A stretch of DNA of 64,000 bases. Origin: Thermoanaerobaculia bacterium. GTDB taxonomy: Bacteria > Acidobacteriota > Thermoanaerobaculia > Gp7-AA8. Below are positions 1 through 64,000 of the stretch, one piece after another. The notes under the pieces were generated by a model. The model saw only the letters and a program-made list of their open reading frames with translations. It was not told the origin of the DNA and ran no database searches. The stretch covers positions 5,249 through 69,248 of the forward strand of contig DASQJY010000044.1 in assembly GCA_035630815.1 (NCBI GenBank), read 5' to 3'. Position 1 is the first letter of the stretch. Each line of letters begins with the position of its first letter. A program made the translations under genes and the position numbers.

Positions 1-942
1 GTGGCGCTTGTCGTAGCCGGCGACGACGCGCGTTACGCGGCGCTGGCGATCGCGATCCTGTCGCTCAACTACGACCCGTACGTCTACATCGCGGCGCTGG
101 TGGTGTTGTTCGGCCGGCGCCTGAAGTGGTCCCTCCTGCTCGCCGCCATGCCTGTCGCCGTCTGGGCCATCACGCTGCGCGTCCTCAGCGGAAACACCAT
201 GACCACGCACCTGCGGAAGTGGTTCGTGCTGCCGGTGCTCTCCGGCTGGGTGGACTTTTTCATGGCCCCGCTCGATCGGATCCTGCTTCCCTTCGTCGCC
301 ACGCACGTAGGGCTGCAGGTAGCGTTTCACCAGCTCATCGCCATGATCTACTGGCCGCTGCTCGCGGTCTGCGTCTTCCTGCTCGTGAAACTGCGGCCGA
401 AACTGGAGCTGAGGGTCGTCGCGCTGCTGCCTCTGTTCTTCGTCCTCGAGCAGCTCGCCGCCGCCGCCTTCGACTGGGAGCTCAACCCGCGCCGCGCCAT
501 CCCCGCGGTGCTCGCGTTCGCGTTCGCCTACCTCTATGCAATGGATCGCGAGTGGCAACGCTGGCGCATCGCCTTCATCGCCTTGTTCCTGATGAGCGGC
601 CTGCTGGCGATGAGCGACACGCTGTTCGGCAAGCCCGCCATCGCCTACCTGCACACCGGGCAGGCCATCCGTCACGACGTGCACGACATCGTCCGCGCGG
701 AGCGGATGCGTCTCGACACGGACTCACTCCCCCGCCTCACCCGCGATGAACCGATCACCTGGCGTGACGTCGACCGCGCCAAGGCTCAGAATCTCGGCAC
801 GTTCGCCGTCACGCAGACGATGGGCGTGCTGCTGCTGTTTGGATTGTTCTGGCTGACGGCGCGGGCGGAACTGCTGCCGCGCTGGCTGCCATGGGCGGCA
901 GTGGCGATGTGGGCGGTGAGCCTCGTGCGCTTCGTCTCGTAG
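1..942 (+). CDS. integral membrane protein, probably 5'-truncated by the window edge
   Basis: The ORF runs from base 1. Translation is dominated by hydrophobic helices (LLLAAMPVAVWAITL, WPLLAVCVFLLV, LLLFGLFWL). No family recognised. Confidence 0.45.
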   Translation: MALVVAGDDARYAALAIAILSLNYDPYVYIAALVVLFGRRLKWSLLLAAMPVAVWAITLRVLSGNTMTTHLRKWFVLPVLSGWVDFFMAPLDRILLPFVATHVGLQVAFHQLIAMIYWPLLAVCVFLLVKLRPKLELRVVALLPLFFVLEQLAAAAFDWELNPRRAIPAVLAFAFAYLYAMDREWQRWRIAFIALFLMSGLLAMSDTLFGKPAIAYLHTGQAIRHDVHDIVRAERMRLDTDSLPRLTRDEPITWRDVDRAKAQNLGTFAVTQTMGVLLLFGLFWLTARAELLPRWLPWAAVAMWAVSLVRFVS

Positions 943-952
943 GCGCCCGAAC

Positions 953-1029
953 GGTGTCGGGTGTCAGGTATCTGGGGTGTCTCGTCCGGGCGACAATCCC
1001 CAGACATCTGATACCCGACACCTGACACC
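953..1029. repeat. heptamer-array hairpin element, GGTGTCA family
   Basis: Left arm is GGTGTCG GGTGTCA GGTATCT GGGGTGTCT. After a loop, the right arm CCAGACATCTGATACCCGACACCTGACACC is its reverse complement. Lies between convergent genes (stops at 942 and 1083). Confidence 0.9.
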
Positions 1030-1082
1030 ACCCCCCCACCGCCGGATCCCTCGCTACACTCGGGATGACGCGTCTGCGCGCG

Positions 1083-1658
1083 TCAGAACTCCGGTGCGAT
1101 CAGCCCCAGGTTGTTGTCGCGCCGCTTGTAGATCACCGACACCTGGTCGGTGTCGATGTCGCGGAAGACGATGAACTCGTTCTTGGAGTCGTCGAGGTGC
1201 AGCGCGGCCTGCTCGATCGACATCGGGCGGATGGCGATGTTGTTCGTCTTGATGATGCGCGGCATCCCCTCGTTCGCCTCGTCGGTCAGGCGGCCCGGCT
1301 CGAGCACCTGCACGGCCCACTCGGTGATGTCGGGAGTGAAGGCCGTCTCGCCGTTGCCGTGGCGGTGATGGTCGCGGATCTTCTTGCGGTTCTTCTGCGC
1401 CTGGCGCTTCACGTGGTCGAGCGCGGAATTGGCGGCGTCCTGCATCGACTCGTCGGAGGTCTGCACGCTCTTGACGTCGTGCTCCTTGCCGGTGATCAGG
1501 ATCTCGCAGATGTTGCGGTACTTCTCGACCTGCAGCACCACGCGCACGTCGATCACGTCGTCGAACAGCTTCTCCTGGATCTTGGCGAGCTTGGTCTCGA
1601 GCATCGCGCGGAGGTCGGCTGGGATGTCGTAGTTGCGGCCGGAAATCTCGGTTGCCAT
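1083..1658 (-). CDS. hpf: ribosome hibernation promoting factor, long form
   Basis: From MATEISGRNYDIP there is an S30AE-type N-domain plus the long-HPF C-terminal domain (RIIKTNNIAIRPMSIEQAALHL..FIVFRD). Directly downstream of rpoN. Start placed at internal ATG 1658. Confidence 0.9.
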   Translation of the reverse strand: MATEISGRNYDIPADLRAMLETKLAKIQEKLFDDVIDVRVVLQVEKYRNICEILITGKEHDVKSVQTSDESMQDAANSALDHVKRQAQKNRKKIRDHHRHGNGETAFTPDITEWAVQVLEPGRLTDEANEGMPRIIKTNNIAIRPMSIEQAALHLDDSKNEFIVFRDIDTDQVSVIYKRRDNNLGLIAPEF

Positions 1659-1669
1659 CGTCACACCTC

Positions 1670-3124
1670 TCAAAAGATTTGCTTGCGGTCCGTCGACGAG
1701 GGGATGTTCAGCTCGTCGCGGTACTTCGCCACGGTGCGCCGTGCGATGTTGATGCCTTCATCGTTGAGGATCTTCATGATCTTCGAATCGCTGAGAGGCT
1801 TGCGCGGGTCCTCGTTCTCGATGTAGCTCTGGATCTTCTTCTTCACGGTCAGCGACGAGATGTCCTCGCCGGTATCGGAATCGATTCCGCTGTGGAAGAA
1901 GTACTTCATCAGGAACAGGCCGCGCGGCGTGTGCATGTACTTGTTGGACACGACGCGCGAGACCGTGGATTCATGCATCTGGATGTCGTCCGCGACGTCG
2001 CGCAGGACGAGCGGCCGGAGGAAGTCGATCCCCTTCTCGAGGAACTCGCGCTGGTGCTTGACGATCGATTCGGCCACCTTGTAGATCGTGCGCTGGCGCT
2101 GGTCGAGTGACTTGATGAGCCACACCGCGGAGCGGATCTTGTCCTTGATGTAATTGACCGTTTCGCCGTCGGACTTCGAGTCCATCGAGTTGAGCATCGA
2201 GCGGTAGCCGCTGTTGATGCGCAGCTTGGGCATGCCGTCCTCGTTGAGGACGATCACGTATTCGTCGCTGACCTTGTGCACGTAGACGTCGGGCTCTACG
2301 TAGATCGCTCGCTCATTGGAGTATTTCCTCCCCGGCTTGGGATCGAGATGCTTGATCAGCTCGACGATGCCCTCGAGCGTCTTCATGTCGATGCCCAGGG
2401 ACTTCGCCAGCGGGACGAACTTCCGCTGCATGAACTCTTCCCAGTGATCGCGGATGATCACTTCCACGAGGGGCGTGTCGATCTCCAGGAAGCGCAACTG
2501 GAGCAGGAGGCACTCGCGGAGGTCGCGCGCGCCGACGCCGATCGGGTCGAGCGACTGCACGGCCTTGATCGCGGTCTCCACTTCCTCCGGCGTGTAGCCG
2601 CCGGACGCGGCCACCTCGTCGTCGGTGGCGCGGAGGTAGCCGTCCTCGTCGATGTTGCCGATGATGAACTGCGCGATCTCTTTCGTCCGCGGCGAGGCGT
2701 CGGACATCGAGAGCTGCCAGCTCAGGTGATCGGAGAGGTTGGGGGGGCGGGTGAGCGTGTTCTCGATGGGGAACTCTTCGTGCTCCTCCCCCATCCCGCG
2801 CGGGTTGTAGCCGTACTCGATGTAGTCCTGGAAGTACGCGTCGTAGTCGATCTCGTCGAAGGAGTCCTTCTCCTTCTCCTCCTTCGTCTCCTGCTTCTTC
2901 GCGTCCTCGGCTTCGTTCTCCGCTTTCGCTTCCTCGGCCTGGGTCTCCTCGGTCTTCACTTCTTCAGCGGATTCGTCGAGGAGCGGGTTCTCGAGCAGTT
3001 CCTGGTTCAGCACTTCCTGCAGCTCGAGCTTCGACAGTTGCAGCAGCTTGATCGCCTGCTGCAACGACGGCGTCATGATCAGCTTTTGGCTGAGTTTGAG
3101 GTGAAGCTTCTGTTCAAGTGCCAA
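1670..3124 (-). CDS. rpoN: RNA polymerase sigma-54 factor
   Basis: N-terminal MALEQKL.LKLSQKLIMTPSLQQAIKLLQLS region, acidic linker, and C-terminal RpoN box ARRTVAKYR. Confidence 0.95.
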   Translation of the reverse strand: MALEQKLHLKLSQKLIMTPSLQQAIKLLQLSKLELQEVLNQELLENPLLDESAEEVKTEETQAEEAKAENEAEDAKKQETKEEKEKDSFDEIDYDAYFQDYIEYGYNPRGMGEEHEEFPIENTLTRPPNLSDHLSWQLSMSDASPRTKEIAQFIIGNIDEDGYLRATDDEVAASGGYTPEEVETAIKAVQSLDPIGVGARDLRECLLLQLRFLEIDTPLVEVIIRDHWEEFMQRKFVPLAKSLGIDMKTLEGIVELIKHLDPKPGRKYSNERAIYVEPDVYVHKVSDEYVIVLNEDGMPKLRINSGYRSMLNSMDSKSDGETVNYIKDKIRSAVWLIKSLDQRQRTIYKVAESIVKHQREFLEKGIDFLRPLVLRDVADDIQMHESTVSRVVSNKYMHTPRGLFLMKYFFHSGIDSDTGEDISSLTVKKKIQSYIENEDPRKPLSDSKIMKILNDEGINIARRTVAKYRDELNIPSSTDRKQIF

Positions 3125-3143
3125 CTTCTGGGGCCTTCCTCGC

Positions 3144-3896
3144 TCAGTTTAGATTGAATGTCTCGCCGAGATAAATGCGCCGGACTTCCGCGTCGGCAGA
3201 AAGGCTCTCCGGCACGCCCTGCCGGAAGATTTCGCCTTCTTTGATGATGTAGGCCCGATCGGTGATCTTCAGCGTTTCCCGCACGTTGTGATCCGTAATG
3301 AGGATCCCGATCCCCCGGGCCCGCAGTTGCGAAACGATGCGTTGAATCTCGAAGACTGCGATTGGATCGATTCCTGCAAACGGCTCATCTAGCAAAATGA
3401 ATGCCGGATTGATCGCGAGGCTCCTGGCGATCTCCACGCGCCGCCTCTCCCCCCCTGACAGCATGTAAGCGCGGCTCCGCGCGATGTGCGTGATGCCGAA
3501 CTCCTCGAGCAGCGCACGCGTCCGGCGCTCGCGCTCCGCGAGCGGCAGGCGCATGGTCTCGAAGACGGAGAGGAGGTTCTCCTCGACCGTCAGTTTCCGG
3601 AACACGGACGCTTCCTGCGGCAGGTAGCTGATCCCGCGCTGCGCCCGCAGATACATCGGCAGCTCGGTGATGTCGTCGTCGCCGAGGGAGACCGTCCCGT
3701 CATCCGGCTTCACCAGCCCCACGATCATGTAGAAGGTGGTGGTCTTCCCCGCCCCGTTCGGCCCGAGCAGCCCGACGATCTCCCCCTGCCGGATGTCCAC
3801 CGAGACGTCGCGCACGACCTTGCGCCCCTTGTAAACCTTCACCAGGTGGGTTGCCGTGAGCCGCAGCGGCTCGGGTTTGACGGAGGCATCAGCCAT
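3144..3896 (-). CDS. lptB: LPS export ABC transporter ATP-binding protein
   Basis: Walker [13 protein letters not shown] signature [15 protein letters not shown], Walker [10 protein letters not shown]. Sits between rpoN and an OstA-domain gene. Confidence 0.93.
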
Positions 3897-3948
3897 GCGC
3901 GGCGGAGATTATCAGACGAGAGGCTCCGGCGCGGGCGTACCGTGAACG

Positions 3949-4260
3949 GAATTGAAAATTGAAAATTGAAAATTGAAAAATCGGAGCTGCCCACTCATGC
4001 AGCGAACGGAACGATCTCCAACTCTGCCGCCTTGTCGGCACGCTCGAGGATCTGCTCCACGCGCGCCAACGTGACGTTGTCGAGCAGGTACTCGTTGCAT
4101 CGTTCGCACTGCAGAACAGGCAGCTTCTTGATGATGACGATGGTCGCCCCCGAGACCTTGAATGGCAGATCGGTCGTCGCTGCCATCAGCTTCCCGGCAC
4201 AAACGAGGCACTTCATGACCGCCCTCCGATTTTTCAATTTTCAATTTTCAATTTTCAATT
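3949..4260. repeat. GAAAATT-heptamer inverted repeat pair enclosing a 222-nt ORF (MITE-like, filled copy)
   Basis: Left arm 3949-3986 is GAATTGAAAATTGAAAATTGAAAATTGAAAAATCGGAG. Right arm 4224-4260 is its reverse complement. AT-rich arms in a GC-rich context. An empty copy of the same arms lies at 28557-28646. Confidence 0.9.
3995..4216 (-). CDS. YgiT-type zinc-finger protein (MqsA N-terminal-like domain only)
   Basis: MKCLVCAGK...LQCERCNEYLL gives two CxxC pairs with the spacing of the YgiT-type zinc finger. SD GGAGG lies 6 nt upstream of ATG 4216 and is contributed by the repeat arm. The ORF-track start at 4237 lies inside the arm. Confidence 0.6.
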   Translation of the reverse strand: MKCLVCAGKLMAATTDLPFKVSGATIVIIKKLPVLQCERCNEYLLDNVTLARVEQILERADKAAELEIVPFAA

Positions 4261-4294
4261 TGGCTCCGAAGGCAACCGGCCCTCCATCCTCCGC

Positions 4295-6283
4295 CTAACC
4301 CTCGTGCTTGTACGTCCCCTGCGTCTTGCCGTCCGAGCTGAGGACCTGGACACGGTCCTTGGCGATGTCGAAGACGATCTGCTGGCCGGCTACGTTTCCT
4401 TTCGGGTCGGTGATCGTGGCGGGCTTGCCGAAGACGTAGATCATCTTTTTCTCGACGTGGTAGATCGCCTTGTCGCCCGTCCCTTTGCGGCCGGTGGACG
4501 TCTCCCCCATCGCCACGCCGTTCTCCGCTTCCATCCGCTCCACCTTGCGGTTCTCGTCGAGGAAGAGCGTCGCTTTCTCCGACTTCAGGTTGCGCGTTTC
4601 GTCGACGATCGAGACCTTGCCGAGGAGCTCGACGCGGCGCTCGTTCTTGCGGGCGATGAGCTGGTCGCTGTTCGCCTGCATCGGGGTCTTGCGCGCGACA
4701 TCGGTGGAGGTGTTGTAGAGCAGCGTGCGCACGTTGCCGCGCGCGGTGATGCTGTCGCCGGCGCCCTGCACCTGCAGCTCCTGCGAGAGGATGGTGTTGT
4801 TGTCCTGCCAGGCGCGGACGTTGCCGGTGAAATGGGCGACCTTCTGCGCCTGCCGCATGATCAGCTCATCGGCGTTGACGAAGACCGGCTTGCCCGAGGG
4901 GAAGAGATTCGTGCCGTCCGCCGAGGCGCCGGTGGTTTTCGCCTTCGACGCGAGCTGCGCGATCACGGAGCCGGTTGCGCGTGCGGTCTGCGCGCGCGGG
5001 GCGAACTCGATCTGCTTGGCCTTCAGCGTGTGGCCGTCGCTGACGACCGTCGCCTGCCAGCCGGGATCGGTGGTGAGCAGGATGCGGTCGCCAGTGATGT
5101 CGTAGGTCGCGCGGAATGCCGAGGCGGTGGTGCGCGGGTCCGTGTAGCGGAACGCGCCCTCGAGAGACGCGGTGCTCGCCTTGCGCGTGCCGGGGTCGAA
5201 CCAGACCTTCACGTGCTCCGCGGTGATCTGGCGCGTTTCGGGTCCGAGCTCTTTCATCACCACGGACCAGTCGGCCCTGATCTCGCTGACGGAGCGGTTC
5301 GCGAGCGCGATCCGGAAGTTGCGCGCCACAATGTCGCGCTGCGGCGGGCCGTCGAGGATGGCCCGGGCCATGTTCTCGGCGCTGATGGCGTTGATGGCGT
5401 TGATCTGGCCGTCCGGCCCGAGCTCGGTGTTGAAGAGGTCGCAGGTGATCTGTTTGCGTCCGCCGAGGTCCTCGCCGGGGGCGGTGTTGGCAGCGGTGAC
5501 GATGACCACGTTGCCGCGCCCTTCGAGCGCGACGATCTGCTTCCGGTCCGGCGTGAAGCGGCCGATCATGTAATCGGAGCGGAGGCTTTCCGGTCCGCGG
5601 TCCATCTTCACTGCTTTGGTGAACTCGACCACGTTCTCGGTGCGCCGGAAGAGGCTCTCCTCGCCGGCGATGGTCATCGGCTGTTCGGTCGGGTGCTGCG
5701 GTGCCATGGTGGCGGTGACGTTCTTGTGCAGCCGCAGCGTCTCGCCCGCGACGTCGAGGTCGAGCGCGCCGGCCTTGCCGTCCCACCGGTCGACCTTGAA
5801 CTCCACCGGGATGTCGTTCCTCAGCCGGCTGCCGTCGTAATGGATCTCGGCGGTCTTGATCTCGATGCCGTCGGTGGAGGTGACGCGCACGCCCCCCTTC
5901 GCCTCGGCTGCCTTCGTCTGGCTGTTGAATTGCGCCTGGGGGCAGGCGATCACGTAGGTCAGGCCATTCTGACGGTGAAGGGTGAGCGTGACCCCTTCCA
6001 GCGTGGTCCAGCCGGATTCGAAGGAGACCAGGCGAGTGGCCACGATCTCGGAGACGACGCGGCCGCCGATCGTCTGCACGTCGCGAAAGGCGCGCGACTC
6101 GAGCAGCGGGTCGTCGCCGGGCCGCTGTGTCGAGGTGACGGCTACGCCCGGCTGCCGCGGTGCGCGGCGCGAGGCGGTCCAGTTGGCGACGATCACTCCG
6201 ACGAAGGCGAGAAATGCGATCGGCAGCGCATAGCGAAGGACACGGATGGTGCGCTGCATGTTCGAGCGACGTAACATCTTCAC
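4295..6283 (-). CDS. LptC/LptA-like OstA-domain periplasmic LPS transport protein (fusion-like, N-terminal membrane anchor)
   Basis: Single N-terminal TM (ALPIAFLAFVGVIVANW). Repeated beta-jellyroll OstA-like segments (GNVRAWQDNNTILSQEL, LLGKVSIVDETRNLKSEKATLF). Position immediately upstream of lptB. Confidence 0.65.
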   Translation of the reverse strand: MKMLRRSNMQRTIRVLRYALPIAFLAFVGVIVANWTASRRAPRQPGVAVTSTQRPGDDPLLESRAFRDVQTIGGRVVSEIVATRLVSFESGWTTLEGVTLTLHRQNGLTYVIACPQAQFNSQTKAAEAKGGVRVTSTDGIEIKTAEIHYDGSRLRNDIPVEFKVDRWDGKAGALDLDVAGETLRLHKNVTATMAPQHPTEQPMTIAGEESLFRRTENVVEFTKAVKMDRGPESLRSDYMIGRFTPDRKQIVALEGRGNVVIVTAANTAPGEDLGGRKQITCDLFNTELGPDGQINAINAISAENMARAILDGPPQRDIVARNFRIALANRSVSEIRADWSVVMKELGPETRQITAEHVKVWFDPGTRKASTASLEGAFRYTDPRTTASAFRATYDITGDRILLTTDPGWQATVVSDGHTLKAKQIEFAPRAQTARATGSVIAQLASKAKTTGASADGTNLFPSGKPVFVNADELIMRQAQKVAHFTGNVRAWQDNNTILSQELQVQGAGDSITARGNVRTLLYNTSTDVARKTPMQANSDQLIARKNERRVELLGKVSIVDETRNLKSEKATLFLDENRKVERMEAENGVAMGETSTGRKGTGDKAIYHVEKKMIYVFGKPATITDPKGNVAGQQIVFDIAKDRVQVLSSDGKTQGTYKHEG

Positions 6284-6319
6284 GGCTCAATTCGTTCCGG
6301 CACGGCGTACGATTTCGCC

Positions 6320-6745
6320 ATGCGTGCTCATGTGATTCTCGGTACCGCGGTCCTGCTGCTCTTCGCGACCGGTGCCGCCCCCGCCGCCGACGACCCGCAG
6401 GTGACGGAACTGCTCGCCGCCATCAAGGGAAAGGAGAACCGTCCCGCCGGCGAGGTCTTCAAGAACGTGACGCTGCTGAAGGACGTGCCCGCCGCCCGTT
6501 TCCTCCGCATGATGGACGTCGGCTACAGCCAGTCCCTCGGCATCGGCTGCGATCACTGCCACGTCGAGGACCGCTGGGAAGCAGACGAGAAACGCCCCAA
6601 GCGCGCCGCCCGCGAGATGATCATCCTGGTCAAGGAGATCAACGCCCGCCTCGGCGAGATGCAGGAGATCGATACCTCGGACGCGGTGGTGAACTGCACC
6701 ACCTGCCACCGCGGCTATGTGAAGCCGGCCCTGCAGATGCGGTAA
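6320..6745 (+). CDS. secreted c-type cytochrome, reaction-centre cytochrome c subunit-like
   Basis: Signal peptide and two haem motifs, CDHCH and CTTCH. KNVTLLKDVPAARFLRMMD resembles the CytoC_RC family. Confidence 0.65.
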   Translation: MRAHVILGTAVLLLFATGAAPAADDPQVTELLAAIKGKENRPAGEVFKNVTLLKDVPAARFLRMMDVGYSQSLGIGCDHCHVEDRWEADEKRPKRAAREMIILVKEINARLGEMQEIDTSDAVVNCTTCHRGYVKPALQMR

Positions 6746-6772
6746 GGGGCTAGAATCGCGTCGGAGCAACCG

Positions 6773-7270
6773 ATGGGAAAACCACGCTCACAAACAACGT
6801 TCAACGAGGGCGACGAGCTGTCGTGGAGCAAAGCGGGCCCGTATGCAACGAAACTCTCCGGCGGAGCTCGAACGGTAGTCGCTCACGGTGCCACTCCTGA
6901 GGAGTCGGAACGGCGAGCCGCACGGCTGTGGGAAACGCGGGAGAAGCAGATCGCGGAGGTCGCGCAACACGGGACCGACGAAGGGTTGCGAGTGGCGTTC
7001 GAGGAGCTCGCGCTGTCGTGGTCGTCGGCAACGGCACATCTATCATCCCCTGCGAAACTGGTCGAGCACCCTGCCTATCGGCAGATTATCGGGCTGGGCC
7101 CCGCGGTGCTGCCCCTGATGCTGCGCGATCTGGCGCAAACCCATCGCTTCTGGTTTCCCGCGCTCCATGCCATTACGGGCGAGAACCCGATCCCTGACGA
7201 TGCGGCGGGTGATGTCGAAAGGATGACAGAGGCGTGGATGGGCTGGGGCGCCACGAACCGCCTCATCTGA
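6773..7270 (+). CDS. hypothetical protein
   Basis: 165-aa ORF. Its stop overlaps the next start (TGATG). Confidence 0.45.
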   Translation: MGKPRSQTTFNEGDELSWSKAGPYATKLSGGARTVVAHGATPEESERRAARLWETREKQIAEVAQHGTDEGLRVAFEELALSWSSATAHLSSPAKLVEHPAYRQIIGLGPAVLPLMLRDLAQTHRFWFPALHAITGENPIPDDAAGDVERMTEAWMGWGATNRLI

Positions 7271-7716
7271 TGCGCGAGTTGCTCGAACAATTGTTCCCGC
7301 GCCTCCGGAACACTACTTTCGAAATCACGAGTCCCCGAGACGGCCGGTACAACTGCATCGCCTGGGCTGCTGGTGAAACCCATCGCTGGTGGTGGCCGGG
7401 CGAGGCACTATTCTCATTCTGGCCTGCCGGTGTGGAGCGCCAAGAATCTCTGGCCAGTTTCGTTGCTGCATTCGCCACGCTTGGTTACGAACCGTCCGCG
7501 TCAGGTGACCACGATCCGGACTACGAGAAGGTTGCGATCTTTACCTCGAGTGACGGCGTGCCCACCCATATGGTGCGGCAACTACCGAACGGCTCATGGA
7601 CGAGTAAGCTCGGTGGGCTGGAAGACATCGCGCATGTGAAGGTGAGCGGAGTTGCCGGCGCGGAGTATGGCCACGTAGTTGCGGTTCTTCAGCGCCGGCG
7701 GGCTTCGCACCCCTAG
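7270..7716 (+). CDS. hypothetical protein with candidate Cys/His pair
   Basis: Start MRELLEQ is coupled to the upstream stop. Carries RYNCIAWAAG and VPTHMV motifs. No family assigned with certainty. Confidence 0.45.
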   Translation: MRELLEQLFPRLRNTTFEITSPRDGRYNCIAWAAGETHRWWWPGEALFSFWPAGVERQESLASFVAAFATLGYEPSASGDHDPDYEKVAIFTSSDGVPTHMVRQLPNGSWTSKLGGLEDIAHVKVSGVAGAEYGHVVAVLQRRRASHP

Positions 7717-7925
7717 CGCGCAAAGACCTCGTCGGCCGGGATGACCTCGATGTTGCCGGCCTTGTACTCCGCGTACCGCCTCTCGGCTTCTTCGGCCCAG
7801 AGCTGGTCGTTCTCCTCGTCGGAGAGGTTATCGAGGCTATCGAGAAGCTGACTCGCCAGTTCGGCGCGCGACGTCAAGGGCAGATCGAGCGCTTCGGCGA
7901 CGATGTCTTTTACATCTCTGCTCAT
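7713..7925 (-). CDS. putative addiction-module antitoxin component (orphan)
   Basis: 70 aa. The pattern LPLTSRAELASQLLDSL...W..E..RR..EYKAG...IPADEVF is typical of the small addiction-module component family. No toxin partner is adjacent. Confidence 0.65.
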   Translation of the reverse strand: MSRDVKDIVAEALDLPLTSRAELASQLLDSLDNLSDEENDQLWAEEAERRYAEYKAGNIEVIPADEVFAR

Positions 7926-7954
7926 GCACGGATTTTAGCAGGCAACGGCCGCGC

Positions 7955-9604
7955 TCACCGCACGTCAACCACGTTCAATCTCACCCCGCAATACCGGTCC
8001 GGCTCGACGTGCACGAGGAGGTCGACGGTGCGGGTGAGCATCGAGGCGAGCTGCTTCACTCCGGGCCAGAGGACGCCGGTGGCGCGGCCGGTGGCGTCTT
8101 CGAGCGAGAGCTCGCAGCAGTCCTCGGCGAAGGTGCGGGTGGCGGTGACCGTGACTGCTCGCACCACGAAGAGCGGCTGGGTGTTGCCGGCGCCGAAGGG
8201 CTGCAGCAGTTCGTGCGCTTTCATGAACTCTTCGTCGATGTCGGCGAGCGTCAGCTCGGCGTCGACGCGGGCTTCGCGGCGGAACAGCACCTCGTCGAGG
8301 GCGTCGAAGCGTTCGTGCAGGCGGCGCTGCAGTTCGGCGACGTTCGTACGAGGAAGGGAGAAGCCGCAGGCGAACTCGTGGCCGCCGAAGTGGGTGAAGA
8401 GATCGGAGACCGCTTCCAACTCGCTGTGCAGGTCGATGGTCGGGATGCTGCGGCCCGAGCCGACGCAGAGGTCGCCTTCGATGGTCATCACCAGCGCGGG
8501 GCGGTGGTAGCGCTGGGCGAGGCGTCCGGCGGTGAGGCCGACCACGCCGCGATGCCACCCCTCGCCTGCCAGGACCAGCACGCGCTCGCCGCCGCGGATC
8601 TGCGTCTCGGCAGACTCGCGGACCTGGATCTCGACCTGCTGCCGCTCCGCGTTCATCCGGTCGAGCTCCGCGCAGATCTCCCACGCCGACTCCTCGTCGG
8701 CCGCAGCGAAGAGATCGATGGCCGTGTTGGCCGAGGCGAGGCGTCCGGCCGCGTTGATGCGGGGACCGATCTTGAAGCCGACATCTACAGCTCGTAGAGG
8801 ACGCCCGGCCAGCCCCAGCCGCTTCAGGAGCGCACGCAGGCCGGGATTGCGCACGTCGGCCAGACCGGCCAATCCGAGGGAGGTAATGGTGCGGTTCTCG
8901 CCGATGAGAGGCGCGACGTCGGCCACGGTGCCGATGGCGGCGATCTTCAACAGAGAGTCCACTGACATCTTCTTTCCGCTTCGGCGAATGAGCTCGCAGC
9001 ACAGCTTGAACGCGACGCCGACGCCCGCCAGCTCCTTGAACGGATACTCGCAGCCCGGCTGTTTCGGGTTCAGCACCGCGGCCGCCTCGGGGAGCGTGCC
9101 CGGCGGCAGGTGATGGTCGGTGATGATGACGTCGATCCCGCGCTCGATGGCATGGCGCACCGGCTCGATGCTGGTGATGCCGCAATCGACCGTGATGACG
9201 AGCTTCACGTTCCGCTCCGTCAATACCCGCTCGAGCACCTCCATCTTCAGGCCGTAGCCGTCGACCAGACGGTGCGGGACGACGAAGCCGGCGTCGGCGC
9301 CGAGGGAGCGCAGCACCGTCTGCAGCATCACGATGGAGGTCACGCCGTCGACGTCGTAATCACCGTAGATCACGATCCCCTCTTTGTCCCGCACGGCGCG
9401 CGCGATCCGCTCGCAGGCGTGTGTCATCCCGTGGATGGTGGCCGGGTCGTGCAGGTCGCCGATGGCCGGCGCCACGAAGCGCCGGAACGACTCCTCATCC
9501 GACACGCCGCGGCGGATGAGCAGCGAGCGCAACGTCGCGTTCGCAACCGGGATGCGCGGATTGTCCGGAGGTGCTGGAGTGATGGTCCAGGAGTCGTGAA
9601 TCAC
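7955..9604 (-). CDS. recJ: single-stranded-DNA-specific exonuclease RecJ
   Basis: DHH motifs (YGDYDVDGVTS, ITDHH) and the DHHA1 region GGHEFACG. Confidence 0.93.
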   Translation of the reverse strand: MIHDSWTITPAPPDNPRIPVANATLRSLLIRRGVSDEESFRRFVAPAIGDLHDPATIHGMTHACERIARAVRDKEGIVIYGDYDVDGVTSIVMLQTVLRSLGADAGFVVPHRLVDGYGLKMEVLERVLTERNVKLVITVDCGITSIEPVRHAIERGIDVIITDHHLPPGTLPEAAAVLNPKQPGCEYPFKELAGVGVAFKLCCELIRRSGKKMSVDSLLKIAAIGTVADVAPLIGENRTITSLGLAGLADVRNPGLRALLKRLGLAGRPLRAVDVGFKIGPRINAAGRLASANTAIDLFAAADEESAWEICAELDRMNAERQQVEIQVRESAETQIRGGERVLVLAGEGWHRGVVGLTAGRLAQRYHRPALVMTIEGDLCVGSGRSIPTIDLHSELEAVSDLFTHFGGHEFACGFSLPRTNVAELQRRLHERFDALDEVLFRREARVDAELTLADIDEEFMKAHELLQPFGAGNTQPLFVVRAVTVTATRTFAEDCCELSLEDATGRATGVLWPGVKQLASMLTRTVDLLVHVEPDRYCGVRLNVVDVR

Positions 9605-9653
9605 GTGCAGATACGGTAGCGCAGACGGGGCTCTCTACGCTTTGTAGAGTCGC

Positions 9654-11867
9654 TCACGGCTGCGGCGCGGCTCCTCCCGCGAATTCGTGATCGATGAGCA
9701 GGAAAATGTCTTCGGGACTGACCCGCTCGTCGGCGTTCGCATCGGCCGAGGTAGAGATGCCCGGCTCCGCGCCGAAGAGGTAATCGGCGACCGCGTCGAT
9801 GTCGGCGAAGGAGATGACCTCGTCGCCATCGACGTCACCCCGCGTCTCGGAGGAGAGCCCCAGCAGCGCGACCGTCGCGCTGTGATAGCTGTCGATCAGG
9901 AGGTCGTCGCGGCCATCGCCGGTGGCGTCGGCGAACGTGAGGTTGTTGACCCAGTTCATCACAAATGTCGCGGTCGGCTCCGGACACGAATCGGCGGCCA
10001 GCGGGAACAGACGGATCCCTTCGTGGGTGGAGGCCAGGAGCCGTGTTTCGCCGTCACCGATCTCGCCGATGGCCAGCTTCGCTGCCAACGGCGTGCTGCA
10101 CTCATAGCCCGGTGTCAGGGCGGCGCCGGTGAACATCTGCAGCCGGACGGAGGAGAAGCCGGAGCTGAAGGAGACCGCCACGTTTCCGCCGCCGGCCGCC
10201 GTGTCGGCGATCCCGGTCGTGGCGAGCGAGCCGAGCACGCTCCATGATGCCGTGTCGTAGACCGTCAGGCCGGTGGACGTGGCCACCACGAGCTCGCGGG
10301 ACGAATTGCCATTCAGGTCAGCGACCGAAAAGTCGATGAGATAGCCGTCCACGGTGAGCGATTTCTGAATGATGTTCGACGCGCCGTTCAGCAGCACGAC
10401 CGCCTCGCCGCCCCGGATGACGATCTCGTCGACGGGATCGCCGTCGAGGTTCTCGATCAGCATGTTGTCGCCGGATTGGACCTCCCCGAAGCCGCCGCCG
10501 TTGCTCGTGAACTCAGGCAGGCGCGTGATCCCGTCCCACGTGTGCAGGACGCCTCCGATGAGCGCCGCAACTTCCAGCGCGGCATCTGCGTCGAGTTGCC
10601 CGATCCCGACAGCGTGCGTGTACCCCCACTGGGGCAACGTCAGCTGTCCTTCGGAGATCCCGGTCATGACATCGAAGATCTCGATCACGCCGCCGTCGCC
10701 GCTCTGCGACGCACGCGTGCCGACCACGTACTCGAGCCGGCCGTCGCCGTCGAGATCGCCGGTCCCGGAATGGTACGGCCCGTCGAGGTCGAGGCTGCGC
10801 CAGCTGTACTGCGTGCTGGCGGCGGTGCCGATGTAAAGGTAGTCAGGTCCGCTCGAGGATCCACCGGCGCCCCAGAAAACCTCCCTCGTCCCATTTCCGT
10901 CGAGATCTGCCGTCCCGACGCCCATCGTGCCGTGGTCCGGGTTGTCGATGTGCCAGAGCAGCGCGCCGTCCGTGGCCGACCGCCCCTGGATGTCACCCCA
11001 TTGATTGTTTCCGGTGATCACCTCGTTGACGCCGTCGCCATTCGCGTCGCCGACCGCGAGCGAGTCGAACCAGGGAGAGGGCAGCGTGGTGACGGCAAAC
11101 GTATCGCCATGCAGGATCGAGATCGGCTCGGAATAGGAACTGTTGTTCTGGAAGACGATCTCCTTCTTCGCATCAGCGTCGACGTTGCCTAGATCGAAGG
11201 CGCCGAAGCCACCCACGTAGCCCCATTTCTGGACCTCGGCCGCGCCGTCGAGGACATGTCCGCCAAGCGCGCCCACCACGATCTCCTGGCGGGCATCACC
11301 ATCGACGTCACCGATGCGCACGACCGCGCCGCCATAGCCGGCGGCGGTCCATTGCAGCTCGAGCGTCACGCCGTCGTAGACATGGGCAGCGTCGCCCGTG
11401 ACGACGACGATTTCCGGCGCCGGATCGTCATCGACGTTTCCGAGCGCGACGTCGTTGGCGGCCGGACCGGCGGGAAGCGTGACCGTCACCACGGGAGCCC
11501 CGAGCGATCGCGGATCGTAGATCGCGAGCTTCAGCCCCCCGGCCACGATGACCTCCGCACCTCCGTCGAGGTTCCGGTCGCCGGCGGTCACGCCGGTGCA
11601 CACGGTGCCCGGGCCGTGCCACGAGGTCACGTATGTTCCGCCGCGCGCGCTGACGGCGAACGGCGACCCGTCGAGGGTGCACGAGATGAGCTCCGGCTTG
11701 CCGTCTCCGTCGAGATCGTAGGGGATCAGGTTCGCCAGCCCGACCCCGTCGGAGATGGTGCCGTAGCGGAACAGCGGGGCGAAGCGAAGCTCCTCCGCTG
11801 CAGACGCGGCAAGAGCGACCGCCAGGCAGAATCCGAGGGAACAGGTCGTACGGATGAAGTTCGTCAT
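9654..11867 (-). CDS. secreted FG-GAP/VCBS-repeat protein with C-terminal dockerin-like module
   Basis: Signal peptide MTNFIRTTCSLGFCLAVALAASA and many DxDGDG..E FG-GAP type repeats. The C-terminus has GDVDGDEVISFAD and ADANADERVSPED, two dockerin-like Ca-binding loops. Start at 11867 (SD GGAG upstream). An alternative ATG is at 11888. Confidence 0.75.
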   Translation of the reverse strand: MTNFIRTTCSLGFCLAVALAASAAEELRFAPLFRYGTISDGVGLANLIPYDLDGDGKPELISCTLDGSPFAVSARGGTYVTSWHGPGTVCTGVTAGDRNLDGGAEVIVAGGLKLAIYDPRSLGAPVVTVTLPAGPAANDVALGNVDDDPAPEIVVVTGDAAHVYDGVTLELQWTAAGYGGAVVRIGDVDGDARQEIVVGALGGHVLDGAAEVQKWGYVGGFGAFDLGNVDADAKKEIVFQNNSSYSEPISILHGDTFAVTTLPSPWFDSLAVGDANGDGVNEVITGNNQWGDIQGRSATDGALLWHIDNPDHGTMGVGTADLDGNGTREVFWGAGGSSSGPDYLYIGTAASTQYSWRSLDLDGPYHSGTGDLDGDGRLEYVVGTRASQSGDGGVIEIFDVMTGISEGQLTLPQWGYTHAVGIGQLDADAALEVAALIGGVLHTWDGITRLPEFTSNGGGFGEVQSGDNMLIENLDGDPVDEIVIRGGEAVVLLNGASNIIQKSLTVDGYLIDFSVADLNGNSSRELVVATSTGLTVYDTASWSVLGSLATTGIADTAAGGGNVAVSFSSGFSSVRLQMFTGAALTPGYECSTPLAAKLAIGEIGDGETRLLASTHEGIRLFPLAADSCPEPTATFVMNWVNNLTFADATGDGRDDLLIDSYHSATVALLGLSSETRGDVDGDEVISFADIDAVADYLFGAEPGISTSADANADERVSPEDIFLLIDHEFAGGAAPQP

Positions 11868-11890
11868 CAGGGCTCCGGAGACTCGCATCT

Positions 11891-13321
11891 CTATTTGACC
11901 GCCATCCGCAGCTCGGTGAAGTGCACCGCTTTTACCTTCAGCCCGGTCAGCGAGGCGTCGGTGAACGTCAGGGACGGCAGGCCGTACGCGGTCCGCGCAG
12001 CCTGCAGCGCCGCCCGCAGCTCTTCGACGTGCACGCGCTTGATGATGGTTGGAACCGCATCGGTGAAGACCGCCGCGGCGAGTCCGGCGCTGACGCGGTA
12101 GGCGTTGACGGCGGTTCGCAGCTCCGTCACGTGCACGCGCTTCACTTTCGTGGCGCCCACGATCGGAGGATCGTCGGTGAACATGACCGTGGTCGCCGCA
12201 TCTTTCACGCTGTCGATCGACTTTGCTCCGCCCGAGTCGACCGTACGGACCAGGTAGAGGTACGTCACGCCCGGGGTGCGGCCGTTGTCGGTGAAGCTGT
12301 TGGTGAGGCTCGTGCCCGCGACGGCGAACGCGCTGCCGTTGAAGCTGCGTGCAACCTCGTACGAGGCCGCACCCGAAACCGCGGGCCACGTGACCTGCAC
12401 GGAAGTGGCGCTGGTCGCGATCGCATTCACCGAGGGGGGCGTCGCAAGCCCCGGCACGTTGACGGTCTGCGTCAGCGGCGCGGACTGGCTGGCGAGATGG
12501 ACGCCCGCGCCTTCGTAATACGCGGTGATGGTGTGCATCCCCTGCGGAAGCGCGGAGGTCGTGAACGTCGCCACGCCTCCCGTGAGCGTGCCGTGCCCGA
12601 GGAGCTGCGCTCCTTTGCGGAAGGCAACCGTGCCGGCGGCGGCCGGGGCGACGGTCGCGGTGAAGGTGACGCTGCTGCCGGACGAGGAGGGGTTCGGCGT
12701 CGAAGTCAGCGTGGTAGTGGTCGCGGTGCCGCCCACGATGATCTGTCCGTTCACGAGCTGCAGCTTGTGGTTGTAGAGGCTCTCGGTGAGCGTCCCGGTC
12801 TGATTCGCGAGCAGCGTGAGCCCGGCATCAAACGTCAGAGCGATCTGCGTCCCGTCCGCCAGACCCGGCGCAACGGCCACGACCAGCGTCCCGATGCGAT
12901 TGCCCGGCGCCGCGGCGTTGAGCGTGAACGGGATCGCGTTCGAGGTCACGGAGAACGATCCCACGTAGCCGATCGACCCGGCCGTGCCGGCGGTCCGCTC
13001 GTAGAGCGGTGTCAGAGACTGCAGCACGCCGTCGCGCTCGAAGGAGATGCCGGTCACCGAGCCTGCAGGCGAGGCCGTGAGCTTGAACGAGAGGGCCTGG
13101 ATGCGGCTCGACGCGGCGAGGTTCACGCTCAGGGGCGCGCCGCTGACGTCGCGAATCGAGAGCGGCACGGAGACCGAGCTGCCCGAGAGCGCGCGGACGC
13201 TGCCGGCGGTAAAGGTGTCCTGCGCGGACGTGGACGCCGTGGCGAGCACCATCGCGGTGCTGCAGAAGAGGATGCGCACGCACACCGCCAGCGTGCAGGT
13301 ACCGCGAACGAGTCTTGTCAC
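11891..13321 (-). CDS. secreted multidomain protein: cohesin-like N-domain, Ig-like domain, FN3 domain, three KRVHV.ELR repeats
   Basis: GTG 13321 with SD GGAG, followed by a signal peptide. ALSGSSVSVPLSI...IGTLVVAVAPGLADGTQIALTF...LVNGQIIVG fits a cohesin beta-sandwich pattern. VTFTATVAPAAAGTVAFRKG is Ig-like. VQVTWPAVSGAASYEV is FN3-like. The longer ORF-track version would overlap accA. Confidence 0.6.
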   Translation of the reverse strand: MTRLVRGTCTLAVCVRILFCSTAMVLATASTSAQDTFTAGSVRALSGSSVSVPLSIRDVSGAPLSVNLAASSRIQALSFKLTASPAGSVTGISFERDGVLQSLTPLYERTAGTAGSIGYVGSFSVTSNAIPFTLNAAAPGNRIGTLVVAVAPGLADGTQIALTFDAGLTLLANQTGTLTESLYNHKLQLVNGQIIVGGTATTTTLTSTPNPSSSGSSVTFTATVAPAAAGTVAFRKGAQLLGHGTLTGGVATFTTSALPQGMHTITAYYEGAGVHLASQSAPLTQTVNVPGLATPPSVNAIATSATSVQVTWPAVSGAASYEVARSFNGSAFAVAGTSLTNSFTDNGRTPGVTYLYLVRTVDSGGAKSIDSVKDAATTVMFTDDPPIVGATKVKRVHVTELRTAVNAYRVSAGLAAAVFTDAVPTIIKRVHVEELRAALQAARTAYGLPSLTFTDASLTGLKVKAVHFTELRMAVK

Positions 13322-13377
13322 GAGGGCTCCAGGACCGGGTGCTAAAGCTCCGTGCAAGGTAACACGATTCGGGACAG

Positions 13378-14328
13378 TTATTTCTCGAACGCGCCCATCT
13401 TCCGGAACTTCCTGTACCGCTCGTCGAGCAGTTGCGGCACGGTCAGTTTCTGCACCTCGCGCAATGCACGCTCGAGTGCGCCGCCGAGCAGCTCCGCCGC
13501 CGCCGTGCGGTCGCTGTGCGCGCCGCCGGGAGGCTCGGGAACGATCTCGTCGATGATGCCGAATTTCCTGAGGTCCTGCGCGGTGATCTTCATCGCCGCG
13601 GCCGCTTCCGGCGCGGCCGACGGGCTTTTCCAGAGAATCGCCGCACACCCCTCGGGCGAGATGACGGAGTAGACCGCATGCTCGAACATCAGCACGCGAT
13701 CGCCGACGCCGAGCGCGAGCGCTCCGCCGCTCCCCCCCTCCCCGATCACCGCGACGATCACCGGCACTTCCAGCGCCGCCATCTCGCGCAGGTTCACGGC
13801 GATCGCTTCCGCCTGCCCCCGCTCCTCCGCGCCCATGCCGGGATACGCCCCCTGCGTGTCGATGAGGCTGATGACCGGGAGCTTGAACTTCTCCGCGAGC
13901 TTCATCACCCGCAGCGCCTTGCGGAAGCCTTCCGGGCGCGGCTGGCCGAAGTTGCGGATCACCTTCTCCTTGGTGTTCCGCCCTTTCTGGTGGCCGACCA
14001 CGCAGCAGGGGATGCCGCGGAAACGGCCGAAGCCCGCCACGATCGCGGGATCGTCACCGAACTTCCGGTCGCCGGCGATCTCACCCCAATCCTCGATCAG
14101 GAGGCCGATGTAGTCGAGCGTGTAGGGGCGCTGCGGATGGCGTGCGACGAGCGTCTTCTGCCACGGCGTGAGGTTCGAATAGATTTCGGAAGAGACTTTG
14201 GTAAGCTTCTGCTGCAGGTCGGCGAGCTCGGCCTGACGGGTCGGCTGCTCATCCATCGCAGAGAGCTCTTCGATTCGCCGCCGGATTCTTACGATCGGCT
14301 CTTCGAATTGCGTCGGGTCGGCGGTCAT
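13378..14328 (-). CDS. accA: acetyl-CoA carboxylase carboxyltransferase subunit alpha
   Basis: IRRRIEELS..., ARHPQRPYTLDYI and PVISLIDTQGAYPG are canonical AccA blocks. Start at ATG 14328. Confidence 0.93.
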   Translation of the reverse strand: MTADPTQFEEPIVRIRRRIEELSAMDEQPTRQAELADLQQKLTKVSSEIYSNLTPWQKTLVARHPQRPYTLDYIGLLIEDWGEIAGDRKFGDDPAIVAGFGRFRGIPCCVVGHQKGRNTKEKVIRNFGQPRPEGFRKALRVMKLAEKFKLPVISLIDTQGAYPGMGAEERGQAEAIAVNLREMAALEVPVIVAVIGEGGSGGALALGVGDRVLMFEHAVYSVISPEGCAAILWKSPSAAPEAAAAMKITAQDLRKFGIIDEIVPEPPGGAHSDRTAAAELLGGALERALREVQKLTVPQLLDERYRKFRKMGAFEK

Positions 14329-14356
14329 GTGGCGTGACCCTAACAAAGAACTATCC

Positions 14357-14899
14357 ATGCTGGCAACTGAAGAGACCTCACACGCGTCCCTCCTCGAATC
14401 GCACGCGCACAACGAGCGGATGCGTCACATCCCGTCCATCCCCTGGATCGTGCAGAAGCTCGAGGGCGACGTGCGCCACAACCTCGACAGGCTGTGGCTT
14501 CCCTACTCGGATCTGCCGGCCAGCGATCCGCGGCATCCGGCGCTCGAGGCGGAGTTCCGCGCGCTCTGCAAGTCGCTGGACCGGGTCGCGGACATCGCCC
14601 GGCGCCACCGCGGCCACCCTCACCCGCCGAACGAGCTCGGCAACCGCGTCCACTGGAGCCTCAGCCAGACCGTGTCCGCCCTCAACGCCGCCGACGCCGA
14701 GACGTTCGGCCGCCGCTTCCCCTTCCAGACCTTCGAGCGCTCGAACGCCGAGCCGCTCTGGGCGACCGTGCTCTCCGTGCTCCAGCACATCCATCGGCTG
14801 ATCGACCTCGTCCGCGAGATCGACCCGCAGATCGACGAGCGGATCTACGAAGGGCTGGTGCAGCTCCAGGAACCGCTGCGGCGCGAGCCGATGGCGTAG
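14357..14899 (+). CDS. hypothetical protein
   Basis: 180-aa ORF from MLATEE. No family recognised. It is the only plausible frame in this gap. Confidence 0.4.
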   Translation: MLATEETSHASLLESHAHNERMRHIPSIPWIVQKLEGDVRHNLDRLWLPYSDLPASDPRHPALEAEFRALCKSLDRVADIARRHRGHPHPPNELGNRVHWSLSQTVSALNAADAETFGRRFPFQTFERSNAEPLWATVLSVLQHIHRLIDLVREIDPQIDERIYEGLVQLQEPLRREPMA

Positions 14900-14959
14900 C
14901 GCTGCGCTCACGAGTGCCGGTCCGAGTCTCACGAATTCAGTGGGAACCCTCAGGATACT

Positions 14960-15206
14960 CGTGAAGGTCACTCAGGAAATCGTGAGTGCCGGGCACGGAT
15001 GTCGTGAAGGTCGCTCAGGACGTCGTGAGCGCCGACACGGACATCGTGAGCGCCGGCACGGACGTCGTGAGCGCCGCCACAGACATCGTGAGCGCCGCCA
15101 CGGATGTCGTGAGCGCTGCAACGGACATCGTGAGCGCTGCAACGGACATCGTGAGCGCCGCCACGGACATCGTGAGCGCCACCACGGACATCGTGAGCGC
15201 CGACAT
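14960..15206. repeat. 21-nt tandem repeat array, about 11.7 copies
   Basis: Unit CGTGAGCGCCGCCACGGACAT repeats head to tail with point variants. Units 1 and 3 are the CGTGAAGGTC.CTCAGGA variant, and unit 2 has one extra G. Confidence 0.95.
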
Positions 15207-15212
15207 TGGTTT

Positions 15213-15344
15213 CTCTACCGGACGAACAGAAGCAGTCAGAGCGGTAGCTGCCGCCACCGCACTCCATATGAATTCGGCGCGGGATTGATATGGAGTGCGG
15301 TAACGCTAGTTACCGCTCTGACTGCCTCTGTTCGTCCGGTAGAG
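15213..15344. repeat. long imperfect inverted repeat, GGAGTGCGGTAAC family (inner-facing cores)
   Basis: Arms are CTCTACCGGACGAACAGAAGCAGTCAGAGCGGTAGCTGCCGCCACCGCACTCCATAT and ATATGGAGTGCGGTAACGCTAGTTACCGCTCTGACTGCCTCTGTTCGTCCGGTAGAG. The right arm supplies the last 12 codons and the stop of the GT4 gene. Confidence 0.9.
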
Positions 15345-16298
15345 AAGGGCACGCTGCTCGTACAGGTCGACGGTCTCTCTCGCGACCCGGTCCCAGTCCC
15401 ACTGCATAACGCGGGCGTAGTTGTGCGCGCCCATCGCTGCGACATCCTGCGCGCTCGTGGCGCGCTGCATGGCGTCGAGCAGCGCATCCCCTTCGTAAAG
15501 AAAGGCGCCACCCTCGTCGAGCATCCCGCCGATGCAGCCGCGGCGGACCGCGATGCACGGCTTCGCGAACGACATGGCCAGGATCGCGGCGCCCGAGGTG
15601 AAGCCGTGCCGATACGGGAGCACGACCGCGTCGCAGGCGTTCATGTAGAGCTGCACGCGCTCGTCGGGGACCGCGCCGGGCGCGAAGGTGATGCGCGTGT
15701 TGCCACTCGTGCGGCGTTGGAGCTCGTGCAGGAGCGAGAAATCCGGAACGCTGCCGGCCAGCACGAGATGCGCGTTGCCGCCGAGGCGTTCGAAGGCATC
15801 CAGGAGCTGCTCGACGCCCTTGTACCTGCGGATCCAGCCGAAGAGGAGGAACACGAACGCCCCGTCCGGAACGCCGAGGGTCCGCCGCGCATCGTCTCGC
15901 GTGACGCGGTTCTCGTAATGATCGGTGTAGCGGCCGTGCGGGATGGTGATCGCCTTCTTCGCGAACCGCCCGAGCTCGCGCCGCCCTTCATCGCAGTGGA
16001 GGATCAGCGCGTGAGCGAGACGCAGCGTGACGGCGGTGATGAGCGCGTCCCGCAGTGGGCGCGGGTTGTCGTGGCGCCGCAGGTCGTGCACGGTCCAGAC
16101 GATCCTCACGCGGGTGAGACGCGCACGCACGAGCATCCCGAGGTAGCGCAGGACCGAAGACGCGGCGGTATGGACGTTGTGCAGATGCAGCACGTCGGGG
16201 CGGCTGTCGACGAGCTCGATGCCCGCACGCCGGAGCGCGCCGGCGAGCAGGGTCTCGTAGGGATTGAACTTCCAGCGCGAGACGAACCGCACGCGCAT
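15306..16298 (-). CDS. glycosyltransferase family 4 (GT-B)
   Basis: MRVRFVSRWKFNPYE start overlaps the priA stop (ATGA). The C-terminal half has the GT1/GT4 layout (FLLFGWIRRYKGV...VLPYRHGFTSGAAILAMSFAKPCI). Confidence 0.8.
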   Translation of the reverse strand: MRVRFVSRWKFNPYETLLAGALRRAGIELVDSRPDVLHLHNVHTAASSVLRYLGMLVRARLTRVRIVWTVHDLRRHDNPRPLRDALITAVTLRLAHALILHCDEGRRELGRFAKKAITIPHGRYTDHYENRVTRDDARRTLGVPDGAFVFLLFGWIRRYKGVEQLLDAFERLGGNAHLVLAGSVPDFSLLHELQRRTSGNTRITFAPGAVPDERVQLYMNACDAVVLPYRHGFTSGAAILAMSFAKPCIAVRRGCIGGMLDEGGAFLYEGDALLDAMQRATSAQDVAAMGAHNYARVMQWDWDRVARETVDLYEQRALLYRTNRGSQSGN

Positions 16299-18736
16299 CA
16301 CAGGATGTTCAACGGATCGACGTCGATCACGACCTCGACCCCCTTCCACTTGCGCGTGAGCAGCACCGCCTCCACCGCGCGGCGCAGGTTCGTCCGCTGC
16401 GGGGAGCGCAGCAGGATCTGGTAGCGCCAGACTGCCTTGATGCGCGCCACCGGGGCCGGGGCCGGTCCCTGGACGCGCGTACCGGTGAGCGGCTCGACCG
16501 CTTCCTCGAGCATCCTGCCGGCGTCGCGGGCTGCCCCTTCCACGTCCATCAGGCTCTCGCCGCGGAAGAGGATGGCGATCATCGAGGTGACCGGCGGGTA
16601 GTGAAACGTCTTCCGGAACTCGATCTCGGCCTGGTAGAACGACTCGTAGTCGTGGCGGAGGGCGTGCTGGATCGCGTAGTGGCCTGGGAACGCGGTCTGG
16701 ATCGCGACCTTGCCGCGCAACTCACCGCGTCCCGAGCGGCCGGCGACCTGCGTCAGGAGGTAGAACGTCTTCTCGGCGGAGCGGAAGTCGGGATAGCCGA
16801 GGATGGAGTCGGCGTTGAGGACGCCGGTGAGCGTGACGTTCGGGAAGTGATGCCCCTTGCTGAGCATCTGGGTCCCGATCAGCGCGCGCGTCTCTCTGCG
16901 GCGGAAGCGGTCGAGGATCGCCACGAGCGAGCCCTTTTTCCTGGTCGAGTCGCGGTCGAGCACTTCCACCGGCACGTCCGGGAAATCGCGGCGGAAGCGC
17001 TCTTCCACCTTCTCGGTGCCGAAGCCGATCGGCTGCAGCACTTCTCCCTGGCAGAGCGGGCACTTCGACGGGATCGGCTTGCGCAGGCCGCAGTAGTGGC
17101 AGAGCAGGAGGTTGTCGCGGCGGTGCACGGTCAACGTGACGCTGCAGTCGCGGCAGCGGAACTCGTGGCCGCATTCGCGGCAGAGCAGGTACGGCGCGTA
17201 GCCGCGGCGGTTCATCAGGATGATGGCCTGCTCGTTCGCGTCGAACGTCTCGCGCAGCATCTCCTTCAGACGCCCGCTGATGATGACGAAGCCTTTGTCT
17301 TCCTTCTCCCCTCGCTCTTTGCGCAGGTCGATCAGCTCCACCTCAGGCAGCGACCGCGCTTCGACGCGGCTCTTCATGTGCAGCAGCGTGTACTTGCCGC
17401 GCGCGGCGTTCTCGCGCGATTCGAGCGAGGGCGTGGCCGAGCCGAGGACCACCGGGATCTTGCGGTTGGCCGCGCGGACGACCGCCAGGTCGCGCGCGTT
17501 GTAGCGCGGCGTCTCTTCCTGCTTGTACGCGCCGTCGCCTTCTTCGTCGACGACGATCAGGCCGAGACGCTGGAAGGGGGTGAAGAGCGCGGATCGCGGA
17601 CCGATGGCCACGTCCACTTCCCCCCTCCGCGCGCGCCACCACTGGTCGAAGCGTTCGCTCGCCGAGAGGTTGCTGTGCAGGATGGCGATGCGCTCGCCGA
17701 AGCGCTCCTTCAGGCGCGAGGCGAAGACCGGCGTGAGCGAGATCTCGGGCACGAGCAGCAGCGCCTGCTCTCCCCGCTTCACCACTTCCCGCATCAGCTC
17801 GATGTACACCTCGGTCTTCCCGGAGCCGGTCACCCCCTGCAGGAGGAACGGCGCAAAGTCGCCGCCGATCGACGCTTTCACCGCCGCGATGGCCGCGAGC
17901 TGTTCGGCCGAGTAGCGGATCTCCCCTGCCCCCGCCTCTCCCAGTCCGGCCAGGAAGGCATCGAGCGTATGCCGTCGCGCGCGTCGCTCGATGCGCACGA
18001 CCTGCTTCTTCACGAGCGCGGAGAGCACCGCCGCGCTGACGCCGCCATGCTCGAGCGCGCGCACCGAGAGCTCGCCGCCGCGCGTCTGCAGCAGCTCGAC
18101 CGCGGCCTGCTGTTTCGGCGTCAGCCCACCGGGATCGGTCTCCAGGACGACGAAGCGGTCGTAGCGGACTCCTTCCGCGTCGCGGAAGCGTTCCCCGACC
18201 GAGATGATACCGGCGTCCTTCAAACGGTCCACGGCGCTGCGTGCGACTTTCATCTCCTCGAAGATCGTGGAGACTGGGAGCGGGCGTTTCGCCAATTCCG
18301 CTACGAGAGGGAGGTCGGATTCGAGGATCTGCTTCGATGAGAGTGCGGCGTCGATCGCTTCCGCCGAGGCGGTCAGCGTCGCCTGACGCTTGCCGCGAGA
18401 GGCCATGTTCGCCGGGAGCGCGACGCGGAGCATCTCGCCGAGCGGGGCGATGTAATACTCCGCGGCCCAGCGGCAGAGGTCGATGATCTCGGGGATGAGC
18501 GCCGGCTCGTCTTCATCGAGGACGGAGCGGATCGGCTTCATCTTCGCCGCGTCGACCGGCGTCTCGTCGAGCAGCGAGACGACGAACCCGGTGGTGGTCT
18601 TCGTGCCGAGGGGGACTTCGACGCGCGAGCCGAGCCGTACGGCGTCGCGCAGCGCGGGCGGAATGGCGTACGTGAACGTGTCGTGGACCGCGAGCGGGAT
18701 TGCGATGGCTGCGTACTCGGAGATACCGTGAGGCAT
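16298..18736 (-). CDS. priA: primosomal protein N' (replication restart helicase PriA)
   Basis: Walker A GVTGSGKTEVY, a VVDEEGD box, and the Cys-rich Zn insertion CRECGHEFRCRDCSVTLTVHRRDNLLLCHYCG. Start at MPHGISEY (18736). Confidence 0.93.
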   Translation of the reverse strand: MPHGISEYAAIAIPLAVHDTFTYAIPPALRDAVRLGSRVEVPLGTKTTTGFVVSLLDETPVDAAKMKPIRSVLDEDEPALIPEIIDLCRWAAEYYIAPLGEMLRVALPANMASRGKRQATLTASAEAIDAALSSKQILESDLPLVAELAKRPLPVSTIFEEMKVARSAVDRLKDAGIISVGERFRDAEGVRYDRFVVLETDPGGLTPKQQAAVELLQTRGGELSVRALEHGGVSAAVLSALVKKQVVRIERRARRHTLDAFLAGLGEAGAGEIRYSAEQLAAIAAVKASIGGDFAPFLLQGVTGSGKTEVYIELMREVVKRGEQALLLVPEISLTPVFASRLKERFGERIAILHSNLSASERFDQWWRARRGEVDVAIGPRSALFTPFQRLGLIVVDEEGDGAYKQEETPRYNARDLAVVRAANRKIPVVLGSATPSLESRENAARGKYTLLHMKSRVEARSLPEVELIDLRKERGEKEDKGFVIISGRLKEMLRETFDANEQAIILMNRRGYAPYLLCRECGHEFRCRDCSVTLTVHRRDNLLLCHYCGLRKPIPSKCPLCQGEVLQPIGFGTEKVEERFRRDFPDVPVEVLDRDSTRKKGSLVAILDRFRRRETRALIGTQMLSKGHHFPNVTLTGVLNADSILGYPDFRSAEKTFYLLTQVAGRSGRGELRGKVAIQTAFPGHYAIQHALRHDYESFYQAEIEFRKTFHYPPVTSMIAILFRGESLMDVEGAARDAGRMLEEAVEPLTGTRVQGPAPAPVARIKAVWRYQILLRSPQRTNLRRAVEAVLLTRKWKGVEVVIDVDPLNIL

Positions 18737-18751
18737 TCGCCGCAAGCCTAT

Positions 18752-19672
18752 ATGACGACGAACGATCGCATCGCGAAAGAGTTCTGGGACCGGGAGGTCG
18801 TGGAGCAGACGCACGTGAGCTGGATGGGCGATCCGGTCGTGCGCGCCTACATCAACGAGTCGATCTCCGGCTCCCCCGGCATGTGGCCGCTGGACTGGTT
18901 CCAGGCCTTCCTCGGCGGGCGGACGTTCGCGCGCGGCCTGAGCATCGGCTGCGGCTCGGGCGGCCTGGAGCGCGACCTCCTCGCTCGCGGCATCTGCGCG
19001 GAGATGGACGCCTTCGACGGCTCCGCGGAGTCGATCCGCATGGCCACCGAGGAAGCGGCGCGCGCCGGGTTGTCGGGCCGCTTGCACTACTCCGTCGGCG
19101 ACTTCAACGAGCCCCGCCTGCCGCGCGCCGCCTACGACATCGTCTTCGTCCACCAGGCCATGCACCACGTGGCCAAGCTCGAGAAGCTCTACCGCGCCAT
19201 CCTCCGCACGCTGAAACCGGAGGGACTGCTCTACCTCGACGAATACATCGGCCCCTCACGCCACGAATGGACGGACGAAAACTTCGCCCTCCAGCGCTCG
19301 ATTTACGACGCCCTGCCCCCCTCCGCCCGCACCATCGACCTCCTCCCGATGCCCATCCAGACGCACGACCCCTCCGAGGCCATCCGCTCCGGCGAGATCG
19401 TGCGGGAGCTGCAGGTCGGCTTCGAAGTGCTGGCCCGCCGCGACTACGGCGGCAACGTCCTCGCGACGGTCTACGCCTACACCGACGGAAGCGTGACCCG
19501 CGAGTTGCTGGACCGCGAGCGCGCGCTGCTGCGCGAGGGGGCGGAGTCGTATCACGCGGTGATCGTGGCCAGGCCTCGGCGCGCGGCGGCGAAGCTCATC
19601 GCGCGTGGGAGGTATTTCGTGGTGCCGAAGGTGAGGCGGGTACTCCGCGCGCTCCACCGGTCAGCACGATGA
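18752..19672 (+). CDS. class I SAM-dependent methyltransferase
   Basis: Motif I GLSIGCGSGGLERDL and post-I DAFDGS. Divergent from priA. Confidence 0.8.
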   Translation: MTTNDRIAKEFWDREVVEQTHVSWMGDPVVRAYINESISGSPGMWPLDWFQAFLGGRTFARGLSIGCGSGGLERDLLARGICAEMDAFDGSAESIRMATEEAARAGLSGRLHYSVGDFNEPRLPRAAYDIVFVHQAMHHVAKLEKLYRAILRTLKPEGLLYLDEYIGPSRHEWTDENFALQRSIYDALPPSARTIDLLPMPIQTHDPSEAIRSGEIVRELQVGFEVLARRDYGGNVLATVYAYTDGSVTRELLDRERALLREGAESYHAVIVARPRRAAAKLIARGRYFVVPKVRRVLRALHRSAR

Positions 19673-19702
19673 TGGCAGCAACGAAGCTTCGTGTCTTCGC
19701 CC

Positions 19703-20377
19703 TCAGATCCCCAGCTCCGCCATCACCTTCTTCATGTCGTTCCAGACGTCCTTCTTCGCCGCGGGCGTGCGGAGCAGGTACGAGGGGTGGAAGGTCGGCA
19801 TGAGCTTGATGCCGTTGTAGTCGAGCCATTGGCCGCGGACGGCGGTGATCGAATAGGCGCGTTCGGTGAGTGATTGCAGCCCGAAGCGGCCGAGGGCCAC
19901 GATCACTTTCGGCTGGATCAGGGCCACCTGGCGCTGGATGAAGGGGCGGCATTCGTCGAGCTCGTCCGGCTCCGGGTTGCGGTTCTCCGGCGGGCGGCAC
20001 TTGATGACATTGGCGATGTAGACGTCGTCGCGGGTGAGCTTCATCGCCTTGATGATGTCGGTGAGGAGCTGGCCGGCCTTGCCGACGAACGGCTCTCCCC
20101 GCTCGTCCTCGTCGCGTCCCGGCGCCTCGCCGATGAACATCAGGTCGGCGTGCGGGTTGCCGGTGCCGAAGACGACGGTCTTGCGCGTGCCGGCCAGGCG
20201 GCAGGCGGTGCAGTTGTGCGCCGCCGCGGCGAGGGCATCCCACTCGGAGACGCCGTCCGCAGCCTCGGGAACGGCGATTGTCGGGGCCACGGAGATGCGG
20301 GCGGGGACCGTGAGATCGAGATGGGTGAATCCGAGGTCGCGGAGGAGCGCGAGCTCGTGGAGCACGTCCGGGTTCAT
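19703..20377 (-). CDS. uracil-DNA glycosylase, family 4
   Basis: GEAPGRDEDERGEPFVGKAGQLL and HPSYLLR motifs. Cys ligands C..C near the N-terminus. Start at MNPDVLHE. Confidence 0.88.
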   Translation of the reverse strand: MNPDVLHELALLRDLGFTHLDLTVPARISVAPTIAVPEAADGVSEWDALAAAAHNCTACRLAGTRKTVVFGTGNPHADLMFIGEAPGRDEDERGEPFVGKAGQLLTDIIKAMKLTRDDVYIANVIKCRPPENRNPEPDELDECRPFIQRQVALIQPKVIVALGRFGLQSLTERAYSITAVRGQWLDYNGIKLMPTFHPSYLLRTPAAKKDVWNDMKKVMAELGI

Positions 20378-20438
20378 GCCGCGATTATCGTCTATACTCG
20401 CGGCCGTCCGAACGTCCTGAAAGAGAGACCACAATCAA

Positions 20439-20795
20439 ATGAAGAAGTTGACGAAGCTCGCGCTCGCGCTGCTCCTGCTCTGTTCCATGTCCGTCCCCGC
20501 GTTCGCGTCCCGCAAGGCGGACGTGAAGATCATCAACCAGAGCAAATGGGAGATCCACCACATCTTCCTCTCGTCCTCCGCGGACGAGGAATGGGGTGAG
20601 GACCAGCTCGAAGACGACATCCTCGGCAAGGGCGACTCGCTGACCCTCACCAACATCCCCTGCGACCTGTACGACATCAAGGTCGTCGACGAAGACGGCG
20701 ACGAGTGCGTGATCGAAGAGGCAGACCTCTGCCGCGACAGCAGCTACTGGAAGATCACGGACAAGGCGCTGCTGGAGTGTGAGGGGTACGAGTAG
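20439..20795 (+). CDS. small secreted protein, hypothetical
   Basis: Signal peptide MKKLTKLALALLLLCSMSVPAFA and an acidic mature part with 4 Cys. Confidence 0.5.
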   Translation: MKKLTKLALALLLLCSMSVPAFASRKADVKIINQSKWEIHHIFLSSSADEEWGEDQLEDDILGKGDSLTLTNIPCDLYDIKVVDEDGDECVIEEADLCRDSSYWKITDKALLECEGYE

Positions 20796-20800
20796 GTTCT

Positions 20801-20873
20801 TAGTTGCTGGTTGTTGGTTCAAGGGGCCGTTTCGTCAGGCGTAAAGGCACCCTCAACCAGCAACCAGCAACTA
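20801..20873. repeat. heptamer-array hairpin element, GGTTGCT family
   Basis: Arms are TAGTTGCTGGTTGTTGGTTCAAGGGG and CACCCTCAACCAGCAACCAGCAACTA. Lies between convergent genes. The last 3 nt form the coaBC stop codon. Confidence 0.85.
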
Positions 20874-22052
20874 GATTCTCGCCAGAATCAAATCCAAAAG
20901 CCGGTTCGCGATCACGCTCTTCGGCGCCTTCTCGAGCCGCGTGGTGCCCCCGTCCTTTGCGATGACGAGGACCTCGTTCTGCGGGGAGTCGAAGCCGATG
21001 GTGTGGTCGGAGACGTCGTTGGCGACGATCAGGTCCGCGCCTTTGCGCTGCAGCTTCTCGCGGGCGTTCGCTTCGACCGAGTCGGTCTCGGCGGCGAAGG
21101 CGACGATGAAGGGGCGGGGGTCGAGCCTGGCCACGTCGGCCAGGATGTCGGGGTTCTTGCGGAGGGTCAGCGTCAGCTCGTCGCTCCCCTCTTTCTTCTT
21201 GATCTTTTTGTCCGCCACGTCCGCGGCCGAGAAGTCGGCGACGGCGGCGGCCTTGATCACGACCTGGTGATGCGGAGCGGCGGCCATGACCGCGGCGTGC
21301 ATCTCCTGCGCGGTGCCGACGCGGGTCAGGTCGACGCCGGCCGGGGCGGCCATTGAGACCGGACCGGAGACGAGCGTCACGTGCGCGCCGCGCCTGCGGG
21401 CGGCTTCGGCGATCGCGTAGCCCATGCGGCCTGAGGAACGGTTGGAGATGTAGCGCACCGGGTCGAGCGGTTCGCGGGTGGGGCCGGCGGTGACGAGGAT
21501 GTGCTTCCCCTCCAGGTCGCGCGCCGCAAAGTACGACTTGACGATGCCGACCAGCACCGGCACGTCCGGCATCTTCCCCGCTCCCTCTTCGCCGCAGGCG
21601 AGGAGGCCGTTCACCGGCTCGATGATCTCCACGCCGCGAGCGCGTAACGTGGCGATGTTCTGCAGGACGGTCGGATGCGCGAGCATGTGCGTGTTCATGG
21701 CCGGGGCCACGGCCACGGCGTTGCGATGCGCCAGGGCGTAGGTGGTCAGCGCGTCGTCGGCGATGCCAACGGCGAGCTTGGCCAGCGTGTTGGCCGTGGC
21801 CGGCGCGACCAGCAGCAGGTCGGCCCAGCGCGCCAGCTCGATGTGATCGACGCCGCCGTGGCCGGGATCGCCCCACTGATCGCTGATGACGCCGTGGTTG
21901 GAGACGGCTGCGAGAGAAAGCGGAGAAACGAAACGCGCGGCGTTCGGCGTGAGGATTACCCGAACGTCCGCGCCGATGTCGCGGAGGCGGCGGACCAGCT
22001 CGGGCGTCTTGTACGCCGCGATACCGCCGGTCACTCCGAGGACGATGTTCAT
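20871..22052 (-). CDS. coaBC: bifunctional phosphopantothenoylcysteine decarboxylase / phosphopantothenate-cysteine ligase
   Basis: MNIVLGVTGGIAAYK flavoprotein N-domain and a CoaB C-domain (ISNRSSGRMG). Start at ATG 22052. Confidence 0.93.
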   Translation of the reverse strand: MNIVLGVTGGIAAYKTPELVRRLRDIGADVRVILTPNAARFVSPLSLAAVSNHGVISDQWGDPGHGGVDHIELARWADLLLVAPATANTLAKLAVGIADDALTTYALAHRNAVAVAPAMNTHMLAHPTVLQNIATLRARGVEIIEPVNGLLACGEEGAGKMPDVPVLVGIVKSYFAARDLEGKHILVTAGPTREPLDPVRYISNRSSGRMGYAIAEAARRRGAHVTLVSGPVSMAAPAGVDLTRVGTAQEMHAAVMAAAPHHQVVIKAAAVADFSAADVADKKIKKKEGSDELTLTLRKNPDILADVARLDPRPFIVAFAAETDSVEANAREKLQRKGADLIVANDVSDHTIGFDSPQNEVLVIAKDGGTTRLEKAPKSVIANRLLDLILARI

Positions 22053-22053
22053 T

Positions 22054-22148
22054 GGTGTCAGGTATCGGGTGTCAGGTGTCTGTGGCTTTGCGGCTGACGA
22101 GACATGCGCCGTGAGCCGGAAAGCCCCAGACACCAGACACCTGACACC
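22054..22148. repeat. heptamer-array hairpin element, GGTGTCA family
   Basis: Left arm GGTGTCA GGTATCG GGTGTCA GGTGTCT. An extended imperfect inner stem follows. Right arm is GCCCCAGACACCAGACACCTGACACC. It fills the whole rpoZ-coaBC gap, beginning 2 nt from the coaBC ATG. Confidence 0.9.
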
Positions 22149-22151
22149 AGC

Positions 22152-22367
22152 TTACTCCGCCGTTTCCAGCGCCGTGGTCTCTTCCGCGGGGGGCGTGAGC
22201 TGCCACTTCACCGTGTTGCGCTCGACCTCTTCCATGGCCACGCGCGTCGGTTTCACGTGACGGCTCTTCACGCGCGACGATGCTCCCTGAATCAGCTGTT
22301 CGGCCCTCTTGGACACGAGCAGCACGTAGCGGAACTTGCTGTCAATTCCTTCCGGCAGTCCTTCCAT
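22152..22367 (-). CDS. rpoZ: DNA-directed RNA polymerase subunit omega
   Basis: 71 aa. KFRYVLLVSKRAEQL is the omega signature. Downstream of gmk. Confidence 0.9.
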   Translation of the reverse strand: MEGLPEGIDSKFRYVLLVSKRAEQLIQGASSRVKSRHVKPTRVAMEEVERNTVKWQLTPPAEETTALETAE

Positions 22368-23028
22368 TGCGATCCTCCTCTTTGAATCGCTCGGCCATCC
22401 TGCCGATAGCTTCGAGCGCGGTCTTGGTCTGTAGTTTCTTCGCGATGATCGCCGCCTTGAGACATTCGGCCGCGACCTCGAGATCGTCGTTGATGATGAT
22501 GTAGTCGTAGAAGTCCTTCCCCTCGTTGATCTCGTCGATGGCCTTGCGCAGCCGCAGGTCGATCTCCGCGGCCGTGTTCAGCCCGCGCTGGTGGAGACGC
22601 CGCTCGAGCACGTCGAGCGACGGGGGGAAGATGAAGACGCTCAGCGAGCGCGGCTGCAGATCGCCGTCCTGCGCGATCTGTTTCGCTCCCTGATAGTCGA
22701 TGTCAAGGATCACATCCTGCCCCGCGGTCAGCCTGCCTACGACCTCGGAACGGGATGTCCCGTACAAATTGGCATGAACGTGTGCATGTTCCAGGAATTC
22801 CCCCGCCGCCACCATGTCGAGGAAGTGCTCGTGCGAGACATAGTGGTAGCTGATCCCCGCGATCTCGCCCGCGCGCGGCTGCCGCGTGGTGTGGGAGACC
22901 GAGAAGTAGAGCTCGATGGTGAGGGCGCGGAGGCTCTCCGTGACGCGGTTGATCAGTGTCGTCTTTCCAGCGCCGGACGGGCCCGAAATGATGAACAAAG
23001 TCCCATCCGAGTGGAAGTTACTCGACAT
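22342..23028 (-). CDS. gmk: guanylate kinase
   Basis: P-loop GPSGAGKTT and a TTRQPRAGE substrate motif. Confidence 0.93.
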   Translation of the reverse strand: MSSNFHSDGTLFIISGPSGAGKTTLINRVTESLRALTIELYFSVSHTTRQPRAGEIAGISYHYVSHEHFLDMVAAGEFLEHAHVHANLYGTSRSEVVGRLTAGQDVILDIDYQGAKQIAQDGDLQPRSLSVFIFPPSLDVLERRLHQRGLNTAAEIDLRLRKAIDEINEGKDFYDYIIINDDLEVAAECLKAAIIAKKLQTKTALEAIGRMAERFKEEDRNGRTAGRN

Positions 23029-23908
23029 TCTGTACCTGCTCGCGGATGCGCTCCACCTCCGTCTTCAATTCTACGACAAGGGTGCGGATGGCCGCCGAGC
23101 GCGACTTCGAGCCCATGGTGTTGATCTCGCGAATGGTCTCCTGCGACAGGAAGTCGAGCTTCTTCCCCGCCGCTTCCTTGCCGCCGATCGCTTTCTCGAT
23201 CTGGTCGAGGTGGTGCGCGAGCCGCGTCAGCTCCTCGGCGATGTCGCCCTTCTCCACCATGACCACCACTTCCTGGGCGATCCGCTCCTGGGAGACTTCC
23301 ACGTTGGCCGCGGCCGCGAGCTCCTGCACGCGGGCCTTGTAGGAGGCCAGCAGCTCGTCTCGCACCTGGTCGCGGAACGTGGAGAGCTGCCCGGTCAGCC
23401 CGCGGATCGACTGCACGCGCGCGGCGATGTCGTCCCGGAGCGAGACGCCTTCGCGGGCGCGCAACTCGCGCATGGCGGTGAAGGCGGCGCGGACGAGCTG
23501 ATTCAGCCCTTCCCGTTCGTCGTCCGTGATCTCGGCGTCGAGCGCTTCGACCTGCAGCAGGTCGGGGATGCGCATCAGGTCGCTGCCGGTCATCGTCGAC
23601 CCGAGGCCGAGCTCCTCGGCGATGGAGCGCAGCTGCGGGATCACGGAGTTCGCGATCTGCGTGTTGATGCGGACGTTGTACTCCGGCTGCTGCGTCCGCT
23701 GGACGCGGATCGAGAGGTCGACCTTGCCGCGCGAGAAGAACTCGGAGGCGAGCGCGCGCAGCGGCGCTTCCATGTCCCACATGTACTCGGGCAGGCGTAC
23801 CGAGACTTCGAGAAAGCGATGGTTGACGCTCTTGGTCGTCACCGTCGCGAAATAGCGCGCGGACAGCGCGCCGGAGGCACGGCCGAAGCCGGTCATCGAC
23901 TGAATCAT
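23018..23908 (-). CDS. yicC: YicC-family stress-induced protein
   Basis: [11 protein letters not shown] start and the C-terminal DUF1732-like block EINTMGSKS. Confidence 0.9.
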
Positions 23909-24527
23909 GTTTCGTTCACCCAGCGCTCTGCTTCGTCGGCCACGGCGTTCATCGCCAGCTCGACTTTCAGGCGCCACTCCTCGACGTCGCCGTCACGCGG
24001 CACGACGAACGGCTCGCCGTAGACGTACACCGATCTGGTGAACGGCCACGGGACGACCATCCGGTCCCACGATGCGAGCAACTTTTTTTTTTAGCGGCGA
24101 AAGCCATCGGCAGGATGGGCAGGCCGGTCATCTGTGCCGCAAAGACCACGCCCGGCTTGGCGACGCGCGCCGGCCCCTTCGGCCCGTCGGGCGTGAAGAC
24201 GAGATTGCTCCCCTGCTTGCGCGCCCGGCGGATGAACTCCCGCAGCGCCTCGTTCGCGCCCCGCGACGACGAGCCGCGCACGGTCCCGACGCCGTACCAG
24301 CGGAACACCCGCGCGATGATCTCGCCGTCCTTCGACCGGGAGGTCATGACGGTGATCGGATCGCGATACTTCGAGTGCAGCATCAGCAGCAGGTGCGCGT
24401 GCCAGAACGAGAGGATGTACTGGGGCGTGTTCTCGATCCGCTCCGGGTGCAGGTGCGTGGCCCGCAGCGAGCCGTTCAGCACGCGGATGAAGATCGTGGC
24501 GAGGATGTAGAGGATCTGTCTGCCCAT
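23905..24527 (-). pseudogene. DUF374 (lysophospholipid acyltransferase-like) gene interrupted by a frameshift in an A10 run (error, pseudogene or slippage site)
   Basis: The annotated frame leaves the family pattern after MAFAAKKK. The alternative frame after the run reads [47 protein letters not shown]..., a DUF374-like C-terminus. It ends in TGA overlapping the yicC ATG (ATGA at 23905-23908). Confidence 0.7.
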
Positions 24528-26384
24528 TTACGCGATCACCTCGTCATCGACGAACTGCAAGTCGTACAGCTTCCGATACACGCCGCGGCGCGCCAGCAGC
24601 TCTTCGTGCGTACCCGCCTCGACGATGCGTCCCTTGTCCAGCACCACGATCTTATGCGCACTGCGGATCGTGGAGAGCCTGTGCGCGATCACGAGCGTGG
24701 TGCGGCCGCGCATGAGGTTGTTGAGCGCCTGCTGCACGAGGCGCTCCGATTCCGTGTCGAGCGCGGACGTGGCCTCGTCGAGCACCAGGATCGGCGGGTC
24801 CTTGAACAGCGCGCGGGCGATGGCCAGGCGCTGGCGCTGGCCGCCGGAGAGCAGCACGCCACTCTCCCCCACCGTGGTGTCGTAGCCCTGCGGGAGGTTG
24901 GTGATGAACTCGTGCGCGTTGGCGGCCTTCGCGGCGTCGATGACGAGCTGCTCGTCGACGTCGCTGCGGCCGTAGGCGATGTTGTTGCGCACCGTGTCGT
25001 TGAAGAGGATCACTTCCTGCGTCACGAAACCGAGCAGGCGGCGCAGGGAGAGGAGCTTCGCGTCGCGGATGTCGACGCCGTCCACGGTGATGCGTCCCTC
25101 GGAGACGTCGTAGAAGCGCGGGAGCAGGTTCACCAGCGTCGACTTGCCGGCGCCGCTGCCGCCGACCAGGGCCACGATCTCTCCCGGGGCGACGTCGAGG
25201 TCGATGTTCTTCAGTACCGCCTCGTTGCCGTACGTGAAGGTGACCCCCGCATAGCGGATCCCCTTGCCGACGCTCTGCAGCTCGACCGCGTCCGGCTTCT
25301 CGGTCACTTCATTCGGGACGTCGAGCATCCGGAAGACGCGCTCGGCCGCGGACAAGGCGGTGTTGAGGGAGAGGTTCACCTTGTTCAGCTTCTTGATCGG
25401 CGCGTACATCAGCGCGAGCGCGGTCAGGAAGCTGACGAACTCCCCCGTCGTGAGCCGTCCCGCGGCGATGCGCGACTGCGCGTAGTAAAAGAGCGCGACC
25501 ATGCAGAGCCCGGCCAGCAGCTCCATGACCGGCGAGGTCAGCGCCTGGATGCGTTGCGCGCTCAGGTTCCAGCGCAGGTGCTTGCGCGTCGCCTCGCGGA
25601 AGCGGCCGATCTCGAACGGCTCCATCGTGAACGCCTTCACGATGCGCACGCCGCGGATCGTCTCCTCGAGCAGCGTCGCGATCTCGGCCATTCTTTCCTG
25701 GGAGCGGTGCGTGGTCTTGCGCAAGCGCTTCCCGAACTGCACCACGGGCGTGACGATCAGCGGCGCGCCGATGAGGCTGACCACTGCCAATACGGGGTTG
25801 AGGATGAAGAGGTAGACGATCAGGCCGACCAGCGTCACCGACTCCTGCAGCAGGTCGCCCATGCGCGTCGACACGGCGGCTTGGATCGCGTCGGCATCCG
25901 AGACCACGCGGCTGACCATCTCACCGGTGGAGCGCTTGGAGAAGAAGCCGTGGCTCTGGTGGATCATCCGCTCGTAGAGCTGGTTCCGGAGATCGCGCAC
26001 CGTCGAGAGGCCGACCTTCTGGAACGAATATTCGGAGGTGAACGACGTGATCGCGCGGAGGATGAAGACGATCAGCAGGATCGTCAGCACGCGCTTCCAC
26101 TTCTCGGACGGCGCGACGTCCCACCAGCGGTCGAAGCGCTGCTTGGCGCGATACACCGGCGGCAGGTTCTCGCGCAGCTGCGCCTCGGCGAACGAGAGAC
26201 GCGGGTTCTCCGGTGCGACGGTGCGCTGCACGCCGGGGGGGCTGAGCACGTCGTCGAAGAGCGGCTGCACGAGCGCGGCGAGCACCGTCTGCGTCAGGGC
26301 GAAGACGATCATCGAGCCGAAGGCGACGATCGCCCAGGCACGGTACGGCCGGAGATACCCGTAAAGACGGCGCAGGACGCTCAC
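24528..26384 (-). CDS. msbA: lipid A export ABC transporter permease/ATPase
   Basis: Six-TM exporter domain, Walker A GGSGAGKST, signature LSGGQRQRLAIARAL. Adjacent to lpxB. Confidence 0.85.
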   Translation of the reverse strand: MSVLRRLYGYLRPYRAWAIVAFGSMIVFALTQTVLAALVQPLFDDVLSPPGVQRTVAPENPRLSFAEAQLRENLPPVYRAKQRFDRWWDVAPSEKWKRVLTILLIVFILRAITSFTSEYSFQKVGLSTVRDLRNQLYERMIHQSHGFFSKRSTGEMVSRVVSDADAIQAAVSTRMGDLLQESVTLVGLIVYLFILNPVLAVVSLIGAPLIVTPVVQFGKRLRKTTHRSQERMAEIATLLEETIRGVRIVKAFTMEPFEIGRFREATRKHLRWNLSAQRIQALTSPVMELLAGLCMVALFYYAQSRIAAGRLTTGEFVSFLTALALMYAPIKKLNKVNLSLNTALSAAERVFRMLDVPNEVTEKPDAVELQSVGKGIRYAGVTFTYGNEAVLKNIDLDVAPGEIVALVGGSGAGKSTLVNLLPRFYDVSEGRITVDGVDIRDAKLLSLRRLLGFVTQEVILFNDTVRNNIAYGRSDVDEQLVIDAAKAANAHEFITNLPQGYDTTVGESGVLLSGGQRQRLAIARALFKDPPILVLDEATSALDTESERLVQQALNNLMRGRTTLVIAHRLSTIRSAHKIVVLDKGRIVEAGTHEELLARRGVYRKLYDLQFVDDEVIA

Positions 26385-27484
26385 GCGGGCACCATCTTAT
26401 GGATTTCTTCGGCCACGCGCCGCGCCGTCCCCGGCTCGCCGAGCTTGCCGCGCACCGCCGCGAGGTCCGCGCAGACCGCCTCGTAATGTCCCGGCTCGAC
26501 GAGCGCGCGCACTTCCTGCGCGATGCGGGGGCCGTTCACGTCGTCCTGGATCAGCTCCGGCACGATCCGCTTGCCGGCGACGATGTTCACCAGGGAAAAG
26601 TGCGGCAGCCGCACCAGGCGCTTGGCCAGGAAGTAGTTCGCCGCGCTCAGCCGGTACATCACCACCACCGGCGTGCCGAGGACCGCCGACTCCAGCGTCG
26701 CCGTCCCGGAGGAGGACAGCGCGACGTCGGCCGCGGCCACCCCTTCGCCGCCGTCGTGCGCGCGGACCGAGACCGTGATGCCGCGGTCGTGCATGATCCG
26801 GTCGAGCTTCTCGCGCGAGATGGTCGGCGCCTGGATGATGTATGCGTTGACGTTCCGTTCTCGCCGCAGGATCTCCACCGCGTCGAGCATCGGCGGCAGC
26901 AGCGAGAGCACTTCCATCCGCCGCGAGCCCGGCAGGAGCGCGATGCGCAGCTCGTCCGGATCGCGGGGCGGCTTCGGAATGTGGGCGAGCTGCTCGATGA
27001 GCGGATGCCCGACGTACGTCACCGGCACGTTGTGCCTGCGGTAGAACTCTTCCTCGAACGGGAAGATCACCACCATCCGGTCGACGTACTTGGCGATGTG
27101 CCGCACTCTCCCGGTCCGCCAGGCCCACAACTGCGGGGAGATGTAATAGACGACGCGCAGGCCGAGCTCTTTGCAGCGCTTCGCGACGCGCAGGTTGAAC
27201 TCGGGATAGTCGACCAGCAGCACGACGTCCGGCCGCTCCTGCTCGATCCGCTCGATCAGCTCCTTGAACACGCGCCGGAACATCGGCAGGTGCCGCAGGA
27301 CGTTGAAGAGCCCCACGATCCCCATCTCCCGCGCGTGGTGCAGCAGCGTCATCCGCTCGCGCGCGAGCAGGTCTCCGCCGATGCCGAACATGGTCAGGTT
27401 CGCGTCGAGCCTCTTCAGCTCGCGCACCACCTCGGAGGCATGCAGATCGCCGGAAGCCTCGCCGGCAACGATCGCGACCTTCAT
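26381..27484 (-). CDS. lpxB: lipid-A-disaccharide synthase
   Basis: MKVAIVAGEASGDLHASEVV start is typical of LpxB. Length 367 aa. Confidence 0.92.
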   Translation of the reverse strand: MKVAIVAGEASGDLHASEVVRELKRLDANLTMFGIGGDLLARERMTLLHHAREMGIVGLFNVLRHLPMFRRVFKELIERIEQERPDVVLLVDYPEFNLRVAKRCKELGLRVVYYISPQLWAWRTGRVRHIAKYVDRMVVIFPFEEEFYRRHNVPVTYVGHPLIEQLAHIPKPPRDPDELRIALLPGSRRMEVLSLLPPMLDAVEILRRERNVNAYIIQAPTISREKLDRIMHDRGITVSVRAHDGGEGVAAADVALSSSGTATLESAVLGTPVVVMYRLSAANYFLAKRLVRLPHFSLVNIVAGKRIVPELIQDDVNGPRIAQEVRALVEPGHYEAVCADLAAVRGKLGEPGTARRVAEEIHKMVPA

Positions 27485-27669
27485 CTGCCGAGCGGGAACG
27501 GGAACATCAGCCAGCCCAGGGCGATGCCGCCAAGAAAGAGCGAGCAGAAGATCACGAGAAACGAGCGGATGCGCTCGCGGCGCTCGTGTTTCCAGAGCAG
27601 AGAAAAGAAGGCCGCCGTGGCCGCGGCATAGATGAACATCAGCACGATGTGGTTGCGCAGGAAGCTCAC
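27481..27669 (-). CDS. small two-TM membrane protein, hypothetical
   Basis: 62 aa with two hydrophobic helices. 4-nt overlaps with both neighbours suggest translational coupling. Confidence 0.45.
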   Translation of the reverse strand: MSFLRNHIVLMFIYAAATAAFFSLLWKHERRERIRSFLVIFCSLFLGGIALGWLMFPFPLGR

Positions 27670-28037
27670 CGCTTCCTCCCCATCGAGATGTCGTAGCAGT
27701 CGAGCACCAGCAGCAGGTTCATGAGCCCCGCGCTGAGCGTGAACATCCGGCCGTACTCGAACGTGGCCGCGTTGATGCTGCCGGACGTGCCGAGGCCGCG
27801 AGCGATGAAGTAGAGCGTCCCGGAGCCCATCGAGCCGATGGTCGCCAGCAGCGAGAGCATCGAGCCCTTCGCCTCGGGGAGCGTGTAGAGCGCGCCGTCG
27901 ACGCCGAGGCCGAGGACGAAGAGCAGCACGATGATGGCGCAGAACGCCGCGGCGAGCGCGCGGCGCCCGAGGTAGAAGTGGCCCGCGCCCGGGACGAGCA
28001 GCGCGAGGGCCATCGAAGCGAGAGCGCGCGACTTCAT
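27666..28037 (-). CDS. small multi-TM membrane protein, hypothetical
   Basis: From MKSRALASMALALLVPGAGHFYLGRR. ATGA overlap with the HIT gene stop. The longer ORF-track version is out-of-frame overlap noise. Confidence 0.55.
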   Translation of the reverse strand: MKSRALASMALALLVPGAGHFYLGRRALAAAFCAIIVLLFVLGLGVDGALYTLPEAKGSMLSLLATIGSMGSGTLYFIARGLGTSGSINAATFEYGRMFTLSAGLMNLLLVLDCYDISMGRKR

Positions 28038-28546
28038 TCCGAGAAACGCGCTCCGTTCAGCTGCTCGAAGTGCGGCAGCAGCTTGCCGTACGTGACGTCG
28101 AGCTCCTCCGGCACCAGGCGCGTGCGCGCCGTGACGCTCATGAAGTTCGAGTCGCCGCTCCACCGCGGCACGATGTGCAGGTGGTAGTGATCGGCCACGC
28201 CCGCACCGGCCACCGTGCCGAAGTTCATCCCCACGTTGAAGCCGTCCGGGCCGTACACGTCCGACAGCACGCGCTGCGCTTCGGCGGTGACGCGGATGAG
28301 CGCCTTGAGCGACACGTCCGTCGAGTCGTACAGTCGCGCCTCGTGCGCCACCGGCGCCACCATGAGGTGGCCGTTCGTGTAGGGATACTTGTTCAGCATG
28401 ACCAGGGCATCGCGCGTGCGGAACAGCGTGAGCGCCGAGCGCGGATCGTCCGTCGTCGCCGCGACACAGAAGATGCAGCCGGCCGGCGCATCGGGTTTTG
28501 GGGCCGTCAAGTAGGGGTATCTCCAGGGAGTGAAGAGAGTTTCCAT
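28034..28546 (-). CDS. HIT-family nucleotide hydrolase/transferase
   Basis: Histidine triad HYHLHIVPR. Confidence 0.88.
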   Translation of the reverse strand: METLFTPWRYPYLTAPKPDAPAGCIFCVAATTDDPRSALTLFRTRDALVMLNKYPYTNGHLMVAPVAHEARLYDSTDVSLKALIRVTAEAQRVLSDVYGPDGFNVGMNFGTVAGAGVADHYHLHIVPRWSGDSNFMSVTARTRLVPEELDVTYGKLLPHFEQLNGARFSE

Positions 28547-28556
28547 GCGGGTGAGT

Positions 28557-28646
28557 CGAAATTGAAAATTGAAAATTGAAAATTGAAAGATCGGAAGCGC
28601 ATCGCCTGGTTCGATTTTTCAATTTTCAATTTTCAATTTTCAATTG
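28557..28646. repeat. GAAAATT-heptamer hairpin element (empty copy)
   Basis: CGAAATTGAAAATTGAAAATTGAAAATTGAAAGATCGGA, then a loop of about 15 nt, then TCGATTTTTCAATTTTCAATTTTCAATTTTCAATTG. The arms match those at 3949-4260. Confidence 0.92.
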
Positions 28647-28656
28647 CTGCCGTGTC

Positions 28657-29094
28657 TTACTCCCCGGCCGCCGCGGGCTCCGGCGCCGTCTCCGCGGCAC
28701 CTTCCGCCGCCGGCATCTCCGCCAGCGCCTTGTTGATCAGCTCCTTCAGCTCTTTGCCCGGCTTGAAGTACGGGATCTTCTTGGACGGCACTTCCACCTT
28801 CTCACCCGTCTTCGGGTTGCGGCCGGTGCGCGACTTGCGGCTGCGCAGGCGGAAGCTGCCGAAGCCGCGGAGCTCGATCTTCTGGCCGGCGCGGAGCGAC
28901 TCCACGATCGAGTCGAAGACGATGTTGACGATCGTCTCGGCCTGTTTCTTGGTGAGCTGGACCACCTTTGCGACCTCGTCCACCAGCTCGGCCTTGGTCA
29001 TCACGCCGGAGTTCAGCTCGATGGTGTTCTCGTCGTCCTCGTGCTCGTCGTGATCGAGCTCGAAATCATCGTTCTCGTGTTCGTCCAAGGCCAT
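28657..29094 (-). CDS. HU/IHF-family DNA-binding protein with acidic N-terminal and Ala/Pro/Glu-rich C-terminal extensions
   Basis: Core MTKAELVDEVA...IELRGFGSF.LRSRKSRTGRNPKTGEKVEVP is canonical IHF/HU. An alternative start at ATG 29004 would remove the acidic MALDEHENDDFELDHDEHEDDE extension. Confidence 0.85.
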   Translation of the reverse strand: MALDEHENDDFELDHDEHEDDENTIELNSGVMTKAELVDEVAKVVQLTKKQAETIVNIVFDSIVESLRAGQKIELRGFGSFRLRSRKSRTGRNPKTGEKVEVPSKKIPYFKPGKELKELINKALAEMPAAEGAAETAPEPAAAGE

Positions 29095-29108
29095 CCTCCT
29101 GGTCGTCG

Positions 29109-30059
29109 CTACTTGTACAGAAACTGCGGCAGCCGGCGGCTCGCGACGCGCTGCAGCAGCGCATCCGCGTCGCCGCCCGTCAAGAGCTCGAGCAGGCGAT
29201 CCTCGCGGCGCTTCGGCCACAGCTTCGTCGGCTCGCCCTTGATGCCGGCGAGCTTCCCCGCCGTCCGGACCGCGTCATCGATACTTCCGAGCTCGTCGAC
29301 GAGCTTCAGTTCCAGCGCCTGCTCGCCTGTGAAGATCCGTCCGTCGGCGATGCGGGCCACGTCGGCGTGTTTCATCTTCGTGCGGCGTCCGTGTGCGACG
29401 TCCCTCACGAATTGAGAGTGCAGCTGCGTCACGATTCCCTGGAAATACTGCCGCTCCGCATCCGTCAATTCACGGAACGGCGAGCCGGCGTCCTTGAGCG
29501 CGCCGCTGGTGATCGTCTCCGGCTTCATCTTCGCCCACTGCACCAGCTCCTTCATCTCGAACCACTGCAGGATCACGCCGATGGAGCCGGTGATCGAGCC
29601 GGGATTCGAGACGATCTGGTCGCAGGCGGCGGCGATGTAGAAGCCGCCCGAGGCCGCGACGCTGTCGAGCGAGGCCACGATCGGCTTGCCCGAATCGGCG
29701 CGGGTCCGGCGGATCGCGGAGTAGATCTCCTGCGAAGGCGCGATCGCTCCGCCGGGGCTGTTGATGCGGATCACGATCGCCTTGACCGAGGAGTTGTCGG
29801 CGTACTTTTTCAGGAGGTCGAGCGTTTCGCGCGCCTCCATGATCTCCCCTTCGATCGGGATGACCGCGACCTTGTCGCCGCCGAGGCTCAGCTCCGTCGA
29901 CTCGCCCGCGAACGACGCCGCCATGAGCGCCAGGATGAAGAAGCCGATGAACAGCACGGCGCACCCGGTCAGCGCGCCGAGGAAAAACGAGCCCGCGCGT
30001 GATTTACGCGCAGGCGGCGGCGGTGGCGGAACGATCTGCGGGGACTCGAGCTCGGACAT
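29109..30059 (-). CDS. sppA: signal peptide peptidase SppA, 36K type
   Basis: N-terminal TM, INSPGG, and SGGFYIAAACD...GSITGSIGV blocks. Confidence 0.9.
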   Translation of the reverse strand: MSELESPQIVPPPPPPARKSRAGSFFLGALTGCAVLFIGFFILALMAASFAGESTELSLGGDKVAVIPIEGEIMEARETLDLLKKYADNSSVKAIVIRINSPGGAIAPSQEIYSAIRRTRADSGKPIVASLDSVAASGGFYIAAACDQIVSNPGSITGSIGVILQWFEMKELVQWAKMKPETITSGALKDAGSPFRELTDAERQYFQGIVTQLHSQFVRDVAHGRRTKMKHADVARIADGRIFTGEQALELKLVDELGSIDDAVRTAGKLAGIKGEPTKLWPKRREDRLLELLTGGDADALLQRVASRRLPQFLYK

Positions 30060-30068
30060 GCCTCAGAC

Positions 30069-31874
30069 TCAGCTCTGCTGCGGGTTGGGCTCCGGGGTGA
30101 CGGCAGGATCTTCCTGCTCTTCCTGCTGCGTTTCCTGCTCGGGCGCCGGCTGCTCCAGCTCTGCCACCGGCTCTTCAGGGTGATGCTCTCCCTCGTGACC
30201 GTGGCCGGCGTACTGCGCCCGTTCTTCCTCGGTGAGCGGCTCGATGTCACGCGTGGTGAGACCGATCTTCCGCTCGTTCGCGTCGATCTTGATGATGCGC
30301 GCGCGCATCGGCTCCCCGACCGCGAACGTCTTGTCGAGCTTCTGCCGCGGGTCGCGCTGCACCTCGGAGACGTGCGCGAGACCTTCCACTCCGTCCGCGA
30401 GCCGGATGAACAGGCCGAAGTCGGTGATCTTCGAGACCACGCCGATCACGTCGTCGTTCAGGTGATGGTCCTTCGCGAAGTTGTCCCACTCGTTCGGGAG
30501 GAACTCGCGGATGGACAGCGACAGGCGCTGGTTGTCGCCGTCGACGTTGATCACGCGCGCCTTCACCACGTCGCCCTTCTTCAGCACCTCGCTCGGATGC
30601 TTGAGGCGGCGGTGCCACGACATGTCGGAGATGTGAATCAGGCCGTCGATGCCGTCCTCGACCTCGACGAACGCGCCGAAGTCGGTGAGGTTGCGCACCC
30701 GTCCCTCGATGACCGTGCCGACCGGGTAACGATCCGAGATCGTGTCCCACGGATTCGACTCGAGCGCCTTGAGCGAGAGCGAGATGCGGCGGTTGGCGAC
30801 GTTCACGTCGGAGACGACCGCTTCCACGACGTCGCCGATGTTCAGCATCTTTGCCGGATGGCGGATCTTCTTGGTCCACGACATCTCGCTGACGTGGATC
30901 AGCCCTTCGACGCCGTCCTCGAGCTCGATGAACGCGCCGTAATCCGTGAGGGAAACGACGTTCCCCTTGACCTTGCTGCCGAGCGGGTAACGCTCGGCCA
31001 CGTCGAGCCACGGATCGGGAGACTTCTGCTTGTATCCGAGGGAGACGCGCTCCGAGCTCGGATCGAACTTCAGGACCGCCACCTCGATCTCGTCGCCGAC
31101 GTTGAAGTACTCGGACGGATGCGTGACGCGGCCCCAGGAGATGTCGGTGATGTGCAGCAGGCCGTCCACGCCGCCGAGGTCGACGAAGACGCCGTAATCG
31201 GTGATGTTCTTGACGATGCCGTGCGTGAGCTCCCCTTCGCGGAGGCGCTCGAACGTGGCCGCTTTCGCGGCGCCCTGCTCGACTTCCACGATGGCCCGGC
31301 GCGAGAGGACGATGTTCGTCCGCTTCTTGTCGAACGAGACGATCTTGAACTTCATCTCGTGCCCCTTGAGGGCGTCGAGGTTCTTGACCGGCTTGGTGTC
31401 GATGAGCGAGCCCGGGAGGAAGGCCTTCACGCCGCCCACGTCGACGGCCAGTCCGCCTTTGACGCGATCGACGACGCGGCCGCTGATCGGCTCGTCCGCC
31501 TTGTACGCTGCTTCGATGACGTCCCAGACCCGCATACGTGCCGCTTTTTCGCGGGAAAGGGCCACGTAGCCGGTGGAGTCTTCGAGGCGCTCGATGAAGA
31601 CTTCGATCTCATCGCCGCGCTTGACCTTCACCTGGCCGTCGAAACCGGTGACTTCTTCGACGGGGAGGAGGCCTTCCGACTTGTAGCCGATGTCGACGAC
31701 GACATCGGAGGCCGTCACCTTGATGACACGGCCCTTGATGATCTCGCCCTCGGACAGCGATGGTTTGCTGTAGAGGTCGAGCAGCTCGTCCATGCCGAGG
31801 TTCTCCAGATTTCCATTTCCGGAGTCCGCCTGCCGCGGCTCTTTCGGCTTCTTGGTCTCGTCATTGGACGCCAT
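30069..31874 (-). CDS. rpsA: 30S ribosomal protein S1
   Basis: Six consecutive S1 OB-fold repeats (G.V..ITDFGAFV.L..G..GL.H.SE pattern). Confidence 0.95.
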   Translation of the reverse strand: MASNDETKKPKEPRQADSGNGNLENLGMDELLDLYSKPSLSEGEIIKGRVIKVTASDVVVDIGYKSEGLLPVEEVTGFDGQVKVKRGDEIEVFIERLEDSTGYVALSREKAARMRVWDVIEAAYKADEPISGRVVDRVKGGLAVDVGGVKAFLPGSLIDTKPVKNLDALKGHEMKFKIVSFDKKRTNIVLSRRAIVEVEQGAAKAATFERLREGELTHGIVKNITDYGVFVDLGGVDGLLHITDISWGRVTHPSEYFNVGDEIEVAVLKFDPSSERVSLGYKQKSPDPWLDVAERYPLGSKVKGNVVSLTDYGAFIELEDGVEGLIHVSEMSWTKKIRHPAKMLNIGDVVEAVVSDVNVANRRISLSLKALESNPWDTISDRYPVGTVIEGRVRNLTDFGAFVEVEDGIDGLIHISDMSWHRRLKHPSEVLKKGDVVKARVINVDGDNQRLSLSIREFLPNEWDNFAKDHHLNDDVIGVVSKITDFGLFIRLADGVEGLAHVSEVQRDPRQKLDKTFAVGEPMRARIIKIDANERKIGLTTRDIEPLTEEERAQYAGHGHEGEHHPEEPVAELEQPAPEQETQQEEQEDPAVTPEPNPQQS

Positions 31875-32000
31875 GTACTGGGGAACCCCCTACCGATATT
31901 GAAATCGCCTGCGCACGGCGCGTCTCGGCGCGCCCCTTCAATCAACGTAAGTTGTTGATACAGGTCGAAATCGGGAGTGTAGCGGCGGGGTATTGAGGAG

Positions 32001-32672
32001 TCAAGGAAGGAAGGAACGCTCCCTCACGGATTTCACTATGACTGCAACGACTTCCGCGATGGTGAGCGCCGAGGTATCAATGACGGTGTAGGTCTCATCG
32101 TGCATCAATGGAGAGTCGGCGCGGGTACTGTCCTGCCTGTCACGCTGCACCGAATCCGCCAGCACGGTTTCGAAATCGACGGTCTGCCCTTTTGCGACGA
32201 GCTCCGCGTGGCGGCGACGGGCGCGCACGTCGGCGCTCGCTTCGAGGAAGAACTTGTGCGGCGTTTCCGGAAACACCTTCGTCCCGATGTCGCGCCCCTC
32301 GAGCACGCCGCCATCGCGGCGCCCGAGCTCCTGCTGCATCGTCACCAGCAGGCGACGCACGGCCGGGATGGCCGAGACGTGGCTGGCCGCCATGCTGATC
32401 TCGGGCGTCCGAATCTCGCCGGTGATGTCTTCCCCGTCGAGAATGACGCGCGGCGGATCGCCGGGCACGAACTCGATCTTCGACCGCGCCGCCAGCTCCT
32501 CGAGCGCCTTGTCGTCCCCGACATCGAGCCCCCGCCGCACCGCCGCCAACCCGATCGCGCGATACATCGCCCCGGTGTCGATGTGCGGCAGGTTCAACTC
32601 CCGCGCGACGAGTTTGGATGCGGTGGTCTTGCCAACCCCGGACGGACCGTCGATGGCCACGATCAGCGCCAC
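32001..32672 (-). CDS. cmk: (d)CMP kinase
   Basis: ALIVAIDGPSGVGKTT P-loop. GTG start at 32672 with SD GGGAG 7 nt upstream. The ORF-track N-extension is translation of the repeat element. Confidence 0.92.
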   Translation of the reverse strand: MALIVAIDGPSGVGKTTASKLVARELNLPHIDTGAMYRAIGLAAVRRGLDVGDDKALEELAARSKIEFVPGDPPRVILDGEDITGEIRTPEISMAASHVSAIPAVRRLLVTMQQELGRRDGGVLEGRDIGTKVFPETPHKFFLEASADVRARRRHAELVAKGQTVDFETVLADSVQRDRQDSTRADSPLMHDETYTVIDTSALTIAEVVAVIVKSVRERSFLP

Positions 32673-32688
32673 GGTGTCGCTCCCGTGC

Positions 32689-32842
32689 CAGCAGTTTGGA
32701 GTGCGGTGACCGCAGTCACCGCTTTGACTTGCCGCGGAGCGGCAGCGCGCGTTGATCCGCACTCGTGCAGCTCCGAGGCACGCTCGCCGGCTCCGCCGGC
32801 AGTGAAAGCGGTGACTGCGGTCACCGCACTCCAAACTGCTGG
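32689..32842. repeat. long inverted repeat, GGAGTGCGGT family
   Basis: Arms are CCAGCAGTTTGGAGTGCGGTGACCGCAGTCACCGCTTTGACTTGCCG and CGGCAGTGAAAGCGGTGACTGCGGTCACCGCACTCCAAACTGCTGG, about 60 nt apart. Each arm holds its own small palindrome (GGTGAC..GTCACC). Confidence 0.9.
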
Positions 32843-32855
32843 CGCAGGGACCACG

Positions 32856-33839
32856 TTACCCGCGGCCTCGGCGTGTCTCGCGCGTGGGGCGTGCTTCGTG
32901 CGCAGACCGGCGCGCGACCGGGGACTTCGGGCGCGGTCCGGCGACCTTCGTGCGGGAGCTGGAGGTGCTCTTCGTCGAGGCGGCGCGCTTTGTGGCCGGC
33001 TTTTTCTTCGACGTGGTGGCCGGTCGCGAGGCGGCGGCCTTCTTCTTGGCGGTGGGGCGCGCGGGAGTACGGCGCGGCTTCGGCTTGGCCGGTTCCTGCA
33101 TCGTCTCCAGCATCTTCACTTCTTTCGGCGAGAGCTCGCGCCAGTCGCCGGCGGCGAGCTTCGGGTCGGCGATCGGACCGATGGCCACGCGGCGCAGCTT
33201 CGAGACCGGATGCCCGACCGCCTGGAACATCTTGCGGATCTGCTGCGTCCGTCCTTCGCGCAGACGGACCTCGTACCACGAGTTCCCTTCGTCCTCGCCT
33301 TTGCCGAGCGAACGCCCGGTGGTCTTCATCCGCGAGATCTCGCACGGGAGCGTCCGTTTGTTGTCGATGGTGATGCCGCGCTCGAGCTTCTCCACGATGC
33401 GCTCGGTGGGGACCCCGCGCACCTTGACGTGATACGTCTTCACCGACCCGTGCTTCGGATGCGAGACCTTGAACGCCAGGTCGCCGTCGTTGGTCAGCAG
33501 GATCAGCCCTTCCGAATGGAAGTCGAGCCGGCCGACCGGGTAGATGCGCTCGCGCACACCTTTCACCAGGTCGATCACGGTCTTGCGCCCCTGCGGGTCT
33601 TCGACCGTGGTCATCACTTCTTTCGGCTTGTAGAGCAGGATGTAGCGATGGGTCTCGGGACGGGTGATCAGCTTCCCGTCGACTTTGACGTGATCTTTGA
33701 CGGGATCGGCTTTCGATCCGAGCTCGTTGACGACGCGCCCGTTCACCGTCACCCGCCCCTCGCGGATCATCGCCTCGGCTTCTCTTCGCGATGCGAATCC
33801 GGCGTGCGCGATGATCTTCTGCAGTCGCTCGAGTTCCAT
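32856..33839 (-). CDS. rluB: rRNA pseudouridine synthase, RsuA/RluB family, with basic C-terminal tail
   Basis: S4 domain (RLQKIIAHAGFASRREAE) and catalytic block VGRLDFHSEGLILLTNDG. Confidence 0.88.
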   Translation of the reverse strand: MELERLQKIIAHAGFASRREAEAMIREGRVTVNGRVVNELGSKADPVKDHVKVDGKLITRPETHRYILLYKPKEVMTTVEDPQGRKTVIDLVKGVRERIYPVGRLDFHSEGLILLTNDGDLAFKVSHPKHGSVKTYHVKVRGVPTERIVEKLERGITIDNKRTLPCEISRMKTTGRSLGKGEDEGNSWYEVRLREGRTQQIRKMFQAVGHPVSKLRRVAIGPIADPKLAAGDWRELSPKEVKMLETMQEPAKPKPRRTPARPTAKKKAAASRPATTSKKKPATKRAASTKSTSSSRTKVAGPRPKSPVARRSAHEARPTRETRRGRG

Positions 33840-34577
33840 CTAATCTTCGTTCACTTCGGTGCGCGACGATTCTAACTGAGTTTCATCGGCAGCAACCTGC
33901 GACTGCTCTTCCAAACTCGTGCCTTCATCCGCGGACGGTGTCGTTTCACCCTCCGGCGCGCTTTCATTCGGCTCTTCGATGATGCCTTCGCCGGTCGGTT
34001 CCGGCGCGGCGTTGATCGCGGCCACGAGATCCTCGTTGATGTTCTCGCCGATCAGGTCTCCGAACTCCTCGAGACGCGGCAGGTCGCGGATGTCGTTCAG
34101 GCCGAAGTGCACGAGGAAGTCTTTCGTGGTGCGGTAGAGGAACGGCGAGCCGACCACGTTCTTGCGCCCGCCCACGCGGATCATGCGCCGTTCGAGCAGG
34201 GTGCGGATGGAACTGCTCGAGTTCACGCCGCGGATGTCCGAGACCTCGGGGGCGGTGATCGGCTGGCGGTACGCGACGATGGCCAGCGTCTCGAGCGCGG
34301 CCAGGGAGAGACGGTTCTCCCCTTTCTTCGCGAAGTACTTCTTGAGCACCGAGTCGTGCTCGGCGCGGGTGGTGAGGCGCCAGCCGCCCGCGGCCTGTTC
34401 GAGCATGAAGCCGCCTACGCGCTCGTCGAGATTGCGCTTGATGTCGTCGAGCTGGGCGGCCACCGCTTCCTTCGTTTCGTCGAGCGACTCGGCCAGATCG
34501 TCGATGCGCACCGGATCGCTGGAGAGAAAGAGGATCGCTTCCAGTGCAGCGCGCAGTTCGTTTGCTTCCATCGCCAT
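33840..34577 (-). CDS. scpB: segregation and condensation protein B
   Basis: LEAILFLSSDPV and LAALETLAIVAYRQPIT blocks. Downstream of scpA. Confidence 0.9.
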   Translation of the reverse strand: MAMEANELRAALEAILFLSSDPVRIDDLAESLDETKEAVAAQLDDIKRNLDERVGGFMLEQAAGGWRLTTRAEHDSVLKKYFAKKGENRLSLAALETLAIVAYRQPITAPEVSDIRGVNSSSSIRTLLERRMIRVGGRKNVVGSPFLYRTTKDFLVHFGLNDIRDLPRLEEFGDLIGENINEDLVAAINAAPEPTGEGIIEEPNESAPEGETTPSADEGTSLEEQSQVAADETQLESSRTEVNED

Positions 34578-34579
34578 GA

Positions 34580-35431
34580 CTACGAATTATCGAACAGCGC
34601 GAACGTCGCGTCGTCGATCTCCTTGTGCGTATTGTTGATGAGGATCTCGCCGAAGTTCGAGCCCTGCTGCAGCGCGATGCCGCCGAGGCGCACCAGCTCC
34701 AGCATGCCCAGGAACACCGCGATCAGCTCGTTGCGGTCGCGCCCTTCGAGGAACCACTGCAAACGCAGCGGCGCTTTCTCCTGCAGCTTGGCGTAGAGCT
34801 CGCGCATCTTGTCCGATACCTTGTGCGAGAGGCGCTGCAGCTCGATGGCCTGGGGATGGTTCTGCCGGTAGCGCACCAGGGCGGTGCGGAACGCGTCGAT
34901 GAGGTCGAAGAGTCCGACGTCGCTCATGTCCACTTCGTTCGGCTCGTCGGAGCCGGGCGGCGGGACGCGGGGGCGCGCCCACATCCCCATGCGCAGCACG
35001 TCGAGCTCCGCGAACGATTCGGCCACCGCCTTGAAGCGCTGGTACTCGAGCAGCCGGTCGACCAGCTCCTTGCGCGGGTCGTCGACGTCGTTACCGTCGC
35101 CGCTCTCGTCGCGCGGCAGGAGCATGCGCGACTTGATGTTGATCAGCACCGAAGCCATGTAGATGTAGTCGGCGGCGATGTCGAGATCGAGCTCGGTCAT
35201 CGTGTCGAGGTAGTCCGTGTACTGCTCGGTGATGAGCACGATGGGGATGTCGTAGATGTCGATCTCGTGCTTCTTGAGCAGGTGCAGCAGGAGGTCGAGC
35301 GGGCCGTGGAACGTGGGGAGCGTGACCTTGTACGCCGTGGCGTCGCTCTCCGGCTCCGGCATGGCCGCGCCCTGCGTGATCGGCTCGGCCACCGGCGCAT
35401 CCGCGACTTCGTTCTTCTCTTCGTCGCTCAT
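34580..35431 (-). CDS. scpA: segregation and condensation protein A
   Basis: FHGPLDLLLHLLKKHEIDIYDIPI kleisin N-motif. Confidence 0.9.
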   Translation of the reverse strand: MSDEEKNEVADAPVAEPITQGAAMPEPESDATAYKVTLPTFHGPLDLLLHLLKKHEIDIYDIPIVLITEQYTDYLDTMTELDLDIAADYIYMASVLINIKSRMLLPRDESGDGNDVDDPRKELVDRLLEYQRFKAVAESFAELDVLRMGMWARPRVPPPGSDEPNEVDMSDVGLFDLIDAFRTALVRYRQNHPQAIELQRLSHKVSDKMRELYAKLQEKAPLRLQWFLEGRDRNELIAVFLGMLELVRLGGIALQQGSNFGEILINNTHKEIDDATFALFDNS

Positions 35432-36453
35432 GAGCCGAGCTCGGGGTAATCGATCTTCATCGCCTTCCGCACCTGTTCCATGGTCTCGGCGGCGCGCTCG
35501 CGTGCCTTGGCGTTGCCGGCGCGGAGGGCGTTCCAGACGATGCCGGGATCGCGGTCGATCTCTTCACGCCGCGCGCGGATGGGCGCGAGTTTCTCGATCA
35601 TGATCTCGGTCAGCAGCTTCTTGTCCTGCACGCAGCCGATCTGCGCGGTGCGGCATTCATGGTCGACGCGCGCGATGGTGGCGTCGTCCGAGAAGAGCTT
35701 GTGGAAGTGGAACAGGTTGCAGATGTCGGGGTTGCCCGGATCGGTGCGGCGCACGCGGTTCGGGTCGGTGAACATGGTCGAGACGAGCGTCCGGATGTCG
35801 TCCGCGCTCGCGCTGAGCGGGATGGTGTTGCCGTACGACTTCGACATCTTCCGCCCGTCCAGCCCGGGGACTTTCGGCGTGGCAGTAAAGAGAGGTTGCG
35901 GCTCGGGGAAAACGTCGCCGTAGAAGTTGTTGAAGCGGCGGACGATCTCCCGCGACAGCTCGAGGTGCGCGGCCTGGTCTTCCCCGACCGGCACGAAGTG
36001 CGCGCGGTAGACGAGGATGTCGGCCGTCTGCAGCAGCGGATAGCCGAGGAAGCCGTAGGTGTTGAGGTCCTTCTCCTGGAGCTGCGCCTGCTGGTCCTTG
36101 AACGTCGGGACCCGCTCCAGCCACGGCAGCGGCGTGCACATGGAGAGCAGCAGATGCAGCTCCGCGTGCTCCTTCACCTCCGACTGCAGGAAGAGGACGC
36201 AGCGCTCCGGGTCGAGCCCGGCCGCGATCATGTCCCCGACCGCGTCGAACGTCGCCTGCCGCACCTTCGACGGATCGGCGTAATCCGAGGTGAGCGCGTG
36301 CCAGTCCGCCACCATGCAGAAAGACGGATACCGGTCCTGCAGCTCGACCCAGTTCTTCACCGCGCCGAAGTAGTTGCCGAGATGGATGCGGCCCGTAGGG
36401 CGAAGGCCGCTGAGTACGTATCGCTGAGAGGGTGAATTCAAGTCGAAGCTCAC
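35428..36453 (-). CDS. trpS: tryptophan-tRNA ligase
   Basis: SGLRPTGRIHLGNYFGA (HIGH-like) and KMSKS. GTG start at 36453. Confidence 0.92.
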   Translation of the reverse strand: MSFDLNSPSQRYVLSGLRPTGRIHLGNYFGAVKNWVELQDRYPSFCMVADWHALTSDYADPSKVRQATFDAVGDMIAAGLDPERCVLFLQSEVKEHAELHLLLSMCTPLPWLERVPTFKDQQAQLQEKDLNTYGFLGYPLLQTADILVYRAHFVPVGEDQAAHLELSREIVRRFNNFYGDVFPEPQPLFTATPKVPGLDGRKMSKSYGNTIPLSASADDIRTLVSTMFTDPNRVRRTDPGNPDICNLFHFHKLFSDDATIARVDHECRTAQIGCVQDKKLLTEIMIEKLAPIRARREEIDRDPGIVWNALRAGNAKARERAAETMEQVRKAMKIDYPELGS

Positions 36454-36530
36454 GTGGTCGAGATGGCGGCGCAGTGTAACGCATGACACGCGCGCGCCGC
36501 TGGCTGCAGTGGAGGCTGCAGTGGAGGCCC

Positions 36531-37775
36531 CTACCCCACCTTCACCGGCCTGCTGAACTCCGAGCTGAAGAACTGGACGTACTCGCCGTTGAAGTAGCTC
36601 GACGACTGGTGCCCGATGGCGGTGATCCAGAGGCCGCGCAGGTCGGCTTCGTAGCGGAGACGGAAGTAGCTGTCCGTCGTCCCCGGCGGCTGCGCGGCCT
36701 CCAGCCATTCTGGCGTGCCGAGATACCGTTGCCCCTCGGCGAAGCCCTGCGCGTCGACGGCGGCGTTGGCGTAGAGCTCGGGCGACGAGCTGACGGTCAG
36801 ATCGTTCAGGGGGGTCCGCAGGGAGAGACGCGTGAAGCCCTCGATGATCGTTCCCGTCCCGTCAAAGTACGCGCGGAGCAGCACGGGCGTTCCGGGCACG
36901 GCGGGGTTTGCAGGCGTACCGGCGGTGGGGCCGTCCAGCCTGACGTCGATGCCGCCGAGGCCGTTCCCCTCGATCCTGTTCCGGCTGACGGTGGTGAGGG
37001 CGTTCACCGCCAGCGCCACTCCGAACTCGGCGTTGTTGGCGATGACGTTCTCCAGGATCTCGTTGCGGCCGTGGATCAACCGGATCGCTTCCCCCATGAA
37101 GATGCCGCTGGCAAAGTTCCCGAGCAGCGCATCGGTGTGCGCGCCGACGCCGATCCTGTTCCGCTGCACGAGGGCACCGCGGGTCCAGAGGTAAGCGCCG
37201 CTGCGGACGTTGCCGCTGAGGACGTTGTCCTCCACCGTCACCGTGCCGCCGCCCAGGACCTCCAGACCGCGCCCGCCGTTGGCCGCGGCGCGCTCGCCGG
37301 TCGGATCGACGCCGAGGTAGTTCCGGGCGATCAGATGCGCTCCCGGCCTGGGCTGGACGATGGTCATGCCGTTGCCGCGAAAGTTCCCGACCGCCAATCC
37401 ATACACTTTCGTGTCGACCGTCCGGAAGAAGAGACCCGGCCCGTCCGCCACCGCGTGGGAGCCGTCGAGGAAGATCTCCGGACCGGCCGGGTTGGTGTCG
37501 GGCTGCGTCCGCCCGTCGATGACTATGCTGGCCGCCGTCACTTCGGGCAACGGCGTCCGCGGCCGGATCGTGTACCACCCCGCCTCCGGCAACGGCTCGA
37601 GCATCGCAAACGAAATCCGGCACGCCTGCCCGTCCGCCGCGCAAAGCGCGTTTGCATCGACGATCGCCTGCCGCAGCGACCCCGGCCCGGAATCGGCGAC
37701 CGTGACGACGCGCAGCTCCGTCGCCTGGGCAAGCAGCTGGGTGGTCAGAAAGAGCGAGAGCAGGAGCCGTGTCAT
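36531..37775 (-). CDS. secreted right-handed parallel beta-helix protein (CSLREA-like N-motif, TSEFS-type C-terminus)
   Basis: Signal peptide MTRLLLSLFLTTQLLAQA, GSLRQAIVDANA, repeated NN/GN beta-helix rungs, C-terminal SSEFSRPVKVG. Paralog of the next gene. Confidence 0.72.
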   Translation of the reverse strand: MTRLLLSLFLTTQLLAQATELRVVTVADSGPGSLRQAIVDANALCAADGQACRISFAMLEPLPEAGWYTIRPRTPLPEVTAASIVIDGRTQPDTNPAGPEIFLDGSHAVADGPGLFFRTVDTKVYGLAVGNFRGNGMTIVQPRPGAHLIARNYLGVDPTGERAAANGGRGLEVLGGGTVTVEDNVLSGNVRSGAYLWTRGALVQRNRIGVGAHTDALLGNFASGIFMGEAIRLIHGRNEILENVIANNAEFGVALAVNALTTVSRNRIEGNGLGGIDVRLDGPTAGTPANPAVPGTPVLLRAYFDGTGTIIEGFTRLSLRTPLNDLTVSSSPELYANAAVDAQGFAEGQRYLGTPEWLEAAQPPGTTDSYFRLRYEADLRGLWITAIGHQSSSYFNGEYVQFFSSEFSRPVKVG

Positions 37776-37780
37776 CGGAC

Positions 37781-39667
37781 CTACTCCGCCTTCACCGGCC
37801 TGCTGAACTCCGAGGTCGCCTCTACCTCGTACTCGCCGCTGAAGTAACTCGAGCGCTGCCGGGCGATGCCGGTGATCCAGCTGCCGCGGAGATCGCCTTC
37901 GTGGCGGAGCGTGAAGCTCAGGCCGTTCATGGTCGCGGTGCCCAGGAGGCGCTCCCCTTCGGCGAAGCCCTGTCCGTCCACCGCGGTATTCGCGTAGAGC
38001 TCGACCGCCCGCGGCGTCGCGACCACGTTGTTGGCACTGCCGGCGCGGGTGAAGCCTTCGATGATCGTGGCGGTTCCGTCGAAGCGGACCGAGAGGATGG
38101 TCGGCGGCGCCGGGATCTCGGCGCTGGCGGGGGCGTCGACGGTGGGACCGTCGAGGCCGATGTCGATGCCGCCCTGGACGTTGTTGAAGATGCGGTTGCG
38201 CTCGACGACGGCGACGGCGTAGATGCCGAGGGCCACGCCGAAGTCGCGGTTGTTGGCGATGACGTTCTCTGTCACCGCCGCCCTCCCGTAGCCGGTGCCG
38301 CGCGGGCCGATGAAGATGCCGCTCGCGCCGTTGCCGATCGCCTCGTCGCTGTGCGCGGCCACGCCGATGCGATTCCCCGTCACCTGGACGTTCCGGCACC
38401 AGAGGAAGGCGCCGCTCCGCCCGTTGCCGCTGAGGACGTTGTGCTCGACGAGCGCGAAGCCGGACAGGACCTCGACGCCGCGGCCGCCGTTCGGCGCCGC
38501 GCGCGAGCCGGTCGGGTCGACGCCGAGGAAGTTGCCCTGGATGACGTGCTGGTCGCCGGTGCGGATCGAAATGCCATTGCCACGAAAATTACCAATCGCC
38601 AACCCATACACGCCGGTACGGTACGTACCAAGGGAGAGGCCGGGCCCGTCGGCGTTCACCGCCGACCCGTCGAGGAAGACCTCGGGGCGATCGGGATGGA
38701 CGTCGGTCTGCGTGCGGCCGTCGACGAGCATCCAGGGAGCCGTCACTTCCGGCAGCGGGGTGCGCGGCTGGATCGTGTACCAGCCCTCGGCTGTGGGCGG
38801 CTCGGCGATCAGGAAGCGGATCCGGCAGGCGCGCTCGTTGATGGTGCAGAGCGCGTTCGCGTCGATGATGGCCTGCCGCAGCGATCCCGGTCCGGAGTCG
38901 GCGGTGGTCGTCACGTCGAAGTCGCGGAAGTGGGTCACGAACTGGGTGCCCTCAAAGCCGAGGTCGCCCCACTCCACGCTCGCGCTGTAGAAGATCAGCG
39001 TTTCGAGGAGCAGCTCGATTTCGAATGCCGCCTCGAACGTCGAGTGAGCGGCGACTGCCGGGAGCGCGCAGACGATCTGTCCCACTCCGGTGGTGCAGCT
39101 GAGGGCGGGGTCGACGGCGATCACGCGGGCCAGGCTGGTGACGCGCAGGAGGAGCTTCGCGTCCGTGGCGGCATAGCCGGAGCGGTTCTCGAACGAGACG
39201 CGCACCGTCCCCCGCTTCTGCGCGTCGAGCGCCGGAGGCGCGCTCACGGTGACTTCGGCCGAGGACTGGTCGAGCCAGTCGGCGAGCAGCAGATAGGAGT
39301 TGTTCGCGGGATTCGGGTCGGCCTGGTCGGACCTGACCGTGAGGTCGAACCGCATCGGGCGGACGCTCGAGTGCGATCCCGTCCGCGCCCGGAACGTGAC
39401 CGACGTGCCCGGCTCGACGGCGTCCGCCACGCAGCGGAACCCCGCCTCTACGCGAGCGCAGCGCGGATCGATCCTGTCATCCAGCGCCTGCACGGAGTCG
39501 ACGACGACGTTCGTCGCCCGGTCGGGTCCGGCGTTGGCGACCACGATCGCCACCTCGGCCGGCTGGGTATGGAAGACGGCGCCGGCGGGAGCCGCGGAGA
39601 TGGAGAGATCGGCGTTCTGGGCGAGGAGGGGGGTGGCAAGGAGGAGGGCGAGCAGGAGTCGGGTCAT
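37781..39667 (-). CDS. secreted parallel beta-helix protein with extra N-terminal beta-sandwich repeats, paralog of 36531-37775
   Basis: Signal peptide MTRLLLALLLATPLLAQ, then two roughly 100-aa repeat domains. The same GSLRQAIIDANA...beta-helix...TSEFSRPVKAE architecture follows. Confidence 0.72.
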   Translation of the reverse strand: MTRLLLALLLATPLLAQNADLSISAAPAGAVFHTQPAEVAIVVANAGPDRATNVVVDSVQALDDRIDPRCARVEAGFRCVADAVEPGTSVTFRARTGSHSSVRPMRFDLTVRSDQADPNPANNSYLLLADWLDQSSAEVTVSAPPALDAQKRGTVRVSFENRSGYAATDAKLLLRVTSLARVIAVDPALSCTTGVGQIVCALPAVAAHSTFEAAFEIELLLETLIFYSASVEWGDLGFEGTQFVTHFRDFDVTTTADSGPGSLRQAIIDANALCTINERACRIRFLIAEPPTAEGWYTIQPRTPLPEVTAPWMLVDGRTQTDVHPDRPEVFLDGSAVNADGPGLSLGTYRTGVYGLAIGNFRGNGISIRTGDQHVIQGNFLGVDPTGSRAAPNGGRGVEVLSGFALVEHNVLSGNGRSGAFLWCRNVQVTGNRIGVAAHSDEAIGNGASGIFIGPRGTGYGRAAVTENVIANNRDFGVALGIYAVAVVERNRIFNNVQGGIDIGLDGPTVDAPASAEIPAPPTILSVRFDGTATIIEGFTRAGSANNVVATPRAVELYANTAVDGQGFAEGERLLGTATMNGLSFTLRHEGDLRGSWITGIARQRSSYFSGEYEVEATSEFSRPVKAE

Positions 39668-39675
39668 GGGATGTC

Positions 39676-39720
39676 GAAATAAAGATACGCGAGTCGCGCG
39701 CGAAACGTCGCGCCCGCGCG
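39676..39720 (-). terminator. terminator/attenuator-like GC hairpin plus T-rich tract
   Basis: Minus strand reads GCGCGCGGGCGCGACGTTTCGCGCGCGAC, followed by TATCTTTATTTC. Lies between the 34-codon ORF and the beta-helix gene ATG. Confidence 0.3.
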
Positions 39721-39746
39721 CATATCGCCTGTGGCACGGGGTCGCG

Positions 39747-39851
39747 TTACAGGCGAGAAGCGTGGTTCTCGGCGGAGCCGTGGATCTCGCGCAGTGCATT
39801 AACCCCATCGCGCACGCCTTTAACGTGATCGCGGAGATAGTTGAAGGTCAT
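39747..39851 (-). CDS. candidate 34-codon small ORF (not in the ORF track)
   Basis: My own translation gives MTFNYLRDHVKGVRDGVNALREIHGSAENHASRL. SD-like AAGGTGA lies 5 nt upstream. The 5' end is homologous to the tandem 43-nt units upstream. Confidence 0.25.
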   Translation of the reverse strand: MTFNYLRDHVKGVRDGVNALREIHGSAENHASRL

Positions 39852-39975
39852 GATTTTCACCTTCAGTCTCACCTTCAGGACAGTTGAACTCGTCGATTTT
39901 CATCTTGAGTCTCACCGGGAGGACAGTTGAACCCCATGATTTTCATCTTGAGTCTCGCCTGGAGGACAGTTGAAC
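39847..39975. repeat. 43-nt tandem repeat, 3 copies
   Basis: GATTTTCA(C/T)CTT(C/G)AGTCTC.CC....GGACAGTTGAAC (38 nt) at 39852, 39895 and 39938, separated by 5-nt variable linkers. A degenerate fourth copy overlaps the recG 3' end near 40016-40040. Confidence 0.9.
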
Positions 39976-40034
39976 GTGACGGCGATGGAGTTCAAGGTGA
40001 TCGAACATGGGCTTGATCCCATGAGCGGTCACCT

Positions 40035-42125
40035 TCAGTCCCGCGTCGCGGCTTCCGGGACCGGGATTCCGAGGAGTGCGCGTGCGGTCTCCTCGGCTCG
40101 AGGCAGGTCCTCGTCGATCGAGGTGATGGCCAGGTCGCGCGCCTTCTCCATCAGGTCGTAGTCGCGGAGGATGTGGCCCATGCGGAAGCGCATGGAGCCG
40201 GACTGGCGGGTGCCGAGGAACTCGCCGGGGCCGCGGATCTGGAGGTCATGCTCGGCGACTTCGAAGCCGTCCCGGGATTTCTCGAAGAGCGCCAGGCGGT
40301 CCTTCGTCTCGCCGGATGCTTTCTCATCGCGGAGGAGGATGCAGTAGGACTTGCGCTCGCCGCGGCCGACGCGGCCGCGCAGCTGGTGGAGCTGGGAGAG
40401 GCCGAAACGGTCGGCGTCGACGATGAGCATGATCGAGGCGTTCGCCACGTCGATCCCCACCTCGATCACGGTCGTGGCCACGAGGATGTCGAGCTCGCCG
40501 CGCTTGAAGCGCTGCATCGTCTCCTCTTTCTCGGCCGGCTTCATCCGGCCGTGCAGCATGGCCAGCCGGCGGTTCGGGAAGCGCTGTTTGGTCGCCTCGA
40601 AGCCCTGGGTCAGCGGCTTGAGGTTCGACTTCTCCGACTCCTCGATGATCGGGTAGACAAAGTACGCCTGCGCCCCCTCGCCGAGCTGGGCGTCGACGAA
40701 GTCATAGACGCGGTCGACGTCGGCGGACGACCGCACCGCGGTCTTGACGCGCTGCCGTCCGGGTGGCAGCTCGTCGATGACCGAGAGCTCGAGGTCGCCG
40801 TAGATCGCCAGCGCGAGCGAGCGCGGGATCGGCGTGGCGGTCATGACCAGGATGTCGGGGAGCGCTCCTTTGGAGAAGAGCTTCTGGCGCTGCTCGACGC
40901 CGAACCGGTGCTGCTCGTCGACGATGGCCAGGCCGAGGGACTTGAACTGGATCGCCTCCTCGAGCAGCGCGTGGGTGCCGACCACGAGCTGGATGTAGCC
41001 GTCGCGGAGGCCGGCGACGAGCGTGCGGCGCTCGCTCGCACCCATCGAGCCGGTCGCGCGCGCCATGATGACCGAGCGGTCATTCGTCTGGATGTTCGTC
41101 TGGTCAAGCAACTGCTGGATGCGCTGGAAGTGCTGCTCGACCAGGATCTCGGTCGGCGCCAGCAGCGCCACCTGGTGGCCGTTGCGGATCATGATCAGCG
41201 CCGCGATGAGGGCCACGATGGTCTTGCCGCTGCCGACGTCGCCCTGCAGGAGGCGGTACATCGGGCGCTCGGAGCGGAGGTCGTCCGCGATCTCGCGGAG
41301 CACACGTTTCTGTGCACCCGTCAGCTTGAACGGGAGCACCCGTTTGACCTCTTCGCGGATCCCGTCGTCTACCTCGATGATGCGCGATTTCTTTGTCGTC
41401 TCCTCGTTCGCGCGGCGGACGCGGAGCGCGAGCTGGAACATGAAGAACTCCTGCAGGATCACCCGCAGGTGTGCCGGCGACCGCTGGCCGAGGAACGGTC
41501 CGGTGAGCTCGTCCGGCTGGTGGAGCGTGCGGATGGCGGTCTGCAGGTCGATCACGCCGAGGCGGTCGCGGAGACCGGGAGGGAGCGGATCTTCGAGGAG
41601 TGGGAGCGTCTCCAGCCCGGCGGCGACGATCTTCCGCAGCGCCTTGACCGGGATGTTGCCGACCTTGGAGTAGATCGGGACGATGGCCCCCTCTTCCTCC
41701 TCGTTCCCCTCGAACTTCTCCCAGTCGGGGCTTTCGATGGTCAGCGCGCGGTACCCGGTGGAGCGCGGCGCGCCGTAGACCGCCAGCCGGTCGCCCTGCT
41801 TGATCTGATCGGCGAGAAAGGCCTGATTGAACCAGATCAGCTTCACGGAGCCGGTGCCGTCGTCCAGCACCGCCTCGAAGAGCCGCATCCGCTTCACGGG
41901 CGAGACGCGCGCGTGCGCCGAGACGATCCGCCCGCGGATCAGCACCGGCACATCGAGCGAGCGCCCCAGGTCCGCAATCCGCGCGGGATGCCGCCGGTCC
42001 TCATAGCGATGAGGGAAGAAGTGCAGCAGGTCGCGGATCGTCTCCACACCCGCGGCCCGAAGCAGCTCCGCCCGGCCGGGACCAACCCCTTTGAGGAATT
42101 CGATGGAGGTGTCGGGTGTGAGCAC
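40035..42125 (-). CDS. recG: ATP-dependent DNA helicase RecG
   Basis: Wedge domain followed by helicase motifs GDVGSGKT and DEQHRFG. Confidence 0.95.
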   Translation of the reverse strand: MLTPDTSIEFLKGVGPGRAELLRAAGVETIRDLLHFFPHRYEDRRHPARIADLGRSLDVPVLIRGRIVSAHARVSPVKRMRLFEAVLDDGTGSVKLIWFNQAFLADQIKQGDRLAVYGAPRSTGYRALTIESPDWEKFEGNEEEEGAIVPIYSKVGNIPVKALRKIVAAGLETLPLLEDPLPPGLRDRLGVIDLQTAIRTLHQPDELTGPFLGQRSPAHLRVILQEFFMFQLALRVRRANEETTKKSRIIEVDDGIREEVKRVLPFKLTGAQKRVLREIADDLRSERPMYRLLQGDVGSGKTIVALIAALIMIRNGHQVALLAPTEILVEQHFQRIQQLLDQTNIQTNDRSVIMARATGSMGASERRTLVAGLRDGYIQLVVGTHALLEEAIQFKSLGLAIVDEQHRFGVEQRQKLFSKGALPDILVMTATPIPRSLALAIYGDLELSVIDELPPGRQRVKTAVRSSADVDRVYDFVDAQLGEGAQAYFVYPIIEESEKSNLKPLTQGFEATKQRFPNRRLAMLHGRMKPAEKEETMQRFKRGELDILVATTVIEVGIDVANASIMLIVDADRFGLSQLHQLRGRVGRGERKSYCILLRDEKASGETKDRLALFEKSRDGFEVAEHDLQIRGPGEFLGTRQSGSMRFRMGHILRDYDLMEKARDLAITSIDEDLPRAEETARALLGIPVPEAATRD

Positions 42126-42217
42126 GCGGTTATTGTGCGGGAGGTGTGCGGGATAGGTGCGTTTCTCTACCGGAGGTGGACCGACGAAGGGCCTCCCGTC
42201 GTCCCTCTCTCGTGGGC

Positions 42218-43030
42218 CTAATCGAAAACCGCCTTCATCGCAATCAGCCCGATCTTCAACAGATCCCCATTGTGCAGCGTCACCGGCACTCCGGTGGGGA
42301 TGCGCTGGTCGTTGACGTAGGTGCCGTTGACCGTGCCCACCTCTTCGAGGACGTGGTAATCCTCGCCGCTGCGGATGATCTTGGCGTGGCGGCGGGAGAC
42401 GGAGCGGTTGTTGTCGACCGGGGTGAGGTCGACGTCGGGGAGGATCCCGGTGACAGGGTCGGCGCGGCCGATGGTGGTCTCGTCGCCGTTGCTGAAGAAG
42501 AAGGCGGTGCCGGTGGCCACGTCCACCAGGCGGTGGCGGGTCGCCTTTTCGGCGGGGGCGATCACGGTGGCATCCATCGAGACGTGATCGACGTCCACCT
42601 CGCGCCCGACGAGCTTCTCGAGGAGCGTGTTCGCCTCGCGGAGGCGCTTCGAGTATTTGCGGATGATGCGCACCGCAACCTCGGGGTTCTTGCGGAGCAT
42701 CTCATCGAACCGCGAGCCGTTGATGGCCACGACGTGGACCTCCGTCACGGCCACGGCGTCGGCGGTGCGGGGCATGGCCTCCAGGATGGCCATCTCGCCG
42801 AAGAAGTCGCCCTTCTCGAGGCGGGAGAGGACGTGCGATTCGCCGCCGATGTGCTTGATGATCTCGACCACCCCGTCATGCACGATGAACATCTCGGTGC
42901 CGAGGTCGCCCTGGGCGAAGATCTTATCGCCGGCGGAAAAGGCGAGCTGAGAGTCTTTCAGCGGATCGCGCATCGATCCGCCTGTCGTCTTGAAGACGGC
43001 CTTCATCCCTCTGCCAGCCTCGTCGCTCAT
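42218..43030 (-). CDS. cyclic-nucleotide-binding domain plus FHA domain protein
   Basis: cNMP block GDFFGEMAIL...RTA. C-terminal FHA (TIGRADP...VSRRHAKI...GTVNGTYVN). ATGA overlap with the ldcA stop. Confidence 0.8.
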   Translation of the reverse strand: MSDEAGRGMKAVFKTTGGSMRDPLKDSQLAFSAGDKIFAQGDLGTEMFIVHDGVVEIIKHIGGESHVLSRLEKGDFFGEMAILEAMPRTADAVAVTEVHVVAINGSRFDEMLRKNPEVAVRIIRKYSKRLREANTLLEKLVGREVDVDHVSMDATVIAPAEKATRHRLVDVATGTAFFFSNGDETTIGRADPVTGILPDVDLTPVDNNRSVSRRHAKIIRSGEDYHVLEEVGTVNGTYVNDQRIPTGVPVTLHNGDLLKIGLIAMKAVFD

Positions 43031-43992
43031 GATGTGACCGCTGCTTCCGTGACGGTGAACGCCCGATCCCGGGTATCGAGACGCACTGTCCTGCCGACCG
43101 GCATCAGGAGATTGTTTCCGTGATGCCCGATGGGGAGGTTGCGTACGACTGGGATCTGCAGCGGCTCGAAGAATTCGCGCAGAAACGCGAGCAATTCCGC
43201 GTCGTCGCCGCAATCCTTCAATGTGCCGATGAGTACACCCCGGACCGCCTGCATTCTGCCAGACAGGCGTAGGTGGGTCAACATACGGTCGAGACGGTAA
43301 AGCGGCTCGTCGACGTCTTCCCAGAACCAGATGCCGCCGTCGACCCAATAGTCGTACGCCGTGCCGACCAGCGACTGCGTCAGGGCCAGGCAGCCGCCGA
43401 AGAGCGGCCCTTCCGCTTCCCCTTCCACGACCACGTCGCCGGCCGCGAATTCGCGCGTGAGCGGCGCCCCGCCGCTGAGCATGTCCCAGAACCACCGTTC
43501 GATGTCCGGACTGAGCCCGCCGCGGAAGTCGAGGTTGATCATCGGGCCGTGAAAGCTGGCCACGCCGACCTGGGTCGCGAGCGCCTGGTGGATGGCGGTG
43601 ATGTCGCTGAACCCGACCAGCGGCCGCGGATTCGCGGCAAAGGCGGCGTAGTCGATCCGGTCGAGGATGCGCATGGCGCCGTAGCCGCCGCGGGCGAAGA
43701 AAAAGGCGTCGTACTCCGGCGAGCGGAAGGCGCGATTGAGCTCCTCGACCCGCTCGTCGTCGGTCCCGGCCAGGTAGCCGCGGTGGCGGCGGTCGACGTT
43801 CGCGGCGATGGTGACGCGATGCCCGAGCCGCTCGATGGCCCGCGCGCCTTCGACGATGCGCGCCCGCTCCGAGGGGCCGGAGGAGGCGAGGATGGCGATG
43901 TGGGCGTGTTGTGGGATTGCTCGCGGCGCGATGAGGCGGGGGGACGGGATTGAGGATTGAGGATTGAGGATTGAGGAGGAAGAAGAATGCAC
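43027..43992 (-). CDS. ldcA: LD-carboxypeptidase (peptidase S66)
   Basis: IAILASSGPS, GGYGAMRIL and nucleophile block VGFSDITAIH. The start is uncertain. The only in-frame canonical start not overlapping rnpB is GTG 43992, inside the hairpin loop. Confidence 0.75.
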   Translation of the reverse strand: MHSSSSSILNPQSSIPSPRLIAPRAIPQHAHIAILASSGPSERARIVEGARAIERLGHRVTIAANVDRRHRGYLAGTDDERVEELNRAFRSPEYDAFFFARGGYGAMRILDRIDYAAFAANPRPLVGFSDITAIHQALATQVGVASFHGPMINLDFRGGLSPDIERWFWDMLSGGAPLTREFAAGDVVVEGEAEGPLFGGCLALTQSLVGTAYDYWVDGGIWFWEDVDEPLYRLDRMLTHLRLSGRMQAVRGVLIGTLKDCGDDAELLAFLREFFEPLQIPVVRNLPIGHHGNNLLMPVGRTVRLDTRDRAFTVTEAAVTS

Positions 43993-44046
43993 GGGGACAT
44001 TCTCCGATGCTTTCTCCTCAATCCTCAATCCTTCATCCTCAATCCC
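43946..44046. repeat. heptamer-array hairpin element, TGAGGAT family
   Basis: Arms are GGGATTGAGGATTGAGGATTGAGGATTGAGGAGGA and TCTCCTCAATCCTCAATCCTTCATCCTCAATCCC, with a 32-nt loop. Starts 10 nt past the rnpB 3' end. Confidence 0.92.
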
Positions 44047-44056
44047 GAAGGAAGAA

Positions 44057-44473
<417 letters not shown>

Positions 44474-44562
44474 AGGGAGGATAACAGCGCCGACGGGATT
44501 TAATTCTGCGAGGTAAATTGCTGCTGTTTTAGTGACTTAGTAACGATGTCGGCGTGCCGACA

Positions 44563-44991
44563 TCAAAATTTCAGCCGGTTTTTGTCGTCGGAAAAGTAAG
44601 CATCCCAGTCGTCGCCGAGCTCCGGCTCGCTGCTCGACTCGGTCTCCATCTCCCGGATGAACGCGGCCGGCGCGATCACGCTCACCTGTCGCCGCTGCAC
44701 GCGCGCCGCGAGGCCGGCGTCGGCGGTGACGACGCTCCACCCCCTCCCCTGCGCGGCCCGCTCGGCGATCAGGTCGTCGGCCTTGCGGGTGCCGCTGAAG
44801 ACGACCGTCACGTTGCCGAGATGGCGGCCGAAGCTGTGCGGCTCCGGACCGTCGAAGATGCAGGTGACCCTGGTCTTCTTCGCCCGCGCGAACCCGGCCA
44901 GCAGGCGGACGAGTCCGCGCTTGGACTCGTCCCCGTGGCGGTCGACGCGCATCGCTCCGAGAACGTTGCTGCCGTCGATGAGGAAGGGCAT
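44563..44991 (-). CDS. NYN/YacP-like predicted ribonuclease
   Basis: MPFLIDGSNVLG...VTCIFDG...VVFSG...ADDLI...VVTAD layout of the YacP-like NYN domain. Confidence 0.78.
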   Translation of the reverse strand: MPFLIDGSNVLGAMRVDRHGDESKRGLVRLLAGFARAKKTRVTCIFDGPEPHSFGRHLGNVTVVFSGTRKADDLIAERAAQGRGWSVVTADAGLAARVQRRQVSVIAPAAFIREMETESSSEPELGDDWDAYFSDDKNRLKF

Positions 44992-45011
44992 GGTGAACCC
45001 GCGCTACCTCA

Positions 45012-46898
45012 CTACTTCGGCACCGCTTTCACGGCGGAGCTCTTGTCGCGCAACGACGCCGGCACCTGCGCCAGCGCCTGCTGGGCCTGGGCGCGGGAGT
45101 CGAAGTGCCCCCAGAACACGCGGTAGCAGGAGCGCTGGCCGAGGGTCTGGGGGACGAACCAGAGGTTCTCCCCTCCGTCCCGTATCGCCTTTTCGAGGTT
45201 GGCGGGATCGCAGAGGATCTGGATCTGCACCGTGTAGTTCCCGGTCGGGTTGGCCGCGTATTCACGGGCCATCGCGTCGATCCGCTCGCGGCCGGCGGGG
45301 ACGCGCGCGGTGACGCGCGGCAGGGCCTGGCTGGTGCTGGTCGCCGGCGGCGCCGCCGTGATCTGCATCGGCGCCGGAGGGGCTGCTGCCGCGGTGGTCG
45401 TGGTCGTGGCCGCGGGCGCCGGATTGATCACCGCCGGGGCCGGCGCGGTCTCGGTGACGGTCCCGGTAGGCGTGATGACGGCCGGCGCCGCGGCGGCAGT
45501 GCTGGTCGTTTCCGTGGCTGGAATCGCGGGAGGAGTCGTGGCCAGCGGTGCGGCTCCCGGATCGCGGCGCGCCGGCCGCTGCGCGACGAGGTTGTCTCCG
45601 CTCTCCTGCCGCCTCTGCCACCAGAGGAAGCCGAAATAGCCGGCCGCTCCGAGGATGGCGATCGTGAGCAGCGCCAGCACGAGACCGTAACGGCCGCGCT
45701 TCGCCTCCGGCTCCGGAACGGACCTCGCGGCCGCCGGTGCGGCGGCCGGGATCTCCGCGCGGCGGGCGGTCTCGAGCTGCGCTTCGTCGAAGCCCCAGCT
45801 CGGCTCCTCTTCCGCTTCAGCGGGGGCCTCGACGGACGTCTGCACCGGCACCGACCGCGCGTCGCGCGGCGGCGTGTCCCAGGTCGGCATCGGGGCGGGT
45901 GTCGCCCCCACCGGCTCCGGCTCGAGCGGCAGCTCGTCCGGCTCGTCCCAGACCGAGGCGGCCGGCAGCGGAGCCTCGTCCGCCATCTGGTGCGGCAGCG
46001 GCTCGACCGCCGTGTCGTCGAGCGAGAGCCCCGGCATCGTCGGCGCCTGCGCGAACGCATCCATCTCTTCGTCCGCGGTGTCCAGCTCGAACTCCGGCGT
46101 GGCCGCCACCGCGGGAGCGGGATCGTTCCAGAGATCCGCGGCGTCGGCGACTCCCGCCGTGGCGAAGTCGTCGAGCGCAAACTGAGGTTCTGCCTGAGGT
46201 TTTTCGGCACGGCTGAGGATCCGGAGGATCGACAGCGCGTGCAGCAGCTTGTAGACGTTGAACGTGTCGCGGTTCGAAGCCGTGGCGACTTCCCCCGCCG
46301 TCTTCGTGCCGTCGATCTCCACCGCGATCGCCTCGGCGTCCTCATTCAGGCCGAGGCGGCGCCAGACATCGTCGAAGTCAGCCGTCTTCGTGAAGACGGC
46401 CTCGCCGCCGTCGAGCACCTGCTCGAAGCGGGCGCGGTCCTGCTCCGTGACGATCAGCTCGACCAGCACCTGCGGCAGCGGGAAGAGCGTCCCCTCGTCG
46501 CGCTTGGGCAGGTAGTCGGCCACGATGGTGAACGAGCCGTCGGTCCAGGCGGCGATGGAGCGGATGACCCCGACCACCTGGACGCGGCGGGCCCAGGTCA
46601 GCTCCTTCCGGGTGATGAAGCCGAGGTTGAGCAGCGCGTCGCCGAGGGTCTCGGACTCCTTCCGCTTCGCCAGCGCCTGCTTCACGTGCTCGCGCGAGAC
46701 CTTCCCCGCGCGCATCAGGATCTCGTCGATGCTGTCGGAGCGGTCGTTCGTGCTCGCCGACAGGATGTCGCCACCCTTGAAATAGATGATCTTGATGATG
46801 CCGTCGTTCTCGAACCGGATCGCTCCGGTGAACTGCTCGCGCCACAGCTCCACGAGTCGTTCGATGAGTTGGATCTGGCCGATTTCGCCTTCCAGCAT
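45012..46898 (-). CDS. DUF4388 (PatA-N-like) domain, single-TM, C-terminal SPOR-domain protein
   Basis: N-terminal G.L..I.L..L...L..E..TG...F...G....I.F..G pattern, long Pro/Ala/Glu linker, TM YGLVLALLTIAILGAAGYFGFLWW. C-terminal YTVQIQILCD...CYRVFWGHFDSRAQAQQAL is SPOR-like. Confidence 0.68.
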   Translation of the reverse strand: MLEGEIGQIQLIERLVELWREQFTGAIRFENDGIIKIIYFKGGDILSASTNDRSDSIDEILMRAGKVSREHVKQALAKRKESETLGDALLNLGFITRKELTWARRVQVVGVIRSIAAWTDGSFTIVADYLPKRDEGTLFPLPQVLVELIVTEQDRARFEQVLDGGEAVFTKTADFDDVWRRLGLNEDAEAIAVEIDGTKTAGEVATASNRDTFNVYKLLHALSILRILSRAEKPQAEPQFALDDFATAGVADAADLWNDPAPAVAATPEFELDTADEEMDAFAQAPTMPGLSLDDTAVEPLPHQMADEAPLPAASVWDEPDELPLEPEPVGATPAPMPTWDTPPRDARSVPVQTSVEAPAEAEEEPSWGFDEAQLETARRAEIPAAAPAAARSVPEPEAKRGRYGLVLALLTIAILGAAGYFGFLWWQRRQESGDNLVAQRPARRDPGAAPLATTPPAIPATETTSTAAAAPAVITPTGTVTETAPAPAVINPAPAATTTTTAAAAPPAPMQITAAPPATSTSQALPRVTARVPAGRERIDAMAREYAANPTGNYTVQIQILCDPANLEKAIRDGGENLWFVPQTLGQRSCYRVFWGHFDSRAQAQQALAQVPASLRDKSSAVKAVPK

Positions 46899-46973
46899 TG
46901 CTGCCCCGCCCCTTCTTCCGCTTACTGTCCGTTATGGACGGCGCGGATTATCGCATCTGCGGCGAGCTTCATT

Positions 46974-47133
46974 GTTGTCGGTTGTCAGTTGTCGGTTGTC
47001 TGCGCCTTTATGGCGTTGGGCCTTAGGCGTTGGGCCTTTGGGGTGTTTCGGCTTCGGGAGCACACCCCAAACGTTTAAAGCCAAACGCCTAAAGCCCTAC
47101 TCCACAGACAACCGACAACTGACAACCGACAAC
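46974..47133. repeat. nested two-tier heptamer hairpin element
   Basis: Outer perfect arms are GTTGTCG GTTGTCA GTTGTCG GTTGTCT (46974-47001) and AGACAAC CGACAAC TGACAAC CGACAAC (47106-47133). Inner imperfect arms are built from GGCGTTG GGCCTTA units around the loop TTCGGCTTCGGGAG. Confidence 0.92.
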
Positions 47134-47137
47134 ACCG

Positions 47138-48994
47138 TCACCCCGCATGCAGCTCATCAAACAACGACTGCCCCACCTTCCGCCCCAGCACGTTCATCAG
47201 GTCCTGCGCGCTGGCCTGGCGGATGGCGCTGACGCTGCCGAAGCGTTCCAGGAGGAGGCGTTTGCGCTTGCCGCCGATGCCCGGGAGGTCGTCCAGCTCG
47301 CTGTGCAGGGTGCGCTTGCTGCGCCTCCGGCGATGGGAGGCGACGGAGAAACGGTGGGTCTCGTCGCGGACCATCTGCAGGAGCTGCAGCGCCGGGTCGC
47401 GCTTCTCGAGGCGGAGCGGCTCGTCGCGATCGGGGACGTAGATCTCCTCCTCCCGCTTCGCCAGGCCGGCGATCGGGATCTCCTCGATGCCGAGCTTGTG
47501 CAGCGCCGCCAGCGCGGCGTTGAGCTGCCCGCGGCCGCCGTCGATGAGGATCAGGTCCGGCAGCTCCTTGTTGTCCTCCAGCACCCGGCGGTAGCGGCGG
47601 TCCACCGCCTCCGCGATGGACCGGAAGTCGTCCGCGCCGATCACCGTCTTGATGTTGAAGATCCGGTACTGGTTCTTGTCGAACTTGCCGCGGTCCATCA
47701 CCACCATGCCGGCCACGGAATCGCTCCCCTGGATGTTGGAGATGTCGAACGACTCGATCTTCTGGATCTCGCGGTCGGCCCAGCCGGTGGCCTGGCTCAG
47801 GATCGTGCCGAGACGCTGTCCGGCGATCTGCAGGCGGTCCTGGGTCGACTTGCGGAACCGCGACTCGTGCGACAGCCGCGCGTTGCGGTTCGCGAGGTCG
47901 ATCCGGTCGACGCCGCGCCCGCGCTGCGGCACGCGCACCTGCGTCTTCCGGTTGGCCTGCCTGGCCAGCCACTCCGTCAGCAGGTCCTTCTCCTCCACCT
48001 CGAACGGCACCAGGATCTCCTGCGGGATGAAGAGGTTGTCCTGGTAGTAGCGCTGGAGGATCTCGCTGAGGAAGTAGCCCTGCTGGTAGTCCGCGACCTT
48101 CTCCCAGAATAGCTCCCGCCGGTCGACGACGTTTCCGCCGCGGATGACGAAGAGCTGCACCGCGACGTCGCTCCCCTCCTCGTACAGCCCCCAGACGTCC
48201 ATGTCCTCGTCTTCTGCCGAGGCCACCTGCTGCTCTGCCTGGATGCGCTCCACGGTGCGGATCAGGTCCCTGTAGTACGTCGCGAGCTCGAAGTTCTCCC
48301 CCTCGGCCGCCCGGTGCATGCGATCGCTGAGGCGCGACTGCAGCTCCTTCGTCTTCCCGCCGAGGAAGAGGACCACGTCGTCCACCATCTCGCGATAGAG
48401 GTCCGTCGTGGTCAGCCCGACCACGCACGGGCCGAGGCACTGGTGCATGTCGTAGTACAGGCAGGGGCGCACGAGCGCGTTCTTCCCTTCCCGGATGTCG
48501 AGGTCGCAACTGCGTAGCTTGAACTGGTCGGCGACCAGCTTGAGGATGCGCCGCGCCGTTCCGGCGAAGAAGGGTCCGAAGAAGAGGTCCCCTTTCTTCC
48601 GGTCCATCCGCCGGGTGAACACCACCCGCGGGTAGTCCTCGGACATCGTGACTTTGAGATACGGGTAGCTCTTGTCGTCCCGGAGGAGGATGTTGTAGCG
48701 GGGCTGGTGCCCTTTGATGAGGTTGTTCTCGAGGAGGATCGCCTCGAGCTCGTTGTTCGTGGTGACGAAGTCGATCGCGTCGATCTCGTTGATCAGCGTC
48801 ATCGTCTTCGCGTCGCGCGCGCCGCGGCCCGCGATGTACGAGGTGACGCGGTTCTTCAGGTTCCGCGCTTTGCCGACGTAGATGACCTCTCCCGCCGCGT
48901 TCTTGTGCAGGTAGACCCCGGGCCGGTCAGGAATCTCTTTGAGGCGCTCTTTGAGCCGATCGAGGCGGACGGACATCAGGAGGCGGTACAACAA
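47138..48994 (-). CDS. uvrC: excinuclease ABC subunit C
   Basis: GIY-YIG (GVYLHKNAAGEVIYVGKARNLKNRV), UvrB-interacting and RNase H-like endonuclease regions, and C-terminal (HhH)2. Confidence 0.95.
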   Translation of the reverse strand: MLYRLLMSVRLDRLKERLKEIPDRPGVYLHKNAAGEVIYVGKARNLKNRVTSYIAGRGARDAKTMTLINEIDAIDFVTTNNELEAILLENNLIKGHQPRYNILLRDDKSYPYLKVTMSEDYPRVVFTRRMDRKKGDLFFGPFFAGTARRILKLVADQFKLRSCDLDIREGKNALVRPCLYYDMHQCLGPCVVGLTTTDLYREMVDDVVLFLGGKTKELQSRLSDRMHRAAEGENFELATYYRDLIRTVERIQAEQQVASAEDEDMDVWGLYEEGSDVAVQLFVIRGGNVVDRRELFWEKVADYQQGYFLSEILQRYYQDNLFIPQEILVPFEVEEKDLLTEWLARQANRKTQVRVPQRGRGVDRIDLANRNARLSHESRFRKSTQDRLQIAGQRLGTILSQATGWADREIQKIESFDISNIQGSDSVAGMVVMDRGKFDKNQYRIFNIKTVIGADDFRSIAEAVDRRYRRVLEDNKELPDLILIDGGRGQLNAALAALHKLGIEEIPIAGLAKREEEIYVPDRDEPLRLEKRDPALQLLQMVRDETHRFSVASHRRRRSKRTLHSELDDLPGIGGKRKRLLLERFGSVSAIRQASAQDLMNVLGRKVGQSLFDELHAG

Positions 48995-49009
48995 CTTTCG
49001 ACCCCGCTG

Positions 49010-49996
49010 TCATCCTGACAGTTTTACCTTCTGCACCGCCTTCCACGCCGCGTCCTGGATCGCCCGCGCATCCTCGGGGGTCGGGTTCTGCTCGCGCAGG
49101 GCGTCGTCATACACCTCGCTCTTTACCGCCAGGTGCTTGAACTGATACGGAGCCCCGTGCGCCGGCTTGTTGTAGATGAACGAGTAGACGGTGCAGGCGA
49201 CGAGGTATGCACCGAACGCGTCCTGGTGCACGCCGTCCCAGTCGAGGCGCTTGAAACGCCCGCGGGAGGTGAGGTCGGTCCACGCCAGCCCCACCGGCAC
49301 GACCGGCATGTTCAGCCGCTTCGCCGACTCGAGGGCGGCGGCGTTGTGCGCGGCCGGGCTCTCGCTGCGCCACACCATGTAGAACAGCGGTTGCGCTCCG
49401 CTCTTGCGCACCGCGGCCGTGAAGCGCCCGAGGTAATCGTTGAAGAGCGCCGCGTTCCGGGTCGGGCCGACTCCACCGCCGCCGCCCTGAATCAACACGT
49501 AATCCCAGTGCTCGACCCACAGCTTGCGCAGCGCCTCGGTGTCGTTCCAGAGTTGCTCCAGCGAGACGCCGCTGCGGGTGACGGCGTCGACGCGCAGCGG
49601 ACGCGGCTCGCGCGCACCGACCTCCCGCGTCATGGCCGGAATCTCGTTGTAGTAGACGAGGCTGTTGCCGAGGTAGAGGACCGAGATGACCTTCGGATCG
49701 CGCGGCTTGCGGGTGACGGTGCGGGTGGCGTACTCCGCCTTGCGAAGCGCCGGGCAATGCGCCTTGTAGCCCCGCAACGTAGCCGCGGCCGGCGCGAGCT
49801 TCGGCATCGCCTTCGTGACTTGCGGGCAGCCGCTGTGGTGGAACACGTGGGCCGCTTCGTCGATGAAGACCCGGTCGGGAAGCCGCTCGCGGAAGGTCAC
49901 GGAGGTGTCGCTGGTCCGGACGATCTCGATCTTCGGCTCGTCCGCGAAGGCAGCTGCGGACGTGGCGAGCAGGAAAGCCAGCAGGAGTTTACGCAT
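49010..49996 (-). CDS. secreted SGNH/GDSL-like hydrolase family protein (tentative)
   Basis: Signal peptide and LYLGNSLVYYN (block I-like GNS). DWDGVHQD may be the block V DxxH equivalent. Confidence 0.5.
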   Translation of the reverse strand: MRKLLLAFLLATSAAAFADEPKIEIVRTSDTSVTFRERLPDRVFIDEAAHVFHHSGCPQVTKAMPKLAPAAATLRGYKAHCPALRKAEYATRTVTRKPRDPKVISVLYLGNSLVYYNEIPAMTREVGAREPRPLRVDAVTRSGVSLEQLWNDTEALRKLWVEHWDYVLIQGGGGGVGPTRNAALFNDYLGRFTAAVRKSGAQPLFYMVWRSESPAAHNAAALESAKRLNMPVVPVGLAWTDLTSRGRFKRLDWDGVHQDAFGAYLVACTVYSFIYNKPAHGAPYQFKHLAVKSEVYDDALREQNPTPEDARAIQDAAWKAVQKVKLSG

Positions 49997-50612
49997 CGAG
50001 GCTCCTCAGGAGCTCTCCCGCAGCGGTGCGGAACGGGTCCGTCCACTCGTGCCCGCCTTCGAAGACGCAGCGCGTGACTCGCGTCGTCGCTTCGAGATAG
50101 CTCAGGTCTTTGTTGAGCTTTTCCTCAGAGTACCACTCGTCGCGCGTCCCACGGCCGAGGAGCACCGGCGGCAGCGTGACGCCGGGATCGGCGTGAATCT
50201 CGGGAGGGATGTCGCCGCCGAGCAGGATGAGACCGGCCGGTTTCGCAGCGTACGCGGCAGCCCGTGCGGCCATCGCTGCCCCCTGCGAGAAGCCGGCGAA
50301 CACGAGCGTGCGAGGAGGCGGCAGCGCGGCGAGGATGCGCCGGACGTAGGCGATGTTGTCGGCGATCGCCACCTCGCGGTCGAGGCCGGTCATCCAGCTC
50401 GCCACGATGCTCTGCGTCCGCGTATAGAAAGGATGCAGCGCCTGCACCGCCACCACCGACCAGCGCTCGACCCCGGGGATCCGTTCCAGCTCCGCCAGGT
50501 GCGCCGTCGCGTCCTCCCCATACCCGTGAAAGCCGACCAGCAGCCGTTCCGTGCCGCGGTCTTCGTAAAGGTAACGCCCGTGAACCGAGGTCTCGATCGT
50601 CTGGATTTTCAT
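49989..50612 (-). CDS. alpha/beta hydrolase, phospholipase/carboxylesterase family
   Basis: Nucleophile elbow GFSQGAAMA. About 200 aa. A late GGHEW block supplies the His. Confidence 0.75.
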   Translation of the reverse strand: MKIQTIETSVHGRYLYEDRGTERLLVGFHGYGEDATAHLAELERIPGVERWSVVAVQALHPFYTRTQSIVASWMTGLDREVAIADNIAYVRRILAALPPPRTLVFAGFSQGAAMAARAAAYAAKPAGLILLGGDIPPEIHADPGVTLPPVLLGRGTRDEWYSEEKLNKDLSYLEATTRVTRCVFEGGHEWTDPFRTAAGELLRSLDA

Positions 50613-50677
50613 AGTCAGCGTGCTGACTGGTCAACACGTTGACGAGTCAGTCGGACGCTCATTGTATCTGGACGAAT

Positions 50678-50761
50678 GGTGTCAGGTGTCGGGTGTCAGG
50701 TGTCTGAGGCTTGTCGCCCGGGCGAAACATCCCAGACACCTGACACCTGACACCCGACACC
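50678..50761. repeat. heptamer-array hairpin element, GGTGTCA family
   Basis: Left arm GGTGTCA GGTGTCG GGTGTCA GGTGTCT GAGG. The loop contains the perfect palindrome TCGCCCGGGCGA. Right arm is CCCAGACACCTGACACCTGACACCCGACACC. Lies in a divergent promoter gap. Confidence 0.92.
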
Positions 50762-50779
50762 AACATTTCCCCGCTTAGA

Positions 50780-51535
50780 ATGCGCGGCGTGCATTTGATC
50801 GTCGTCGTCCCCTGCTTCAACGAAGAGCACCGGCTCCCCGTCGACGCCTTCCGCGCATTCGCGCCGGAAGGGTTGCGGGTCGAGTTCCTCTTCGTGAACG
50901 ACGGCAGCACCGACGGGACGCTGCGCCTCCTCGAATCGCTGCGCGCCGCCGATCCCGCGCGGAACTCCGTCCTCGACCTCGAGCGCAACAGCGGCAAGGC
51001 CGAAGCCGTCCGGCGCGGGATGCTCGCCGCCATCGAGCGGAAGCCGGACTACTTCGGCTTCTGGGATGCCGACCTGGCCACCCCCCTCGGCGAGATCCCG
51101 GCCTTCCTCCAGGTGTTCGGCAACCGTCCCGAGATCGAGATGGTCTTCGCCGCCCGGGTCCGCCTCCTCGGCCGCTCCATCAGCCGCAACCCCGGCCGCC
51201 ACTACTTCGGCCGCGTCGGCGCCACCCTCATCTCCTCATCCCTCGGGCTGGCCGTATACGACACGCAATGCGGCGCGAAGCTATTCCGCACCAGCGACCC
51301 CATCCGCGAGCTCTTCGCCGAGCCGTTCATCTCGCGCTGGATCTTCGACGTCGAGATCATTGCCCGCCTCGTCCGGCAGCGCGGCCGCGACGCCGCCGCC
51401 CGCGCGATCTACGAGCTCCCGATCATGACCTGGCACGACGTCAAAGGCTCGAAGGTGAAATCGACCGACTTCGGCCACGCGCTCAAGGACCTCTGGAAGA
51501 TTCATCGCGCATACAATCCCCGCCGCAATGACTGA
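50780..51535 (+). CDS. glycosyltransferase family 2 (dolichyl-phosphate glucosyltransferase-like)
   Basis: VVVPCFNEE, FVNDGSTDGT, WDADLATP (DxD) and YDTQCGAKLF blocks. Confidence 0.85.
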   Translation: MRGVHLIVVVPCFNEEHRLPVDAFRAFAPEGLRVEFLFVNDGSTDGTLRLLESLRAADPARNSVLDLERNSGKAEAVRRGMLAAIERKPDYFGFWDADLATPLGEIPAFLQVFGNRPEIEMVFAARVRLLGRSISRNPGRHYFGRVGATLISSSLGLAVYDTQCGAKLFRTSDPIRELFAEPFISRWIFDVEIIARLVRQRGRDAAARAIYELPIMTWHDVKGSKVKSTDFGHALKDLWKIHRAYNPRRND

Positions 51536-52802
51536 CGTCCTGACTCGCGTCACCGACGCCTCCCTCTCCTCGCTCGCGCAACACCTGATCGGATCCGAAG
51601 TGCTGAAGGTCTCCCGGGAGGTCACGGCGCTGATCCGCTCCGGCCGCTCCGTGGCCAACCTCACCGTCGGCGACTTCTCGCCGAAGCAGTTCGGGATCCC
51701 CGAACCGCTCCGCGACCTGATCGTGAAAAACCTGCTCGCCGGCGAGACGAACTACCCGCCGTCCGAAGGGACGCTCGCCCTGAGGGAGAGCGTGGCGCGG
51801 TTCTTCCGGGAGCAGCTCGGCCTCACCTATCCCGTCGAATCGATCATGATCGCCGGCGGCGCGCGCCCGATCATCTACGCCGCGTATCAGGCGGTCGTCG
51901 ATCCCGGCGACAAGGTCATCTACCCGACCCCGTCGTGGAACAACAACCATTACACCTACCTGGCCGGCGGCGTGCCGGTCGAGCTGGTCGTCGGCGCGGA
52001 CACGAACTTCATGCCCACCGCGGAGATGATCCGCCCGCACGTCCGCGACGCGCGGCTGATCGCCGTCTGCACCCCCCTCAATCCGACCGGCACGGTCATG
52101 GCCAAGAGCGAGGTCGAAGCGATCGCCACGCTCGTGGTCGAGGAGAACGAGCGCCGCCGCGGCACCGGCGACCGCCCGCTGTATTTATTGTGGGACCAGG
52201 TCTACTGGATGCTCACCTTCGGCTACAACAAGCACTACGCGCCGCCGCAGGTGGTGCCGGAATCCGCCGCGTACACGATCTTCGTGGACGGCATCTCCAA
52301 GGCGCTGGCCGCGACCGGCATCCGGGTCGGCTGGACGGTCGCCCCGCCCGCCGTCACCGCACGCATGTCCGACATCCTCGGCCACATCGGCGCCTGGGCT
52401 CCCCGGGCAGAGCAATTGGCCGTGGCGCAGTTCCTGACACAGCACGACGACATCGCCGCCTTCCACGACACGATGATCCGCGAGCTCCGCCTCCGTCTCG
52501 ACACCCTCTATGACGGCCTCATGGCCATGAAACGCGACGGCCTCCCGGTCGACGCGATCGCGCCGCAGGGGGCGATCTACCTCTCCGCCCAGTTCCACCT
52601 GCTCGACCGGTTTCGCACCAACGAAGAGATCCGCGTGTTCCTCCTCAACGAAGCCGGTTTCGCCGTCGTCCCCTTCCAGGCCTTCGGCCTCAAACAGGAA
52701 GACGGCTGGTTCCGCCTGAGCGCCGGAGCAGTGAGCGTGCCCGATTGCGTGGAAGGCCTGCAGCGCGTGCGCGAAGCGCTGACGGCAGTCGCGCACTCGT
52801 AA
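51528..52802 (+). CDS. PLP-dependent aminotransferase, class I/II
   Basis: NYPPSEG, PSWNNN and PLP lysine block DGISKALAATGIRVGW. 8-nt overlap with the GT2 gene. Confidence 0.85.
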   Translation: MTDVLTRVTDASLSSLAQHLIGSEVLKVSREVTALIRSGRSVANLTVGDFSPKQFGIPEPLRDLIVKNLLAGETNYPPSEGTLALRESVARFFREQLGLTYPVESIMIAGGARPIIYAAYQAVVDPGDKVIYPTPSWNNNHYTYLAGGVPVELVVGADTNFMPTAEMIRPHVRDARLIAVCTPLNPTGTVMAKSEVEAIATLVVEENERRRGTGDRPLYLLWDQVYWMLTFGYNKHYAPPQVVPESAAYTIFVDGISKALAATGIRVGWTVAPPAVTARMSDILGHIGAWAPRAEQLAVAQFLTQHDDIAAFHDTMIRELRLRLDTLYDGLMAMKRDGLPVDAIAPQGAIYLSAQFHLLDRFRTNEEIRVFLLNEAGFAVVPFQAFGLKQEDGWFRLSAGAVSVPDCVEGLQRVREALTAVAHS

Positions 52803-52988
52803 CGGCACTCGCGACCACCGCACCTACGCCGCCCTGCTGCCGAAGGCTGCTCAAGATCTGTAGCCGCCGGCTTCAGCCGGGGGTATGGGTCGGTTCGTGC
52901 TCGAGCCCGCAAAGCGGGCGACAGAACGTCTGCCACTCGAGCTCGACTCGCCAAGCCGGCCTGTGCCATTTAATGAATAGATTCCGTT

Positions 52989-53039
52989 GTTACATTTGTA
53001 ACTTTCCACTAGAAATGTCACTAGGCACCTCTCTATACT
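52989..53039 (+). promoter_or_regulatory. candidate operator palindrome plus sigma-70-like promoter in an AT-rich patch
   Basis: GTTACA-TT-TGTAAC (52989-53002), TAGAAA (53010-53015), 18-nt spacer, TATACT (53034-53039). This would give a leader of about 200 nt before the peptide gene. Confidence 0.25.
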
Positions 53040-53250
53040 GACGCCCATCAGGAACCATTGAGTTACACCCGTCGCGCACACCGGAGGGACGCTGGATCCG
53101 GACCTGTGTTCGCTGGTGCGTGAGGCGGATGACGCGGTGGTCCTGCGAGCCGGGGAAGGGATGGCACCGCTCCCCCCGGAGCAGTGGAGGGTGCTGTCGA
53201 AGTTCTCATCAACCATCAACTGCCTATTGATGTCTTCAGGAGAACCAAAC

Positions 53251-53460
53251 ATGGCCAGGAAATTCCGTTACTTCACGCTTCTCGCAGTTCTTGTCAGCGT
53301 AATCGGCTTCAACGTCGCGACGCCGCCGGCGGCCTACGCGATGGCCGCGACGCCATGCACCGACCGCTACAACGGTTGCATGTCGGGCGGCGGCGGTTAC
53401 AACTACTGCGACGGCATGTGGTGCGGTTGTATGTACTCGACCTACGGGTACGTCTGCTAG
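53251..53460 (+). CDS. secreted cysteine-rich small peptide (69-aa precursor; predicted 39-aa mature peptide with 6 Cys)
   Basis: SD AGGAG lies 8 nt upstream. Sec-type signal MARKFRYFTLLAVLVSVIGFNVATPPAAYA with an AYA cleavage motif. Mature part is MAATPCTDRYNGCMSGGGGYNYCDGMWCGCMYSTYGYVC. Confidence 0.6.
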   Translation: MARKFRYFTLLAVLVSVIGFNVATPPAAYAMAATPCTDRYNGCMSGGGGYNYCDGMWCGCMYSTYGYVC

Positions 53461-53491
53461 AGCAACTCCCGCCTGTCATTAGGCAGGCATT

Positions 53492-53511
53492 CCGGGATCG
53501 CCAGATCCCGG
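53492..53511 (+). terminator. short GC hairpin after the peptide gene (possible partial terminator)
   Basis: CCGGGATC-GCCA-GATCCCGG, a perfect 8-bp stem. No T-tract follows, so it is weak as an intrinsic terminator. Confidence 0.2.
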
Positions 53512-53645
53512 TCACCGCGGCGGCTGGGGAGATCCGTGGAGGCTTCGGCCCGAACGACTTCCCACCCGCCGCGCACTGACATCAGGGATGCCGCCGCTGC
53601 TACCGTCATGATTACCAATTGCTTTGCCATCAGGAGGTCGTCGAG

Positions 53646-54710
53646 ATGACGGAACGCCGTCTCGCCGTACGCAGTCTCGTTCTACTCGCGCTGCTCGTCG
53701 CCTGCAGCACCTGGACCGCCTGTCGCCGCGCCGAGGGACAGTGGCGCGGGAGCGTCGAACAGAAGGGGGGGACGAAGGTCGTCTCCAACGAAGGGGAGGG
53801 TCTCGACGCCGGCAAGGTCCGCGAAGAGCTCCGCCCGATCTGGAAGATCGGCGGCCAGCCCGGCCAGCCGGTGTTCTCGCTGGTCATGTGGGTGGAGCTC
53901 GACGCCGCCGGCAACGCATACGTTCTCGACTATCGCCCGCAGCAGATCACCAAGCTCACGCCCAACGGCACGGTGGCGGGACAGTTCGGCACGCGCGGCG
54001 AGCAGCCCGGTGGGCTCAGCAAGAGCCGGCGCATGGTCTGGGTCGACAAGAAGCTCTACTTCGCCAACGAGGGCAACGGCCGCATCGAAGTCCTCGGCGA
54101 GAACGGCGAGGTCTTTCCCCCCGTCGAGCTGCCGCAGGTGAAGAACCCCGGCGAGATCTTCTTCGCCAACGACCAGTTCTACGTCTCGCGCCGGTTCGTG
54201 CCGGACGGCTCGTTCATCCACGCGTACGACCGCAGCTGGAAGTTGAGCCGCGCCATCCGTCCCGCGGCACCGATGGCCGATCGCCTCGACGTGATCCGGT
54301 CGCACAACACCGTCTGCACCGCGCCGGACGGCATCTGGATCCTGCACATGCTGCTCAACCAGATCGTGAAAGTGGGCTGGGACGGCCAGGTGCTGCTCGA
54401 GACGTCTCGCGATCTCGACTGGAACTTCCCGAAGGACGAAAAGGGGCGCGTCATCCCCGAGCTCCTCGTGCACCGCGCGTGTGCCGTCGACCCGGCGGGC
54501 AACCTCTACGTCATCTACAGCAATCCCGAGGACTGGAAGCGCGGCAACGACGTCTACAAATTCGCGCCGGACGGCCGCCTGCGCCAGAAGGCCTTCACGC
54601 TGCCGGTCCACAACGCTTCGATGATGCGTTTCGACCGCGAGGGGAACTTCTACTTCGCGGACGGCACCTCGCTCACAAAGGCCAAAATCGAACGAATCGA
54701 GGAGAAGTAA
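53646..54710 (+). CDS. NHL-repeat six-bladed beta-propeller lipoprotein
   Basis: SD AGGAGG lies 8 nt upstream of ATG 53646. Lipobox LLVAC. Repeated G..G.F..P..v.vD..GN.YV.D type NHL blades (AAGNAYVLDY, KKLYFANEGNGRIEV, PAGNLYVIYS, REGNFYFADG). Confidence 0.75.
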   Translation: MTERRLAVRSLVLLALLVACSTWTACRRAEGQWRGSVEQKGGTKVVSNEGEGLDAGKVREELRPIWKIGGQPGQPVFSLVMWVELDAAGNAYVLDYRPQQITKLTPNGTVAGQFGTRGEQPGGLSKSRRMVWVDKKLYFANEGNGRIEVLGENGEVFPPVELPQVKNPGEIFFANDQFYVSRRFVPDGSFIHAYDRSWKLSRAIRPAAPMADRLDVIRSHNTVCTAPDGIWILHMLLNQIVKVGWDGQVLLETSRDLDWNFPKDEKGRVIPELLVHRACAVDPAGNLYVIYSNPEDWKRGNDVYKFAPDGRLRQKAFTLPVHNASMMRFDREGNFYFADGTSLTKAKIERIEEK

Positions 54711-54713
54711 GGC

Positions 54714-55334
54714 ATGGCAAACCAGGAAGGCCGCGATTACGGGAAGTGGGTGGTGGTCGCGCTCTGCGTCGCGGTCGCCGCGAGCCAGATCTACGTCATG
54801 CAGCAGAACCACGACCTGAAACAGCGGGTAGCCAATCAGAGCTCGGTCACCGGCGCGACGAAGTTCGCCAGCACGAAGTCCGACCGGACGGCATTCGAAG
54901 CCAGCATGACCGGCCGCTGCGAGCCCTCCTGGACGCGCGGCCAGGCGCCCTCCCCCACTCGCCCGCTCGACGTGTCCATCTACTTCTCGCTGAATCGCGA
55001 CTGCATGTCGTGCATCGAGGACGTGGTCGGCCAGTGGAACGGCGTGATGCGCAACGAGATGGCAAAGTCGCTGGTCGTGCGCGGCTACACCGACATCGAC
55101 GGCACGCGCGCGAAGACCACGCTCGAACGCGACCTGAAGCCCGCCTTCCCGGTTACCGACGTCGACGAGGTCGAGCAGAAACTCGCTGCCGCCGGCGTGA
55201 CCACCACGCCGGTCGTCTTCGTTTCCGAGCCTTCCACCGGCCGCGTGCTGATGACGTACGCGCCGCTGGTCGGCGAGAAGGGAGATCGCTCGCTGGTCGA
55301 GCGTCTGGCAGCCGTGCTGACGCCCTGTTCGTAA
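54714..55334 (+). CDS. membrane-anchored thioredoxin-fold protein with CxxC motif
   Basis: N-terminal TM WVVVALCVAVAASQIYV. The pattern VSIYFSLNRDCMSCIEDV (beta-CxxC-helix) and a later TTPVVFV (cis-Pro loop) is TlpA/ResA-like. Confidence 0.68.
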   Translation: MANQEGRDYGKWVVVALCVAVAASQIYVMQQNHDLKQRVANQSSVTGATKFASTKSDRTAFEASMTGRCEPSWTRGQAPSPTRPLDVSIYFSLNRDCMSCIEDVVGQWNGVMRNEMAKSLVVRGYTDIDGTRAKTTLERDLKPAFPVTDVDEVEQKLAAAGVTTTPVVFVSEPSTGRVLMTYAPLVGEKGDRSLVERLAAVLTPCS

Positions 55335-55340
55335 TGCCGG

Positions 55341-58300
55341 TCAGCGCAGCGTGACCCGCGCTTCCTGACCTTCCGCCGCCGCGACCATCCCTTCCCACCT
55401 GCCGCCGTTCGGCCCTGCCGCGCGCGCGGTGAAGTTGCCGGAAGGGACGCCGTCGATGACGGCGAACCCGTTGATCACCGGCCATTCCTGCTGGAGCGGT
55501 CCGCGGCTGACGGAGCGGAACGGTTGTCCCTCGGCGTCGAGCAGCATGACGCTCGCGACCGCGCCCGTTCCGGTGAGCTCCGGGATCTCGATCGTCACTC
55601 GCCCGGCGCGCGGCAGCATGACCGGCACCGGCTGCCCCGGAACGGCGATGCCGAGGGCGATCGTGGCCGCGCCGTCCGCTCCGACGAGCAGCCGGAACGA
55701 TCCGGCCGGTGCGCCGGGAACCCGCGTCCGGCCGCCCTCGCCCGTAGTCACGGTCTGCGCGAAGACGAGCTGGCCGGCGGGATCCAGGAGTGCGACGCCG
55801 ATGCGCGCCGGCGGCATGCCGGCGCTGCTGGTCACGTCGAGCAGCAGCCCCTGTTCCGGCTCCATCATGAGGCTCAGGCCGTCGGCGCTGGTGTCGTCCG
55901 AGGGCAGCTCGAGCGGCAGCGTGGCCCGCGCATAGCCGTCCTTCGTGCCGGTGAGGCGGTAGCTGCCGCGGTCCAGGTTCGTCAGCTCGAACGCGCCGTA
56001 GCTGTCGGTGGTCACGCGTGGCGAGAGCACACTCGAGCCGCCGGCCACCGGCTCGGCGATCACGGTCACGCCGGCCAGCGGAGAGCGGGTGACGCCGTCG
56101 ACGACGGTGCCGGACGCGCGGGCGCTCGGCAGGTCGACGTCGATGGTCTGGTCACCGCCGAGGGTGACGGCGCGTTCGTGGTGCAGCCCCGATTGCGCGA
56201 CGTTGACCGCGAGGCGGTGCTCCCCGGCCGTCAGCCCCTCGATGCGGAACGCGCCGCCACCGTCGGTGACCGTGGAGCCGGAGGAGTCGACGCCGACACC
56301 GCTCACCTCCACCGTGGCGTTCGCGACCGGTTGTCCGTGCCTGCGCACGCGGCCGCTCAGCGTCACGCCGCCGCCGAACTCGAGATCGAGTTGCGCCGGC
56401 GATCCTTCACTCACACTCACCGACTTCTGGGCCTGACGCCCGTTCGGCAGCCGCGCGGTGACGGTCCAGTCGCCGGCATGCACGCCTTCGATGCGATAGG
56501 CCCCCTGCCCGTCGGCGTTTCCTTCCCGCAGGGCGTCGAGGTTGTCCATCGGACGCTTGGTAGCCATGATCTGCAACTGCGACATCGACTGCAGCGGCAG
56601 CCCGAGGATGCGCCCGCTGATGACTCCCGCGCCCTGCTGCAGGCGCAGCTCGACGCCGTCGACGGCACGGTCGCTGATCTGCACTTCCTGCCGTGCGGTG
56701 CCGTAGCCTTCTTTCTGCGCCGCGACGCTGTAGCGGCCCGCCCCCAGCCCCGTAAAGCGAAACGCTCCGTCGCTGCCGCTGACATCCTCCTCTGCCATCC
56801 CGGGTCCGGAGGTCAGTAGATTCACCGGTGTGCCGGCGAGCGGGCGTCCGCTGCCGTCGACGACGCGTCCCGAGACCGCGAAGCCCTCGGCCAGGCGGAG
56901 GTCGACGCGGTTGTCGCCGCTGCGCACCTCGATCTCCCGCACCGCGGGCTGATAACCCGGCTGAGTGGCGATGACGGTCTGCGCGCCGAGGGGCACTCCT
57001 TCCATCCGGAAGCGTCCGTCGCCGTCGGTCTGCGAAGCGCCGGCGACTTCGAGATCGAGCAGGCGGTCGGGCATGCGGTTGCTGTGGCGCAGCGTCACGC
57101 GCGCCGCGATCGCCGGCTGGCCGTTCGGCATCGACACCGTTCCCTCGAGCGCCGCGCCGCGATGCAACGTGAGGTCGACGTCCTCGATATTCCGCCCTTC
57201 GCCGACCTCGAGGACGACCGGTTCGCCGGAGACGAACCCTTTCGCCGACGCGCTCACCGCCATCTTTCCCGGCTCGAGATCCTGCAGCACGTACGTCCCC
57301 GCGGCGTCGGTGTCGGCGACCGAGCCGGAGAGTCCGGCCGGCAGCGCCGCATCGACGGGACGGATCGCGACGACCGCACCGGGGACCGGCTCGCCCTGCT
57401 CTGTCTTCACCCTGCCGCTGACGCGCGCGGCCGGCTCGAGCACGAGCTGCACCGGTTGCGACGGCGGCATCTCGAGCTGCGGCAGCGTGGCCGCGACGTA
57501 GCCGCTGAGGCGGGCGATCACGTCGATGGTCTCGCCGTGAGCCAGTCCGTCCAGGCTGAACCGTCCGTTCGCTTCGCTCTTCGTCGAACGGATTTCCTGC
57601 CCCCCCGCCAAAAGCTCGCGGGCTTCGGCGCGAACGCCGGTGGCGCTCGGCGGGAAGGCCGACACCGTCGCGCCGGTGAGCGGCTTGCCGCGGCGATCGG
57701 TGACCGTTCCGGTGAGCGCGAGTCCCCGCTCCAGCGCGATCTCGCCGAGGTCGTTCGCCGCGCCGCTCTCGATGGCGATGTCCTTGACCGTTCGCCGGAC
57801 GAACCCGTCCGCCTTCGCCGTCAGCTCGAAGCGCCCTGCCGGAAGATGCTCGAACCGGAAGCCTCCCTCGGCGTCGGAGAACGCCTCCAGCGGCTCCTCC
57901 TCAATCTCGTCCTCCGCGCGCAGGAAGCTCGGCAGGCTGTCGCGCGCACTGCTGCGCACGAGCCGGATTTCCGCCGCCGCAACCGGGGCGGCGCGCTCGT
58001 CGACGATCCTGCCGAACGCCCCCATGCCGCTGGTCAGCACCAGCCGCAGGCCCGACTTCACGGCCGCCGGGGCGAGCTTCTCCGCCACCGTCAGCGTGGC
58101 CGGTGCAAAACCGGTCCGCGAGGCGCGCAGCGTATACGCGCGGCGCGGCAGCACCTCGATGCGGAACGTGCCGTCATCGCGGCTCATGGCGCGCGCGGCG
58201 ATTCCCTCGGGGCGCGTACGGAAGCGGAAGAGCGCGTCGGAACTGTACTCGTCGAACTGGATCTCCGCGCCGCCCACCGCTCTGCCGCTGCCGTCCACCA

Positions 58301-59402
58301 CGGCCCCGGCCAGCGTCGCCGTCGGCTGCAGCGCGAACGTCGGCCCGCTCGCGTTCGGCCCCCGCTTCGCCGACGTCTTTTCGCCGCGCGGGAGATGTCC
58401 AGAGGCCGCGGCCCGCAGGTCGCCGCTCGTCTGCGCGGGGCGCGCGAGGACGTACGTACCCTTGGCGTCGCTGCGGACGAACGCCGCCGGATCGTCCGCG
58501 CTCCACACCAATGCTCCCGCGATCGGAGCGCGGGAGTCCGCGTCGAGCACGCGTCCGGTGAAGCGGTCCGGCGCCTCCAGCATGACCGCGAGCGGAGCGC
58601 TGGGCTGCTCCGGCGAGGCGTGCTGCAGTGGCGTGCGCGCGCTCCGTCCGTCGCTCGCGGCGATCGAGACGCGCAGGTCGCTCCTGCAGGGAGCGTAGAT
58701 CGTCGCGCTTCCTTCTTCGTTCGTCGTCGCGAGCAGCACGCTCTCCGTCGAGACGCGTGCACCCGCGACGGCTGAGCCGTTCCCGTCGCGGACAGTGAGC
58801 GGACGCGCGCACGCGGCCTCCGCGCGCAGGTCGATCGAAGATGCGGTAACGCGCGACGCGCGTGCGAACGCGAGCTCGCCGCCGGTGGCCGCGACTTCGA
58901 GGCTCTCCCCCGCGCTGCGCGGCAGCACCACGGTTCCGCTCTCATCGGTCGTTCCGGCACGCGACGCGGCGATCCAGCCGTCCGGGCGCTGCCCCGAGGT
59001 CGGCCACGCCGCGACCCGCACCCCCGCCACCGGCGTGCCGTCCGCGCCGAGCACGCGCACGCGCAACGGCGCGTTGTCCTGCGTGCGCAGCGGCGCGAGC
59101 TCGATCGGCGCGAGCAGCGGCAGCAGCGACGTCTCGGCCGGCACGGCCCCGGTCGCGCGGACGATGACGCGGTACATCCCCGCGTCGGGCGCGGCGAGGC
59201 GGAAACGTCCGCCCGTATCCGTGCTCGCCGACGTCAGGGCCTCGCCATTCTCCGCGACCGGCAGCAGAGCCACCTCCGCTTTCGGCGACGGCTTGCCGCG
59301 CGCGTCGAGCACCCGTCCGCTCACCTCGATCGTGCGGGGAGCGGGCGCCTGGTCGGCGGCGAGCAGAGCGAGTAGCGCGAGGCTCCCGAGGACCATCGGC
59401 AT
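55341..59402 (-). CDS. giant secreted protein made of tandem carboxypeptidase-regulatory-like (prealbumin-fold) domains
   Basis: Signal peptide, then more than ten repeats of the G.V.D..G.P..GA.V......g........TD..G.F....L..G.Y pattern over 1353 aa. Confidence 0.8.
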   Translation of the reverse strand: MPMVLGSLALLALLAADQAPAPRTIEVSGRVLDARGKPSPKAEVALLPVAENGEALTSASTDTGGRFRLAAPDAGMYRVIVRATGAVPAETSLLPLLAPIELAPLRTQDNAPLRVRVLGADGTPVAGVRVAAWPTSGQRPDGWIAASRAGTTDESGTVVLPRSAGESLEVAATGGELAFARASRVTASSIDLRAEAACARPLTVRDGNGSAVAGARVSTESVLLATTNEEGSATIYAPCRSDLRVSIAASDGRSARTPLQHASPEQPSAPLAVMLEAPDRFTGRVLDADSRAPIAGALVWSADDPAAFVRSDAKGTYVLARPAQTSGDLRAAASGHLPRGEKTSAKRGPNASGPTFALQPTATLAGAVVDGSGRAVGGAEIQFDEYSSDALFRFRTRPEGIAARAMSRDDGTFRIEVLPRRAYTLRASRTGFAPATLTVAEKLAPAAVKSGLRLVLTSGMGAFGRIVDERAAPVAAAEIRLVRSSARDSLPSFLRAEDEIEEEPLEAFSDAEGGFRFEHLPAGRFELTAKADGFVRRTVKDIAIESGAANDLGEIALERGLALTGTVTDRRGKPLTGATVSAFPPSATGVRAEARELLAGGQEIRSTKSEANGRFSLDGLAHGETIDVIARLSGYVAATLPQLEMPPSQPVQLVLEPAARVSGRVKTEQGEPVPGAVVAIRPVDAALPAGLSGSVADTDAAGTYVLQDLEPGKMAVSASAKGFVSGEPVVLEVGEGRNIEDVDLTLHRGAALEGTVSMPNGQPAIAARVTLRHSNRMPDRLLDLEVAGASQTDGDGRFRMEGVPLGAQTVIATQPGYQPAVREIEVRSGDNRVDLRLAEGFAVSGRVVDGSGRPLAGTPVNLLTSGPGMAEEDVSGSDGAFRFTGLGAGRYSVAAQKEGYGTARQEVQISDRAVDGVELRLQQGAGVISGRILGLPLQSMSQLQIMATKRPMDNLDALREGNADGQGAYRIEGVHAGDWTVTARLPNGRQAQKSVSVSEGSPAQLDLEFGGGVTLSGRVRRHGQPVANATVEVSGVGVDSSGSTVTDGGGAFRIEGLTAGEHRLAVNVAQSGLHHERAVTLGGDQTIDVDLPSARASGTVVDGVTRSPLAGVTVIAEPVAGGSSVLSPRVTTDSYGAFELTNLDRGSYRLTGTKDGYARATLPLELPSDDTSADGLSLMMEPEQGLLLDVTSSAGMPPARIGVALLDPAGQLVFAQTVTTGEGGRTRVPGAPAGSFRLLVGADGAATIALGIAVPGQPVPVMLPRAGRVTIEIPELTGTGAVASVMLLDAEGQPFRSVSRGPLQQEWPVINGFAVIDGVPSGNFTARAAGPNGGRWEGMVAAAEGQEARVTLR

Positions 59403-59405
59403 CGG

Positions 59406-60119
59406 CTACTTCAACGGCTGCGGCGGCTTGAAGAGCACGTCGTCGATGGCAGGATTCACCTGCACGACGTAGCGCGTCTCTCCGGTCGAGTGGGCGATCA
59501 TCACCCCCTCGACGTTCCGGTAATCGCCGAGCTGGACGGGGAAGAGCTTCTCGCCGCCCCACGGCATCTTCGCGTTCCGGGCGCGCTGCACGAGGAGGTA
59601 CGACGCGGCGTCGATCCAAAGCAGTATCTCGTCGTGGCCCGGCCGCTTGAGCGATAGCTTGTAGGCCGGCTTGTTCCCGACCTTCTCGCGCCCGAGGAGC
59701 TTCAGCTCGGCCCCCTTGGCCGGCATGTCGAGCAGGTCGCTGCGAATGAGCAGCCCCGTCTGCCACGCCCGCAGCTCCTCCGCATCCATCTTCCGCGGCA
59801 CGCCATAGTCCGGCCCACGGAAAGGATTCGAGATCCAGCCCAGCTTGCCGTCATACGCGGTGATCAGCGTCTTCCCCGAATACGCGGTGTCGCGCTCCTC
59901 GGTGCGGATCATCCCCGGACGCTTCCAGACCCAGGTGAACGTGGAGACGGAGTTCGTCCCCTTCAGCAGCAGCGACTCCACCTTCTGCCAGCGTGCCTTG
60001 CCGCCGATGGCATCGAGGTGGCGCCGGACGATCTCGTTGGCATCCGGCTGCGCGCCGGCGTTACCGAGGAGGAGCAGGAGCATGGGAAAGAGAAGGAAGG
60101 GGCGGCGGGACATGGTCAT
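59406..60119 (-). CDS. secreted LolA-like / outer-membrane lipoprotein-sorting-like protein (tentative)
   Basis: Signal peptide. EIVRRHLDAIGGKARWQKV...L.G opening is common to LolA-fold DUFs. Lies 4 nt upstream of the giant protein gene. Confidence 0.5.
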   Translation of the reverse strand: MTMSRRPFLLFPMLLLLLGNAGAQPDANEIVRRHLDAIGGKARWQKVESLLLKGTNSVSTFTWVWKRPGMIRTEERDTAYSGKTLITAYDGKLGWISNPFRGPDYGVPRKMDAEELRAWQTGLLIRSDLLDMPAKGAELKLLGREKVGNKPAYKLSLKRPGHDEILLWIDAASYLLVQRARNAKMPWGGEKLFPVQLGDYRNVEGVMIAHSTGETRYVVQVNPAIDDVLFKPPQPLK

Positions 60120-60222
60120 AGTCGGCAGGTGTCAGTAAGGGAAGAATTCTAGCAACACTTCCGGCCAGCGACAACTCACGCACAGCGGGCCGAACAGCAA
60201 CGCCCGCCGCCCCGGATCTGCG

Positions 60223-60414
60223 TCAGCCGCAGCAGGACGCCGCGACGGCAGGCGCACCCTTCTGCGATCCCTGCGGTACACCGCAACCGCATCCCGTTTC
60301 GCCCGCCGCCTTGGCATCCGCATCCCTGACGCAGCAGGCATCCGTTTCCCTCGGGGCCGGACCTCCGCAACACGTCGACGCGGGCTGTTCTGCAACTGCA
60401 TTCAATTCGGTCAT
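60223..60414 (-). CDS. small cysteine-rich protein (CC/CxC motifs), putative metal- or redox-binding
   Basis: 63 aa with 9 Cys: TCCGGPA, DACCVRD, GCGCG and a C-terminal SCCG. Divergent from the ECF sigma gene. Confidence 0.5.
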   Translation of the reverse strand: MTELNAVAEQPASTCCGGPAPRETDACCVRDADAKAAGETGCGCGVPQGSQKGAPAVAASCCG

Positions 60415-60511
60415 GTCGTCTCCTTTCGTTGCGTTCCAGAGACGGGAACGGGTGTCGAAAGACGCATCTGCGTCTTTTGGCTCCCCTTTCCGTCTATCTT
60501 TAGAGGACCGA

Positions 60512-61111
60512 ATGGAAACGAACCAGACTATCGACGTAGCAATCGACGTAGCAGCCGCGTGGCATGAGCTGGGAGACCGCCTGCGCGTCTACGTCTCGCG
60601 GCGCGTGAACCCCGGCGACGCGGACGACGTGGTGCAGTCCGTCATGGTGAAACTGCTCGAGCGCCGCACCGACATCGGCCCCGGCTCCGTGCGTGCGTGG
60701 CTCTTCGCCGTCACGCGCAACGCGGTCGCCGAGTACTACCGCCAGCGCCGGCCGGACGTCGATCTCGACACGTTCGGCGACGTTCCCGAGCATGACGCCG
60801 CCGATCCCGCCGACCGCATCCTCGGCAGTCTCACCGACTGTCTCGAGCCGATGCTCGGCACGCTCTCCGCCCCCGACGCGGACGTACTGCGCCGCATCGA
60901 CCTGCACGGCGAGGCGCAGACCACCCTCGCCGCCACCCTCGGCATTCCACTGTCGACCGTCAAGTCGCGCATCCAGCGCGCCCGCACGAAGCTCCGCGCC
61001 GCTTTCGACTCCTGCTGCGCGATCGAGCTCGCCCGCAACGGCACCCCGATCGGATTCGAGCGCGGCTCAACGTGTACGCCGTCGTGTACCGCCGAAGAGC
61101 CGCGCTCTTGA
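60512..61111 (+). CDS. ECF-type sigma-70 family factor with Cys-rich C-terminal extension (SigZ-like)
   Basis: Region 2 (DADDVVQSVMVKLLER...WLFAVTRNAVAEYYRQ), region 4 (LATLGIPLSTVKSRIQRARTKL) and the tail DSCCAIEL...CTPSC. Confidence 0.85.
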   Translation: METNQTIDVAIDVAAAWHELGDRLRVYVSRRVNPGDADDVVQSVMVKLLERRTDIGPGSVRAWLFAVTRNAVAEYYRQRRPDVDLDTFGDVPEHDAADPADRILGSLTDCLEPMLGTLSAPDADVLRRIDLHGEAQTTLAATLGIPLSTVKSRIQRARTKLRAAFDSCCAIELARNGTPIGFERGSTCTPSCTAEEPRS

Positions 61112-61120
61112 CCTTGTAGG

Positions 61121-61423
61121 ATGCGCTCCGTGACGTTCGTCCGTGCGCTGCGCCAGCTCGCTTTCATCGAAGGAATCTCCACCCTGGTCCTCTTCGGGAT
61201 CGCGATGCCGCTCAAATACTTCGCCGGCCTGCCCCTCGCGGTGCGCATCGTCGGCTCTGTACATGGAGCCTTGTTCGTCGCCCTCGTGGTGATGCTGCTC
61301 GTGGCCATCCGAAAGGTACCGATCTCCCTCGCGCTGGCCGCTGCCGGAATCGCTGCCGCCGTAGTTCCCGGCGGCCCGTTTCTCCTCGATCGATACCTGG
61401 CGCGCTTCGACGTCGCCGGCTAG
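61121..61423 (+). CDS. DUF3817-type small membrane protein
   Basis: 100 aa. LRQLAFIEGISTLVLFGIAMPLKY..G.P..VRIVGSVHG is the family pattern. Confidence 0.72.
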   Translation: MRSVTFVRALRQLAFIEGISTLVLFGIAMPLKYFAGLPLAVRIVGSVHGALFVALVVMLLVAIRKVPISLALAAAGIAAAVVPGGPFLLDRYLARFDVAG

Positions 61424-61445
61424 GCCCCCCTGTCATCCTTATAGA

Positions 61446-61609
61446 TATGGAGTGCGGTAACGCCAGTTACCGCTTTGACTGCTTCTGTTCGTGCAGTAAT
61501 CCGAGGCTGGTGCAATCTCGCCTCTTGGCACAAGCGAAGGCTGGACCTGCTTGCGTTGCCGGACGGACAGAAGCAGTCAAAGCGGTAACTGGCGTTACCG
61601 CACTCCATA
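61446..61609. repeat. long inverted repeat, GGAGTGCGGTAAC family (outer-facing cores)
   Basis: Arms are TATGGAGTGCGGTAACGCCAGTTACCGCTTTGACTGCTTCTGTTCGT and ACGGACAGAAGCAGTCAAAGCGGTAACTGGCGTTACCGCACTCCATA. Both strands therefore give the same spurious peptide MECGNASYRFDCFC in the ORF track. Confidence 0.92.
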
Positions 61610-61656
61610 AGCAGGCGAGCCCGTCATTCGTCCCGGGGGAGTGGTACCTTTCCGGA

Positions 61657-63009
61657 ATGCCATTCGCGTGGGAGAGGCTGATCGGCTTGATTGCCGAGCG
61701 GAAGATCGTGCCGGTCATCGGACAGGATCTCCTGCAGGTGAAGACGCCTCTCGGCGAAATGGCGCTGTATCGCTTCATCGCGCTGCGCGCGGCGGAACGG
61801 CTCGGACTCGAGCCTCCCCCACCCGATGCCGCGAACCCGCTCCACACAGTCACCACGCAGCATCTCGAGAACCGCGGCGACTGGCAGGAGATCTACTCCA
61901 CGGTCTGCGAGGTGATCGGCGAAACGGAGTCGTTCGAGCCGCCGGCGGCACTCGCTGACCTGGCAGCCATCGAGCCGTTCTCGCTCTTCGTCACCACGAC
62001 CGTCGACCCCCTGCTGCAGCGCACCCTCGACCAAATCCGCTACGGCGGCGAAGACTCCACGCGCGTGCTGGCGTTTACACCCGGCCGCACCAGGGATCTC
62101 CCCGACGCGACCTACGACTCCACCGTGGCCACGGTCTTCCATCTCTTCGGCAGGTACAGCGTCTCTCCCGACTATGCCGTCACCGAGGAAGACACGCTCG
62201 AGTTCATGCACCTCCTGCAGTCGGACGTGAAGCGGCCGCAGAATCTCTTCCGCGAGCTGGCGCAGCGCGACCTGCTCATGCTCGGCAACAGCTTCGACGA
62301 CTGGGTGGGCCGTTTCTTCATCCGCCTGACCAACCAGGAACGGGTGTGGGTGGCCAGGTCGACGCAGAGCCGCTTCGTCGCCGACGAGCGTGTACGCCAC
62401 GACGCAGGCCTGCTGACCTTCCTCCGCCAGAGTCCCTCCATCAAGGTCTATCCCGATGGCAACCCCACCGACTTCGTGGCCGAGCTGCGCCGCCGGTGGG
62501 AGCAGCGCGCGTCCAGGCTGGCGCGCGAGGGAAAAAGCGACCCTGTTCTCGAGATCACGCCCGGTTCGGTCTTCGTCAGCTACGCCAGCGAGGACCGAGC
62601 GTTCGCGAAGGCGATCGCCGACGCACTATCAGCCAGGGGACTGGATGTCTGGTTCGACCGCGACGAGCTCGGGTCGGGCGACGATTTCGGGCGGAAGATC
62701 GAAAGTGCCATCGATCGCTGCGCAGTCTTCGTCCCCGTGATCTCGAAGGCTTGCGGCGATTCGCGGCGTTTCTTCTTCCAGGAATGGCGCGCCGCCATCG
62801 ATGTCGCGAAGAAGGCCAGCTTCACGGCGCGCTTCGTGATGCCGGTGGTCATCGACGACATCGCTTACGATGACGAACGAGTGCCTCGCGAGTTTCGCGG
62901 GGTGCACTGGGAACGCGTTGCTGCCGCAGGCCCGGAGCCGCGGTGGGTGGAGGAAGTGCGGAAGGAAGTGCGGGCCTTCCGGAAGGTGTCGATGGCGGGG
63001 ACGGGATGA
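61657..63009 (+). CDS. fused SIR2-like (SIR2_2-type, divergent) and TIR domain protein
   Basis: The N-domain follows the SIR2_2 layout (IVPVIGQDLL, LFVTTTVDPLL, VFHLFGRYS....AVTEEDTLEF, LLMLGNSFDDW). The C-domain is a TIR (VFVSYASEDRAFAKAIADALSARGLDVWFDRDEL..GDDF...I..AIDRCAVFVPVIS...FFFQEW). Start at ATG 61657, after the repeat element. Confidence 0.72.
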   Translation: MPFAWERLIGLIAERKIVPVIGQDLLQVKTPLGEMALYRFIALRAAERLGLEPPPPDAANPLHTVTTQHLENRGDWQEIYSTVCEVIGETESFEPPAALADLAAIEPFSLFVTTTVDPLLQRTLDQIRYGGEDSTRVLAFTPGRTRDLPDATYDSTVATVFHLFGRYSVSPDYAVTEEDTLEFMHLLQSDVKRPQNLFRELAQRDLLMLGNSFDDWVGRFFIRLTNQERVWVARSTQSRFVADERVRHDAGLLTFLRQSPSIKVYPDGNPTDFVAELRRRWEQRASRLAREGKSDPVLEITPGSVFVSYASEDRAFAKAIADALSARGLDVWFDRDELGSGDDFGRKIESAIDRCAVFVPVISKACGDSRRFFFQEWRAAIDVAKKASFTARFVMPVVIDDIAYDDERVPREFRGVHWERVAAAGPEPRWVEEVRKEVRAFRKVSMAGTG

Positions 63010-64000
63010 AGCCGCAACCGCGCGTCGATTCCGAACATCCCTGGCCAGCGCTCCTCTCCTTCCGCGAAGATGACCAACGCTATTTCGGCGGGCGGAACGA
63101 GGAGGTGGAGGCGCTGTACCGTCGCATCGCGTCCAGCCGCCTGACCCTGCTCTTCGGTCTCTCCGGCCTCGGCAAGTCGTCCCTGCTCCTGGCCGGTCTC
63201 TTTCCGCGGCTCCGCGGCGAGCATTACTTCCCCGTCTACATCCGCCTGCGCTACGGCCGCGACCTGCCGCCGCCCGTCGAGCAGATCAAGACGGAGATTG
63301 CCGCCCAAGCCCGTGACCATGGAGTCGAAGCGCCGGAGCCGCGCGCCGGCGAAACGCTCTGGCAGTACTTTCATCGCCCCGACTCCGACTTCTGGGACGA
63401 CCGCAACTATCCCGCGACCCCGGTGCTGGTGTTCGACCAGTTCGAAGAGCTCTTCACCAGGAGTCGCGAGGTGGCCGGGCAGGCGAACCAGTTCATCGAA
63501 GAGCTGGCCGATCTGGCGGAAGGGGTCGAAGGCAATTACCGGCTGCTGATCGGCATCCGCTCCGACTACCTCGCCCAGCTGCAGGGGATCAGCGACCACG
63601 TGCGCGCGATCTTCGCAAACCGCTACGAGCTTCACCGCATGAGCGGCGCCGCGGCACTGGAGAGCACCCTCACCGCCGGAGGACACCTCCTGGACGAGGA
63701 CGTTGCCCGGCGCATCGTCCGTTTCGTCGCCGGCGCGAAGGAGAGCGGCGACGCGCAGTCCGTGGAGGAACTGCAGGTCGAGCCTGCGCTTCTCAGCCTG
63801 GTCTGCAGCGAGCTGAATGCGACGCGCCTAGAGAAGCACGAGCCGAAGATCACCGCCTCGATGCTCTCCGGGACCAAGGACGAGATCCTCTCGCGGTTCT
63901 ACGAAGCGAGCCTCGCCGACATCTCTCCGGAACTTCGCGTGCTGGTGGAAGACAAGCTCGTGACGCGCGACGGGAAGGCGCGCAATTTCATCTCCGAGCA
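63006..64000 (+). CDS. STAND-class P-loop NTPase (nSTAND-like), 3'-truncated by the window end
   Basis: Absent from the ORF track because no stop falls in the window; I translated it by hand. MKPQPRVDSEHPWPALLSFREDDQRYFGGRNEEVEAL...LLFGLSGLGKSSLLLAGL (Walker A), PVLVFDQFEELF (Walker B) and EPALLSLVCSELN. ATGA overlap with the SIR2-TIR stop. Confidence 0.8.
   Translation, partial: MKPQPRVDSEHPWPALLSFREDDQRYFGGRNEEVEALYRRIASSRLTLLFGLSGLGKSSLLLAGLFPRLRGEHYFPVYIRLRYGRDLPPPVEQIKTEIAAQARDHGVEAPEPRAGETLWQYFHRPDSDFWDDRNYPATPVLVFDQFEELFTRSREVAGQANQFIEELADLAEGVEGNYRLLIGIRSDYLAQLQGISDHVRAIFANRYELHRMSGAAALESTLTAGGHLLDEDVARRIVRFVAGAKESGDAQSVEELQVEPALLSLVCSELNATRLEKHEPKITASMLSGTKDEILSRFYEASLADISPELRVLVEDKLVTRDGKARNFISE

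Follow-up and report, generated by a model that had tools for sequence, protein, structure and literature searches.

Palindromic elements in the gene gaps of the window

We analyzed a 64-kb stretch of DNA (the window) from a soil Thermoanaerobaculia metagenome-assembled genome (Acidobacteriota), in which about half of the sizeable gene gaps contain a palindromic element. A first-pass annotation had claimed 11 such elements, and all 11 were found where it placed them: eight have arms of 3-4 tandem heptamers, and three form a separate REP/REPIN-like class. They are given here with some of their neighbors, strand being indicated for genes only, and relatives are referred to below by L numbers.

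953-1029: GGTGTCR heptamer-arm hairpin in a convergent gap (fold -51.5 kcal/mol, z -7.2)
1083-1673, minus strand: hpf
3950-3986: first arm of the GAAAATT family, inner flank GAAAAATCGGAG; its 37 nt show 100% complementarity to 4224-4260
3995-4216, minus strand: 73-aa YgiT/MqsA-like zinc-ribbon open reading frame (PF15731, 23 bits, below cut-off)
4224-4260: second GAAAATT arm, flanked by the small open reading frame and by an lptC/lptA-like gene whose stop is at 4295
15211-15346: second-class, REP/REPIN-like palindrome (fold -110 kcal/mol, z -17.5)
20801-20873: GGTTGCT heptamer-arm hairpin filling a whole convergent gap
22054-22148: GGTGTCR heptamer-arm hairpin filling the whole rpoZ-coaBC gap
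28557-28646: GAAAATT heptamer-arm hairpin in the HU-HIT gap
32682-32848: second-class, REP/REPIN-like palindrome, modules tail to tail, between a pseudouridine synthase gene and cmk
43945-44047: GGATTGA (TGAGGAT) heptamer-arm hairpin (fold -68 kcal/mol, z -11)
44057-44469, minus strand: RNase P RNA
46973-47134: nested heptamer element (fold -110.6 kcal/mol, z -14.8)
50677-50762: GGTGTCR heptamer-arm hairpin with apical core TCGCCCGGGCGA in a divergent gap
61446-61609: second-class, REP/REPIN-like palindrome with tail-to-tail modules; the stop of a DUF3817 gene lies 22 nt before it

Consistent with the annotation, the elements are intergenic and lie near stop and start codons, usually starting no more than 12 nt from a stop. 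The hairpin at 953-1029 begins 10 nt past the stop of a gene ending at 942, has hpf as its other neighbor, and carries a 3' arm one unit longer than its 5' arm. The coaBC stop codon (20871-20873) falls inside the 3' arm of the GGTTGCT hairpin, and the hairpin in the rpoZ-coaBC gap stops 1 nt short of the coaBC ATG. In the HU-HIT gap the distance is 10 nt to the stop codon and 10 nt to the start codon, while the GGATTGA hairpin lies 10 nt downstream of the RNase P RNA 3' end and 7 nt ahead of an S66 peptidase gene. The uvrC stop is 4 nt before the nested element, whose outer arms (46973-47002 and 47105-47134, four GTTGTCR units each) are 100% complementary and enclose an inner hairpin of GGCGTTG/GGCCTTA heptamers at about 47009-47099; the nested form is also present in L207. 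Two promoter-like -10 boxes flank the hairpin at 50677-50762.

The first GAAAATT locus, annotated as a hairpin at 3949-4260, stood up only in part: the arms are complementary, but they are spaced 237 nt apart around an open reading frame and form no simple hairpin. One arm lies 8 nt downstream of the stop of this small gene, and the inner flank of the other provides a GGAGG 8 nt upstream of its ATG. We rejected the open reading frame as cargo of the arms; it is a resident gene, sister genomes having DUF4258 and YgiT genes there without arms. Arms occur on their own as well as enclosing a resident gene.

The three remaining elements, which the annotation had rightly set apart as non-heptameric, are built from an ordinary REP/REPIN-like module that is internally palindromic (GCGGTAAC...GTTACCGC). 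Two modules of ~50 nt stand head to head at 15211-15346, with their GGAGTGCGG ends at the center, and the same slot holds an octamer-arm hairpin in the sister locus L001 (7572-7718).

Architecture, enrichment and polarity

A typical heptamer element is ~92 bp long, with two inverted ~32-nt arms around a variable ~25-nt center, each arm consisting of 2.5-5.5 tandem heptamers and a short inner flank specific to the family. There are at least six unit families in the window (three GGTGTCR and two GAAAATT elements among them) and more than 20 across the lineage; the families are discrete and are kept across species. The elements are not one REP/MITE sequence family, and different units share the architecture. 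The further suggestion that a common plan is laid over unrelated sequences holds for the diversity of units but has to be qualified: the families are conserved, several share the TCGCCCGGGCGA apical core, a perfect 12-bp palindrome, and many units are only 1-3 substitutions apart, with the related GTTGTCR, GGTGTCR, GGCKTCA and GGTTGCC all found at one orthologous site.

As had been predicted, this architecture occurs well above chance. The window contains five period-7 hairpins at a strict and eight at a looser cut-off, and 20 dinucleotide shuffles of it contain none. In 428 kb of related Thermoanaerobaculia loci, where the plan recurs with different units, we found 28 hairpins of period 7, four of period 8, one of period 4 and none of period 5, 6 or 9-12, and 949 kb of loci from other phyla yielded a single period-7 hairpin. 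Period-7 tandem arrays nearly always come in pairs, with an inverted partner no more than 450 nt away for 60 of 67 arrays (~90%) in 588 kb of the lineage. Predicted RNA folds of the elements range from -39 to -111 kcal/mol (z about -7 to -17), and none of 200 shuffles was equally stable. Pairings shifted in register by 7 nt, anticipated from the tandem arms, were observed directly.

The arms are also polar, the G-rich strand running 5' to 3' toward the center in both. The 5' arm has more G than C in all 38 elements scored and in 5/5 further sister loci, and the same bias holds in metagenome loci (51 vs 5) and viral contigs (55 vs 6). Structure, enrichment, period-7 specificity and arm polarity are thus established. 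The elements of the window belong to a set of non-coding palindromic repeats found throughout this lineage of soil Thermoanaerobaculia.

Comparison across relatives

The rpoZ-coaBC gap illustrates how these elements persist and change. It holds GTTGTCR-type hairpins in L007, L010, L014, L028 and L038 and derived units in the window (GGTGTCR), L001 (GGCKTCA), L002 (GGTTGCC) and L006; in more distant relatives it is empty (18-40 nt). When eight orthologous hairpins are aligned, 94% of cells pair and both sides change in 9 of 20 pairs, a result matched by 0 of 500 shuffles and lost when the alignment is slid, and an identical substitution appears at the equal position of all three units. The window and L001, whose flanking genes share ~90% DNA identity, have a site-specific center in common, and every unit differs at one or two positions.

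Unit number varies too. The 21.18-kb alignment of L004 and L023/L005 contains no mismatch and a single gap, and their hairpin copies are one heptamer apart in the 3' arm; this lone 7-nt difference between assemblies may reflect misassembly of a repeat. The center of the hairpin at 50677 is inverted relative to the close relative L205, matching it at 24/26 positions in reverse complement and 20/27 in the same orientation.

Families are dispersed as well as inherited. Forty GAAAATT copies from metagenome contigs of 62-68% GC have arms that are 97-100% complementary; the inner flank GAAAAATCGGA is common to them, as is an A/G asymmetry that recurs from copy to copy, and their centers are unrelated. 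More generally, GAAAATT, GGATTGA and GTTGTCR arms are nearly invariant across species, with centers that cannot be aligned. One slot may hold the same family in non-sister lineages (GGATTGA in L010 and L011, GGCGTCA-like in L001 and L007). Persistence at orthologous sites, concerted compensatory change, unit-number polymorphism, center inversion and family dispersal are established as well.

Proposed origin and maintenance

The reading that we favor, and to which we give an even chance of being right, is that the palindromes are dispersed and for the most part passed on vertically, and that their arms are microsatellites which slippage and gene conversion homogenize. They would be REPIN/BIME-like elements whose single strands, in replication-fork DNA or in RNA if transcribed, fold into very stable hairpins. 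Copying to new gaps would be rare, hence the discrete families, and between copying events the elements would be inherited vertically in fixed intergenic slots. Replication slippage would add or remove 7-nt units, and template switching or gene conversion, from arm to arm or copy to copy, would spread changes to all units, which would restore complementarity and let the arms evolve in concert; recombination between arms could flip the center. We infer this mechanism and the mode of copy spread, together with the lack of a dedicated function. The effect on the cell is probably passive: a perfectly paired insertion would rejoin the upstream stop codon with the downstream start codon or promoter, and would therefore be tolerated even inside operons.

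Some observations sit poorly with this model. Slippage and gene conversion explain neither why the G-rich arm almost always comes first nor why the plan is confined to period 7. Under unbiased concerted evolution, units should drift at the neutral rate; the near-invariant arms count against this and may point to a sequence-specific constraint (e.g. a trans-acting protein) or to recent spread. That one slot may hold the same family in non-sister lineages, or unrelated element classes in sister genomes, is less easily reconciled with drift in place than with insertion or replacement targeted to the slot, or with selection for a hairpin of any kind.

The strongest alternative, which we consider possible but unlikely, is that these are non-autonomous REPIN- or MITE-like mobile elements mobilized in trans by a transposase encoded elsewhere in the genome, most plausibly an HUH/Y1 enzyme acting on single-stranded hairpins. 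The arms of each family would then be constant because the enzyme recognizes them, and resident hairpins would be preferred insertion targets. Discrete families with their own inner flanks, and the A/G asymmetry shared around unrelated centers, are readily understood in these terms, as are the identical 38-nt arms at two L001 loci, the nested element (consistent with insertion into a loop), the unrelated element classes that may occupy the same slot in sister genomes, and the differences in element presence between close relatives, as at the PatA_N/NYN gap of L207 compared with the window and L206. The genome also carries the second-class elements, which resemble classical REP doublets both head to head and tail to tail, and Acidobacteria are reported to have class 3 TnpA-Y1 genes and ~600 atypical hairpins per genome (PMC6006769). 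On the other hand, no arm is itself a palindromic REP or carries a GTAG or CGTC tag, at least six families in 64 kb would demand many enzyme specificities, and orthologous copies swap units in place and keep their site-specific center. The arms could act as terminal inverted repeats of MITE type, and neither the flanks of the 40 GAAAATT copies nor filled-vs-empty comparisons between genomes that are ~10% diverged show a target-site duplication. A motif search of 1.26 Mb of lineage sequence also found no RAYT or TnpA-Y1 gene, class 3 included, which is weak evidence because such a gene is expected once per several-Mb genome.

Less probable still is a role as cis-acting RNA structures under selection. 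They might act as terminators, factor-independent or bidirectional, block 3' exonucleases and so stabilize mRNA, or insulate one cistron from the next. What counts would then be the hairpin alone, leaving the sequence free to vary. The predicted hairpins are indeed very stable, compensatory change maintains their pairing, they start close to stops and in one case to the RNase P RNA 3' end, and certain slots, the 3' gap of uvrC among them, are never without a hairpin even when its class differs. Members of the GAAAATT family, moreover, have a GC-rich inner stem with a U-rich 3' arm after it. Outside that family, however, the elements have no U-tract; no T-run follows the 3' arms of the heptamer-arm elements of the window, and a terminator scan flagged no element as a whole. 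They thus differ from intrinsic terminators, which are short GC-rich stem-loops with a U-tract placed at the ends of transcription units. Several lie between tightly linked co-directional genes, and at rpoZ-coaBC and HU-HIT, where the genes are co-transcribed and there is no room for a promoter, a terminator would silence the downstream gene; another, at 50677, occupies a divergent promoter gap. The terminator role proposed in the first-pass annotation has no support. Many relatives have the same gaps empty, and selection on structure alone accounts for neither the tandem heptamers nor the constancy of sequence within families. Finally, the sense strand shows no excess of G:U pairs relative to A:C mismatches (15 vs 18 in one comparison, 1 vs 5 in another), and selection at the RNA level therefore finds no support here.

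A third and very improbable conjecture is that the arms are oriented protein-recognition arrays on double-stranded DNA, either Chi-like or bound by a nucleoid protein. In the Chi-like version, an extruded hairpin would be cut at its tip, and the arms would meet the incoming RecBCD/AddAB-type nuclease in their active orientation and shield the flanks. From a break at the center, Chi is recognized with its G-rich strand running 5' to 3' toward the center, the orientation of both arms in nearly all cases. The GCTGGTT unit resembles Escherichia coli Chi (GCTGGTGG) at 7/8 positions, three heptamers make two turns of B-DNA, and the apical core is, as noted, a perfect palindrome. More than a dozen units, including the AT-rich GAAAATT, are nonetheless too diverse for one sequence-specific protein. 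As for chance matches or assembly artefacts, assemblers can create or collapse palindromes and tandem repeats, but this reading, whose probability we put close to nil, is refuted by the empty window shuffles, by the compensatory nature of between-species changes and by identical or orthologous elements in independent ENA, Logan, JGI and NCBI assemblies (L002 equals L003; L004, L005 and L023 agree).

Comparison with known systems

Class 3 TnpA-Y1 genes flanked by atypical hairpins are known from Acidobacteria and Planctomycetes, with about 600 such secondary structures in Solibacter usitatus and a reported CnGA foot (Quentin et al. 2018, PMC6006769). Compared by description, and as a lead only, these hairpins resemble ours in phylum and high copy number, and the C-rich arms of GGTGTCR and GTTGTCR read as tandem CnGACAC or CnGACAA units. 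The remaining heptamer families have no CnGA, however, and the motif search of 1.26 Mb revealed no class 3 gene.

REPINs and BIMEs are REP doublets that RAYT transposases mobilize (Bertels and Rainey 2011, PMC3116915), a description well matched by the second-class elements of the window. Typical REP units are imperfect palindromes of 20-40 nt with a GTAG or CGTC tag at one end, and their RAYT is a single-copy gene flanked by the same repeats. The heptamer elements share with REPINs and BIMEs inverted doublets, extragenic hairpins of ~90-110 nt, high copy number and the presence of several families in one genome; in both, the arms are better conserved than the spacer, singlets and clusters exist, and vertical persistence is long. 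They differ in that the arms have no internal palindrome or GTAG/CGTC tag and vary by whole 7-nt units, and in that the motif search found no RAYT.

The first-pass annotation knew of no formal description of such arrays, but heptamer arrays are published for cyanobacteria (STRR repeats, GGGGA(C/T)T in Nostoc) and Beggiatoaceae (TAACTGA; PMC4692102, PMC4679880), and Mrazek (2007), as cited there, noted a genome-wide excess of heptamers. Those repeats likewise consist of 7-nt units in tandem between genes, repeated 2-6 times or more and often near start codons, and the cyanobacterial STRR also comprise several unit families per genome. They are almost all direct and rarely form inverted pairs, whereas 90% of the Thermoanaerobaculia arrays have an inverted partner.

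The closest precedent, alike in architecture and in behavior, is found in Xanthomonas, where intergenic GGGAATC heptamer arrays, mostly of ~4 units, occur as inverted pairs (Rehm et al. 2015, PLoS One, PMC4692102). About 185 arrays per genome include 70-75 close convergent pairs with one array per strand, so that the G-rich strand points inward; the arrays mostly lie between the same genes in two species, vary in length and sequence, and are transcribed from both strands (PMC4692102). The Thermoanaerobaculia elements similarly consist of tandem intergenic 7-nt units (~2-6 per array), and most arrays are arranged as convergent inverted pairs whose G-rich strand faces inward. The single dominant Xanthomonas unit has a GGG tract and was studied as a G-quadruplex former (PMC4692102), whereas no unit with a G3-4 tract dominates here: most have at most GG, some are AT-rich, and most cannot form a G-quadruplex. 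Family-specific inner flanks, a common apical core, nesting and concerted unit turnover further distinguish the Thermoanaerobaculia elements, as does their occurrence in a different phylum, the Acidobacteriota. The heptamer-arm palindromes are thus a real and unusual variant of repeats known from Xanthomonas and cyanobacteria.

Heptamer-armed palindromes in the window

All 11 intergenic elements listed in the first-pass annotation are present when each is read at its coordinates, and in eight of them an arm of three to four head-to-tail heptamers is followed, as had been described, by the reverse-complement arm. The eight elements (R is A or G) and two neighboring genes are as follows:

953-1029, 22054-22148 and 50677-50762: GGTGTCR heptamer hairpins
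28557-28646: GAAAATT heptamer element
3950-3986 / 4224-4260: GAAAATT arm pair
20801-20873: GGTTGCT heptamer hairpin
43945-44047: GGATTGA heptamer hairpin (unit previously given as TGAGGAT)
46973-47134: nested element, outer GTTGTCR with a GGCGTTG/GGCCTTA heptamer hairpin in its loop
20871-22052, minus strand: CoaBC gene
44057-44469, minus strand: RNase P RNA, bacterial class A (Rfam, 253 bits)

Tandem Repeats Finder and an inverted-repeat search independently recovered the stems, with the 7-nt register shifts that had been foreseen. Measured over 85 elements, medians are 32 nt for an arm, 25 nt for the centre and 92 nt for the complete element; arms carry 2.5-5.5 units, and predicted folds of the elements range from -39 to -111 kcal/mol (z-scores -7 to -17). 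The elements do lie in gene gaps near stop codons, most of them beginning no more than 12 nt from a stop, and about half of the sizeable gaps in this roughly 66% GC window hold one. Neighboring genes include rpoN, hpf, lptB, an lptC/lptA-like gene, rpoZ, coaBC, HU, HIT, cmk and uvrC. The element at 43945 sits 10 nt past the 3' end of the RNase P RNA, a site at which one sister locus (L207) carries a hairpin of another family and a second (L208) carries none. The Rfam scan gave nothing else above threshold, and a tRNA search of the window found none.

The GAAAATT element reported at 3949-4260 stood up only in part: both arms are there, but 237 nt containing a 73-aa ORF separate them, and the pair is thus not a simple hairpin. 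The enclosed gene is:

3995-4216, minus strand: YgiT/MqsA-like zinc-ribbon ORF, between the lptC/lptA-like gene and lptB

In sister loci, the ORF at this site stands beside a DUF4258 toxin gene and is free of arms (L209 3798-4258; L211 3678-4222), so the idea that it is cargo or a product of the element was rejected; the window lacks the toxin gene, and the arms there flank an orphan antitoxin-like ORF.

Enrichment, period and polarity

Hairpins were sought with a custom inverted-repeat detector (minimum arm length 18 nt, minimum complementarity 80%) that scored arms for tandem periods of 4-12. The comparison with shuffled DNA proposed in the first-pass annotation bears out an excess, with five period-7 hairpins under strict and eight under relaxed settings in the window vs none in 20 dinucleotide-preserving shuffles of its sequence. 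A CoaBC scan of a genome collection places the window among soil MAGs labelled Thermoanaerobaculia (Acidobacteriota). An exact-protein search for the window's CoaBC had no record, and its UvrC is 100% identical to a protein encoded on a 178-kb NCBI MAG contig. The relatives came from the CoaBC scan, and the same query supplied 56 control loci of other phyla (949 kb). The related set (27 genomes, 428 kb) holds 28 hairpins of period 7, four of period 8, one of period 4 and none of periods 5, 6 or 9-12; the control set holds a single period-7 hairpin. In 588 kb of lineage sequence, an inverted partner lies no more than 450 nt away for 60 of 67 period-7 arrays, vs three of the seven such arrays in control loci.

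The arms also obey a polarity rule: G outnumbers C in the 5' arm of every period-7 hairpin counted (38 of 38). The elements being palindromic, both strands show this, and the G-rich strand of either arm points 5' to 3' at the centre. The same G-first order was found in all five hairpins from further sister loci, in metagenome loci (51 vs 5, the exceptions seemingly from AT-rich contigs) and in viral contigs (55 vs 6). Several families of heptamer hairpin are represented on IMG/VR viral contigs (L212-L395) of 60-70% GC, which may be true phages or host fragments, sometimes at five per 13-14 kb (for example, L239, L383 and L328). The few octamer-arm hairpins (e.g. CTCTGTGC/CTCTGTGT) mostly show the reversed polarity, with the C-rich arm first:

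L001 3372-3524 and 7572-7718: octamer-arm hairpins, both copies with identical 38-nt arms
L019 2206-2291: octamer-arm hairpin
L009 18793-18887: octamer-arm hairpin
L208 11849-11920: octamer-arm hairpin

Repeat families

Forty hairpins, on contigs with 62-68% GC, came from a metagenome scan for GAAAATT arms. All consist of (GAAAATT)3-4 plus the inner flank GAAAAATCGGA; the complementarity of their arms is 97-100%, one A/G asymmetry often recurs, and their centres (18-57 nt) are unrelated. The families are thus real dispersed repeats. More than 20 unit variants were observed; other families have inner flanks of their own, such as GGTTCAAGG in GGTTGCT, and an apical 12-bp palindrome, TCGCCCGGGCGA, is common to several G/T-rich families. 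A solitary arm was seen in L206. A fixed loop with variable arms is ruled out as a general rule: the pattern is reversed in GAAAATT copies, and the TCGCCCGGGCGA core is a family-level feature; loop likeness therefore cannot always prove orthology. A single motif running through all units (CNG or TG phase) is suggestive inside the GTTGTCR clan and does not generalize.

Orthologous slots and turnover in place

The rpoZ-coaBC gap is empty (18-40 nt) in about nine relatives and holds a heptamer hairpin in about fourteen others, among which the unit varies. On the CoaBC tree, GTTGTCR-type arms are common to L007, L010, L014, L028 and L038, with derived units in the window (GGTGTCR), L001 (GGCKTCA), L002 (GGTTGCC) and also L006. 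When eight orthologous hairpins from this gap are aligned, the units keep phase and 94% of cells are paired; change is two-sided in 9 of 20 pairs, a level reached by none of 500 shuffles, and pairing is lost when the partner is slid by 1-3 columns. The identical substitution appears at the identical position in each of three units. Between the window and L001, whose flanking genes are about 90% identical, the hairpins share a site-specific centre and differ by one or two changes per unit in both arms, a pattern of concerted evolution in place.

Other gaps vary in the same manner. The coaBC 3' gap behaves like the rpoZ-coaBC slot, and the HU-HIT gap holds GAAAATT (window, L024, L038), GGATTGA (L010, L011), GAACGCA/GAATGAA (L004, L023) or GATGAGA (L017). 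The uvrC 3' gap contains the nested heptamer element (window, L207), an unrelated long palindrome (L205, L206) or an octamer hairpin (L208), and the divergent gap at 50677 contains GGTGTCR (window, L205), GTTGTCR (L207), that same unrelated palindrome (L206) or nothing (L208). This divergent gap also carries back-to-back TAGAAT/TACAAT -10-like boxes with the hairpin in between (window 50776-50781; L208 9275-9353), its C-rich arm presenting an outward (C/T)GACA -35-like hexamer every 7 nt (CCGACA-16-TAGAAT in the promoter scan).

Two comparisons give direct signs of change at the DNA level. L004 and L023/L005 align over 21.18 kb with no mismatches and one gap, and their two hairpin copies are set apart by a single heptamer of the 3' arm. 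When the 50677 element is compared with L205, its centre matches at 24 of 26 positions as the reverse complement but at only 20 of 27 when read directly, which is an inversion between the arms.

Nothing in these data points to selection on RNA. Stem mismatches on the sense strand show no G:U excess (15 G:U vs 18 A:C), and the conserved GAAAATT A/G asymmetry follows neither the direction of the flanking genes nor that of transcription (1 vs 5, not significant). The terminator or RNA-stabilizer role suggested in the first-pass annotation lacks any positive signature among the elements.

A second class and other repeats

The separate non-heptameric class with a GGAGTGCGGTRAC core was correctly recognized. 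Each of its three members consists of modules of about 50 nt, which have an 8-bp palindrome of their own and meet tail to tail in the 32682 and 61446 elements and head to head in the one at 15211; this is a classical REP-doublet (BIME/REPIN) layout, and we treat the class as ordinary. The slot of the 15211 element is occupied by an octamer hairpin in L001. Beside that element, in a convergent gap, lies a 21-nt tandem repeat, GGACATCGTGAGCGCCGCCAC (10.8 copies, 14975-15202); a similar 21-nt array follows coaBC in L028, and a 43-nt repeat (2.9 copies, 39852-39975) lies in a gap between two minus-strand genes of the window.

A third long palindromic class (GGCCTCCGGCGGGCCGGTGTGACCGGC...) fills, in sister genomes, slots of the window's heptamer hairpins (L205 8877-9018; L206 2261-2398, 7983-8118 and 11872-11995). 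Upstream of uvrC, sisters carry a palindromic family with CTGTCATCCTGAG ends (L205 6749-6900; L206 9820-9972), of which the window has short remnants only (about 49006-49022 and 61430-61440).

Origin and maintenance of the elements

The heptamer elements are most likely REPIN-like dispersed palindromes with microsatellite arms. Inheritance would be mostly vertical, with new gaps seldom receiving copies, and 7-nt slippage together with conversion between arms and between copies would homogenize the units. The cell probably tolerates them since an insertion, when perfectly paired, keeps the stop codon beside the start codon or promoter that follows; in the rpoZ-coaBC gap, the element stops 1 nt short of the ATG.

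This slippage and conversion reading has weak points: family arms are more constant across species than expected under neutral concerted evolution, one slot can hold the same family in non-sister lineages, unrelated classes occupy common slots, and both the polarity and the preference for 7 go unexplained. For these reasons we keep alive the alternative that a transposase drives the spread of the elements, a model favored by the class 3 TnpA-Y1 genes reported with hundreds of atypical hairpins in Acidobacteria (PMC6006769). As weak evidence against it, no RAYT/TnpA-Y1 gene was found in 1.26 Mb of lineage sequence, where a six-frame search for HUH plus YxxNP or YxxxQ motifs had its sole match in an unrelated contig, L115. 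No target-site duplications were seen in element flanks. The L115 match (8624-9170; 46% GC) is a RAYT-like gene (NHLH ... YIHNNP) between ordinary REP hairpins, with a GAAAATT direct array 2.7 kb away.

A broader and rather unlikely possibility is that G-first heptamer palindromes, known from Xanthomonas, Thermoanaerobaculia and viral contigs of 60-70% GC, are a general self-organizing structure of genomes, not a family of transposons, and that a core DNA-handling process builds and maintains them. It would work in 7-nt steps, with its polarity fixed toward the palindrome centre, candidates being replicative-polymerase slippage plus hairpin cleavage and repair (SbcCD, RecBCD or template switching); arms would be homogenized genome-wide, and a sequence-independent mechanism could yield many unit families with one architecture. 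Arrays of Chi-like or other protein sites (the first-pass annotation had raised protein-binding arrays) would agree with the polarity but are at odds with the diversity of units.

Significance and comparison with known systems

Bacterial genomes are compact and deletion-biased, so palindromes of about 90 bp in roughly half of sizeable gaps, at the same sites across species, need an explanation. This lineage, in which many unit families share one architecture, polarity is strict and concerted evolution can be seen, is a natural experiment that might show why bacteria favor heptamers as their long microsatellite, how palindromes avoid destruction and if a transposase is needed for REPIN-like persistence. 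In practice, the elements disrupt assemblies, give spurious ORFs in MAG annotation and, in abundant soil Acidobacteriota, can lead predictions of terminators and small RNAs astray.

Searching the literature for the literal repeat strings gave no relevant paper. The first-pass annotation knew of no formal description; inverted heptamer pairs have, however, already been described in Xanthomonas (PMC4692102). Xanthomonas campestris and X. axonopodis each carry about 185 GGGAATC heptamer arrays per genome, mostly of four units, and among them 70-75 close convergent inverted pairs that mostly have the same flanking genes in both species and vary in length and sequence (PMC4692102). These pairs have the same architecture as the elements described here, whereas the heptamer arrays of cyanobacteria (STRR and GGGGAYT) and Beggiatoaceae (TAACTGA) are mostly direct. 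New here are the phylum, the many coexisting unit families with nesting and a shared apical core, units of which most are unable to form G-quadruplexes and some are AT-rich in a 66% GC genome, and the documented concerted turnover and polarity rule.

Follow-up and report, generated by a model that had tools for sequence, protein, structure and literature searches.

Long RNA stems that enclose a small open reading frame (ORF) are known from the intervening sequences (IVS) of 23S rRNA genes, including those of Coxiella and Leptospira, where the enclosed ORF is of the S23p/23S_rRNA_IVP type (PMC4990558). The IVS of Coxiella has a 28-bp stem that is cleaved by RNase III, with the S23p ORF in the loop and tandem heptamers before its ATG (PMC4990558). 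With its stem, its loop ORF and its excision by RNase III, the IVS is the closest known counterpart of the locus reported here.

Intergenic repeats form a second group of relevant systems. REP/BIME, REPIN and MITE-like repeats are palindromic, short and multi-copy, lie mostly just 3' of genes, take nested insertions and differ in presence or absence among relatives. The STRR sequences are heptanucleotide tandem repeats of Cyanobacteria. Together with the heptanucleotide repeats of Beggiatoaceae and Bacteroidetes, they occur as intergenic arrays of 2-6 tandem 7-mers by start or stop codons, with several units per genome and a scattered phylogenetic distribution. Repeats of the heptamer TAACTGA were described as direct arrays, with one inverted case among 170 sets (PMC4679880).

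We analysed a stretch of 64,000 nucleotides of DNA from an uncultured Thermoanaerobaculia bacterium (hereafter, the window) in which a hairpin made of tandem heptamers encloses a zinc-finger gene. The features referred to in the text are as follows, in window coordinates.

1083-1673: hpf, after lptB and rpoN; named from the Pfam annotation of the L015/L016 orthologue
1670-3124: rpoN, after lptB; named likewise from the Pfam annotation of the L015/L016 orthologue
3144..3896, minus strand: lptB (TIGR04406, 367.9 bits), the downstream neighbour
3897..3916, minus strand: conserved box TCTGATAATCTCCGCCGCGC, directly 5' of the lptB ATG, without a Shine-Dalgarno (SD) sequence
3950..3986, minus strand: downstream arm, CUCCGAUUUUUCAAUUUUCAAUUUUCAAUUUUCAAUU in mRNA sense, complementary to 4224-4260
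3987..3994, minus strand: 8-nt stop-to-arm linker GUGGGCAG, compared with the loops of empty hairpins
3995..4216, minus strand: YgiT-type zinc-finger (ZnF) ORF of 73 codons, enclosed by the arms, with no toxin gene beside it
4223..4227, minus strand: SD-like bases GGAGG, 6 nt 5' of the ATG, four of the five being the arm's inner end
4224..4260, minus strand: upstream arm, AAUUGAAAAUUGAAAAUUGAAAAUUGAAAAAUCGGAG in mRNA sense, with 4.3 tandem GAAAATT heptamers and the inner motif ATCGGAG
4261..4294, minus strand: 34-nt spacer from the lptCA stop to the upstream arm, containing GGCCGGTTGCC
4295..6283, minus strand: lptCA, an LptC-LptA fusion gene of 662 aa (PF06835 and PF03968, TIGR04409 and TIGR03002), the upstream neighbour
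28560..28645, no strand assigned: empty GAAAATT hairpin (copy B), with arms 28560-28593 and 28612-28645 of 34 nt, 97% complementary, and an 18-nt loop

A repeat search returned the arms at 3950-3986 and 4224-4260 as 37 nt each, 100% complementary and 237 nt apart, and TRF assigned the array of the upstream arm a period of 7, 4.4 copies and 100% matches. The original prediction, which had described arms of about 37 nt occurring twice in the window as a filled and an empty copy of one hairpin family, stands in this respect, except that the loop of copy B measures 18 nt and not about 15. Its account of the borders also agreed with the sequence: 8 nt (3987-3994) separate the stop codon (TCA, 3995-3997) from the downstream arm, 7 nt (4217-4223) separate the ATG (4216-4214) from the upstream arm, the SD is formed by the inner end of the arm, and the element lies between lptB and the lptC/A gene, with all three on the minus strand. 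Searching with the 21-mer GAAAATTGAAAATTGAAAATT at up to 3 mismatches gave 12 matches in the window, all within the four GAAAATT arms, and none in 100 shuffles.

Copy B fills the spacer between a gene of the HU family (28657-29220) and a HIT-domain gene (28034-28546), and its predicted fold has an energy of -48.6 kcal/mol (z = -7.4). It is one of at least eight heptamer hairpins in the window (at 953, 3950, 20801, 22054, 28560, 43945, 46973 and 50677), all intergenic, for which at least five units were found (GAAAATT, GGTGTCA, GGATTGA, GTTGTCG and TGGTTGC). Seven of the eight start 0-34 nt 3' of a gene end; one lies directly 3' of the RNase P RNA, and the hairpin at 46973-47134 holds a nested palindrome. 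The arms around the ZnF ORF belong to this abundant, REP-like family of intergenic hairpins of Thermoanaerobaculia, with arms of about 30 bp made of some four tandem 7-mers in many units. The family shares with REP/BIME, REPIN and MITE-like repeats the features listed above, but its arms are tandem heptamers and one copy encloses a gene. With units that vary from copy to copy, the family lacks both a uniform sequence recognised by a RAYT and a GTAG/CGTC-type tag, and no RAYT or transposase has been linked to the hairpins so far. The heptanucleotide repeats of Cyanobacteria, Beggiatoaceae and Bacteroidetes resemble the family in arrangement and distribution, whereas the window family is typically an inverted pair that gives a hairpin of about 30 bp. 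The family looks undescribed and worth study; our search of the literature on repeat strings and inverted heptamer hairpins in Acidobacteriota returned nothing relevant, which is weak evidence as subscription journals lay mostly outside its coverage.

Beyond the window, a scan of metagenomes for the arm pattern had many unrelated AT-rich organisms among the matches listed, and solitary arrays and inverted pairs were both common across many taxa (at least 307 arrays in at least 120 loci). GAAAATT hairpins with the inner motif ATCGGA/TCCGAT were found at unrelated loci of other high-GC metagenome contigs (L036, L092 and L107). The motif ATCGGA(G/A) is present in these empty copies as well as in copy B (28589-28595), so the SD motif is supplied by the hairpin family and not by the gene. 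The high-GC hairpins inspected (L036, L071, L092, L107, L122 and L125) were all empty and none was located at the lptCA-lptB or the copy-B locus; no second ZnF-filled copy was seen among the high-GC GAAAATT hairpins inspected, from at least 120 GAAAATT loci listed.

The arrangement is comparable to that of the IVS in having a small ORF within a long terminal stem (37 bp here), an SD region at the border of stem and loop, tandem heptamers that adjoin the start codon and a stem predicted to be long enough for RNase III. ORFs of the 23S_rRNA_IVP type were also found between inverted GAAAATT-type arrays in L055, L083 and L091. In contrast to the IVS, the window element is situated in the mRNA spacer between lptCA and lptB and not in helix 25 or 45 of a 23S gene, and its ORF encodes a YgiT finger and not 23S_rRNA_IVP (PF05635); no rRNA match was obtained in the 64-kb window. 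An integron cassette (an ORF with attC) was considered and rejected: here the ORF is inside a hairpin, between perfect arms, whereas attC is one imperfect hairpin 3' of the ORF with R/L boxes and extrahelical bases. No R-box (GTTRRRY) was present at the ends of the element.

The gene within the loop had been proposed to be a genuine YgiT-type zinc-finger ORF, and this was borne out. The ORF matches TIGR03831 (YgiT_finger) with 39.3 bits (cut-off 20.2) and has more than 120 homologues, mostly of 73 aa, including an identical protein annotated in a Thermoanaerobaculia metagenome-assembled genome (P0001). An alignment of 13 homologues has 22 columns without variation, and the ORF retains every one of them, C3, C6, C37 and C40 of its two CxxC motifs (C3/C6 and C37/C40) among them. 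The match to the N-terminal domain of MqsA (PDB 3hi2 and 3ga8) is weak, and the MqsA-family profiles PF15731 (23 bits, below 30) and TIGR03830 (24.8 bits, below 61.8) matched at positions 1-62 only. The protein stops at residue 73 without the C-terminal HTH domain and is therefore not a full MqsA. Every pairwise comparison with a computable ratio gave a dN/dS of 0.10-0.31, and GC3 (0.80) is as in the host genes. Neutral decay of the ORF was rejected on the dN/dS of about 0.2 and the retention of all invariant residues.

In at least seven different loci (L002, L003-6, L015, L016/17, L018, L143/144 and L145), homologues of the ZnF gene come directly after a DUF4258 gene, and in nearly all cases start and stop overlap by 4 nt. 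As a cassette, DUF4258/YgiT is small and promiscuous; its usual place is a few bases 3' of the stop of a co-directional gene. The window ORF is an intact, selected orphan antitoxin, the YgiT half of such a toxin-antitoxin pair: it shares with the paired genes the TIGR03831 match, the CxxC motifs and the weak alignment to MqsA, and is 62-74% identical to ZnF genes that overlap DUF4258, among them the one at the L015/L016 junction. It differs from them in having no adjacent toxin and in its position between hairpin arms. A tblastn search of the 64-kb window with the L016 toxin gave no significant match (best E = 0.08). A remnant of the toxin beside the ZnF gene was also rejected, as neither the 7 nt that separate arm and ATG nor the reading frame that stops at the overlapping TGA resembled, by eye, the toxin C-termini of L015 and L016, and the tblastn search was equally blank; the toxin gene leaves no remnant, there being only these 7 nt. 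As a gene, the ZnF ORF is an ordinary orphan antitoxin. The 73% identical ZnF gene in L001 is an orphan too, without arms, and no arms were observed around other ZnF homologues in about 10 contexts examined.

The junction between lptCA and lptB was compared in 15 relatives, in which it was bare (47-48 nt) or held a heptamer-repeat hairpin with a lineage-specific unit or inserted genes. In the two nearest, L015 (97.4% identity in LptCA) and L016 (94.6%), a complete pair of DUF4258 toxin and YgiT ZnF genes lies precisely in the interval from lptCA to lptB, and the junction is free of heptamer arrays and arms. Relatives at 81-83% have a GAAAATT hairpin at this site, empty in L007 and with a nested palindrome and a duplicated arm in L013. 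Other hairpins found at the junction are made of GAATGCA (L008), GTTGTCA (L009), GTGCTGA (L012), GGGCAGA (L014), GGGCGCA with a nested palindrome (L011) and GGCCGGT (L140); L141 and L146 have a bare site and L139 has other genes inserted. The spacer ranges from about 47 to 415 nt, with a hairpin or extra genes nearly always present, and it could not be upheld that the element interrupts a normally tight operon junction. This spacer of the LPS-transport gene cluster is hypervariable, a hot spot for the gain and loss of small selfish cassettes, and a recurrent landing and turnover site for both toxin-antitoxin cassettes and heptamer hairpins. The nearest two relatives are without arms and the next two outgroups (84-85%) have a bare spacer, so the GAAAATT hairpin is not demonstrably ancestral at this junction. 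The arms in the window are perfect and those of L007 and L013 are decayed, which suggests recent formation or homogenisation.

Against L015 and L016, the ZnF gene has dN 0.17-0.18, dS 0.73-0.83 and dN/dS 0.20-0.25, and the flanking genes have a dS of 0.15-0.31. In 60-nt windows up to the junction, the flanks are 87-100% identical to L015 and 78-100% to L016, and the ZnF gene 68-85%. With a dS about four times that of its flanks, the ZnF gene is a divergent cassette allele, and vertical orthology to the ZnF genes of L015 and L016 was rejected for the same reason.

We consider the arrangement to be a composite, with a probability of about 0.55: an orphan antitoxin of the DUF4258/YgiT cassette combined with a REP-like GAAAATT hairpin in a turnover spacer, and not one transposon. 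The likeliest route would be that a cassette, or its antitoxin half, entered the loop of a hairpin and that the toxin was lost, in an order of events that is itself inferred. Nested palindromes in L013, L011 and at 46973-47134 of the window would be precedents for entry into a loop, and the arm's inner end ATCGGAG would have been recruited as the ribosome-binding site. Capture of the gene by the hairpin is possible, given that L007 and L013 have a GAAAATT hairpin at the site and that such loops take insertions elsewhere. The stop-to-arm linker (3987..3994) is probably derived from the original loop, judging from short matches only: GGCAGCTCCGAT(T/C)TTTC is a loop end that is also present in the empty hairpins of L007 and L107. 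No intermediate with arms, toxin and ZnF was found.

The arms could instead have been added around a resident ZnF gene. This would have been a process without function, with the long stem as a mutational by-product: a toxin-antitoxin cassette as in L015 and L016 came first, a GAAAATT array or hairpin took the place of its toxin, and an inverted copy of the array then arose downstream of the ZnF gene, either by template switching (fold-back or quasipalindrome correction) or through two hairpin insertions followed by deletions. We regard this as unlikely. It agrees with the armless cassette of the nearest relatives, with the abundance of solitary arrays and inverted pairs in many taxa, with the perfection of the window arms, as expected after recent copying, and with the spacer 3' of the ZnF stop, where the window and L015 can be aligned weakly once the inserted arm is set aside. 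Nonetheless, it would take either copying over 237 nt or a pair of insertions and a pair of precise deletions, neither of them parsimonious; the fourfold dS of the ZnF gene speaks against plain vertical inheritance from a state like that of L015; and the linker sequence GGGCAG-CTCCGAT corresponds to the loop ends of the empty L007 and L107 hairpins, which fits a pre-existing hairpin that was split. The original prediction had named as contrary evidence a ZnF gene at this locus without arms, combined with arms inserted independently on both sides; the first half of this was found in L015 and L016.

We also regard as unlikely, somewhat more so, that the whole is a composite mobile element, in which the 37-nt arms are terminal inverted repeats that transposed jointly with the ZnF gene and the copy at 28560 is an empty, MITE-like form. 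Such an element would account for the same arms at two loci of the window, for the hairpins with ATCGGA/TCCGAT at the unrelated loci L036, L092 and L107, and for a junction that is polymorphic for presence and absence; small 23S_rRNA_IVP ORFs between inverted heptamer arrays elsewhere are compatible with it as well. However, an armless homologous ZnF gene, the closest by dS, is already at the same junction in L015 and L016, none of the roughly 10 other ZnF contexts has arms, and the relatives' hairpins at the same spot carry different units. The unit of arms plus ZnF was seen once, with no second filled copy in the GAAAATT hairpins inspected; it is the empty hairpin family that is dispersed (copy B, L036, L092 and L107). 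Unlike a transposon or MITE, the element is without a flanking target-site duplication: the sequences bordering the arms, GGAGCC and CCGTTC, share CC at most and those of copy B, GAGTCG and GCTGCC, share nothing. A candidate duplication of 3 nt (GGC) at the ORF borders, like the CC at the arm borders, was rejected as too short (at most 2-3 nt). A Pfam scan of a few neighbouring ORFs near either copy brought up no transposase. The proposal of the original prediction that hairpin and passenger gene form one mobile unit is not supported by these comparisons.

It is very improbable that the arms serve as a device at the DNA level, in which the 37-bp perfect inverted repeats invert the 237-bp segment and flip the ZnF gene relative to operon transcription. 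The repeats do surround a promoterless ORF and are identical, so that by sequence logic either arm would provide the same SD whichever way round the ORF lies, but no invertase or recombinase was noted among the neighbouring ORFs scanned, a single orientation was seen in one assembly, and inversion is unworkable for empty copies with loops of 18-40 nt. A chimeric join at a repeat during metagenome assembly is less probable still: the exact protein and arrangement are on one contig only, yet this contig extends over 178 kb with the feature in its interior, final assembly k-mers are typically much longer than the arms, both flanks are collinear with relatives, and the ORF is intact with a host-like GC3.

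In an RNA of 351 nt, the arms pair in both the minimum free energy and the centroid fold (-162.3 kcal/mol, z = -8.8), and the arm duplex alone is predicted at -49.7 kcal/mol. The SD bases (4223..4227) have a probability of being unpaired of 0.00-0.45 in the full spacer RNA. The original prediction had suggested a built-in translational switch; the SD is indeed predicted to be paired when the arms pair, but equilibrium folding of a nascent transcript that lacks the 3' arm pairs it to a large extent as well. Masking of the SD is thus not specific to the long-range stem, the in silico support is weak, and sequestration as a clean switch was rejected.

For the composite of antitoxin and hairpin, a probable mode of action can be put forward. 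In transcripts that read through from lptCA, the arms would form a perfect 37-bp duplex of about -50 kcal/mol that hides the SD and has the length required of an RNase III substrate. Like the ORF of a 23S rRNA intervening sequence, the ZnF cistron would then lie in a loop, be translated poorly and be open to excision. The stem, in common with the other heptamer hairpins, would provide the upstream gene with a 3'-end structure, and expression of lptB would start from the conserved box in front of it. Any ZnF protein that is produced would serve to neutralise DUF4258 toxins from genes at other loci.

Of 12 junctions, 10 have the box TCTGATAATCTCCGCCGCGC in nearly unaltered form, at LptCA identities as low as 63%, and all sequence upstream of it varies. 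This suggests, on sequence conservation, that lptB starts its own unit from the box before its ATG, which may represent a -10 element (GATAAT) with a near-leaderless start. Each arm contains an inward-facing promoter-like match, TTGAAA-18-AAAAAT; transcripts from there would lack the entire 5' arm. The terminator consensus gave one match only, a 5-bp stem (4003-3986) followed by UCCGAUUUUU, and shuffled sequences yield 3.1 such matches; no distinct U tract accompanies the long arms, which are A/U-rich. A riboswitch or other known RNA at 3800-4400 was rejected, since an Rfam search of this region returned no match even at E = 1.

The combination of arms and ZnF gene is known from a single metagenome assembly. 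The junction itself, with a tandem-7-mer hairpin of about 30 bp in many relatives and a lineage-specific 7-mer in each, offers a natural series for study. It poses the questions of how palindromes arise, stay complementary and get replaced, of whether the hairpins terminate transcription, are cut by RNase III or stabilise RNA in a phylum whose molecular genetics is almost undeveloped, and of why small ORFs end up in hairpin loops, as with rRNA intervening sequences. Loop capture, if true, would tie the way in which toxin-antitoxin genes spread to IVS elements and to REP-like repeats.

A broader reading, which we hold to be doubtful, is that heptamer-repeat palindromes constitute a distinct, self-renewing class of bacterial intergenic element. 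The arm unit of about four tandem 7-mers would be free to change while complementarity between the arms is kept, with a strongly biased polarity, and the same gene-end positions would be occupied repeatedly in related genomes. The loops would be preferred sites of DNA capture (nested palindromes, the antitoxin gene here and 23S_rRNA_IVP genes in other phyla), and units with an ORF in the loop would be IVS-like mini-cistrons excisable by RNase III. Both the heptamer periodicity and the polarity would follow from a dedicated generator, working for example by templated addition of repeats or by fold-back synthesis at breaks.

As a minor observation, GGCCGGTTGCC in the spacer between the lptCA stop and the upstream arm (4261..4294) is similar, as a resemblance only, to the GGCCGGT-type heptamers located 3' of lptCA in L140.

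The feature is best read as composite: at a hot spot, two kinds of element that are common and turn over fast have come together, namely the remnant of a toxin-antitoxin cassette and a REP-like palindrome built of heptamers. The parts concerned are as follows.

3144-3896, minus: lptB, neighbour of the zinc-finger ORF
3950-3986 and 4224-4260: GAAAATT arms of the filled hairpin
3995-4216, minus: YgiT-type zinc-finger ORF (ZnF), 73 aa
4295-6283, minus: LptC-LptA fusion gene (lptCA), 662 aa, neighbour of ZnF
28560-28593 and 28612-28645: arms of the empty hairpin (copy B)

A repeat search of the window gave 37-nt arms, 100% complementary and 237 nt apart, for the filled copy, and 34-nt arms, 97% complementary with an 18-nt loop, for copy B. 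TRF resolved every arm into 4.3-4.4 perfect heptamer copies; the 21-mer (GAAAATT)3, with as many as 3 mismatches allowed, has 12 hits in the window, always inside these four arms, and 0 in 100 shuffles. ZnF matched TIGR03831 (YgiT_finger) at 39.3 bits (cut-off 20.2), the first 59 positions of the Pfam MqsA_antitoxin profile with a score below threshold and, weakly, the N-terminal domain of MqsA in the PDB. Its stop codon lies 8 nt from one arm and its ATG 7 nt from the other, and a GGAGG is found 6 nt 5' of the ATG, four of its five bases being the inner end of the arm. The original prediction had described this anatomy (arms in two copies, the ORF, its distances to the arms and a Shine-Dalgarno (SD) sequence in the arm end) correctly; its interpretation, a hairpin element carrying a passenger gene, or a gene captured by such an element, at a tight operon junction with a translational switch, is partly supported.

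With LptCA identity to the window as the ruler of relatedness, 15 related junctions were recovered, and these supply the decisive evidence.

State of the lptCA-lptB junction in relatives (locus, LptCA identity)
L015, 97.4%: DUF4258 + ZnF, no heptamer arrays
L016 and L017, 94.6%: DUF4258 + ZnF, no heptamer arrays
L139, 95%: two or three unrelated genes, the first 17 nt past the lptCA stop
L140, 92%: GGCCGGT-type heptamers, then contig end
L146, 85%: bare spacer, 48 nt
L141 and L142, 84%: bare spacer, 47 nt
L007, 83%: GAAAATT hairpin, empty
L013, 81%: GAAAATT hairpin, nested palindrome of ~160 nt in the loop, 3' arm duplicated
L008, 73%: GAATGCA-unit hairpin (5022-5106)
L009, 71%: GTTGTCA-unit hairpin
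L012, 67%: GTGCTGA-unit hairpin (4995-5061)
L011, 67%: GGGCGCA-unit hairpin and nested palindrome
L010, 67%: non-heptamer palindrome
L014, 63%: GGGCAGA-unit hairpin (about 5000-5067)

Since its state varies between bare spacer, hairpins and inserted genes, the junction is not tight, and from this comparison it is best described as a hypervariable landing site. A heptamer palindrome occupies it in 8 relatives (among L007-L014 and L140), with at least 6 different units, and is the sole heptamer array found in these 5-8-kb loci; as the units differ and the spacer is bare in L141 and L146, one position is used again and again while its sequence is replaced entirely. Of 12 junctions, 10 conserve the 20 nt abutting the lptB ATG, TCTGATAATCTCCGCCGCGC (3897-3916, minus); this box stands at the equivalent position in L007-L009, L013-L016, L141 and L146. 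This box has no SD; it carries an anti-SD-like CUCC and a GATAAT 11 nt upstream of the ATG. We infer that lptB heads its own transcription unit, possibly leaderless, for which the box may supply a -10 element and leaderless start (lptB-rpoN-hpf). Homologues of the LptC-LptA fusion (4295-6283) exceed 500 at E <= 1e-100; the 120 listed (P0121-P0240) span about 650-680 aa, with the fusion as one protein of about 655-665 aa, and those named belong to Thermoanaerobaculia/Acidobacteriota.

One record exists for the exact ZnF protein (P0001), which is named there as an MqsA-family antitoxin and comes from a 178-kb contig in a MAG of the Thermoanaerobaculia (Acidobacteriota). Its homologues number more than 120 at identities down to about 50%, and most have 73 aa. 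Genomic context was taken for nine, of which eight adjoin a DUF4258 gene on its 3' side and nearly all of these overlap it by 4 nt; the ninth (L001) is an orphan ZnF without arms. Such pairs occur at numerous, mutually unrelated loci (after MerR, an unannotated 830-aa ORF, DUF4139, 4HBT, BioY and lptCA), and the cassette usually starts 10-20 nt 3' of the stop of a co-directional gene. These contexts identify the family as the putative antitoxin partner in a DUF4258/YgiT toxin-antitoxin cassette, which is small and promiscuous. The ZnF of the window retains 22 of 22 invariant columns, both CxxC motifs included, has a GC3 of 0.80, like host genes, and gave a dN/dS of 0.10-0.31 in every pairwise comparison yielding a ratio (two pairs had saturated dS); it is a real gene under selection.

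Divergence of the window from L015 / L016
ZnF: dS 0.83 / 0.73; 77% nt identity, 68-85% per 60 nt
lptCA: dS 0.21 / 0.31; 87-100% (L015) and 78-100% (L016) per 60 nt, up to the junction
lptB: dS 0.15 / 0.25; identity as for lptCA

Between the window and L015, nucleotide identity is 93-94% along lptCA and again from the ZnF ATG onward. By dS, ZnF is closest to the ZnFs of the lptCA-lptB locus (1.3-2.2 against those elsewhere) and yet is much older than its flanks, and it is therefore read as an allele that diverged from the other cassettes of this locus and would have come by replacement or by recombination limited to the spacer. Two small clues favour the view that ZnF split a hairpin already in place: empty hairpins (copy B, L107, L036 and L092) also have the inner motif ATCGGA(G/A)...TCCGAT, the source of the SD, and the 8-nt linker with the arm start (GGGCAG|CTCCGAT) matches the loop ends of empty hairpins in L007 and L107. 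Against this order of events, the closest relatives have no arms, and the arms of the window are perfect whereas L007 and L013 have decayed ones. An intermediate with arms, toxin and ZnF was looked for and not found, nor was a toxin remnant; tblastn of the L016 toxin against the window gave no significant match. A vertical copy that merely lost its toxin was rejected, the dS of ZnF being far above that of the flanks.

For the composite of cassette remnant and palindrome, a 351-nt RNA was folded, and its arms pair in the MFE structure and the centroid alike (-162.3 kcal/mol, z = -8.8), the arm duplex by itself being predicted at -49.7 kcal/mol. With the stem formed, the predicted unpaired probability of the SD guanines is 0.00-0.45 and the AUG remains open; in an RNA ending at the stop codon it is still 0.08-0.41. 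The proposed switch is therefore not clean at equilibrium, the SD being mostly paired even without the 3' arm. A perfect duplex of 37 bp is a plausible RNase III substrate. Each A/T-rich arm also holds an inward-pointing sigma-70-like match, TTGAAA-18-AAAAAT (2 found, 0.3 expected), from which a transcript would begin past arm and SD, with some 5 nt left to the AUG. In our best reading, the stem would end or process the lptCA message in read-through RNA and hold the enclosed ZnF cistron at poor translation, lptB would use its own start, and ZnF, if made, would be an orphan antitoxin that counters DUF4258 toxins from other loci.

The ZnF ORF is ordinary, and the heptamer palindromes are the part worth following up, for their repeated appearance at one position with changing units, their polarity and their loop insertions. 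The window holds at least eight, with arms of about four tandem heptamers (roughly 30 bp) and a unit that varies between copies.

953-1022: unit GGTGTCx
3950-4260: unit GAAAATT
20801-20873: unit TGGTTGx (TGGTTGC)
22054-22150: unit GGTGTCA
28560-28645: unit GAAAATT
43945-44047: unit GGATTGA
46973-47134: unit GTTGTCG, nested 14-mer hairpin in the loop (arms 47009-47099)
50677-50762: unit GGTGTCA

Their predicted RNA stability is -44 to -106 kcal/mol. Seven of the eight start 0-34 nt past a gene's 3' end; two lie between convergent genes, one between divergent starts and four between tandem, functionally unrelated genes (e.g. HU|HIT and uvrC|DUF4388-SPOR). The GGATTGA hairpin lies 9 nt downstream of the RNase P RNA gene (RF00010, 253 bits; 44057-44469, minus), which would fit a function in termination or at the 3' end. 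Given this placement, the hairpins resemble REP-like structures at 3' ends, which would serve as terminators, stabilisers or processing sites. Those of the window have no match in Rfam, and no literature on heptamer-arm intergenic palindromes was found.

A metagenome scan for GAAAATT arms gave at least 120 loci, whose organisms have a GC content of 32-68%, and among those listed there are at least 307 heptamer arrays and at least 25 short-loop inverted pairs. The high-GC hairpins inspected (L036, L071, L092, L107, L122 and L125) share the four-unit arms, and their loci are related neither to lptCA nor to that of copy B. Of 16 short-loop hairpins among the matches listed, 14 have GAAAATT ahead of AATTTTC (2 the reverse), and across the hairpins of the window and relatives the unit with G>C forms the 5' arm for 9 of 10 distinct units. 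Nested palindromes occur in the loops at 46973-47134, L013:1210-1573 and L011:4988-5125, the latter two of the GTCATCC(C/T)GAGC...GAAGGACC type and that of L013 with 3' arm plus insert duplicated; such loops look like insertion hot spots.

Loops enclosing an ORF were found at three unrelated metagenome loci (L055:1379-1864, L083:246-701 and L091:48-525), where inverted GAAAATT-type arrays flank a 23S_rRNA_IVP ORF of 121-124 aa, coding for a four-helix-bundle protein (PF05635, 51-99 bits). The layout of L083, (GAAAATT)5, GAAGGAG, 9 nt and ATG, ending in a TAA overlapping (AATTATC)4, is strikingly like that of the window. In the 23S rRNA intervening sequence (IVS) of Coxiella, a 28-bp terminal stem surrounds the S23p ORF, tandem heptamers (GACAGAT) lie just 5' of the ATG and RNase III cuts within the stem (PMC4990558). 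By analogy this is the closest known model of how the feature would work, although the feature, being outside rRNA and with another ORF family, is not a member of the IVS class.

A second, non-heptamer palindrome family, GGAGTGCGG(T/C)AACGC...GCCGCACTCC, occurs in the window at 61446-61609 (54-nt arms), at the lptCA-lptB junction of L010 (about 4985-5050) and 3' of the DUF4258-ZnF pair in L018 (about 2790-2860). The intervals 14975-15202, 39852-39975, 15211-15346 and 32682-32848 comprise tandem repeats (21-nt x10.8; 43-nt x2.9) and a pair of palindromes whose 68-nt arms are complementary at 85-87%. An island of ~1.2 kb (6773-7925), with a 165-aa ORF of unknown function, a DUF7689 ORF and an Unstab_antitox (PF09720) ORF, separates the convergent ends of a cytochrome c gene (6320-6745) and recJ (7955-9604); as these genes are 8-33 nt apart in L139 and L141, it marks another variable insertion site.

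Follow-up and report, generated by a model that had tools for sequence, protein, structure and literature searches.

The 3' end of the window, by which we mean the whole 64,000-nt stretch analysed here, carries a two-gene unit in which an effector gene encoding a SIR2-like domain joined to a TIR domain (ORF A) is followed by a gene for a STAND NTPase of the nSTAND1 clade (ORF B). The two genes are a conserved, translationally coupled unit. The reading that we favour, and consider fairly probable, is that the module is a two-gene NLR-like conflict system, in which a degenerate SIR2-TIR effector would be triggered by a membrane STAND NTPase, leading to NAD+ depletion. The new part is the SIR2-like-TIR effector; operons of the type TIR -> nSTAND1(+TM)+β-propeller have already been tabulated.

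Translation reproduced the coordinates of ORF A and the motifs quoted for it in the initial annotation (VIGQDL, FVTTTVD, FHLFG, VFVSYASEDR, and FFFQEW), and its start is supported by MPFAW, the common start of all close homologues (Table 1). As had been noted, the ORF A stop overlaps the ORF B start codon in an ATGA, and ORF B is missing from the list of open reading frames, because that list leaves out frames running off the end; the frame is open up to the end of the window. The hand translation of ORF B was correct for FREDDQRYFGGRNEEVEAL, GLSGLGKSS, VLVFDQFEE, and EPALLSLVCSELN. The hairpin and the DUF3817 gene that were said to precede the locus directly were both found just upstream.

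Table 1. Features of the module and its 5' context, in window positions.
Feature	Position	Strand	Basis or remark
DUF3817 gene	61121-61423		just upstream of the palindrome and ORF A
Palindromic element, 54-nt arms, 56-nt loop	61446..61609	.	context 5' of the module
ORF A, 450-aa cytosolic effector (SIR2-like + TIR)	61657..63009 (including stop)	+	translation
SIR2-like (SIR2_2/SIRim-type) N-terminal domain, residues ~1-295, predicted catalytically inactive	61657..62541	+	
Codon T115, aligned with ThsA N112, the catalytic Asn of SIR2	61999..62001	+	HMM alignment
Codon H162, two residues upstream of F164	62140-62142	+	
Codon F164, aligned with ThsA H152, the catalytic His of SIR2	62146..62148	+	HMM alignment
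TIR domain, C-terminal, residues about 304-418	62566..62910	+	Pfam TIR_2
Codon E376, predicted TIR catalytic glutamate	62782..62784	+	conservation, SPARTA alignment, model
ATGA shared by the ORF A stop and the ORF B start (translational coupling)	63006..63009	+	sequence
ORF B, nSTAND1 STAND NTPase gene truncated after 331 codons by the window end	63006..64000	+	Pfam nSTAND1
Walker A GLSGLGKSS, ORF B residues 51-59	63156..63182	+	invariant in partners
Walker B VLVFDQFEE, ORF B residues 140-148	63423..63449	+	invariant in partners
NTPase module, site where ~20-22 aa are missing in frame (between LAEG and VEGNY)	63519..63536	+	alignment to relatives

A protein identical to ORF A (P0001) originates from a Thermoanaerobaculia MAG, and the family comprises 750 clusters at 50% identity (E<=1e-30). 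Relatives are present in at least 432 species genomes of the phyla Acidobacteriota, Pseudomonadota, Nitrospirota, Verrucomicrobiota, Gemmatimonadota, Planctomycetota, and Cyanobacteria. Co-conservation of the pair, which the initial annotation had named as a point to check, is pronounced. Of 81 fetched loci, 79 have an nSTAND1 gene as the next gene downstream and the remaining two stop at a contig end; the reading frames overlap by 4 nt in 53 of the 79. Pairwise identities of effectors and NTPases are strongly correlated (Mantel r 0.87), and none of 999 permutations reached as high a value. The surrounding neighbourhoods are heterogeneous, and the 109 flanking proteins gave scattered single defence-type matches to PADLOC and Pfam, to be read as raw matches with no background set for comparison.

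The assignment of ORF B as a STAND NTPase with intact Walker motifs was upheld: the Pfam nSTAND1 profile matches with E=9e-31 and 108 bits (cut-off 27.1), and the module begins at residue 12. All 43 partner NTPases compared match nSTAND1, and S53, G54, G56, K57, and S59 of Walker A and D144, Q145, F146, E147, and E148 of Walker B are invariant among them. The AF2 model of the ORF B fragment (pLDDT 90) has an AAA+/ORC-Cdc6-like fold, and its Foldseek matches, at TM ~0.5 to ORC/Cdc6 and to AAA+ proteins of a generic kind, identify the fold class only; no solved STAND was among the top 50. As a homologue query, the 331-aa fragment returned relatives of at most 77% identity, mostly short proteins. 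A 1374-aa orthologue is encoded at locus L001; its N-terminus is 85% identical to ORF B, and the effector of that locus is 89% identical to ORF A. Beyond its NTPase module, this orthologue has a TM segment followed by WD40 propellers. The window stops after residue 331 of the NTPase, so the TM segment and sensor of the present copy are predicted from the L001 orthologue and the family, and a β-propeller (WD40/PD40) is the predicted C-terminal domain in this lineage.

The partner NTPase appears membrane-spanning, a trait missing from the initial annotation because the window stops short of it. One uncharged hydrophobic segment of ~21 aa, at about residues 425-480, follows the NTPase module directly in 68 of the 71 partners that are 520 aa or longer. 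The 15 residues flanking this segment contain on average 6.3 K/R before and 3.0 after it, and the segment together with the positive charges on its N-terminal side would place the variable sensor domain outside the cytoplasm, a topology call made from hydropathy and charge bias only. The C-terminal domains of the partners are diverse: WD40/PD40 repeats (20/43), FGE-sulfatase, Phage_lysozyme, and Ribosomal_L12_C.

An anti-phage or abortive-infection role of the module is probable. Alternatively, the module might have no antiviral function and act as a switch for transmembrane signalling or cell death that responds to events at the envelope or outside the cell, for example interbacterial toxins, predation, kin/non-kin contact, or peptidoglycan damage. 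This reading would fit the predicted extracytoplasmic sensors, which include a lysozyme-like domain in the Synechococcus WH 5701 partner and PD40/BamB-like propellers, and the flanking genes, which are mostly housekeeping. It would also fit the absence of any match among 50,697 phage records, with a single match in plasmids, and the connection drawn in PMC8195603 between systems of this kind and an aggregated or multicellular way of life. We nevertheless regard it as unlikely, since patchy spread across phyla, hypervariable sensors, effector swapping at a fixed position, and several or tandem copies per genome (as at L046, and with three loci in single MAGs) are hallmarks of immune conflict, and phage components cross the periplasm too.

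One feature sets this copy apart from its family. An in-frame deletion of ~20-22 aa in the NTPase module is unique to it, the segment being present in 41 of 41 aligned relatives and in the 85% identical L001 orthologue; given this deletion, the copy could be impaired. It might even be a decaying remnant, whatever the function of the family, and the repeated palindromic element that abuts the locus would agree with that. Both frames are intact up to the window end, however, with Walker A and B, E376, and all invariant residues in place, GC3 is typical of coding sequence, and AF2 is confident on the fragment, so we give decay a small chance.

The C-terminal TIR assignment of ORF A was confirmed by the Pfam TIR_2 profile (residues 305-418, E=1.7e-23, 83.9 bits, cut-off 28). 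Sequence matches in the PDB include PdTIR, AbTIR, and SPARTA TIR-APAZ, and the same three are the closest relatives by profile. The Glu of FFFQEW, initially put forward as a catalytic candidate, remains the predicted one: position 376 is Glu in 197 of 197 ungapped family sequences, W377 is likewise invariant, and in the AF2 model of ORF A (pLDDT 85) helix αC (372-386) has E376 within its first turns. A whole-domain alignment pairs E376 with Glu77 of SPARTA TIR-APAZ, which we take to be the catalytic glutamate (Koopal et al. 2022). A local alignment to PdTIR would instead pair W377 with the Trp of WxxxE and leave the catalytic Glu at a non-conserved position; it was rejected because it contains a 7-residue gap and ends there, whereas the alignment to SPARTA covers the entire domain and needs a gap of just 1 residue. 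The active-site Glu of the TIR domain thus appears intact, and the TIR is the likely enzyme of the pair.

The product of that enzyme could be a signal. Bacterial TIRs in Thoeris make signals, and an activated TIR might here produce an ADPR-derived second messenger; the responder would be the pseudo-SIR2 domain or else an effector that is unlinked or linked only in some cases. The layout of SIR2 plus a Rossmannoid domain superposes on ThsA (SIR2+SLOG) over ~450 columns, and a SLATT_3/DUF4231 membrane-effector gene lies directly upstream of the SIR2-like-TIR gene in the one gammaproteobacterial locus that was recovered twice (L083/L084). Against this, when every ORF of 100 aa or more in the 81 loci was clustered all against all, no third conserved gene emerged; no SLATT relative was found in those loci, a dead SIR2 cannot serve as the downstream NADase, and the nearest TIRs by profile are NAD+ hydrolases. 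Such signalling is quite improbable in our view.

The N-terminal domain of ORF A has a SIR2 fold in which the active site is degenerate. Foldseek matched it to ThsA, KomC, EfAvs5, DSR2, and SIR2/HerA with probability 1.0, and ThsA is the best whole-length structural match of ORF A (7uxt, 8btp, and 6lhx). The SIR2_2 layout proposed initially therefore holds for the fold, and PF13289 is present in most homologues, but ORF A itself scores below the Pfam threshold (22.0 versus 24.5 bits). The family profile aligns to ThsA with E=0.003. In this HMM alignment, the family motif 'tttfD' pairs with 'TTNYD' of ThsA, and position 115 is Thr in 165, Ser in 20, Cys in 8, Ala in 3, Ile in 1, and Gly in 1 of the 198 family sequences, never Asn. 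Similarly, 'fhLlG' pairs with 'YKMHG', which puts ThsA H152 opposite F164, a position occupied by Phe (150), Leu (43), Met (4), or Tyr (1). The GAGxS loop reads VPVIGQDLL in ORF A, and G22 is its sole conserved Gly in the 198 sequences. The degenerate glycine motif (VIGQDL) and the replacement of TNYD by TTVD had both been reported earlier. The statement that the HxxG His is kept resulted from a register error, since the residue concerned, H162, is not the counterpart of the His in KMHG.

In ThsA, N112 and H152 are required for NADase activity, and mutation of either residue abolishes the activity of ThsA and of SIRanc (10.1101/2024.09.18.613514). Because the Asn, the His, and the GAGxS loop are lost in all 198 members, the SIR2-like domain is most likely a non-catalytic pseudo-enzyme, and the earlier view that a single polypeptide carries both types of effector is not supported. 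A remodelled SIR2 site is conceivable, as H162 is conserved in 176 of 198 sequences (89%). That both domains consume NAD+, the SIR2-like one through this non-canonical H162, is very unlikely: the fold is well preserved, G165, E182, G210, and W216 are invariant, and H162 would share the β-strand face with the canonical His position, but 11% of members replace it with Gln, Tyr, or another residue (e.g. LYLFG in L083), and the two catalytic positions on which ThsA and SIRanc each depend have changed in every member.

The favoured NLR-like model can be put as a sequence of steps. Gene 2 would encode a cytosolic nSTAND1 module, a single TM helix, and a variable C-terminal domain outside the cytoplasm. 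Binding of a ligand to the variable domain would cause NTP-dependent oligomerisation of the cytosolic NTPase modules, and the effector, with its SIR2-like domain as a docking or oligomerisation scaffold, would cluster on the activated NTPase. This step supposes that the two proteins interact physically. Clustering would bring the TIR domains together and switch NAD+ cleavage on, and depletion of NAD+ would end in growth arrest or death. A bolder version is an 'outside-in' NLR, in which the membrane STAND protein is a receptor for periplasmic or surface ligands from invaders or damage, the signal crosses the membrane through NTP-driven oligomerisation, and the dead SIR2 is purely a filament or scaffold for the TIR NADase; we consider it less probable than not. 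Ligands would then be, for example, phage tail or ejection proteins, injected toxins, or cell-wall fragments, and the logic would parallel TLR-to-TIR signalling and the animal SIR2_2-TIRAP link.

The pair has no system-level match in PADLOC-DB v2 or NCBIfam. ORF A gave partial TIR-domain matches only (SPARTA, SAVED-TIR, ThsB, and retron-TIR), and ORF B had no PADLOC match below E=0.03 and none in NCBIfam. Membership in Thoeris, Avs, SPARTA, and CBASS-TIR was rejected on these grounds. For Thoeris, ThsB profiles reached E>=1e-3 over ~55 residues and the NCBIfam Thoeris model 21 bits versus 220; for Avs/bNACHT, the NTPase carries no N-terminal effector fusion, and no Avs/NLR match was obtained. 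The initial annotation had not recognised the architecture as a named system, which agrees with these libraries, but the general operon type has been tabulated. Kaur, Iyer, Burroughs & Aravind 2021 (eLife 10:e70394, PMC8195603) list two-gene nSTAND1 counter-invader operons in the source data of Figure 2, among them 'TIR+DrHyd-> nSTAND1(+TM)+BetaPropeller', 'TIR-> nSTAND1+FGS', and 'Pkinase+TIR+DrHyd+TIR-> nSTAND1...'; nSTAND1 is mentioned once in the main text, and the operons are neither discussed nor tested there. The module shares with them the nSTAND1 clade, a TIR-containing gene immediately 5' of the NTPase gene, C-terminal regions of TM plus β-propeller or FGS, and phyla including Verrucomicrobia, Planctomycetes, and Acidobacteria. 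It differs in the effector, in which TIR is combined with an N-terminal SIR2-like domain rather than with DrHyd. A SIR2+TIR or TIR+SIR2 effector is absent from all 26 supplementary files of PMC8195603, our literature search found no paper on SIR2-TIR or TIR-SIR2 proteins, and a 2026 STAND survey (10.64898/2026.01.04.697583) mentions neither SIR2 nor in-trans effectors in its main text.

Parts of the module resemble known systems. As in Avs5/SIR2-STAND (EfAvs5, PDB 9jap and 9nc9) and Avs/bNACHT, a STAND NTPase with a variable sensor would control an effector that, from its sequence, probably targets NAD+. The Avs5 SIR2 domain is a structural match to the N-domain of ORF A, and Avs5 forms helical filaments according to the PDB entry titles. 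In Avs, however, an active SIR2 is fused N-terminally in a soluble protein, whereas here the effector is separate, its SIR2 is degenerate, the NTPase is an nSTAND1 with a TM segment, and the TIR is the likely enzyme. Thoeris (ThsA SIR2-SLOG and ThsB TIR) likewise unites the SIR2 and TIR superfamilies in one locus; here they are fused, with no SLOG/Macro, the SIR2 catalytic residues lost, and a STAND NTPase as partner. Short pAgo SPARTA (TIR-APAZ and pAgo) contains the TIR nearest to this one in profile comparisons, the catalytic Glu residues of the two being aligned, and the SPARTA TIR is activated by sensor-driven oligomerisation and depletes NAD+. Unlike SPARTA, the module lacks APAZ and Argonaute and would sense through an NTPase that carries protein-type repeats. 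The likeness to Apaf-1/caspase-9, with a WD40-STAND sensor and a separately encoded effector, is functional only; Pfam detected no CARD/Death, EAD, or other adaptor domain on effector or NTPase, and none is evident at the NTPase N-terminus. Equally functional only is the likeness to animal TLR signalling, with its extracellular repeat sensor, TM helix, and cytosolic TIR. The animal SIR2_2-type protein SIRanc/FAM118B works with TIRAP in TLR signalling (10.1101/2024.09.18.613514).

If the NLR-like model is right, a large candidate immune module, with ~750 clusters at 50% identity in hundreds of species and at least seven phyla, is missing from the PADLOC-DB v2 and NCBIfam defence libraries. Bacterial NLR-like immunity would then reach the extracytoplasmic space; to our knowledge, the Avs and bNACHT systems examined by experiment all detect phage proteins in the cytosol. 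A SIR2 domain kept structurally beside an active TIR would also inform how assemblies of SIR2 and TIR are built and regulated. The cultured carriers, Paraburkholderia caribensis MBA4, Nitrosomonas sp. Nm84, and Synechococcus sp. WH 5701, make the module testable.

The palindrome upstream of ORF A was not found in the related loci, and in Rfam it gave a sub-threshold match to isrG only (28 bits versus 100). It has a z of -10.7, and a relative of it lies at 15211-15346 in the window.

Translation of the window's end confirmed an effector gene (ORF A) and an NTPase gene (ORF B) with the coordinates, effector motifs and start/stop overlap described in the initial annotation. ORF B, in which the Walker A and Walker B motifs named there were also present, is missing from the ORF list because frames running off the window end go unlisted. 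That annotation had assigned three domains, two of which were supported by Pfam: TIR_2 matched residues 305-418 of ORF A (E=1.7e-23) and nSTAND1 matched ORF B from residue 12 (E=9e-31), whereas SIR2_2 scored 22.0 bits for ORF A, below the cut-off of 24.5. The ORF A product has an identical counterpart, P0001, in a Thermoanaerobaculia (Acidobacteriota) MAG.

Features of the window, of the effector family (198 sequences) and of the orthologous NTPase (locus L001)
Feature	Position	Strand	Remarks
1353-aa protein	55341-59402	-	secreted-looking; at least 11 CarboxypepD_reg repeats
63-aa Cys-rich ORF	60223-60414	-	CC, CC, CGCG, CC motifs; divergent to sigma gene
ECF-type sigma-70 gene	60530-61111	+	C-terminus also Cys-rich (CCAIE...CTPSC)
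Palindrome, very stable	61446-61609		54-nt arms, 56-nt loop; RNA fold z=-10.7
Palindrome, related	15211-15346		68-nt arms, no loop
ORF A	61657-63009	+	450-aa protein by translation
ATGA overlap	63006-63009	+	ORF A TGA / ORF B ATG, from sequence
ORF B	from 63006	+	open for 331 codons to window end; Walker A, Walker B and other motifs
Family, ThsA N112 equivalent	115		T165/S20/C8/A3/I1/G1, never N
Family, no ThsA equivalent	162		two residues upstream of H152; H176, Q17, others 5 (89% His)
Family, ThsA H152 equivalent	164		F150/L43/M4/Y1
Family, NAD-binding loop (GAGxS)			G[PQ][DE]LL, one Gly kept
L001 NTPase module	residues 12-428
L001 transmembrane segment	residues 435-455
L001 β-propellers	residues ~690-1130

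The two genes constitute a real, widespread and translationally coupled module. In an exhaustive search with a limit of E<=1e-30, 750 representatives of effector clusters (50% identity) were recovered, almost all of them 440-480 aa long and matching end to end. When each species was represented by a single genome, relatives were detected in at least 432 genomes. Carriers include Acidobacteriota, Methylococcales, Nitrosomonas, Nitrospira, Verrucomicrobiota, Gemmatimonadota, Planctomycetota, Thermodesulfobacteriota, Binatia and Synechococcus. In 79 of 81 fetched loci the effector gene is followed directly, on the same strand, by an nSTAND1 gene; the contigs of the other two end at the effector gene. 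The 4-nt overlap seen in the window recurs in 53 of the 79. Effector and NTPase module also co-vary in pairwise identity (Mantel r 0.87, a value reached by 0 of 999 permutations); the co-conservation on which the initial annotation had made its reading depend is thus evident in linkage and co-variation alike. All-against-all clustering of neighbouring ORFs from the 81 loci gave no third conserved gene. The pair is present on a 2.5-Mb replicon, filed as a plasmid, of the cultured Paraburkholderia caribensis MBA4 (NZ_CP012748.1, at 377-381 kb). A search of 50,697 phage records gave no match.

The SIR2 fold of the effector is real, since its AF2 model (pLDDT 85) matches the defence-type proteins ThsA, Kongming KomC/HAM-SIR2, EfAvs5 SIR2-STAND, DSR2 and SIR2/HerA at probability 1.0. 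The structural alignment with ThsA spans the whole length, setting SIR2 and SLOG of ThsA against SIR2 and TIR of the effector. Mutation of N112 or H152 abolishes ThsA activity (restated in 10.1101/2024.09.18.613514). In a profile alignment of the N-terminal domain, the family has 'tttfD' opposite 'TTNYD' and 'fhLlG' opposite 'YKMHG' of ThsA, and the equivalents of both residues are lost in all 198 sequences. Judged by these residues, the SIR2 active site is lost in the effector family. The protein had initially been read as a dual NAD effector with a retained HxxG histidine; that histidine is H162, the position equivalent to H152 being occupied mainly by F or L, and the reading is corrected to a pseudo-SIR2 domain plus TIR. 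A remodelled SIR2 site using H162, a position with strong preference for histidine, is a caveat to this correction. The pseudo-SIR2 domain is under strong constraint, with G165, E182, G210 and W216 invariant, which suggests a conserved role other than catalysis.

The TIR domain, by contrast with this loss, appears active, its site being kept: F306, S308, Y309, D313, E376 and W377 show little or no variation. In a whole-domain profile alignment with a single 1-residue gap, E376 falls opposite residue 77 of SPARTA TIR-APAZ, reportedly the catalytic glutamate of that protein (Koopal et al. 2022). In the model E376 lies four residues into helix αC, after F/Y372, in a [W/F]xxxE arrangement.

All 43 full-length partner NTPases match nSTAND1 with invariant Walker A and B motifs. 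Partner lengths range from ~640 to ~2000 aa, and the C-termini are variable. WD40/PD40-type β-propellers occur in 20 of the 43, and other partners carry, after the transmembrane segment, an FGE-sulfatase domain (L043:9353-11617; L057:9350-11569, Nitrosomonas Nm84), a Phage_lysozyme domain (L067:9350-11320, Synechococcus sp. WH 5701), a ribosomal L7/L12 C-terminal domain (L023:9332-11284) or no recognisable domain. Of 71 partners with a length of 520 aa or more, 68 have an uncharged and strongly hydrophobic segment of ~21 residues right after the NTPase module, at residues ~425-480. The stretch before this segment is rich in Arg and Lys (mean 6.3 K/R in the 15 residues before versus 3.0 after), which by the positive-inside rule would place the NTPase in the cytosol and the variable domain outside the cytoplasm; this transmembrane topology is a prediction from hydropathy.

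The window end cuts the NTPase off at residue 331; in the orthologous locus L001 the effector is 89% and the NTPase 85% identical. AF2 modelled the fragment in the window with confidence (pLDDT 90). The model is similar to ORC/Cdc6 and AAA+ proteins (TM ~0.5), with no solved STAND among the top structural matches. The window copy lacks a segment of 20-22 aa between Walker B and the conserved R-E-D motif (residues 174/175, ~63519-63536; consensus RPPAALKARLDxxPExxxxFxFxRHxYK). Each of the 41 relatives in the alignment has this segment, as does the 85%-identical orthologue, so its absence is unique to the window copy. Repeated 'EG' codons flank the junction and suggest a deletion between short direct repeats, which may impair this copy.

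As the initial annotation had supposed, no named system could be assigned: in PADLOC-DB v2 the effector gave partial TIR-domain matches only and the NTPase none, and no NCBIfam model reached its cut-off. Thoeris, Avs/bNACHT and SPARTA each fail at least one defining feature. The closest precedent is found in the source data of Kaur et al. 2021 (PMC8195603), where nSTAND1 is defined and many operons are tabulated, such as 'TIR+DrHyd-> nSTAND1+TM+BetaPropeller', 'TIR-> nSTAND1+FGS' and 'Pkinase+TIR+DrHyd+TIR-> nSTAND1+...'. Because TIR -> nSTAND1 operons are tabulated there, the kind of system is known, and the module is a variant of nSTAND1 effector-in-trans systems. The main text of that paper names nSTAND1 once and leaves these operons undiscussed, and neither 'SIR2+TIR' nor 'TIR+SIR2' occurs in its 26 supplements. 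Periplasmic sensor domains in STAND conflict systems have been raised as a possibility for DGR targets (PMC10907252), and a 2026 survey of 589 STAND clades (10.64898/2026.01.04.697583) deals mainly with effectors that are fused and sensors that are soluble. In the literature and databases searched we found no description of the SIR2-like-TIR effector, its pseudo-enzyme status or its tight pairing with a transmembrane nSTAND1 protein. To the initial annotation we add a pseudo-SIR2 plus TIR in place of the dual effector, and a predicted transmembrane, outside-sensing NTPase.

From the observed domains and folds, residues kept and lost, gene coupling and co-variation, hydrophobic segment with its charge bias, and sensor variability, we infer a model for topology, trigger, interaction, activity and biological role. 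A ligand would bind the extracytoplasmic variable domain, and the cytosolic nSTAND1 modules would oligomerise in an NTP-dependent manner. The stoichiometrically co-produced effector would then be recruited or clustered, probably via its pseudo-SIR2 domain, a step supported by the helical assemblies that SIR2 domains form in ThsA, KomC and Avs5 (PDB entry titles). TIR-TIR assembly would follow, and NAD+ cleavage would lead to growth arrest or death. A further-reaching reading, in which the module would be a bacterial NLR of outside-in type whose scaffold derives from SIR2, is tentative and less likely than not.

Several loci depart from the simple pair. A Holophagales MAG carries a tandem array of NTPase, two SIR2-like-TIR genes and NTPase (L046:2373-14341), the first NTPase apparently frameshifted; this MAG and the Thermoanaerobaculia MAG SMAG_U11420 have three separate loci each, a paralogue expansion typical of NLR-like genes. 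The module is split at L087:3516-8791. A shortened SIR2_2+TIR_2 gene of 355 aa is accompanied there by an nSTAND1 gene of 417 aa and by an overlapping gene of 846 aa, whose product opens with the last part of the NTPase module and continues into the transmembrane segment. Short or interrupted NTPase ORFs also occur in L047, L015, L071 and L073. In a gammaproteobacterial MAG (L083:319-4095, L084:114-3890) a SLATT_3/DUF4231 two-TM effector gene lies directly 5' of the SIR2-like-TIR gene, whose product the family HMM recognises at E=4e-106. The other 81 loci yielded no SLATT relative; a membrane effector may here be the third gene of a variant module.

Neighbourhoods are heterogeneous: most flanking genes are of the housekeeping type, and Patatin+TPR-S pairs, a ThsB-like TIR and others turn up occasionally. 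The pair of Patatin-like phospholipase and TPR-S (Tetratricopeptide Repeats-Sensor) adjoins the module in several unrelated genomes (L064:4614-7803, L067:4405-7708; also L033, L066, L072, L077) and may be another conflict system. A ~630-aa protein without Pfam match recurs in 9 loci (e.g. L020:5868-7790, L042:5905-7782). In L001, a LodA-like L-lysine ε-oxidase gene and an 821-aa TIR-Roc-COR-TIR protein, a ROCO-type GTPase with two TIR domains, lie 3' of the module (L001:16233-21188).

In the window, the genes 5' of the module look ordinary (glycosyltransferase, aminotransferase, CarboxypepD_reg repeat protein, ECF-type sigma factor, DUF3817). A 1360-aa gene similar to the CarboxypepD_reg gene lies immediately 5' of the module in L001, and the intervening genes differ. 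The Cys-rich ORF and the sigma gene may together form a metal- or redox-sensing regulator. The two palindromes have ~39 nt of arm sequence in common, with 3 mismatches; the element was not found in the 81 related loci, its sole Rfam match was a sub-threshold one to isrG, and the genome may carry it as a MITE/REP-like repeat.
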